A stretch of DNA of 24,000 nt from Tepidisphaeraceae bacterium (GCA_050010915.1 JBEKKC010000053.1:404-24403), one strand, 5' to 3'; counted from the stretch's first letter, positions 1 to 24,000 are shown. Notes: generated by a model from the letters alone, not told the origin. Numbers and translations: made by a program.

Positions 1-587
1 GCCACAACATGGGCGCGGTGCGAAACCTGTGCGATCGCGCGGTGTATCTTCGCAACGGGGAGGTCGATCAGATCGGCGACACCGACGCTGTCGTCGATGC
101 CTATCTGAACAGCACGATCAGCGCCGAAGAGAGCGACCTGCTGAAGCGCCCGAGGTTTCCGGGGTTTTTGCACACGCTGGCAAAATTCGTGGTGATTCCA
201 CCGGCGGGCAAGGCCCGCGTCGTCGCCGGCGGGCAGGCGACCTTTGAATTCGAACTGGACGTGAAGGAGCCGGTGCACAACGCCTGCCTGGGCTTCATGT
301 TCAACTCGGACAAGGGATATCGCGTGCTGGGATTGAACAGCCGGCTGGAACTTCGCGGCGTGACGCTGGAGCCCGGGCGGCGGATCGTGCGCTGCAAGGT
401 CGATTCGCTCCCGCTGAAGCCGGGAAGATACGTGATGGACATCGAGATTCGGAGTAATGCGCGGCCCTACGATTACGTGGAGCACGCGTCGGTGGTGGAC
501 GTCGAATTCGACGATTTCTACGGCACGGGGGAGATGCTCTGGAATTACGAGGGAAGCGTGCTGCATCGCGCGAGTTGGGAATTCTAA
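1..587 (+). CDS. Polysaccharide/O-antigen ABC exporter ATP-binding protein (Wzt/TagH type), C-terminal part only; the 5' end lies left of the window
   Basis: ORF track 9..587, and the frame stays open back to position 3. The first residues (NLCDRAVYLRNGEVDQIGDTDAVVDAYL) look like the extreme end of an ABC nucleotide-binding domain. The remaining ~150 aa (FVVIPPAGKARVVAGGQATFEFELDV...GRYVMDIEIRS) resemble the beta-sandwich Wzt_C-type extension. Third codon positions are G/C-rich. The stop TAA at 585-587 overlaps the next ATG (TAATG). Confidence 0.7.
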   Translation, partial: HNMGAVRNLCDRAVYLRNGEVDQIGDTDAVVDAYLNSTISAEESDLLKRPRFPGFLHTLAKFVVIPPAGKARVVAGGQATFEFELDVKEPVHNACLGFMFNSDKGYRVLGLNSRLELRGVTLEPGRRIVRCKVDSLPLKPGRYVMDIEIRSNARPYDYVEHASVVDVEFDDFYGTGEMLWNYEGSVLHRASWEF

Positions 588-1531
588 TGGTCATGGCGCC
601 CGAAACAACAAGCCCGACTCAACAGACGATGACGCTGCAAGAGGCGTTGAAGCAGGTTTCGATGACCGCGGCGAACGTGGGCAATTCCGCCGCGTTCGAG
701 GCGGTGCTGGAAGACTGGATCAAATTTCTCGGCGGCAGGCCCGGGGAAATCGCCATCGTGGACGGTGGGAGCGCCCCGGCGATGCACGACGTCTATTGGA
801 GGCTGTTCAAGGAGAACAAGATCGACAAGCTTCAGGTGATCCGCCCTGAGCATTGCGAGAACGACCGTGATAAGTGCTATTACCAGGAACACCTCGCCGG
901 CGCGTTCGTCGCCAATCCGTACGTGCTGTTTTTCAAGTCGGACACGTTGCCCTATCGCCAGGGCCACGAGAACTGGCTCGTCGAGGCGATGCAATACCTG
1001 GATCGCGCGGACACGTTCGCCGTGGGCGGGAGCTTCAACGTTCCAAGCAAGCATCACGAGGCGTGGCCGGGATGGTATTTCAGCGACAAGTGCAGCCTGA
1101 ATTTCGCGTTGATGAAGCGGATCACGTTCATGAAGGCGATGGAGGAATTCGCCGGCGAATACATTTCCAGCGGGTTTCGCGGAAAGAGCCCGATGGGCCC
1201 CAACGGCGGACGCTACGTCATGGAAACGGCGTTCGAGCGCTACATTCAGAATCACCAACAGTACACGCTGGTAAAAGTCGAGGACCCCACCTGGACGGTG
1301 TTTCACACCAACATCCAGGGCAAGCGGCTGATGGAGGTGCGGGAGAAATACCTGGCGCGCGTGGGCGTCGAACGCTACATGAACGCCAAGGTAAACAACC
1401 GCGTATGGGGCGGTTGCTTTTACGGTCAGCCGGAGAGGCGCTGGTTGAACTTCAGGTGGAGAGTCAGCGAATGGGTGATCCAGCCGATTGCGCGTGCGAT
1501 CAAGCGGCTCCTGGGAACGGCGGCCCATTGA
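587..1531 (+). CDS. Hypothetical protein, possibly a GT-A-fold glycosyltransferase-like enzyme
   Basis: ORF track 575..1531. The preferred start is ATG 587, which overlaps the upstream stop (TAATG) and suggests translational coupling. The segment EIAIVDGGSAPAM...VLFFKSDTLPY is reminiscent of GT2-like VDxGS / acidic-motif regions, but no clean DxD motif was seen. Coding-like GC3. The antisense ORF 584..1528 is Arg/His-rich junk. Confidence 0.5.
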   Translation: MVMAPETTSPTQQTMTLQEALKQVSMTAANVGNSAAFEAVLEDWIKFLGGRPGEIAIVDGGSAPAMHDVYWRLFKENKIDKLQVIRPEHCENDRDKCYYQEHLAGAFVANPYVLFFKSDTLPYRQGHENWLVEAMQYLDRADTFAVGGSFNVPSKHHEAWPGWYFSDKCSLNFALMKRITFMKAMEEFAGEYISSGFRGKSPMGPNGGRYVMETAFERYIQNHQQYTLVKVEDPTWTVFHTNIQGKRLMEVREKYLARVGVERYMNAKVNNRVWGGCFYGQPERRWLNFRWRVSEWVIQPIARAIKRLLGTAAH

Positions 1532-1532
1532 T

Positions 1533-1642
1533 AAAGATTCACCGCGAAGACGCGAAGGACGCGAAGTTGCGCGAAGAAAAAACAGAATTTGATTTTAACT
1601 TCGCGCAACTTCGCGTCCTTCGCGTCTTCGCGGTAAATCTTT
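1533..1642. repeat. Long inverted repeat (hairpin element A): 44-nt arms, 43/44 complementary, 22-nt A/T-rich loop
   Basis: Left arm 1533-1576 is aaagattcaccgcgaagacgcgaaggacgcgaagttgcgcgaag. Right arm 1599-1642 is cttcgcgcaacttcgcgtccttcgcgtcttcgcggtaaatcttt, its reverse complement with one mismatch. The loop is aaaaaacagaatttgattttaa. CGCGAAG occurs four times in the left arm, at 1543, 1551, 1560 and 1570. The element lies in the 127-nt gap between two same-strand genes. Confidence 0.9.
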
Positions 1643-1658
1643 TCAGTAACGCTCGATC

Positions 1659-2765
1659 ATGAGGATCAATTTCATCCTGACCAACGCGAGCATGTCGGGC
1701 GGGACGCGCGTGATCGCGACGCAGGCGCGCCAGTTGATGGCGCGGGGGCACGAGGTGCGGGCGTTTTCGACCCCTCCACGGCCGCCGGGATTTCGCAAAA
1801 CGGTCAAATCGTTGTTGCGCGGCAGGGGCTGGCCGAAAATCTGGAAGTTAGGCCCGTCATTCTTCGACGGCAGCGGCGTGCCGCACACCGTCCTCCAGAA
1901 ATTCCGCCCCATTTCCAACTCCGATTTGCCCGATGCCGACGTCGTCGTGGCGACGTGGTGGGAGACGGCGCCGTGGGTTTGGCGGCTTGCGCCGTCGAAG
2001 GGGGCCAAGGCCTTCTTCATTCAGCATCACGAAATCTGGAGCGGATACCCCAAGCAGGTGGACGCCGCCTGGCGATTGCCTCTGCGCAAGATCGTGATTT
2101 CACGATGGTTGAAGGAATTGGCGGGGGAAAAGTTCGGCGATCGGGACGTTTCGCTGGTCCCGAACAGCGTGGACATGAACCTATTCAACGCCCCGCCGCG
2201 TGCGCGGCACGAGCGGCCGACCGTGGGATTGCTCTACAATACCATCTGGTTCAAAGGCTGCGACGTGGCGTTGCAGGCAATCGAAATCGCGCGGCGGGAA
2301 ATCCCGGATTTGCAGTTGGTTGTGTTCGGTCAGGAGAGCGTTCGCCGCTGGATGCCGTTGCCGCAAAGTGCGCAATATTTGATCAATCCCCCGCAGGAAA
2401 CGATCCGCGACATTTACGCCAGGTGCGACGTCTGGCTATGCGGCAGCCGGTCCGAAGGATTTCATCTTCCGCCGCTGGAGGCGATGGCCTGCCGATGCCC
2501 CGTCGTTTCCACGCGGGTTGGCGGTCCGATGGATATCATCGAGGAAGGCAAAAACGGGTTTCTGGTTGACGTGGAGGACCACGACGAATTGGCGGAGCGA
2601 TTGGTGCGGGTATTGAAATTATCGGACCAGGGGTGGCGGGCAATGTCCGATGCCGCGTATGCTACCGCCTGCCGATATACATGGCAGGACGCCGCCGCGT
2701 TGATGGAAGAGGCGTTGCTGACGACGATTGAAAGGTCCCGGACCAAGCGGGCGACGGAGGCCTGA
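1659..2765 (+). CDS. Glycosyltransferase family 4 (GT-B fold, group 1)
   Basis: The N-terminus MRINFILTNASMSGGTRVIATQARQLMARGHEV is a typical GT4 N-terminal domain. The C-terminal segment SRSEGFHLPPLEAMACRCPVVSTRVGGPMDIIEEGKNGFLV matches the E-x7-E-type glycos_transf_1 signature. Confidence 0.85.
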   Translation: MRINFILTNASMSGGTRVIATQARQLMARGHEVRAFSTPPRPPGFRKTVKSLLRGRGWPKIWKLGPSFFDGSGVPHTVLQKFRPISNSDLPDADVVVATWWETAPWVWRLAPSKGAKAFFIQHHEIWSGYPKQVDAAWRLPLRKIVISRWLKELAGEKFGDRDVSLVPNSVDMNLFNAPPRARHERPTVGLLYNTIWFKGCDVALQAIEIARREIPDLQLVVFGQESVRRWMPLPQSAQYLINPPQETIRDIYARCDVWLCGSRSEGFHLPPLEAMACRCPVVSTRVGGPMDIIEEGKNGFLVDVEDHDELAERLVRVLKLSDQGWRAMSDAAYATACRYTWQDAAALMEEALLTTIERSRTKRATEA

Positions 2766-2836
2766 AATAGACGTTGGCAAGACCGGGCCGCGCACCGCCG
2801 TTTATTGGACCACCGCCGCTCGTTGGAGTCGCAAGA

Positions 2837-4237
2837 ATGCTTGGGATTCAAGGCAATGCCTTCGCGGCGCTGGCGCTGTTCGGGTACATCCCGTTCGCGT
2901 TCCTGTTGTTCGCCGTTCTTCCTCCGCGCAAGGCGGTCATTTATGACTTCCTGGTGGCGTGGCTGTTCCTGCCGATGTCGCATTTGCCGCTGCACGGCTT
3001 CACGGATTTCAACAAGATGTCGGCGGCATGCGTGGGCACGCTGCTGGCGACGTGCGTCTTCGATCTGGATACGGTCCTGTCGTTCCGTCCGAAACTCCGG
3101 GACATCCCGATGCTGGTCTGGTGCCTGTGTCCCTATGTCTCCTCCTACTTCAACGGGCACAGCACTTACGACGGCGTTTCGGCGGTCGTGTACCAGACCA
3201 CAACCTGGGGATTGCCGTACTTCATCGGGCGGATTTACTTCAACGACCTGAAGGGGCTGCGTGAACTGGCGATCGGGATCGTGGTCGGGGGGATGCTGTA
3301 CCTTCCGTTCGTCTGGTTCGAGTTGCGTATGAGCCCGCAGCTTCACCGGATTGTTTACGGATACATGCAATATGAATTCGCCCAGTCCACGCGCTACGGC
3401 GGTTACAGGCCGATGGTGTTCATGCAGCACGGGCTTGCGGTGGCGATGTGGTTGGTAACCACCGCCATGACGGCATTCTGGCTTTGGCGATGCAAAGTCG
3501 TGGACAAGCTGTTGGGCATTCCGATGTGGTTGGTCTGCCTGTTGCTGGTGGGAACGGCGGCGTGGGACCACTCGATCGGCGCCGCGGCGCTGATGGTGGT
3601 TGGATTGGCGGTGCTCTGGCTGACGGGAATCACCCGATCAAGCGTTTGGATCGTCGCTTTGACGCTGATCCCCCCTGTCTGGATGGTCGTTCGGACCACG
3701 GGTTTTTGGAACGGACACGACCTGGTCCAGTTCATCCAACAATATGACAAGCGGGCCGCCGGGTCGCTTTCCGTGCGCCTTCACAGCGAGCGTGCCCTGA
3801 CCGACCGGGCCATGGAGCATCCGATCTACGGCTGGACCGGCTGGCACCTCTACGAAGGCCGGGAAGTAACCGAAAACCGCGCCGTTCCCGACCAGATGTG
3901 GATCATCGCCTTCGGAAAATTCGGCCTGATCGGGTTGATTTCGATGACCACCACGTTGTTGTTGCCCGTGCTGGTTCTGGCATGGCGAATTCCCGTGCGA
4001 TACTGGCAACACCCGGGCGCCGCGCCGGCGGCGGCGCTGGCGATGCTGCTCACCCTCCACATGTGCGACATGCTGTTTAACGCCATGGTCAACCCGATCT
4101 TCATCCTGTGCGCCGGCGGGGTGACGGGGCTGAGCTTCTCGCTCCGCGGGTCGTCCCAGCAGGCGCCCGCCCGGCCTATGCTCATGAACGCGCCGCCGCA
4201 TCCGGTGCCGATGGGTCCGAGCGCCGCATCGGCTTGA
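2837..4237 (+). CDS. Polytopic membrane protein, O-antigen ligase/polymerase-like (Wzy_C family: WaaL / Wzy / O-oligosaccharyltransferase type)
   Basis: ORF track 2774..4237. The preferred start is ATG 2837, preceded by GGAG at 2825-2828. There are about 10-12 hydrophobic segments. A late large loop (SVRLHSERALTDRAMEHPIYGWTGW...) is followed by IIAFGKFGLIGL, which resembles the Wzy_C loop plus following helix. Which subfamily it belongs to cannot be decided by eye. Confidence 0.6.
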   Translation: MLGIQGNAFAALALFGYIPFAFLLFAVLPPRKAVIYDFLVAWLFLPMSHLPLHGFTDFNKMSAACVGTLLATCVFDLDTVLSFRPKLRDIPMLVWCLCPYVSSYFNGHSTYDGVSAVVYQTTTWGLPYFIGRIYFNDLKGLRELAIGIVVGGMLYLPFVWFELRMSPQLHRIVYGYMQYEFAQSTRYGGYRPMVFMQHGLAVAMWLVTTAMTAFWLWRCKVVDKLLGIPMWLVCLLLVGTAAWDHSIGAAALMVVGLAVLWLTGITRSSVWIVALTLIPPVWMVVRTTGFWNGHDLVQFIQQYDKRAAGSLSVRLHSERALTDRAMEHPIYGWTGWHLYEGREVTENRAVPDQMWIIAFGKFGLIGLISMTTTLLLPVLVLAWRIPVRYWQHPGAAPAAALAMLLTLHMCDMLFNAMVNPIFILCAGGVTGLSFSLRGSSQQAPARPMLMNAPPHPVPMGPSAASA

Positions 4238-4259
4238 AACGCCCCACGGAAATCCGCCC

Positions 4260-5531
4260 GTGTATCTGGTTCCCATTCAAGTTCCGATCTATCTGGACGG
4301 CGACCGCAAGCTGGTCACGACCGAATGGCTCCGATCGCTGGAACTGTTGCGTGACAGCTTCGGCGGACGGTTCGGGCAAATCGCCGTGGCGGCGCCAAGT
4401 TTGCCGGCAAAGAGCGCATCGGTCGAGCAAACGCTGGTGGAAGTGCCGCAAAACGCCGACGGGCTCGAGTTCTTCCCCAGCTTCGACAAGCGATGCCGCG
4501 CTCGGCGATTCTGGTTCCACGATCGCGCCCGATGGCAATCGGATCTTGTCGCCCTAACCGGGCGCGCCGAGGTCGTTCACGCGGGGGTTGACGACGTGTA
4601 TCGTCCCATCGCGTTCGAGGGGTTCCGCATCGGATTGCGTTTCGGCAAGCCGACGGTATTCGTCCAGGACACCGACAACGTGGTGCAGCAGCGCCAGCTT
4701 GTCGCCGGCCAAGGGCCGGCCCTGCGCGCCAAGGTCGGCGCTTACACGTGGATCTATGAGCGGATGTGCCGATGGGGCGTGGCGCGGGCGGACTTGTCGC
4801 TGCTCAAAGGCTCGGCCCTGATTCGCCGCTACGGCGCCTACGCCAAAAACGCAAAGGAATTTCATGATACGTCGTTTTCCGCCGCGGACATCGTCGCGCG
4901 GGACGAACTGGAACGGAGATTGGCAACGCTGAGCCAGCCGCGGCCGCTGCGCCTGGTCTACTGCGGGCGGCTCACGGGACGCAAGGGCGTGGATTGGAGT
5001 TTGCGCATTTTGGCCCGCGGGATCGCGTTGGGCGCATCCGTGGAATTCGACGTGATCGGGGATGGAACGGAGCGCCAGGGACTCGAGTCGCTGGCCCAGT
5101 CCGCCGGAATCGGGCAGCGCGTCCGGTTCCTCGGATCGTTGCCGTACGACGCGGCGCTGCTCAAACGGCTGGCGGGCTATGATGGAATGCTGTTCACGCC
5201 CACGGCCGAGGATACGCCGCGGATGATTTTCGACGGCTACGCGGCCGGGTTGCCGTTGGTGGCGTTCGATATCGGCTATGTTCGGGAACGACTTGAGCAG
5301 GAACACGCCACATTTTTGATGCCGCGCGAGCGAATCGAGGAATCGGCCGCGGGCCTGGCGAGACTTTGCCGGAATCCCGGACAATTGGCGGAGCTTTCCC
5401 GTTCGGCGCGGGTTGCGGCGGAATACCACAGCGCGGAAAATTGGTATCGACGACGTGCCGAATGGACGATTGAAGCTGTTGAGAGACATGCCCGTGCCAG
5501 GGGCACGGCCGCCGTAGGAAGAGCCGCATGA
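4260..5531 (+). CDS. Glycosyltransferase, GT-B fold (group 1-like)
   Basis: GTG start at 4260. The C-terminal half (LRLVYCGRLTGRKGVDWSLRILA...VEFDVIGDGTERQGLESLAQSAGIGQRVRFLGSLPYD...MLFTPTAEDTPRMIFDGYAAGLPLVAFD) has the usual GT1/GT4 arrangement. The stop overlaps the next start (ATGA at 5528-5531). Confidence 0.7.
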   Translation: MYLVPIQVPIYLDGDRKLVTTEWLRSLELLRDSFGGRFGQIAVAAPSLPAKSASVEQTLVEVPQNADGLEFFPSFDKRCRARRFWFHDRARWQSDLVALTGRAEVVHAGVDDVYRPIAFEGFRIGLRFGKPTVFVQDTDNVVQQRQLVAGQGPALRAKVGAYTWIYERMCRWGVARADLSLLKGSALIRRYGAYAKNAKEFHDTSFSAADIVARDELERRLATLSQPRPLRLVYCGRLTGRKGVDWSLRILARGIALGASVEFDVIGDGTERQGLESLAQSAGIGQRVRFLGSLPYDAALLKRLAGYDGMLFTPTAEDTPRMIFDGYAAGLPLVAFDIGYVRERLEQEHATFLMPRERIEESAAGLARLCRNPGQLAELSRSARVAAEYHSAENWYRRRAEWTIEAVERHARARGTAAVGRAA

Positions 5532-6538
5532 ATTTGCTGGTTATCATCGTCAATTATCGGACGCCCAAGCTGACGCTGGATTGTCTGGCGTCGCTGGCGC
5601 CGCAGGTCGACGACGGGCTGCAAGCGCACGTCATCGTCGTGGACAACGCGTCGGGCGACAATTCCGTGGACTGCCTGAGGCAGGCCATCGCCAAAAATGA
5701 CTGGGGAAACTGGGCAACCGTGATGCCCGCCAAGGCAAACCTCGGATTTGCCGGGGGCAACAATCTGGCTTTGGATAAGCTCCTGGACCATCCCGAAGCG
5801 CGGTACGTCCTGCTGCTGAACAGCGACACGATCGTCGGCGAAGGCGTATTGCGGCATTGCTATGAAAAGATGGCCGCCAATCCCTCCATCGGGATCATGA
5901 GTTGCCTGCTGCTGAATCCCGACCACAGTGTGCAGAACGCCGCGCGTCGGTTGCCCACGCCATGGCGGATGGCGGCGATCAGCTTTGGGCTGCCGTGGAT
6001 TTGGCCCAGGGGATTTGCCTGGGCGGACCTGGACGATCCCGGTTGGGACCGCCGAACCGAATCCCGCGAGGTGGAGTGGGTGGGCGGCGCGTTCATGTTC
6101 ATCCGGCGAAAAGTGATCGACAAGCTCGGCGGGCTGGATACGCGGTTTTTCTTCTACGGCGAGGACGTCGAATTCTGCCGCCGGGCCAGGAAACACGACT
6201 GGATCATCTGGTACGACCCCGCGGTTTCGGTGGTCCACGTTGCCGGAGCGTCCAGCGATCCGAGCCGCCTCGATCCCAAGGAACGCAATGCGTTGAAATG
6301 GCAGGCGAGATATCTGATGCAGCGGCGCTGCTACGGGTTGGCCGCGGAGATCCTTCTGCGCGCGGTGGATATCGCCAGCTTTGGACTGCGGTTCTTGAAG
6401 CTGCTGTTTATGCGGCGCAGCCATTCACCGGAGTTCGCGGCGCAGAAGGACGTGCTGACCATGCTGCTGCATTGGCCGGCGGCAGGCGAAGCCTCCGTCG
6501 CGGCAGGCGAAGCCTCGGCGGCGGCAAACAAGAGGTGA
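5528..6538 (+). CDS. Glycosyltransferase family 2
   Basis: The sequence contains MNLLVIIVNYRTPKLTLDCLASL...VIVVDNASGDNSV...NLGFAGGNNLAL...LLLNSDTIV and GAFMFIRRKVIDKLGGLDTRFFFYGEDVEFCRRA. This is the classic GT2 (rhamnosyltransferase-like) motif series. Confidence 0.85.
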   Translation: MNLLVIIVNYRTPKLTLDCLASLAPQVDDGLQAHVIVVDNASGDNSVDCLRQAIAKNDWGNWATVMPAKANLGFAGGNNLALDKLLDHPEARYVLLLNSDTIVGEGVLRHCYEKMAANPSIGIMSCLLLNPDHSVQNAARRLPTPWRMAAISFGLPWIWPRGFAWADLDDPGWDRRTESREVEWVGGAFMFIRRKVIDKLGGLDTRFFFYGEDVEFCRRARKHDWIIWYDPAVSVVHVAGASSDPSRLDPKERNALKWQARYLMQRRCYGLAAEILLRAVDIASFGLRFLKLLFMRRSHSPEFAAQKDVLTMLLHWPAAGEASVAAGEASAAANKR

Positions 6539-6544
6539 CCACTC

Positions 6545-7681
6545 ATGCCGCGACGACTCCGCGTCGCCTTTGCCCTGCCGGGCCTGCACAGGGTCGTGCG
6601 CGGGGCGGAGACGGCCTTCGAGCAGATCGCACGGCATCTGGCGCGCCTGGGGCATCAAGTCACTGTTTTCGGATCCGGCTTGCCCAGGGCCGGCGAGCCT
6701 TATCGCTTTTCCCACGTGCCCTGCGTTCCCCGAGAAAGGTTCGAGAATTGGCCTAAATTCCCGTTTCTCCGCTCCCATTATGCCTGGGAGGAACTGACGT
6801 TTGCGCCGGGACTGCTGCGCCAATTCCAAGCCCGCGATTTCGACGTATCCGTCGCCTGCTCTTATCCGTATTCGAACTGGATTCTGCGCCGCCACGGAGG
6901 CTCCGCCTGCCGCAAGCCGGTGAAACACGTCTTCGTCACGCAGAACGGCGATTGGATGGTGCGGTCGAACGACGCGGAATACCGGCTCTTCGGCTGCGAC
7001 GGTTTGGTCTGCACGAACGGGCAGTATTTTGAGCGGCATAAGGATCGATTCCGCTGCGCCCTGATCCCCAACGGCGTGGAGCCGGACGTTTTCAAGCCGG
7101 GCGAGGGCGACCGATCCGCATACGGTTTGCCCGCCGACGGGCCGGTGGCGCTGATGGTCAGCGCGCTCATTCCCTCGAAGCGAGTCGTCGAAGGCGTGCG
7201 CGCCGTGGCCAAAGTGCCCGGAATATTTCTGGTCATCGCGGGCGACGGCCAATGCCGCGACGACGTGGACCGCGAAGGCCGCCGCCTCATGGCGGGAAGA
7301 TATCGGCGATTGCAATTGCCTCGTGAACGGATGCCCGGGCTGTACCGTTGCGCCGACGTGTTCCTTCACATGAGCCGCGAGGAACCCTCCGCCAATGCAT
7401 ATTTGGAAGCGTTGGCGACGGGCTTGCCGGTGGTGGCGCACGATTGGGAGGTGACGCGCTGGACGCTGGAGGAGACCGGCGTTTTGGTGGACACGGCCGA
7501 TCTGGCCGCGGTCGCCAACGGCATTTGGCGCGCGATCCCCCGCCGCGAAAGCGCTGACGTCGCGGCCCGCCGGGCGCTGGTCCAGCGCCGGTTCGCCTGG
7601 TCGGTGTTGGCGCCGAAGTACGCGGAGTTCTTTTTCGAGTTGCTTGACGCGGACCCGCGCGGAGCGGGGTGTTCGCAATGA
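6545..7681 (+). CDS. Glycosyltransferase family 4 (GT-B)
   Basis: The N-terminus is RLRVAFALPGLHRVVRGAETAFEQIARHLARLGHQVTVFGSG. The C-terminal segment ADVFLHMSREEPSANAYLEALATGLPVVAHDWEVTRWTLEETGVLVD is a glycos_transf_1-type motif. The 1.3-kb antisense ORF is Arg-rich shadow. Confidence 0.8.
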   Translation: MPRRLRVAFALPGLHRVVRGAETAFEQIARHLARLGHQVTVFGSGLPRAGEPYRFSHVPCVPRERFENWPKFPFLRSHYAWEELTFAPGLLRQFQARDFDVSVACSYPYSNWILRRHGGSACRKPVKHVFVTQNGDWMVRSNDAEYRLFGCDGLVCTNGQYFERHKDRFRCALIPNGVEPDVFKPGEGDRSAYGLPADGPVALMVSALIPSKRVVEGVRAVAKVPGIFLVIAGDGQCRDDVDREGRRLMAGRYRRLQLPRERMPGLYRCADVFLHMSREEPSANAYLEALATGLPVVAHDWEVTRWTLEETGVLVDTADLAAVANGIWRAIPRRESADVAARRALVQRRFAWSVLAPKYAEFFFELLDADPRGAGCSQ

Positions 7682-7718
7682 CCGCACCCGCCGGATATCC
7701 TCTTTAAAGCACCCGGGC

Positions 7719-8921
7719 ATGCCGCACTTCTTCTACATTCCGTTTTTGTTCGCGATCGGAGCGTGCGTTGGAAGCTTTTTGAACGTGGTGGTGTATCGAA
7801 TGCCGCGGGGGATGTCGCTGATCAGGCCGCCATCGCGCTGCCCCGAATGCGAAACGCCCCTGGCGTGGTATGACAACGTTCCCGTTTTCGGGTGGATTTA
7901 CCTGCGTGGAAAGTGCCGGTATTGCCGCAAGCCGATTTCGCCGCGCTATCCGATTGTCGAGGCGGTCACCGGCTGTTTGTTCGTCTTCTATTACATCATG
8001 TTTTTCATTTTGCACTTCGGGCCCACGGGGGAAATGAGCTGGCCGATTTACGGGTTGTACACGATGCTCATCAGCGGGCTGCTGGCGGCCAGCGTGATCG
8101 ACGCGGAGTTGTTCATCATCCCCGCGGGAATCCCCTGGTGGATCGCGGCCGGCGGGATCATCGTGCATGCCGTGGCCGATCAGCCGGGATCGGCCGGTTC
8201 TCTGATGCAGTGGCCATCGGCGTTGGCGCTGTGCGGCGGATCGGCGATTGGGCTGGCCATCAGCGTGGCGATGCTCCAATTGCGGATTTTGCCCCTGAGC
8301 TTTCCGACGGGAGATTTGCTGGAAGTGGAACGGGCGGAGTTGGAAGAGAAGGCCAGGAAGGCGGCCGATGCGGGCGAGCAAGGCCCGGACGTTCCGCCGG
8401 AATTCACCGCCGCGGAGATTCGCCGGGAGATTCGCAAGGAGATGTTGTTTCTGATGCCCCCGCTGGTTCTGGGGGGAGTCTCCGTGCTGCTGCACCTGCA
8501 CGCGCCGGCCGTGCGCCAGATGTGGTACGCCGCCGCCAGGATCGACTGGCTCAACGCGGGAATGGGATCGCTGTTGGGCGGTATGGTCGGCGCGTTCGTG
8601 GTGTGGCTGACTCGGATTCTCGGCTCCTACGTCATGGGGAAAGAAGCCATGGGATTGGGAGACATGCACCTGATGTTCGGCATCGGGGCGGTGCTCGGCG
8701 GCTCAGCCGCAACGATCACCTTCTTCATCGCTCCCTTCGCCGCCATCGCCGTCGGAATTTATCTGCTCATCGCCCATTCGCGCCGCCAGCTTCCATTCGG
8801 TCCCTATTTGAGTTTGGCGGCGGGCTTCGTCATGCTATTTTATCCCCCGATCGCCGCGTACCTGCAGCCCGGATTGCAAGCCATGATCGCCCTGATTCGC
8901 CAGATGTTGCCGGGCACTTAA
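7719..8921 (+). CDS. Prepilin (type IV leader) peptidase, A24 family (PilD/GspO type), unusually long (~400 aa)
   Basis: ORF track 7644..8921, with preferred start ATG 7719 (MPHFFYIPFLFAIGACVGSFLNVVVYRMP). The Cys4 N-terminal domain is CPECETPLAWYDNVPVFGWIYLRGKCRYCRKPISPRYPIVE. The first catalytic-type Asp lies in SVIDAELFIIP (codon 8100-8102). The second lies in GLGDMHLMFGIG (codon 8661-8663). Confidence 0.85.
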   Translation: MPHFFYIPFLFAIGACVGSFLNVVVYRMPRGMSLIRPPSRCPECETPLAWYDNVPVFGWIYLRGKCRYCRKPISPRYPIVEAVTGCLFVFYYIMFFILHFGPTGEMSWPIYGLYTMLISGLLAASVIDAELFIIPAGIPWWIAAGGIIVHAVADQPGSAGSLMQWPSALALCGGSAIGLAISVAMLQLRILPLSFPTGDLLEVERAELEEKARKAADAGEQGPDVPPEFTAAEIRREIRKEMLFLMPPLVLGGVSVLLHLHAPAVRQMWYAAARIDWLNAGMGSLLGGMVGAFVVWLTRILGSYVMGKEAMGLGDMHLMFGIGAVLGGSAATITFFIAPFAAIAVGIYLLIAHSRRQLPFGPYLSLAAGFVMLFYPPIAAYLQPGLQAMIALIRQMLPGT

Positions 8922-8935
8922 CCTGCGAGGATCTT

Positions 8936-9295
8936 ATGGAAAACCTTTGGCTCAAGATCAAAATCTGGACCAAGATCACGATCTTCCTGGCTGTCGTGGC
9001 CTACCTGCTGATGTTCACCTACAACAACTGGGATGAGGAACTCACCATCTGGGTTTTTTTCGGCCATACGTTTCACCACGTCTCGGCGCTGGCGGCGATG
9101 CTCATCGTGCTTCTCGGCGGCGTCCTGGGCACCTTTCTGGTGCGGATGGCATATCATGCGGTGAGGCAGATCCGCGAACTCAAACAAAAAAACGCAACCG
9201 CCAAGATGCACAAGGACGTCGCGGACATCAAGGCGAAGGCCGCGATGCTGCAAACCAAGCCGCAAACCCAATCGGATACGAGCGCCTCGCCGTGA
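8936..9295 (+). CDS. Small two-TM membrane protein with a C-terminal basic/coiled-coil tail (LapA/DUF1049-like architecture)
   Basis: In-frame ATG 8936 inside track ORF 7892..9295, 14 nt after the peptidase stop. The product is MENLWLKIKIWTKITIFLAVVAYLLMF...ALAAMLIVLLGGVLGTFLVRMAYHAVRQIRELKQKN. Two hydrophobic helices are followed by a Lys-rich tail. The family assignment rests on architecture only. Confidence 0.5.
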   Translation: MENLWLKIKIWTKITIFLAVVAYLLMFTYNNWDEELTIWVFFGHTFHHVSALAAMLIVLLGGVLGTFLVRMAYHAVRQIRELKQKNATAKMHKDVADIKAKAAMLQTKPQTQSDTSASP

Positions 9296-9306
9296 GCGGC
9301 GAGGCG
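9283..9306 (+). terminator. GC-rich stem-loop spanning the stop codon of the small membrane protein gene (candidate terminator/stabiliser)
   Basis: cgcctcgccg (9283-9292) pairs perfectly with cggcgaggcg (9297-9306). The 4-nt loop tgag contains the TGA stop. No U-tract follows, so this is not a canonical intrinsic terminator. Confidence 0.35.
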
Positions 9307-9362
9307 GAAACTCGAAATTCGAAACTCGAATGACGAATCAAATGCGAAATTCGAATTTCGGC
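9307..9362. repeat. Low-complexity palindromic element B (period-7 TCGAAAN units)
   Basis: The sequence is gaaactcgaaattcgaaactcgaatgacgaatcaaatgcgaaattcgaatttcgg. Units are tcgaaat, tcgaaac, tcgaatg, acgaatc ... cgaaat, tcgaatt. cgaaattcgaa (9313-9323) pairs with ttcgaatttcg (9350-9360). cgaaattcgaatttcg (9345-9360) is a perfect 16-nt palindrome. The element lies between the small membrane protein gene and hisH. Confidence 0.8.
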
Positions 9363-9379
9363 ATGCTATACTCCACCCC

Positions 9380-9994
9380 ATGTCCATCGCGATCGTCGAT
9401 TTCGGAATGGCCAATCTGCGTTCGGTGCAAAAGGCTTTTGCGCAGGTCGGGGCGGAGGCGAAGATCATTTCCCGGCCCGAAGAGATCGACGCGGCCGACA
9501 AACTGGTGCTGCCCGGCGTCGGGGCATTCAAGGATGCCGTCGCCACGCTCCGCGAAAGAAAACTCGCCGAGGCGATCGTCCGGCACATCGAAAAGGGAAA
9601 ACTGTTCCTGGGCATTTGTTTGGGACTACAGATGCTGTTCGACATCGGATACGAGGACGGCGAGCACCGGGGCCTGGCGGTCCTCCGCGGAAAATGCGTG
9701 CGATTTGACGTGGATACGACCCTGGGATTGAAAGTCCCGCACATGGGCTGGAACCAGCTCATCGTCCGCAATCCCTCGCCCCTGCTGACGGATTTGGCGC
9801 CGGGATGCGGCGTATATTTCGTGCACGGCTATCACGTCGTTCCGGACGACCCATCGGTGATCGCCACCGAAACCGACTACGGCCGCCCGTTCGTCAGCAG
9901 CATTCGCCGTGAAAACATCATGGCCACGCAATTCCACCCTGAAAAGAGCCAGAAGGCCGGGCTGAAAATTCTGGCGAATTTCGCGGGAATGTGA
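9380..9994 (+). CDS. hisH: Imidazole glycerol phosphate synthase, glutamine amidotransferase subunit
   Basis: MSIAIVDFGMANLRSVQKAF...LVLPGVGAFKDAV...FLGICLGLQMLF (nucleophile Cys)...VPHMGWNQL...YFVHGYH...ATQFHPEKSQKAGLKILANF. This is a full-length class I GATase HisH pattern. Confidence 0.92.
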   Translation: MSIAIVDFGMANLRSVQKAFAQVGAEAKIISRPEEIDAADKLVLPGVGAFKDAVATLRERKLAEAIVRHIEKGKLFLGICLGLQMLFDIGYEDGEHRGLAVLRGKCVRFDVDTTLGLKVPHMGWNQLIVRNPSPLLTDLAPGCGVYFVHGYHVVPDDPSVIATETDYGRPFVSSIRRENIMATQFHPEKSQKAGLKILANFAGM

Positions 9995-10028
9995 CGGGCA
10001 CGAAACCATTCCGAGAGGATGGCGAGAT

Positions 10029-11504
10029 ATGGCGGCAATCGGACGGTGGGGCGCGACGTGGGCGATTGTGTTTCTGAGCCTGACCGGGTGTTCGACAATC
10101 CCTGATTTTCACTCCGTGTCATTCAGCGGACGCAGGTTCAATATTTCAGATTACGGCGCCGTCGGCGACGGCAGGACCAACTGCACGGCCGCGATCCAAA
10201 AGGCGATCGACGTCTGCGCCTCGACCGGCGGCGGGCAGGTTGTGGTTCCGAGCGGGACATTTCTCATCGGCCCGATCAATCTGGCCAGCAACATGGATTT
10301 CCATTTGGAAAAGGACGCGAAGCTGCTTTGCAGCCGCAATTTTGACGACTACCCGCTCGTCTACGCCAGTTTTCTCGGCAAGGACACGGTGCAATGCGCC
10401 TCTGGGATCACGGCGAGGAATCTGCACGACGTTTCGATCACCGGGCCGGGCGTGATCGACGGGCAGGGCGAGGCCTGGCGAACGATCAAGAAATCCAAGC
10501 TCACGCCGGAGCAATGGGAGAAGATCGTCCAATCCGGGGGCGTGGTCAACGCGACGGGGGACCAATGGTGGCCGTCGCGCTCGGCCATGGAAAACCAGCA
10601 AGCCCTGGCCGCGCTGCGGGAATCCAACGAGCCGCCGCGGATGGAAGATTACGTCAAATTTCGCGACCTGCTTCGCCCGGACATGGTCGCCCTGATCCAC
10701 TGCGATCATCTGCTGCTGGACGGCCCGACGTTTCGCAACTCGCCGTTTCGGGCCGTGCAGGTTTTGCGGTGTCACGACGTGGTCGTGCGCAATTGCACTA
10801 TTTACAATGAAATCTGGGCGCAAAATGGCGACGGAATCGGCTTCGATTCCAGCCGGGACGTCCTCATGGAAGATTCGACGGTTTACGCCGGCGACGACAA
10901 CGTCGTCCTCAAGAGCGGCAAGGACGAGGAAGGCCGCAAATACCATCTGCCCACCGAAAACGTGACCATCCGCCGATGCACCAGCATGTGGGGCCACGGC
11001 GGGTTCGTCCTCGGGAGCGAAACCTCCGGCGATATCCGCCACGTGTACATTACCGACTGCGTCTGCGATGGCACGGACGTGGGCCTGCGATTCAAAAGCG
11101 TTCGCGGCCGCGGCGGAGTGGTCGAAGACATTCACGTTGACCGGGTCACCATGTCCCACATCGCAACACAAGCGATTCTATTCGACCTGTTTTACGAAAA
11201 GGCCGATTCCAAGCCCGAGCCGCACAGCGAGCGTACGCCGTGCTTCCGCGACTTCGACATCCGCAACGTCACCTGCCAAAGCGCCGGGCAGTCGCTCTGG
11301 ATTAACGGCCTTTCCGAATTGCCGGTCTACAATCTTTGTTTTGAAAACGTGCGCCTGGCCGGCGACAGGGGCGCGGTGATCTCCGAAGCGAAAGACGTGA
11401 CGTTCAAGCACGTTCAGATCGAGTCGAAAACATCTCCGGCGTTTTCAACACAGAATGCCGCCGGGCTGAATCTGTGGGATTTACAGACAAAAGTGGGGGA
11501 TTAG
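10029..11504 (+). CDS. Glycoside hydrolase family 28 (polygalacturonase-like right-handed beta-helix), probable lipoprotein
   Basis: The signal/lipobox is WAIVFLSLTGCS. Other motifs are FNISDYGAVGDGRTNCTAAIQKAIDVC, NSPFRAVQV...NGDGIGFDSSRDVLMEDSTVYAGDDNVVLKSG and RCTSMWGHGGFVLGSE. These match the GH28 NxD / DD / G-H-G motif series. Confidence 0.85.
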   Translation: MAAIGRWGATWAIVFLSLTGCSTIPDFHSVSFSGRRFNISDYGAVGDGRTNCTAAIQKAIDVCASTGGGQVVVPSGTFLIGPINLASNMDFHLEKDAKLLCSRNFDDYPLVYASFLGKDTVQCASGITARNLHDVSITGPGVIDGQGEAWRTIKKSKLTPEQWEKIVQSGGVVNATGDQWWPSRSAMENQQALAALRESNEPPRMEDYVKFRDLLRPDMVALIHCDHLLLDGPTFRNSPFRAVQVLRCHDVVVRNCTIYNEIWAQNGDGIGFDSSRDVLMEDSTVYAGDDNVVLKSGKDEEGRKYHLPTENVTIRRCTSMWGHGGFVLGSETSGDIRHVYITDCVCDGTDVGLRFKSVRGRGGVVEDIHVDRVTMSHIATQAILFDLFYEKADSKPEPHSERTPCFRDFDIRNVTCQSAGQSLWINGLSELPVYNLCFENVRLAGDRGAVISEAKDVTFKHVQIESKTSPAFSTQNAAGLNLWDLQTKVGD

Positions 11505-11522
11505 CGGGCCCTTCCGTGATTT

Positions 11523-11951
11523 TCATGTCGCCAGGCGCGAATGGTAGAGCATGAAATAGATGATCACCCCCGTCACCGAAACGTACAGCCAGATGCAGAA
11601 CGTCGGAATGGCGATCCGCCGATGGTTGATCCAATCGCGGCGATAGGCTCGGAGAAGAGTCAGGTAAATCATCGGAAGCATCACCATCGCTAAAAACAAA
11701 TGGGGGAAGAGAATCGCCAGGTAGGTGTATCGCAGCCAATGCGGGGCATGGGAATGGACGGTCGTGTGCACGCCGTGAAGATAGTGATTGGCGAGATAGC
11801 AGACCAGGAATGCAGTGGAGACGGCGGTGGCGGTGACCATGGTGAATCCGTGGGCTCGCCAGCGGCCGGTCTTGATGAAGAAGAAGCCCAGGCAAAGCAG
11901 GATGCAACTGGCGGCGTTGAGCGTGGCGTCGACCGCGGGCAGGACGGTCAT
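11523..11951 (-). CDS. DUF420 family membrane protein (often associated with cytochrome oxidase/copper clusters)
   Basis: The 142-aa product has four hydrophobic helices, with VDATLNAASCILLCLGFFFIKTGRWRAH and YLAILFPHLFLAMVMLPMIYLTLLRA typical of DUF420. Its start overlaps the SCO1 stop by 4 nt (ATGA on the minus strand, 11948-11951). Confidence 0.8.
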   Translation of the reverse strand: MTVLPAVDATLNAASCILLCLGFFFIKTGRWRAHGFTMVTATAVSTAFLVCYLANHYLHGVHTTVHSHAPHWLRYTYLAILFPHLFLAMVMLPMIYLTLLRAYRRDWINHRRIAIPTFCIWLYVSVTGVIIYFMLYHSRLAT

Positions 11952-12637
11952 TTTCCGGCTCCGGTCGGATGCGCGCTGAGCATTTCGGCGTCATGAACGA
12001 GGGCGTCCATCCGCTGGGGGACGAAGGAATCGTAATAGCCGCGGAGTTTTCCCTGGGCGTCGATCAGGACGAAATGCTCATCGTGCTGAATGGGCGTGTT
12101 GCCGACGGCGGGAGAGAAGCCGAGTTTCATGGCGCGGATGACGCGCTCCTGGGTTTTTTCGTCGCCAGTCAGGAAAATCCAGCGGTTGGGTTGCGCGTGA
12201 TATTTGGCGGCATATTCTTTCAGGACGGGTGGGGTATCGTGGGCCGGATCGACGGAGAAGGAAACGAGCAACACGTCCGCGGGCAATCGGTCCTGCAATT
12301 CGGACATGTGTGCCGACATCGTGGGGCACAGGGATGCGCAAGTGGTGAAGATGAAATCGGCGATCCAGGGATGGCCAAGGAGTTGGGCGTTGGTGGCTGG
12401 GTTGCCGTACTGATCGGTGAGAGTGAAGGATGGGACGGGATCGAGAATCGGCGGCGGGGAGGACGGCGTATCCGTGGACGGAACGTAGGTAAAGCCTGCG
12501 GCTCCGGAGGCAAAGCCTGCCGCTTGGGAGTTGGGGTTTGAGTTCACCGGCAGGGTTTTCATGGCAACAACGCCGACCATGCCGCCCACGGCGACGATCC
12601 AGAGAATGACGGTGATGATCTTTTGAGGTTTGCTCAT
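11948..12637 (-). CDS. SCO1/SenC family copper chaperone (thioredoxin fold)
   Basis: ORF track 11948..12787. The preferred start is ATG at 12637 (MSKPQKIITVILWIVAVGGMVG, a membrane anchor). FTLTDQYGNPATNAQLLGHPWIADFIFTTCASLCP carries the CxxxC motif. VSFSVDPAHDTPPVLKEYA...HDEHFVLIDAQGKLRGYY carries the conserved His. Confidence 0.85.
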   Translation of the reverse strand: MSKPQKIITVILWIVAVGGMVGVVAMKTLPVNSNPNSQAAGFASGAAGFTYVPSTDTPSSPPPILDPVPSFTLTDQYGNPATNAQLLGHPWIADFIFTTCASLCPTMSAHMSELQDRLPADVLLVSFSVDPAHDTPPVLKEYAAKYHAQPNRWIFLTGDEKTQERVIRAMKLGFSPAVGNTPIQHDEHFVLIDAQGKLRGYYDSFVPQRMDALVHDAEMLSAHPTGAGK

Positions 12638-12644
12638 AAAAGGG

Positions 12645-13457
12645 CTATTGCAAATCCGCCGCCACGCGCCGGCCGGCCATGATGCTCGAAGCCAGAAACA
12701 TGGCCGCGGCGAACGCGAGACTGATGCCAAGACAAACAGACCACGACGGAAGCCGAAGGTTAGTGGAGTTGGTCCAGTAAAGCGCACGGCGCAGGGCGGA
12801 CACGCCGTAGGTGAGGGGATTGACGCTCATCAGCCAGCGCATGGCGCCGTGGGCGCCGTCGGCGGGGAACATCGCCCCGGACAGGAACCACATGGGGATG
12901 AGAAAGAGATTCATGATGACGTGAAAGCCCTGGGTGGAACTCATGCGCCAGGCGATGCAAAACCCCAGCCCGGCCAGCGCGAAGCTGACGATGAACGTCA
13001 CGGCGACGGCGGCGAGGAATGAGATCGGGCCAAGTTGGATCCCGACCAGGGGGGCCAGGAGCAGAAACAGGACTCCTTGCGCGGTTGCCAGGATTGTTCC
13101 GCCGAGCACCTTGCCGAGGACGATCGCCATGCGCGAGACGGGAGCGACGAGTACGGATTGGAGAAATCCCTCGCGGCGGTCCTCGATGACGGAGATTTCC
13201 GAAAAGATGGCGGTGAAAAGGAGGATCATGACAAGGGTGCCGGGAAAGAAATATTCGATGAAATTGCCGCCGCCGGGCATATCGGAGCGGAAGCTGTGCC
13301 CCATGCCGGCGCCGATGACGATCCAGAAGAGGATCGGCGTCGCCAGGGCGCCGATAATCCGGCTGCGCTGGCGGACGAAGCGGATAAGCTCGCGCCAGCA
13401 GAGCGAAACGGCGGGCAGAAAAAGAGACGAAGAGATCGAGGAAGAATCGGGGGTCAT
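12645..13457 (-). CDS. ABC-2 type transporter permease
   Basis: The 270-aa product has six predicted hydrophobic segments. WRELIRFVRQRSRIIGALATPILFWIVIGAGMG is a typical ABC-2 N-terminal motif. No cognate ATPase gene is adjacent in the window. Confidence 0.75.
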   Translation of the reverse strand: MTPDSSSISSSLFLPAVSLCWRELIRFVRQRSRIIGALATPILFWIVIGAGMGHSFRSDMPGGGNFIEYFFPGTLVMILLFTAIFSEISVIEDRREGFLQSVLVAPVSRMAIVLGKVLGGTILATAQGVLFLLLAPLVGIQLGPISFLAAVAVTFIVSFALAGLGFCIAWRMSSTQGFHVIMNLFLIPMWFLSGAMFPADGAHGAMRWLMSVNPLTYGVSALRRALYWTNSTNLRLPSWSVCLGISLAFAAAMFLASSIMAGRRVAADLQ

Positions 13458-13478
13458 GAAGTTTTGAGTTCGACTATT

Positions 13479-14333
13479 CTATGCGGAATGCCGCTTGCCA
13501 ACAATGGCAAGAAAACCCGCGGCGGCGCGGTCGGCATCGTGGAGAAGGGCAAAGGCCATTCGTTTGCCCGTGCGCGGATGATCGAATGCGAGCTCGATGG
13601 CGGCGAGCATCAGGCCGTTTCGGTGCGGTTTTCCGCCGTATTGGCCGTCGCCGAGGATTGGAGAGCCGGATTGGGCCAGGTGAACGCGAATCTGATGCTT
13701 GCGGCCGGTGTGGAGGGTGACGCGAAGCAGGGCCAAATCGCCGCGGCGATTTTCCACGGCGAATTCGGTGACGGCCCGCTGGCCGCGCCCGGGGACGCGA
13801 GTGGAATGGACCGAGCCGTCGGCGCGTTCGACCAGGAAAGATTCGATTCGCCCGGCGGATTTAGGCGGCGGAGAGACGACGGCGTGATAGACGCGCGCAA
13901 CGGTGTGATAAAAGAATTGGCGTTTGAGGGAATCGTAGGCCCGATTGTTTTTGGAAAAGACGAGCAATCCCGATGCGTCGCGATCGAGACGATGAATCGG
14001 GCCCAGGCGCGCGGGCGGATCGGTCAGGCTGAGATATTGGCGCAGGGCGGCGAGGGCGGTGGGCCGGGGTTCGCGGGGAACGGTGCTGGTGAGCAATCCG
14101 GCGGGTTTGTCGATCACGAGAATGTCTCGATCTTCGTGGATGATAGGAAAGGGCGGGCGGGGAAGCGCCTTCCTCGGCGAATTCACCGCGAGATGGTCGT
14201 CGGCGTTCACCAATTGATCGAGCCTGGCCGCGGTGATGCCGTTGATGAGCACGCGGCCGTCATGCACCATGCGCTTGAGCGTTTGGCGCTTGGCGGCGGG
14301 AAATCTCTTGGCAAGGAGATCGAGCAGCTTCAT
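13479..14333 (-). CDS. RluA-family pseudouridine synthase with an N-terminal S4-like domain
   Basis: Motifs include IIHEDRDILVIDKPAGLLT and GPIHRLDRDASGLLVFSKN (catalytic Asp motif HRLDxxxSG). HTGRKHQIRVHLAQSGSPILGDGQYGG is also present. The start overlaps the upstream hydrolase stop by 4 nt. Confidence 0.85.
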   Translation of the reverse strand: MKLLDLLAKRFPAAKRQTLKRMVHDGRVLINGITAARLDQLVNADDHLAVNSPRKALPRPPFPIIHEDRDILVIDKPAGLLTSTVPREPRPTALAALRQYLSLTDPPARLGPIHRLDRDASGLLVFSKNNRAYDSLKRQFFYHTVARVYHAVVSPPPKSAGRIESFLVERADGSVHSTRVPGRGQRAVTEFAVENRRGDLALLRVTLHTGRKHQIRVHLAQSGSPILGDGQYGGKPHRNGLMLAAIELAFDHPRTGKRMAFALLHDADRAAAGFLAIVGKRHSA

Positions 14334-15589
14334 AGCATGGGAACGGCGGTGTTGAGGAAATGCAGGGCGCGGTTGGCCACGCGCCGGTCGCCGGTGGCCT
14401 GGTCATTGGTTAAATCCTCCAGCCAGAGATAGCTTTTGGGTGCGTTGGCGGCGTCGAAGAGGCTTTGGCCACGGTCAAAGGTGATGACGGAATCGCGCTG
14501 GCCGCTGATAAAAAGAATCGGGCGTGGCGAGACGGCGGCAGCGTCGGCGGCGGGAGAGAAATGGCACAAATCCGCGCCGGTCTGGACGCAGGCCAGCGGA
14601 ACGGCGACGGGCACGATGAACCATTGCAGGGGCGGCGGAAACGAAACCCTGGCGGCAGAGGCGGCGAATTGGTCGAATCGGTCGTAGCATCCAATGACGG
14701 CCAGTGCGTCGAGCGCGCGGCCTTGATTGGAGGGATCGGCGGCGGCGGCGAGAAGCGCCGCGCCGCCGGTGTCCACGCCGATGGCCACGATGCGCCGGCT
14801 TTCCATGGGGTGATTTTGCCGAAGCCAGCGCACGGCTCCCAGGACATCCCGACGTTCACGGTCGCCGAAGGTGACGAGTTGTCCTCCGCTTTGGCCGTGG
14901 GCGCGAAAATCAAAGGTGAGGACATTGTATCCGTCATCGAGGAATCGGCTTGCCAGGGCGAGATAGCTGGACTTCCCGCCGCGCGAACCGGGGCAGATCA
15001 GCAGGGTCTTTCGGCCCCAACGAGGATTGGGGATATCTCCGGGCAAGGGCGCCGGGGCGGCCGTCCAGAACCCGGCGATGAGCAGGCCGTCGGTCGATTC
15101 AAACCATACGCGGGTTGCGCCGGCGTCCAACCAGGCGGATTCATCTTTCTGAACCGTGTTTGGCCGGTAGGTGGCGGCAGCGGCGATCATGTAGGGCAAG
15201 CCGATGACGAACAAAAGAAGCACGCGAAACACCTGGGCGGCGGATCGGCGTTGCCGCCGCTTCCAGGCGCCGGCGCCGGTGGCGAACACCAGACGCGCCA
15301 GGCGATCGAGCAGGAAATCCAGACCCTTGAGAATGCAGATCAGCCCGGCCGCCCAGTAGCAGGTGAGCGCCATTTGCAGCGGCGGGACGATCCCGCCGAG
15401 CCAGAGGCCGTAAATCATCGAGGCGGCGATGCCCAGCAAAAGCGACGTGGCGATGGCGACGGTGACCTTGGGCCAGACTTGGGCCGCCGGAATCCCACGC
15501 CGGTGGGCAACGGCGAACAAGGCGATCAGCACGACCGGTGGCAGGGCGAAGTAGAGCGACATCAGGAAAATGTGCGCGGATTGCAGCAT
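14330..15589 (-). CDS. Membrane-anchored alpha/beta-fold hydrolase
   Basis: ORF track 14330..15733. The first 48 codons translate hairpin element C, so ATG 15589 (MLQSAHIFLMSLYF) is preferred, with 15562 as an alternative. About 150 aa of hydrophobic helices are followed by TRVWFESTDGLLIAGFW...LLICPGSRGGKSSYLALASRFLDDGYNVLTFDFRAHGQSGG...IVAIGVDTGGAALL...ISGQRDSVI. This is an alpha/beta hydrolase layout, and the nucleophile-elbow position carries Asp (codon 14771-14773). Confidence 0.7.
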   Translation of the reverse strand: MLQSAHIFLMSLYFALPPVVLIALFAVAHRRGIPAAQVWPKVTVAIATSLLLGIAASMIYGLWLGGIVPPLQMALTCYWAAGLICILKGLDFLLDRLARLVFATGAGAWKRRQRRSAAQVFRVLLLFVIGLPYMIAAAATYRPNTVQKDESAWLDAGATRVWFESTDGLLIAGFWTAAPAPLPGDIPNPRWGRKTLLICPGSRGGKSSYLALASRFLDDGYNVLTFDFRAHGQSGGQLVTFGDRERRDVLGAVRWLRQNHPMESRRIVAIGVDTGGAALLAAAADPSNQGRALDALAVIGCYDRFDQFAASAARVSFPPPLQWFIVPVAVPLACVQTGADLCHFSPAADAAAVSPRPILFISGQRDSVITFDRGQSLFDAANAPKSYLWLEDLTNDQATGDRRVANRALHFLNTAVPML

Positions 15590-15629
15590 GCGGATGGCGA
15601 TTGGACGATAGTTATAACATGAAGGATGG

Positions 15630-15731
15630 GGGAAGCCCGAAATCCGAAATCCGAATGACCCAATAAAGAAAGTTTCGGACTTCGTCATTCGGATTTGATT
15701 CGTCATTCGGATTTCGGATTTCGGGCTTCCC
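15630..15731. repeat. Long perfect inverted repeat (hairpin element C): 30-bp arms, 42-nt spacer, period-7 CCGAAAT units
   Basis: Left arm 15631-15659 is ggaagcccgaaatccgaaatccgaatgac. Right arm 15702-15730 is gtcattcggatttcggatttcgggcttcc, its exact reverse complement. One more flanking G:C pair (15630/15731) extends the stem. The spacer holds a second direct copy of gtcattcggattt (15684-15696 versus 15702-15714). The element lies in the divergent region between the hydrolase gene (-) and rsmH (+). Confidence 0.92.
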
Positions 15732-15765
15732 ATGCTGGTTTCGGCATCACTCTGACAGGAAGTCC

Positions 15766-16701
15766 ATGGATCTCCCTCCCACCGGCCACGAACCCGTCAT
15801 GCTGCGAGAGGTTCTGGAGCTTCTCGCGCCGTCCTCCGGACAAACCGTGGTGGATTGCACCGTCGGGCGGGGCGGGCATGCGCTGGCCATCGGGCAACGG
15901 CTGGGAAGCGATGGTCTGCTGATCGGCCTGGATGCCGATCCGAGGAACCTGGAGTTTGCCGCCGGGCAACTCAAGAGCTTGCCCTGCCGGGTCCGGCTGT
16001 TTCATGCGAATTTCGCGAAACTGTCGAGTGTGATGGAGGAAGTGGGAAATCCGGCGGTCGGCGGCATCCTGGCGGACCTGGGGGTCAGCACGAATCAGCT
16101 TTTTGATCCGGCCTATGGATTGAGCTTTGACAGGGCGATGCCGCTGGATATGCGTCTGGACCCGGAATTGCCTGAAAATGCGGCGGACCTCGTCAAGAAA
16201 TTGCCTGAAGAATCGCTGGCCAACGTCCTATATCAATTGGCGCAGGAGCGTTATTCGCGGCAAATTGCGAGAAAGATTGTCGAAACGCGGAAGATATCGC
16301 CGATCAGAGACACGGAAGCATTGGCCGAGCTTGTTCGCTCGGCAATACCGCGCCGGGGTGGACCGCCGGAGCGAATTGATCCGGCCACGAGGACGTTCCT
16401 GGCCTTGCGGATGGCGGTCAACCGGGAGATGGAAAATCTCCGCGAGTTGCTGAAGCAAGGTCCCGCGGCGCTGGGGACCGGGGGCCGGATGGCAGTGATC
16501 AGCTTCCAGTCGATGGAGGATCGGTCGGTGAAACAAGCGTTTCGGTCGTTGGAGCAGACCGGGGTAATGAAGGTGATGACGAAAAGGCCTCTCTCGCCCT
16601 GCGACGAAGAATGCGCCCGTAATCCGCGGGCACGGTCGGCGAAAATGCGTGTTGGGATTCGAGTTGCGGGTTGCGAGTTGCGAGTTGCGAGTTCAAGCTG
16701 A
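15766..16701 (+). CDS. rsmH: 16S rRNA (cytosine1402-N4)-methyltransferase
   Basis: HEPVMLREVLELL...VVDCTVGRGGHALAI...GLDADPRNL...ILADLGVSTNQLFDPAYGLSF...PLDMRLD...ERYSRQIARKIVETR...ATRTFLALRMAVNREMENL...GGRMAVISFQSMEDRSVKQAF...NPRARSAKMRV. This is a full MraW/RsmH pattern. The last ~12 codons (VAGCELRVASSS) and the stop lie inside hairpin element D. Confidence 0.92.
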   Translation: MDLPPTGHEPVMLREVLELLAPSSGQTVVDCTVGRGGHALAIGQRLGSDGLLIGLDADPRNLEFAAGQLKSLPCRVRLFHANFAKLSSVMEEVGNPAVGGILADLGVSTNQLFDPAYGLSFDRAMPLDMRLDPELPENAADLVKKLPEESLANVLYQLAQERYSRQIARKIVETRKISPIRDTEALAELVRSAIPRRGGPPERIDPATRTFLALRMAVNREMENLRELLKQGPAALGTGGRMAVISFQSMEDRSVKQAFRSLEQTGVMKVMTKRPLSPCDEECARNPRARSAKMRVGIRVAGCELRVASSS

Positions 16702-16740
16702 GTTCCAACTCGCAACTCGCAACGCGCAACTCGCAACTTC
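16661..16740. repeat. Heptamer-based inverted repeat (hairpin element D): (GTTGCGA)n arm facing (TCGCAAC)n arm
   Basis: Left arm 16661-16693 is gagttgcgggttgcgagttgcgagttgcgagtt. Right arm 16707-16740 is aactcgcaactcgcaacgcgcaactcgcaacttc. About 30 of 32 arm positions are complementary, with two internal mismatches. The 13-nt loop caagctgagttcc contains the rsmH TGA stop. The right arm ends 4 nt before the GGAGA Shine-Dalgarno-like motif (16745-16749) of the next gene. Confidence 0.9.
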
Positions 16741-16754
16741 TCTTGGAGATCGTC

Positions 16755-17660
16755 ATGACGCGTGAGACGAAGATCAGCCTGCTGGTGGGGCTGGCATTTA
16801 TCATTGTGATCGGGATTCTGCTGTCGGATCATTTCCGCGCGACGCAGGAGGTGCCGCAGGCCGTGCTGGCGGACGTGGGCGCCACGGCCCGGCGAGCGAC
16901 GAACGCGCCGGGGACGGCCAATCCGCCGATTAATTTTGTCTCGCCATCGGAGACTTCGCCGAACGAATCCGTGCCGACGCATGAAGAGCTCACGCGCCCG
17001 CCAAACCCGGTAATTCCGTCGCCGAATCCTTTGAATCAGCCGGGAAACGACAATCCACGGATCGATAATTCCACCCCGCCGGCGGAAGTTCACGGGGCCG
17101 ATGCGCCGTCGCCGGATAGAGCGCTGTCCAGCGTGGCGGCGCGGAACGGCGAGGCGTTGGTGCCGGCGAACGTCGATGGAACAAACCAGACCGATGACGG
17201 GATGTCACCCGCGCCCGCGCCGGTTCCCGCGATTGCCGGACCCCGGCAATACCGGGCGCAGGAGGGAGACACGGTTTCGCGAATGGCGTCACGGTTCCTC
17301 GGGGGCAACACCCGGACCAATCGCCAGGCGATCATCGATGCCAATCCATCGTTGCAGGATGATCCGGACAGGGTGATTGTTGGAAAGGCCTACGCGATTC
17401 CGACGTCGGGCGGCGCTTCGGGTTCAAACGCCGAATCGACCGCACGGAATTCACCGGCCATCGGCGCCCCGGAATATTTCTACACGGTGAAGGAAGGCGA
17501 CAGCCTGTGGCGAATCGCCAATGACGAACTGGGCGACCCTTCGACCGTGGAGGCGATCAAGGCCCTGAACGAAACCCTCCTCCGCGGCGACGATCACGAC
17601 GTGGTGATCCCCGGCATGAAGCTGCGGCTGCCGGCCAAGCCCGTGGCCACGACCAACTAG
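16755..17660 (+). CDS. Membrane-anchored protein with two LysM (peptidoglycan-binding) domains and a Pro-rich linker
   Basis: ORF track 16671..17660. The preferred start is ATG 16755, preceded by GGAGA at 16745-16749. The TM segment is ISLLVGLAFIIVIGILLS. LysM-like repeats are YRAQEGDTVSRMASRFLG...IIDANPSL...VIVGKAYAIP and YTVKEGDSLWRIANDELGDPSTVEAIKALNE...VIPGMKLRLP. Confidence 0.8.
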   Translation: MTRETKISLLVGLAFIIVIGILLSDHFRATQEVPQAVLADVGATARRATNAPGTANPPINFVSPSETSPNESVPTHEELTRPPNPVIPSPNPLNQPGNDNPRIDNSTPPAEVHGADAPSPDRALSSVAARNGEALVPANVDGTNQTDDGMSPAPAPVPAIAGPRQYRAQEGDTVSRMASRFLGGNTRTNRQAIIDANPSLQDDPDRVIVGKAYAIPTSGGASGSNAESTARNSPAIGAPEYFYTVKEGDSLWRIANDELGDPSTVEAIKALNETLLRGDDHDVVIPGMKLRLPAKPVATTN

Positions 17661-17668
17661 AAGCGTCC

Positions 17669-17947
17669 ATGCTCAAGATGCTTTTATGCCTGCTGTGCGG
17701 CTCGGCGACGGCGGTGGCGCTGCTGGAGCTTCGCCAGCAGCGCCTGGACCTCACGTTTCAGACCAACAAGCTGCACAACCAGATCGAGGCCAGCCAGATG
17801 CAGCTCTGGAACCAGCAATTGTCGATCGCGGTGGCGACGGCGCCGAATGCCCTGGCGGCAGCCGCCAAGGGCAAAGACCTGAAGCTGGCCGCGGGAAACG
17901 CCGCCGTGAAGCGATCGTGGGTGGACGATCCGGATGCGCGGAAATAG
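17669..17947 (+). CDS. Small bitopic protein, FtsL-like by position and architecture
   Basis: The 92-aa product starts 8 nt after the LysM gene. An N-terminal hydrophobic helix (MLLCLLCGSATAVALLEL) is followed by a Gln/Leu-rich heptad-like stretch (RQQRLDLTFQTNKLHNQIEASQMQLWNQQLSI). It occupies the slot between rsmH and the class B PBP where ftsL normally sits. No diagnostic sequence motif exists for FtsL. Confidence 0.45.
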   Translation: MLKMLLCLLCGSATAVALLELRQQRLDLTFQTNKLHNQIEASQMQLWNQQLSIAVATAPNALAAAAKGKDLKLAAGNAAVKRSWVDDPDARK

Positions 17948-18031
17948 CGTAAGGATGGCGCCGGGACACGAGCACTTTACCTGGCGAACGAAATCGCCCG
18001 AATCCAGACTCCGCTGCGACCAATCCGGCCA

Positions 18032-18370
18032 TCACTTATGACCGCCGCCCGACGACTCATGTCCGTTCGCCCGCGGCCCCGTCCATGCTGTTTCCCCTGC
18101 GCTACGCTCGCCTGCGCTCCATCGGCCGTAATCCGTTTCGTGTCCTTCGTGGTGAAACACGTTGCCGTCCCAATGGGAACGTCCATCGCCGTAGTCGTGA
18201 AACGCATCGCGGCCGGAAACCCGCTCGGATATTTCGTGGTAAAAGACGTTGCCGTCCCAATGGGGACGTCCATCGTCATAATAGCCAGCGGCGCAACCGC
18301 CCAACGTCATAAATAGGGTCACGGCCATCGAGGCCGCTAACATCGTCACGCGTGATTTTGTTCCCCTCAT
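18032..18370 (-). CDS. Small lipoprotein with a His/Trp/Asp-rich 29-aa tandem repeat, function unknown
   Basis: A strong SD (GAGGAG) lies 7 nt upstream of ATG 18370 on the minus strand. The signal peptide plus lipobox is MLAASMAVTLFMTLGGC. Two repeats are present: YDDGRPHWDGNVFYHE and YGDGRSHWDGNVFHHE. The tail is Gly/Ser/His-rich. Confidence 0.65.
   Translation of the reverse strand: MRGTKSRVTMLAASMAVTLFMTLGGCAAGYYDDGRPHWDGNVFYHEISERVSGRDAFHDYGDGRSHWDGNVFHHEGHETDYGRWSAGERSAGETAWTGPRANGHESSGGGHK
18159..18275. repeat. Direct repeat inside the lipoprotein gene (two 30-nt copies, 29/30 identical, 87-nt period)
   Basis: acgttgccgtcccaatgggaacgtccatcg (18159-18188) versus acgttgccgtcccaatggggacgtccatcg (18246-18275). 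These encode the (R/S)HWDGNVF core on the minus strand. Confidence 0.85.
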
Positions 18371-18540
18371 GACTGATCTCCTCGGCCCGGCTACTGTGCG
18401 CAGGCCGTCGCCCCCCCCTCACAAGAAAGACGCGATTCTCCGGGTCCATGACCGCAATAAATTAAAGAATGGAATCGGAAAGCGAACGCTTTACCAAGCA
18501 AACCCGCGATTCATGCGGGAAGGTAATGGAAGGGGAATGT

Positions 18541-18582
18541 CTGAATGGGACGCGACCTTAATGTTGGTCGTGTCCCATTCAG
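18541..18582. other. 17-bp stem-loop in the 368-nt divergent intergenic region upstream of the PBP gene (candidate leader/sRNA structure)
   Basis: ctgaatgggacgcgacc (18541-18557), loop ttaatgtt, ggtcgtgtcccattcag (18566-18582). 16/17 are Watson-Crick pairs. On the plus-strand RNA the odd position is a C-U mismatch. On the minus-strand RNA it is an A-G mismatch. A second hairpin gctccggatg/catccggagc lies at 18653-18674. Confidence 0.4.
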
Positions 18583-18738
18583 TCTCCGCTGTTAAAACAA
18601 CCGGAAATGGGGCCAGGAAGCACACGTTATCCTTGCGACGATGTTGATTTAGGCTCCGGATGTGCATCCGGAGCTACGGCATTATTGTTGATTGGAGGGC
18701 GATCGGGCCGATGAATTATCGGACCAGGAGTTCTCTCC

Positions 18739-20601
18739 ATGCCCAGATTCTCCCCCATCCGCGCCAAGGCGATGATCGTCGTGATCGTGGCGTTGTTTGC
18801 GGCGCTGGTGGGACGGGTGGCGTATCTGCAAACCTATGGGCGCGAAGCGACGATTTCGCGGGCCGACCGCCAGCAGCATCTCATCATGACCCTGCCGGCC
18901 CGGCGCGGGGATATTTACGACCGGAACGGTTTGGTCATGGCCGGGTCGGTGCAGACCCACGATCTGTTCATCGATCCGAAGTTCATGCAGGACAGTTTTC
19001 AGGAGGATGGACACAGCCTGGCGGAAATGGACGAGGGTCTGAGCAAGCTCGGCGCGATCATCGACCAGGACCCATTTGAGTTGGCCAAGCTGCTTGGGGA
19101 CCGCGCCACGAGCCGGTTCGTCAAAGTGGCGGCCAACCTGGACGATGACACCGTCAAGCAGATCGAGGCGTTGAATCTGCCCGGACTGGGAATCGAATCG
19201 GGCAGCGCGCGGTGTTATCCGATGGGCTCGCTGGGGGCGCAGGTTCTGGGCGGGTGCGGCACAGACGGCACGGGGTTGGACGGATTGGAATTGGAATACA
19301 ACGCGCTGCTGTGCGGCCAGCCGGGATTCGCGCGCGAGACGAAGGACGCGCAGCGGCGTCCGATCGGGGTGGACGCGCAGGATTATCTCGCCCCCTGCCA
19401 CGGCCAGCATTTGGTCCTGACCATCGACGCCAATCTACAGATGATCGCCGAGGAAGAGCTGCGCGACGCGGTGGAGCACGTGAAGGCCCCGCGCGGCGAA
19501 TTCGTCGCGATGGACCCGCGAACGGGAGAGATCCTGGCGCTGGCGAACTATCCGACGTTCAATCCGCAGACGCTCAGCGAATCCACGCCGGATTTGCGGC
19601 GCAACAGCGCGGTGGTGGCTCCGTACGAACCGGGTTCGACGTTCAAGCCGTTCATCGCGGGGCCGGCGTTTATGTGGAACGTGACGACCCCGTGGGAGGT
19701 CTGGACGATCCCCGCCCTGACGTGGCACACGCCCTATGGCCGGGCCATAACGGACGTCGAGCATTACGGCAATTTGTGCACCTGGGACGGGCTGGTAAAA
19801 TCGAGCAACATCCTCATGTCGCAATTGAGCGAGCGCATGGGCAACGCCCGGCTGCATCGGGCAATGACGGGTTTCGGATTCGGAAGCCGGACGGGAATCG
19901 ACTTGCCGCGCGAGGATTCGGGCGTGGTTTACGATCTTCACAAATGGACGCGAAAGAGCACGGAATCGGTGGCGCAGGGGTACGAGGTGCTGGTGACGCC
20001 GCTGCAACTGGCGCGGGCGTTCGGCGTTTACGCCAACGGGGGCAAGCTGGTGACGCCGCACCTTTTGCTGGGGACGGTCGATCCGAACGGCAACGTGCTT
20101 TCGCGGCGGCGGCCGGTGAGTTTCGATTCGCTGCCGCAAGTGATCGACCCTGAGACGGCAGCGGAAATGCGGCGAATTCTGTGCGACGTGGTGATTCGCG
20201 GGACCGCCGAGGGAATGCGCAGCAAAATTTGGAACGTCGCGGGGAAGACCGGCACTGCCCGCATCGCCGAAGGACACGGATACAGCGCCACGCGTTTCAA
20301 CAGCAGTTTCATGTGCTGCGCCCCGTACGAAACCCCCCGGCTGGTCGTTGTCTGCGTGATCCACGATCCGGACCGGACGATCGCGCACTACGGTGGCAAG
20401 GTCGCCGCCCCGGCGGCGATGAAATTCATCGAGCGCGCTCTGACGTACATGGAAGTGCCGTCCTCGCCCGATCTCCCGTTGCCGCCCCCGCGGGTCGCCA
20501 GCGTGCTCTGGGATTATTCCGAGAAGGCGTACACCGACCGCAACGTCGGGGCGATGAAGGAAACGCAAGACTCGACCGCCGAAGCGGCGGCAAACCCGTA
20601 G
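18739..20601 (+). CDS. ftsI: Class B penicillin-binding protein (peptidoglycan D,D-transpeptidase, FtsI/PBP3-like by context)
   Basis: AGGAG lies 7-8 nt upstream of ATG 18739. The N-terminal TM anchor is MIVVIVALFAALVG. The dimerisation domain contains RGDIYDRNGLVMA. Transpeptidase motifs are STFK (PGSTFKPF), SSN (VKSSNILM) and KTG (GKTGTA). FtsI versus MrdA cannot be resolved by eye. The symbol follows the dcw-like context. Confidence 0.85.
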   Translation: MPRFSPIRAKAMIVVIVALFAALVGRVAYLQTYGREATISRADRQQHLIMTLPARRGDIYDRNGLVMAGSVQTHDLFIDPKFMQDSFQEDGHSLAEMDEGLSKLGAIIDQDPFELAKLLGDRATSRFVKVAANLDDDTVKQIEALNLPGLGIESGSARCYPMGSLGAQVLGGCGTDGTGLDGLELEYNALLCGQPGFARETKDAQRRPIGVDAQDYLAPCHGQHLVLTIDANLQMIAEEELRDAVEHVKAPRGEFVAMDPRTGEILALANYPTFNPQTLSESTPDLRRNSAVVAPYEPGSTFKPFIAGPAFMWNVTTPWEVWTIPALTWHTPYGRAITDVEHYGNLCTWDGLVKSSNILMSQLSERMGNARLHRAMTGFGFGSRTGIDLPREDSGVVYDLHKWTRKSTESVAQGYEVLVTPLQLARAFGVYANGGKLVTPHLLLGTVDPNGNVLSRRRPVSFDSLPQVIDPETAAEMRRILCDVVIRGTAEGMRSKIWNVAGKTGTARIAEGHGYSATRFNSSFMCCAPYETPRLVVVCVIHDPDRTIAHYGGKVAAPAAMKFIERALTYMEVPSSPDLPLPPPRVASVLWDYSEKAYTDRNVGAMKETQDSTAEAAANP

Positions 20602-20603
20602 CC

Positions 20604-20619
20604 CCGCATATCCATGCGG
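20604..20619. terminator. Short stem-loop in the 20-nt gap between the convergent PBP and queA genes
   Basis: ccgcat (20604-20609), atcc, atgcgg (20614-20619). The stem is only 6 bp and there is no U-tract. This is a weak call. Confidence 0.25.
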
Positions 20620-20621
20620 AG

Positions 20622-21665
20622 CTAGTCCACGAACGTTGCGTCGCCATAGCTGAAGAACCGATACCGCTGGGCGATCGCTTCCCGATAAATACGCCGTTGT
20701 TCTTCCAAGCCGGTCATGGCCGCGACCAGCGCGATCAGCGTGCTGCGCGGAAGATGGAAGTTCGTGATCAGCGCGCCGACGTGCTTCCACGCATAGGGTG
20801 GATAAATGAAGATCGACGTGTTTCCCGAACCGGCGACGAACGGCCGATCGGCCGGATGGCTTTCCAAAACCCGCGCGGACGTCGTGCCCACCGCGACGAT
20901 CCGCTGATTGTCCCTTTTGGCGCGGTTAAGCGTTTCGGCGGCGGCGGAAGGGATCGAATAACCTTCCGGGTGCATTGGATGCGCTTCGAGGGTTTGGGAC
21001 GCGATCGGCTTGAACGTGCCGGCGCCAACGTGAAGCGTCACCATCACGCGCCGGATTCCAGCTTCGTCCAAGCGATTCAGAAGCTCCGGGGTGAAATGCA
21101 GCCCGGCGGTGGGAGCCGCGACGGCGCCGGGGGAGTCGGCGTAGACGGTCTGATACCGCTGGCGATCCAGATCGTCGCGATCGTCCCGCCGCTTGTCGCG
21201 CTTGATATACGGCGGCAACGGCATCCTGCCGAGCCGTTCGAGCAGAGCTAATGCGGGGACTTCCCCGGAAACGTCGAGCAGGAATTCACCCTGGCCGCGA
21301 TTGGATCGGATCGTGGCCCGGAGGTTGGGATCGGCATCGAAAAGAAGCGGCGTCCCTTCCGTGGCGGGGCCGAGATCGCGCAGAAGCGACAACCATTGCC
21401 CGGCGGCCGGCTCGGAAAGGAATAATCCCTCGATTCGTCCGCCGGTGGGTTTTCTCAGCGTGAATCGCGCGGGGATGACCTTGGAATCGTTGAAGACCAG
21501 CACGTCCGACGGCCGCAATAGATCCGGAAGGTCCGAGAACGTGCGGTGATGGATGTCGCGGCCGGCGCGAACGTAGTGCAGAAGTCGGGAATCGGATCGG
21601 CGCGGCGGCGGGGCCTGGGCGATCAAATCGGGCGGGAGATCAAAATCCAATTCGTCGGTTCGCAT
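20622..21665 (-). CDS. queA: S-adenosylmethionine:tRNA ribosyltransferase-isomerase
   Basis: ORF track 20622..21746, with preferred start ATG 21665 (MRTDELDFDLPPDLIAQAP). Motifs include LPPYIKR, YQTVYADSPGAVAAPTAGLHFT, VTLHVGAGTFKPI, VAVGTTSARVLES, ITNFHLPRSTLIALV and YRFFSYGDATFV. This is a full QueA pattern. Confidence 0.92.
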   Translation of the reverse strand: MRTDELDFDLPPDLIAQAPPPRRSDSRLLHYVRAGRDIHHRTFSDLPDLLRPSDVLVFNDSKVIPARFTLRKPTGGRIEGLFLSEPAAGQWLSLLRDLGPATEGTPLLFDADPNLRATIRSNRGQGEFLLDVSGEVPALALLERLGRMPLPPYIKRDKRRDDRDDLDRQRYQTVYADSPGAVAAPTAGLHFTPELLNRLDEAGIRRVMVTLHVGAGTFKPIASQTLEAHPMHPEGYSIPSAAAETLNRAKRDNQRIVAVGTTSARVLESHPADRPFVAGSGNTSIFIYPPYAWKHVGALITNFHLPRSTLIALVAAMTGLEEQRRIYREAIAQRYRFFSYGDATFVD

Positions 21666-21846
21666 CGCCGTCGGGAAATTTCCCCCGTTAAAACCTTCGC
21701 GCCTTCGTGCGGTCGTGCCACGCTTCACGTGGCATTGCCGCATCATCCGTCATAAACGGACCACGTTCACGTCGCGGGCATTGATCGCATAAAACTTTGT
21801 TTCCCGCAATATTCCGGGGGTTTTTTATCGCTGGCGCAAAAGCGGC

Positions 21847-22314
21847 GTGCGGCTGTCGCGGCGTTTGCTCAGATGGCATCGCGTGGCGGCGGTCTCCAAC
21901 GTCAACCTCCTGGTCGCATCGCTGGACCTCCAGATGGTGCAATCCCTGCTGGGTGCCATCCGCGCCGCCGACCGGCACGGCGCCGGGCAGTTGCCGGTGG
22001 CCGTCAGTCCGATCGACAGCTATTGCCGGCGGCCGGTGATCCATCCCCAGCCGCGGTACTTGCCCCGTCCGGTGCTTCATCCGACACCGCGGTATTTGCC
22101 GCGGCCGGTGATCCATCCCCAGCCGCGAGTTGAGCCGCCCTGCTCTTCACCGCCGTGTCCCAAGTCCAGCGTGCCGCATATCACGGCCGGGCCGCAGCCG
22201 CCGTGGAAGATCCTGCCTTGGCAGGAACCGGCGGCGGCGCCAAACGTAATAAAGATAATAATGCGCCCGCCCGATATTGTGACGAAGGGAAACTTGCTCG
22301 ATCTCTTTTTGTAG
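21847..22314 (+). CDS. Hypothetical protein with three 12-aa Pro/His/Arg-rich tandem repeats; start codon uncertain
   Basis: Third codon positions in this frame are strongly G/C-biased across the ORF, while the other frames give Arg/Ala/Pro junk. The repeats are RPVIHPQPRYLP, RPVLHPTPRYLP and RPVIHPQPRVEP. The distinctive AT-richer C-terminus is NVIKIIMRPPDIVTKGNLLDLFL. No SD was found, and candidate starts are GTG 21847, GTG 21883 or ATG 21934. Confidence 0.5.
   Translation: MRLSRRLLRWHRVAAVSNVNLLVASLDLQMVQSLLGAIRAADRHGAGQLPVAVSPIDSYCRRPVIHPQPRYLPRPVLHPTPRYLPRPVIHPQPRVEPPCSSPPCPKSSVPHITAGPQPPWKILPWQEPAAAPNVIKIIMRPPDIVTKGNLLDLFL
22029..22127. repeat. Intragenic tandem repeat (36-nt unit x3) with two identical 27-nt copies
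   Basis: gcggccggtgatccatccccagccgcg occurs at 22029-22055 and again, identical, at 22101-22127. The intervening unit is diverged (ccccgtccggtgcttcatccgacaccgcggtatttg). Confidence 0.85.
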
Positions 22315-22333
22315 GCGTGCGGGAGGCTGTACC

Positions 22334-22564
22334 ATGTTGCAAATGCAGCAGGTTGAAGAGTTGATGACGCTGGTTTCGAGCCTGGACAAGGCCACGTTGC
22401 TGCGGCAGTTCCACGAGTATCCCTCTTCGTTTCCCGTCGATTTCACGCCGGATTTCCTGGACCGCCAGCCGCTGGAGCGGCTGCGGCACCTGTTTGTGGC
22501 GGTCTGCCTGCAATCGCAGCGAATGCCCCACGGCCCGAGCAGCGGCCCGGCCGCGGCGGCGTGA
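22334..22564 (+). CDS. Hypothetical small protein (76 aa)
   Basis: A strong SD (GGGAGG, 22321-22326) lies 7 nt upstream of ATG 22334. GC3 is high. The product is MLQMQQVEELMTLVSSLDKATLLRQFHEYPSSFPVDFTPDFLDRQPLERLRHLFVAVCLQ, with no signal peptide or TM segment. I could not assign a family. Confidence 0.6.
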   Translation: MLQMQQVEELMTLVSSLDKATLLRQFHEYPSSFPVDFTPDFLDRQPLERLRHLFVAVCLQSQRMPHGPSSGPAAAA

Positions 22565-22649
22565 ACACACCCGTCCGATAAGCTGCCATCTCACGCGAAG
22601 CGCGCCATAACGCCGATGAATTTCCGGTCGGTTTCGTCGGAAAGTCGCT

Positions 22650-22928
22650 ATGTCCAAGCCCATCCCGCATTGCCCATTCCTGGATGGAGGCGACAAACGA
22701 TGTTCTAATTGTTTCCGGCTCGATCATCTGAAACACGCCTTCAAGTTCTGCTTCGGCAGATACAAGGCCTGCCCGACGTACCTGGAATTGCAGGTTGAAG
22801 GCCGGATGCGCGGAATTGAAAAAACGGCCCCTCATGCCGAACGCCGATTCGTTCAATGCTCGATCTCCGCTGGAAACGCGCGTCGCCGAGCCGCGCCTCC
22901 GCCAACTCCTGGGACATCTCGCGGCTGA
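22650..22928 (+). CDS. Hypothetical Cys-rich small protein (possible zinc-binding); the 3' end overlaps xerD out of frame
   Basis: The product begins MSKPIPHCPFLDGGDKRCSNCFRLDHLKHAFKFCFGRYKACPTYLELQ, with 5 Cys and 3 His in the first 45 residues. The first ~50 codons look coding, with moderate GC3. The last ~35 codons are Arg/Ala/Pro-rich and overlap xerD (22834 onward) in another frame. The SD is weak. Confidence 0.4.
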   Translation: MSKPIPHCPFLDGGDKRCSNCFRLDHLKHAFKFCFGRYKACPTYLELQVEGRMRGIEKTAPHAERRFVQCSISAGNARRRAAPPPTPGTSRG

Positions 22929-23766
22929 GCGCGGGCTGGCGGAAAATTCGCTGCACGCCTATCGCCGGGACCTGGAAAATCTCTCCGATTTTTTGTCCGA
23001 TCGAAACCGAAACCTGCAAACGGCGGACGAACGGGATTACCGGGAATATCTGCATGCCCAGAGCCGGGGAGGAAAATCCACGCGAACGGTCGCGCGGCGG
23101 CTGGCGGCGATCCGAGTCATGCTGCGGTTTTTCTCCGGCGACGACGGCAAATCGGCGAAGATCCTCCAGCAGCTCGACCGGCCCAAGCCGGAGCAATCAC
23201 TTCCGAGAATCCTGAGCCGGGCGCAGGTGAACCAATTGATCGCCGCGCCCAATCCAAAATCACCCCTGTACTTCCGCGACGTGGCAATCCTCGAACTGCT
23301 CTATGCCAGCGGGCTGCGGGCGAGCGAATTGTGCTCGGTGAAACTGAAAGATCTGAATCTCTCGGTCGGCGTCGTGCGCGTTCTGGGCAAGGGAGCGAAG
23401 GAACGGATCGTGCCGGTGGGTGGCGCGGCGTGCGGGGCGATCGAGCGGTATCTTTCCGAATGCCGGCCCAGCCTAGCCAGGAACGACGACGAGCACATGT
23501 TTTTGTCGCGGACCGGAAAGCCGTTGGATCGCATTTCGTTATGGATGCTGGTCGAGAAATACGGCCGGTCGAGCGGGATTCTGCGGGAAGTTTCACCGCA
23601 CACCCTGCGGCATTGCTTCGCAACGCACCTGATCGGCGGCGGAGCGGATTTACGCGTGGTACAGGAACTGCTCGGACACAGCGACATCAGCACGACGCAG
23701 ATTTATACGCACGTCGATCAGGACCGGTTAAAGGCGGTGCATCGGAAATTTCATCCAAGAGGATGA
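22834..23766 (+). CDS. xerD: Site-specific tyrosine recombinase XerD (XerC/XerD family)
   Basis: ORF track 22795..23766 has a TTG start; ATG 22834 (MPNADSF) is preferred. LAENSLHAYRRDLENL matches the XerD N-terminal domain. ELLYASGLRASEL carries the catalytic Arg. GKGAKERIVPV, SPHTLRHCFATHL (HxxR) and LLGHSDISTTQIYTHV (His and nucleophile Tyr) are also present. Collinear with E. coli XerD along its length. Confidence 0.9.
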   Translation: MPNADSFNARSPLETRVAEPRLRQLLGHLAAERGLAENSLHAYRRDLENLSDFLSDRNRNLQTADERDYREYLHAQSRGGKSTRTVARRLAAIRVMLRFFSGDDGKSAKILQQLDRPKPEQSLPRILSRAQVNQLIAAPNPKSPLYFRDVAILELLYASGLRASELCSVKLKDLNLSVGVVRVLGKGAKERIVPVGGAACGAIERYLSECRPSLARNDDEHMFLSRTGKPLDRISLWMLVEKYGRSSGILREVSPHTLRHCFATHLIGGGADLRVVQELLGHSDISTTQIYTHVDQDRLKAVHRKFHPRG

Positions 23767-23769
23767 GGG

Positions 23770-24000
23770 CTATCGCCGCGTGCGCTTGCGGCCATTCGAC
23801 GTCACTTCCAAGCCGGTAACCAAGAGCAAATCGACGATTTCAAAGGAGCCATCGTCGAGAAACACGATAGCCAAGCGATTCTTCGGGGAATAAGAGAGCA
23901 TTTCGGGGTGCATCACGGGGAGCTTCTGACCGTCACCCAGCCGAAGATAAAACGGTACAAACGGGCGAGCGGTGTGAACCTTATATAGCGCTTCGGTGGT
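23770..24000 (-). CDS. Hypothetical protein, C-terminal 76 aa only (the gene starts right of the window)
   Basis: This ORF is not in the track because no start lies in the window. I read the minus-strand frame by hand from 24000 down to the stop (cta at 23770-23772). The product is TTEALYKVHTARPFVPFYLRLGDGQKLPVMHPEMLSYSPKNRLAIVFLDDGSFEIVDLLLVTGLEVTSNGRKRTRR. Composition is protein-like and non-repetitive. It is convergent with xerD with a 3-nt gap. Confidence 0.45.
   Translation of the reverse strand, partial: TTEALYKVHTARPFVPFYLRLGDGQKLPVMHPEMLSYSPKNRLAIVFLDDGSFEIVDLLLVTGLEVTSNGRKRTRR

Follow-up and report, generated by a model that had tools for sequence, protein, structure and literature searches.

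Repeat-armed hairpins between genes of a Tepidisphaeraceae bacterium, probably gene-less relatives of dispersed hairpin cassettes

Hairpins at gene boundaries

The window, by which is meant the whole 24,000-nt stretch analysed here (GCA_050010915.1, JBEKKC010000053.1:404-24403), originates from a peat-bog member of the Tepidisphaeraceae (Planctomycetota), and the genomes nearest to it are Tepidisphaeraceae MAGs (Phycisphaerae, Planctomycetota). Four repeat-built elements, A to D, stand between its genes:

629-1531, plus strand: upstream neighbour of A, a codon-usage gene call with no Pfam family
1533-1642, no strand: element A, a gene-less (solo) hairpin with a 22-nt loop between arms at 1533-1576 and 1599-1642
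1659-2765, plus strand: family 4 glycosyltransferase (GT4), downstream neighbour of A
8936-9295, plus strand: small ORF between the prepilin peptidase gene (7719-8921) and B, with a stop codon 11 nt before B
9307-9360, plus strand: element B, half an element, in which eight degenerate heptamers (CGAAAYY...) precede a short palindrome
9380-9994, plus strand: hisH, downstream of B
14330-15589, minus strand: alpha/beta hydrolase, left of C, with its real start at 15589
15630-15731, no strand: element C, a solo hairpin belonging to the family of B, its arms at 15630-15659 and 15702-15731
15766-16701, plus strand: rsmH, with C upstream and D downstream
16660-16738, no strand: element D, a (GTTGCGA)n / (TCGCAAC)n solo hairpin, with arms at 16662-16693 and 16707-16738
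16755-17660, plus strand: LysM-domain protein, beginning 16 nt past the end of D

A preliminary description of this DNA had claimed four long, near-perfect intergenic hairpins, which holds for A, C and D but not for B. The first three form stems of 30-44 bp, and the pairing given for them (43/44, 30/30 and about 30/32) was reproduced in each case; wider 50-nt arms of A are 94% complementary. Among 200 windows simulated under a first-order Markov null no stem exceeded 22 pairs, and those of 16 pairs or more arose at 0.04 per sequence, whereas the actual stems of 43, 30 and 30 pairs (A, C and D) lie beyond all 200 simulations. The RNA fold of A has a computed energy of -85.6 kcal/mol (z = -16.8), and z reaches -8.0 on the plus and -9.4 on the minus strand for C and -8.9 for D. 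In B the inverted arms (9313-9331 and 9342-9360) measure just 19 nt at 84%, and its fold z of -1.5 means that it is not a significant hairpin. Compared with the ortholog in locus L012, the window copy has no right arm (~39 nt): B is a truncated half element and no hairpin in its own right.

All four elements are 54-110 nt long with ORF-free loops of 13-42 nt, and they sit between protein-coding genes, an Rfam scan of the window having found no rRNA. As had been noted, the arms are themselves tandem repeats. By TRF the period is 7 in B (8.1 copies, 68% matches), C (CCGAAAT units) and D (unit CGAGTTG, 4.9 copies), and 9-10 in A, where GATTYACC is followed by four CGCGAAG units with spacers of 1-3 nt. 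Since units abut or stand only 1-3 nt apart, which agrees with the reported lack of CRISPR spacers, a CRISPR array was rejected for A-D. The 42-nt 'loop' of C holds extra heptamers and, on the minus strand (15693-15709), the core of the B/C family, an exact 17-mer (CGAATGACGAATCAAAT) that B shares at 9327-9343 on the plus strand, as the preliminary description had recognised.

Element A begins 2 nt past the upstream stop codon and ends 16 nt short of the GT4 start, and C lies between divergent genes. As had been proposed, D supplies the 3' end of rsmH: the final ~13 codons (ending ...RVAGCELRVASSS before the stop) come from its left arm, the stop codon at 16699-16701 falls inside the D loop, and the Pfam match of the protein stops at residue 296 of 311. 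The elements also generate the spurious ORFs that had been listed. ORFs 1426..1608(-) and 1539..1751(-) are present, as are 14330..15733(-), in which the extension from 15589 to 15733 is an artefact of reading through C, and 16671..17660(+), where the start at 16671 is an artefact due to D; the public starts are 15589 and 16755. An intrinsic terminator was rejected on the grounds that B, C and D, in keeping with the earlier remark that three of the four have no U-tract, show no T-run behind the stem, and that C separates divergent genes. A T-rich stretch comes after the stem of A, whose only T-run (TAAATCTTTTC) is itself within the stem. B and C adjoin promoter-like motifs, and a conserved TATACT occupies 9367-9372, 7 nt ahead of the hisH ATG. 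Ten independently assembled metagenome contigs cover D in 10/10 cases and the whole of C in 8/10, two of the contigs beginning within or just after C. Both elements are base-for-base identical across the contigs and hence neither assembly artefacts nor hypervariable.

Shared arms around small genes

The arms of A align with those around GxxExxY genes in L139, L182 and L177 and also with the solo hairpin of L122; by hand count, one A arm is 38/44 identical to a cassette arm at another locus, and A-type arms are present in L020, L057, L099, L122, L123 and L139. At such other loci, arms lying 270-520 nt apart enclose one small gene, whose type goes with the arm type: a GxxExxY/PD-(D/E)XK nuclease between A-type arms, and a four-helix-bundle '23S rRNA intervening-sequence protein' (PF05635) between B/C-type arms (L075, L093, L200 and L203, with the exact B/C 17-mer inside the arms of L093). 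Across 1.37 Mb of loci, in which genes were called by codon usage with a home-made program that had the window as its training set, 6/6 genes of the two families (GxxExxY in L139 and L122; four-helix-bundle in L028, L075, which has two, and L093) have inverted repeat-built arms close by on either side, compared with 11/1074 other genes (1.0%). Independent loci agree with this, including L182, where the GxxExxY arms pair 32/32 (TTTACCGCGAAGTGCGCGAAGAACGCGAAGAA), the concordant L177, L200/L201 with arms of 26/26, and L203 and L197. In the GxxExxY locus L190 the flanking repeats are direct, not inverted.

The association extends to plasmids of several phyla. In Nostoc punctiforme and N. flagelliforme, heptamer arrays in inverted orientation enclose four-helix-bundle genes ((CAATTCG)4.7, 33/33), and the same holds in Planktothrix, Bernardetia, Euhalothece, Chlorohelix and Treponema. 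GxxExxY genes are enclosed by arms of TTCACC-(CRCRGAG)n in Bacteroides, Bernardetia and Gemmatirosa; L205, L214 and L215 are weak plasmid examples. Each exact cassette protein was found at one genomic site only, neither protein is a recognised transposase, and a comparison with known defence families gave no match. No cassette gene lies inside the window. Gene-bearing and gene-less versions nevertheless have identical arm types, and the earlier idea of non-autonomous palindromic elements suits A and the B/C family, whose arms are those flanking small genes elsewhere. Element D has the same build without a gene-bearing counterpart, none having been found in the loci examined. Hairpins of its type (GTTGCAA) occur at unrelated sites in L104 and L109, and L030 contains a GTTGCAA array.

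Dispersal, placement and turnover

Further copies are numerous, both of A arms at other loci and of the B/C core. The 17-mer occurs in at least 120 metagenome DNA stretches (at least 145 occurrences), and among the matches listed 73 hairpins hold it, with at least 66 distinct flanks, a median arm of 34 nt and a median element of ~116 nt in the B/C family. The common descent claimed for B and C therefore stands, the 17-mer marking a very large dispersed family. Several arm families were found, bearing out the view that the elements are not copies of one MITE, and these families are spread over many unrelated intergenic sites and genomes. In 417 kb of related Tepidisphaerales loci, repeat-armed hairpins have a density of ~1 per 15 kb. 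Together with the window, the related loci show period 7 in 17/20 scorable hairpins and 0/29 repeat-armed hairpins inside genes, in line with the earlier statement that no gene is interrupted.

The elements are intergenic and mostly begin a few bases past the upstream stop codon: in same-strand gene pairs (n=73) the hairpin begins at a median of 6 nt past that codon, and a median of 37 nt separates its end from the following start codon. The terminal sequences are GATTYACC in A, GGAAAC or GGGAAGCC in B and C, and CGAGTTG in D, the ends of the B/C family being fuzzy, and inspection of the flanks of 66 B/C-family copies for target-site duplications revealed no common direct repeat.

Orthologous sites differ between relatives by presence, absence and replacement. 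The site upstream of hisH has the half element in the window, full elements in L012 and L176, another family in L013 and nothing in L015 and L016, and orthologs of C are found in L011, L012 and L063. A 20-nt mini-hairpin at the PBP/queA junction of the window contrasts with a 100-nt GTCATTG hairpin in L011. Downstream of rsmH more than 10 related species have a hairpin with differing units; depending on the species the site contains GTTGCGA, GCAAGTT, GTTGCTA, CAGTTGNC, AGGACTG, GGTTGTG or nothing, and the change among GTTGCGA, GCAAGTT and GTTGCTA affects all copies and both arms together. Between species, elements thus come and go, lose an arm, give way to another family or are re-formed from a mutated unit. 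With further copies this numerous and orthologous sites this changeable, the grounds on which the preliminary description would have had to be given up do not apply.

Interpretation

As their arms are homologous to gene-flanking arms at other loci, A, B and C are probably gene-less solo copies of widespread hairpin cassettes. Such a cassette would consist of two arms in inverted orientation, in each of which units of ~7 nt are repeated a few times in tandem, and in its full form would hold one gene, for either a GxxExxY / PD-(D/E)XK nuclease or a four-helix-bundle protein. The nuclease cassette would have arms of ACC-(CGCGAAG + 1-3 nt)n, the A type, and the four-helix-bundle cassette (PF05635, Avd-related) arms of AATGACGAA / TCGAAAT, the B and C type. 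Arm length may change by replication slippage of the 7-nt unit, and the cassettes may be selfish or near-neutral passengers of operons, presumably mobile, rather than regulatory devices of the host. By analogy with 23S rRNA intervening sequences, transcribed duplexes of 30-44 bp would be cut by RNase III, separating the upstream from the downstream part of the transcript, and the structured-RNA reading offered at the outset (RNase III sites, insulators) is plausible on the same analogy. Weighing against the cassettes are a link that runs through arm homology with other loci and the hairpin at the D site in more than 10 species, which also fits a structure formed in place and possibly useful. 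The tight placement past stop codons would likewise suit a 3'-end function.

It is unlikely that the hairpins are 3'-end structures serving the host, either as U-tract-free terminators or as REP-like mRNA stabilisers, maintained by selection while their sequence drifts by slippage, with small genes merely landing in pre-existing hairpins. The median distance to the stop codon and the persistence of a hairpin at the D site despite full turnover of its units agree with this, as do the T-rich stretch behind the A stem and the proposal that STRR hairpins stabilise transcripts (PMC2670836). The hairpins outside the B/C family in related loci also favour it, occupying 22/342 same-strand or convergent gaps and 0/60 divergent ones (chance ~0.03 by the author's estimate). 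However, the B/C family is equally common in divergent gaps (14/75, against 52/317 same-strand and 11/77 convergent), divergent genes flank C and its orthologs, and B, C and D have no U-tract. Stem mismatches comprise 43 sense G.U, 63 antisense G.U and 74 others; this absence of a sense-strand preference leaves no sequence evidence of selection on the RNA fold. Moreover, close relatives do without the element at the same site, and the same arm sequences recur at dozens of unrelated sites, which demands dispersal and not local evolution. The latter bears equally on an origin on the spot, by microsatellite slippage and inter-strand template switching with neither dispersal nor function, to which we give hardly any credence. 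The concerted shift of the unit in all copies and both arms at the D site would agree with it, and in passages of the literature heptamers rank first in over-representation among the long simple repeats of many bacterial genomes, with slippage as the proposed cause (Mrazek 2007; PMC4679880, PMC4692102). Against it stand the exact 17-mer with matching neighbour units in at least 120 contigs and at least 66 contexts, the 38/44 identity of an A arm to a cassette arm elsewhere, and the company of one arm type with one gene family across phyla. For A, B and C such an origin appears already largely refuted.

Two further readings invoke a protein acting on the elements. Repeats of the REP/BIME/REPIN kind are high-copy extragenic palindromes, mostly just after genes, lineage-specific and without target-site duplication (PMC3733652, PMC3116915), and the window elements resemble them as dispersed, intergenic palindromes that also have no such duplication. 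Movement by a RAYT (REP-associated tyrosine transposase) is nonetheless highly improbable. The RAYT-like Y1 transposase (Y1_Tnp) of L065, a locus that also has a B/C-family element, was the only one found in 1.46 Mb of fragments, a weak test given the approximate query sequences, and the repeats on its flanks are not heptamer hairpins but GC-rich palindromes of an unrelated kind (GTGGCAC.GGCGGCCCGCCCGTG type). REPs measure 20-40 bp, bear GTAG or CGTC end tags (PMC3733652) and are not built in tandem, whereas the elements here span 60-130 nt, have arms of 30-50 nt made of tandem units and end in GATTYACC or GGAAAC. It is also very unlikely that the elements are putative DNA or RNA binding sites of a multimeric protein, for example a pentameric four-helix bundle with one repeat unit per subunit, in a regulatory or nucleoid-organising role. 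Arms usually contain 4-5 units (A 4, D 4.5-4.9, Nostoc 4.7), B and C are next to promoter-like motifs, and the units of the GxxExxY arms (CRCRGAG) are conserved across phyla, which suggests sequence recognition. Avd is a nucleic acid binder. PF05635 is similar to Avd, which serves diversity-generating retroelements as an accessory protein (PMC10053308), and the S23p four-helix-bundle protein is reported to be homopentameric (PMC4990558). However, the units of four-helix-bundle cassettes are wholly different between families and species, and the elements are dispensable at orthologous sites.

Relation to known repeats

The description of these elements as uncharacterised does not hold in full, as both STRR (PMC2670836) and the heptamer-bearing intervening sequence of Coxiella (PMC4990558) were already known. 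STRR are intergenic 7-bp arrays capable of forming hairpins, for instance between hupS and hupL, with a suggested role in transcript stability (PMC2670836). A passage in one source also places STRR repeats in the RNase P RNA gene (PMC7593598), and the P6b stem of the trnL intron is made of 7-nt repeats (PMC4476775). Like STRR, A-D have arms of tandem ~7 bp units and lie between genes, A, C and D forming hairpins, and Nostoc and Planktothrix have plasmid heptamer arrays paired inversely around four-helix-bundle genes. However, STRR are reported from heterocyst-forming cyanobacteria while the host here is one of the Planctomycetota, and the unit sequences of the window elements are unrelated. 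A literature search found no paper tying STRR to four-helix-bundle or GxxExxY genes.

The intervening sequence of the Coxiella 23S rRNA has a 28-bp terminal stem whose loop contains an S23p ORF, and its GACAGAT heptamers stand in tandem and vary in number between strains, with RNase III cutting at the first repeat; gene-less versions exist in other bacteria, and these sequences are deemed selfish and possibly once mobile (PMC4990558). The window elements resemble the Coxiella and Leptospira sequences in their long terminal stems (43/44, 30/30 and 30/32 against 28 bp). They differ in standing between protein-coding genes, not in helix 25 or 45 of 23S rRNA with removal by RNase III, and A-D contain no PF05635 ORF, which is present at other B/C-type loci. 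MITEs similarly combine short gene-less with longer gene-carrying copies under common terminal inverted repeats, and in L019 a 150-nt element is present twice, its arms repeat-built and its non-coding interior conserved. Unlike MITEs, the present elements showed no target-site duplication and have ill-defined ends, and their partners of like arms code for a GxxExxY nuclease or a four-helix-bundle protein and for no known transposase. Heptamer arrays, some of them inverted, are also described in Xanthomonas (GGGAATC), Nostoc (GGGGAYT) and Beggiatoaceae (TAACTGA) (PMC4692102), some near start codons (PMC4679880). They share with the present elements orthologous intergenic sites at which length and sequence vary. 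However, they are mainly direct, are discussed as G-quadruplex formers or translational signals, do not form long perfect hairpins and have no reported link to a cassette gene.

The cassettes would in this way tie together two old puzzles, the heptamer repeats of cyanobacteria and the hairpin segments inside rRNA genes.

Repeat-built hairpins of the window

The window derives from an uncultured member of the Tepidisphaeraceae (Phycisphaerae, Planctomycetota) from peat, whose closest genome matches are peat-bog "SPRUCE" MAGs (88% RsmH identity). All four of the long intergenic inverted repeats reported in the preliminary description, elements A to D, were detected by a repeat finder.

Elements A to D (arms from the repeat finder) and their gene setting
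629-1531, plus strand: gene of no known family
1533-1582 and 1593-1642: A, arms of 50 nt, 94%; core stem 1533-1576 and 1599-1642, 43/44 pairs
downstream of A: glycosyltransferase cluster
7719-8921: prepilin peptidase
8936-9295: small ORF
9313-9331 and 9342-9360: B, weak inverted repeat only, 19 nt, 84%
downstream of B: hisH, then a GH28 gene
14330-15589, minus strand: hydrolase, last gene of a minus-strand block
15630-15659 and 15702-15731: C, 30/30 pairs
between C and D: rsmH
16662-16693 and 16707-16738: D, 30/32 pairs
downstream of D: LysM protein, FtsL-like protein and penicillin-binding protein, in that order

The description of long hairpins holds for A, C and D, with stems of 43, 30 and 30 pairs against a best of 22 in 200 sequences simulated from the window by a Markov model, and with RNA folding far below that of shuffled sequence (z = -16.8 for A, -8.9 for D, and -8.0 and -9.4 for C, one value per strand), but not for B, which folds no better than shuffled sequence (z = -1.5). 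The arms of all four are short tandem repeats; Tandem Repeats Finder gives period 7 for B (8.1 degenerate copies), C (a CCGAAAT array) and D (CGAGTTG, 4.9 copies), and period 9-10 for A (CGCGAAG plus 1-3 nt). B is a truncated copy: in the orthologous locus L012 the full right arm is kept, and the window is short by about 39 nt.

D is identical in 10/10 independently assembled metagenome contigs with the same RsmH protein, and C is fully covered and identical in eight of these, which excludes assembly artefacts as their source and shows a stable unit number in the population. The remaining two contigs (L003 and L009) begin inside or just past C, suggesting that heptamer-type repeats of this kind break short-read assemblies. 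As had been proposed, D supplies the 3' end of rsmH, the stop codon lying in its loop and one arm encoding the final ~13 residues, and the ORFs 1426..1608(-) and 1539..1751(-), the extension of 14330..15733(-) and the start at 16671 are all hairpin artefacts. Rfam gave no match in the window at gathering thresholds and, in E-value mode, nothing but chance resemblances to microRNA hairpins, all sub-threshold, and a scan for consensus terminators and promoters returned nothing informative for A to D.

Several other features were observed near the elements. TATACT occurs at 9367-9372, 7 nt 5' of the hisH ATG (9380), and a -10-like hexamer (TATACT, TATAGT or TATAAT) precedes the hisH start by 7-8 nt in most of the orthologous loci printed, which suggests a leaderless hisH mRNA with a promoter abutting B. 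Upstream of the hydrolase start (15589, minus strand), GATAGTTATAACATGA is found at 15603-15618; the motif CGATAGTTATAAYA between this start and the hairpin is kept in the window and in seven related loci (L011, L012, L013, L015, L016, L037 and L050), the spacer outside it not being alignable, and may be a promoter or operator. An ordinary hairpin that is not repeat-built (18541-18582; arms CTGAATGGGACGCGACC, 16/17 pairs, 8-nt loop) occupies part of the 368-nt gap upstream of the penicillin-binding protein gene, and a 36-nt tandem repeat (22023-22127; 2.9 copies, 77% matches) coincides with weak coding signal. The cell-division gene cluster (15766-20601) is unusual in having no mraZ upstream of rsmH. 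The LysM-domain protein (16755-17660) separates rsmH from the weak FtsL-like ORF (17669-17947), no mur genes follow the transpeptidase gene, queA converges on it and a xerC/D-type recombinase gene is found further on.

Placement and turnover in Tepidisphaerales

In 417 kb (25 related Tepidisphaerales loci and the window), hairpins with repeat-built arms of at least 16 nt each were collected by a home-made scan, and genes were called by a simple codon-usage method. The 29 hairpins found are strictly intergenic and adjoin stop codons, in agreement with the placement near gene ends first described: none lies inside a gene (0/29). Period 7 was found in 17 of the 20 that could be scored. In 73 cases between same-strand genes the hairpin begins a median of 6 nt past the upstream stop codon, with a median of 37 nt left to the following start codon. 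The site downstream of rsmH, occupied by D in the window, carries different units in different relatives.

Hairpin units downstream of rsmH
GTTGCGA: the window, L013, L014, L021
GCAAGTT: L011, L012
GTTGCTA: L019
CAGTTGNC: L020
AGGACTG: L022
GTCAGTG and GGTTGTG: L027 and L031
CAGAT-type: L015, L016, L037, L050
no hairpin at this site: L017, L023, L024, L025, L028, L052

Species by species, the variant base is altered in both arms and in the majority of the units, which points to whole-unit turnover or replacement of the element and not to single compensatory substitutions. The comparison of orthologous intergenic regions that had been recommended reveals elements gained, lost and replaced among relatives. 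In L037 a GTCATTT-unit hairpin (10906-11021) is nested in the loop of the CAGAT-type hairpin.

These observations bear on the main rival explanation, namely 3'-end hairpins that serve the host. The genes on either side of A, B and D share a strand; those around C diverge, which rules out a plain terminator for C. Stems between same-strand genes show no excess of sense-strand G.U, with 43 such mismatches against 63 that read A.C in the sense strand (p = 0.06, in the opposite direction), and a selected RNA fold is therefore not claimed; the absent excess and the dispensability of the elements in close relatives count against it. The host-serving explanation retains some plausibility for D and for those families that stay out of divergent gaps, as do the non-B/C hairpins of the related loci (0/60 divergent gaps against 22/342 elsewhere).

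Dispersed sequence families

The 17-mer common to B and C, previously taken as a sign of shared descent or of a shared generating mechanism, proved to be the core of a dispersed family. A search for further copies in metagenome contigs returned at least 145 occurrences in at least 120 stretches, nearly every listed one inside a heptamer array (CGAAATT, CGAAACT, CGAATGA etc.) followed by an inverted copy. At least 73 hairpins contain the core, at least 66 of them in distinct flanks, with a median arm of 34 nt and a median element of ~116 nt among the matches listed. Members are equally common in same-strand (52/317), convergent (11/77) and divergent (14/75) gaps. The A arm (CGCGAAG units preceded by GATTYACC) was found again in L020, L057, L099, L122, L123 and L139, and D-type GTTGCAA hairpins are present at unrelated sites. 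A 109-nt perfect palindrome at the end of a contig, enclosing a fragment of the B/C core (L070, 1567-1810), is probably an assembly artefact and was left aside. In L019 a ~150-nt element with AACCACGGAGGCACGGAGACACGGAGG arms and a conserved non-coding interior of ~90 nt is present twice, the copies facing opposite ways (3790-3945 and 20375-20517); elements of comparable length and layout are found in L013 (1232-1403, a little upstream of hisH) and L128, with interiors of ~110 nt and ~82 nt.

Target-site duplications, suggested earlier as a check, could not be seen next to any of 66 B/C-family copies. A link to REP sequences and REP-associated tyrosine transposases (RAYTs), also suggested earlier, finds one RAYT in its favour (L065, the only one seen in the 1.46 Mb of fragments searched), but this gene is flanked by palindromes of a different, GC-rich kind, which argues against REP/RAYT-type repeats. 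Within L065 (47-1378) the RAYT-like Y1_Tnp segment (578-877) is apparently in frame within a longer helicase-like ORF, with the GC-rich inverted repeats at 192-258 and 855-932; three similar palindromes (CGTATCACGGGCGTCTCGCCCGTGCG) are found in L027.

Cassettes enclosing small genes

Repeat-built arms 270-520 nt apart enclose one small gene in each interval, belonging to the GxxExxY family (TIGR04256, PF13366) or to the four-helix-bundle family (TIGR02436, PF05635, '23S rRNA intervening sequence protein'). Inverted repeat-built flanks accompany all 6 genes of these families (6/6) against 11/1074 other genes (1%) in 1.37 Mb. Independent loci were gathered by protein homology searches with one member per family, each returning at least ~8000 significant relatives, many of them named Tepidisphaeraceae, Planctomycetes or Phycisphaerales.

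Gene-bearing cassettes and their arms
L139, GxxExxY: perfect 22-nt arms GATTTACCGCGAAGACGCGAAG, those of A
L122, GxxExxY: TTTTTAACCGCGGAG... arms
L075 (first of two) and L093, four-helix-bundle: B/C-type arms, with the exact 17-mer in L093
L075 (second), four-helix-bundle: GAAATTCGAAT
L028, four-helix-bundle: other units (GGATGAA)
L182, GxxExxY, independent: arms 32/32
L177, GxxExxY, independent: A-type arms on flanks
L200/L201, four-helix-bundle, independent: 26/26 arms AATGACGAATGACGAATTCCGAATGA
L203 and L197, four-helix-bundle, independent: pattern also fits
L190, GxxExxY: exception, flanking repeats direct, not inverted
Plasmids
Nostoc punctiforme pNPUN02 and N. flagelliforme, four-helix-bundle: (CAATTCG)4.7 and perfect inverse
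Planktothrix, four-helix-bundle: CCCCAAT and CGTAAAT arrays
Bernardetia, four-helix-bundle: (TAGTGAT)17
Euhalothece, four-helix-bundle: (CTGGTCA)13
Chlorohelix, four-helix-bundle: GGATGAA units
Treponema, four-helix-bundle: CTCTCCG units
Anabaena cylindrica, Pseudanabaena and Chondrinema, four-helix-bundle: weaker cases
Bacteroides finegoldii, Bernardetia and Gemmatirosa, GxxExxY: TTCACC-(CRCRGAG)n arms
Sphingomonas, GxxExxY: left arm only

GxxExxY genes go with ACC-(CRCRRAG)n arms and most four-helix-bundle genes with AATGAC/GAAAT units, and solo and gene-bearing copies have arms in common; both A arms align column by column with the gene-flanking arms of GxxExxY cassettes. Inverted repeats 120-2500 nt apart in all loci included no gene-bearing counterpart of the GTTGCGA arms of D. 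As the plasmids show, the architecture reaches beyond Planctomycetota. On this evidence A, B and C are best taken as solo copies, lacking a gene, of hairpin cassette families with heptamer arms; D is built like them.

Recent transposition of cassettes was rejected, each exact cassette protein occurring at one genomic site only across samples, as was a defence system, PADLOC giving no match for cassette proteins. Three plasmid-borne heptamer-flanked four-helix-bundle genes lie inside defence loci, namely in a cas2-cas1 interval (L205, Anabaena cylindrica), in a DISARM drmD-BREX pglX interval (L207, Planktothrix) and adjoining cas1 (L214, Pseudanabaena). In L197 (879-2592) the cassette lies between separate flavoprotein (CoaC-like, PF02441) and DFP (CoaB-like, PF04127) ORFs; since these domains are usually fused in one coaBC gene, the cassette may have split it.

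Relation to known systems and significance

Heptamers of the short tandemly repeated repetitive (STRR) type have been known in cyanobacteria since 1990, and 23S rRNA is fragmented by hairpin intervening sequences in many bacteria. Published work describes hairpins made of 7-bp STRR units between genes of cyanobacteria and assigns them no function (PMC2670836), and STRR sequences are also found in the P6b stem of the trnL intron (PMC4476775) and, according to the reference list of one paper, inside RNase P RNA (PMC7593598). Among long simple repeats, those with a 7-nt unit are the most over-represented in many bacteria (PMC4679880, PMC4692102). The 23S intervening sequence of Coxiella has a 28-bp terminal stem with an S23p (four-helix-bundle) ORF in its loop and tandem GACAGAT heptamers of variable number, is cleaved by RNase III at the first repeat, and was judged selfish and possibly once mobile by its authors (PMC4990558). 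PF05635 is related to Avd, the accessory protein of diversity-generating retroelements (PMC10053308).

The hairpin finding is real and the earlier reading largely correct. Like STRR hairpins, A to D are built of short tandem units and lie between genes, although in Planctomycetota and not Cyanobacteria, and the four-helix-bundle cassettes share with the Coxiella sequence a long stem, heptamers and an enclosed four-helix-bundle ORF; the elements are akin to both, in a phylum new for both. In a limited library we found no description of such elements in Planctomycetota from searches on the arm sequences and on Planctomycetes hairpins or terminators, only the Coxiella paper (PMC4990558) on S23p/GxxExxY genes with heptamer repeats, and no paper joining STRR, intervening sequences and both protein families. 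The general link of heptamer-built inverted arms with two large small-gene families is apparently undescribed. The arms probably grow by slippage, the elements would be selfish or near-neutral and, by analogy with intervening sequences, transcribed stems may be cut by RNase III.

Three poorly understood things have been described apart: cyanobacterial STRR, 23S hairpin intervening sequences, and two very large small-protein families of unknown role (four-helix-bundle/S23p/Avd-like and GxxExxY). One architecture unites them, inverted arrays of ~7-nt units around a small gene or nothing. It is conceivable, though we think it rather unlikely, that heptamer-armed cassettes form one cross-phylum selfish class with a self-acting protein, A to D being its miniatures. 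Such a class, so far undescribed, may include STRR hairpins, 23S intervening sequences and the many 'orphan' four-helix-bundle and GxxExxY genes found in Planctomycetota, Bacteroidota, Cyanobacteria and others. The enclosed protein, a candidate PD-(D/E)XK nuclease or Avd-like pentamer, would have its own repeat-built arms, in hairpin or cruciform form, as its target and would copy or maintain the cassette in a way that differs from known transposases, and solo hairpins such as A to D would be miniature derivatives. If the shared architecture does tie the three things together, it would give STRR and intervening sequences a testable origin and predict a nucleic-acid target, their own arms, for both protein families. 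It would also identify a recurrent cause of miscalled genes in Planctomycetota (wrong starts, spurious ORFs and false C-terminal tails) and would point to frequent RNase III-type processing sites inside operons in this phylum, where gene expression has received little study.
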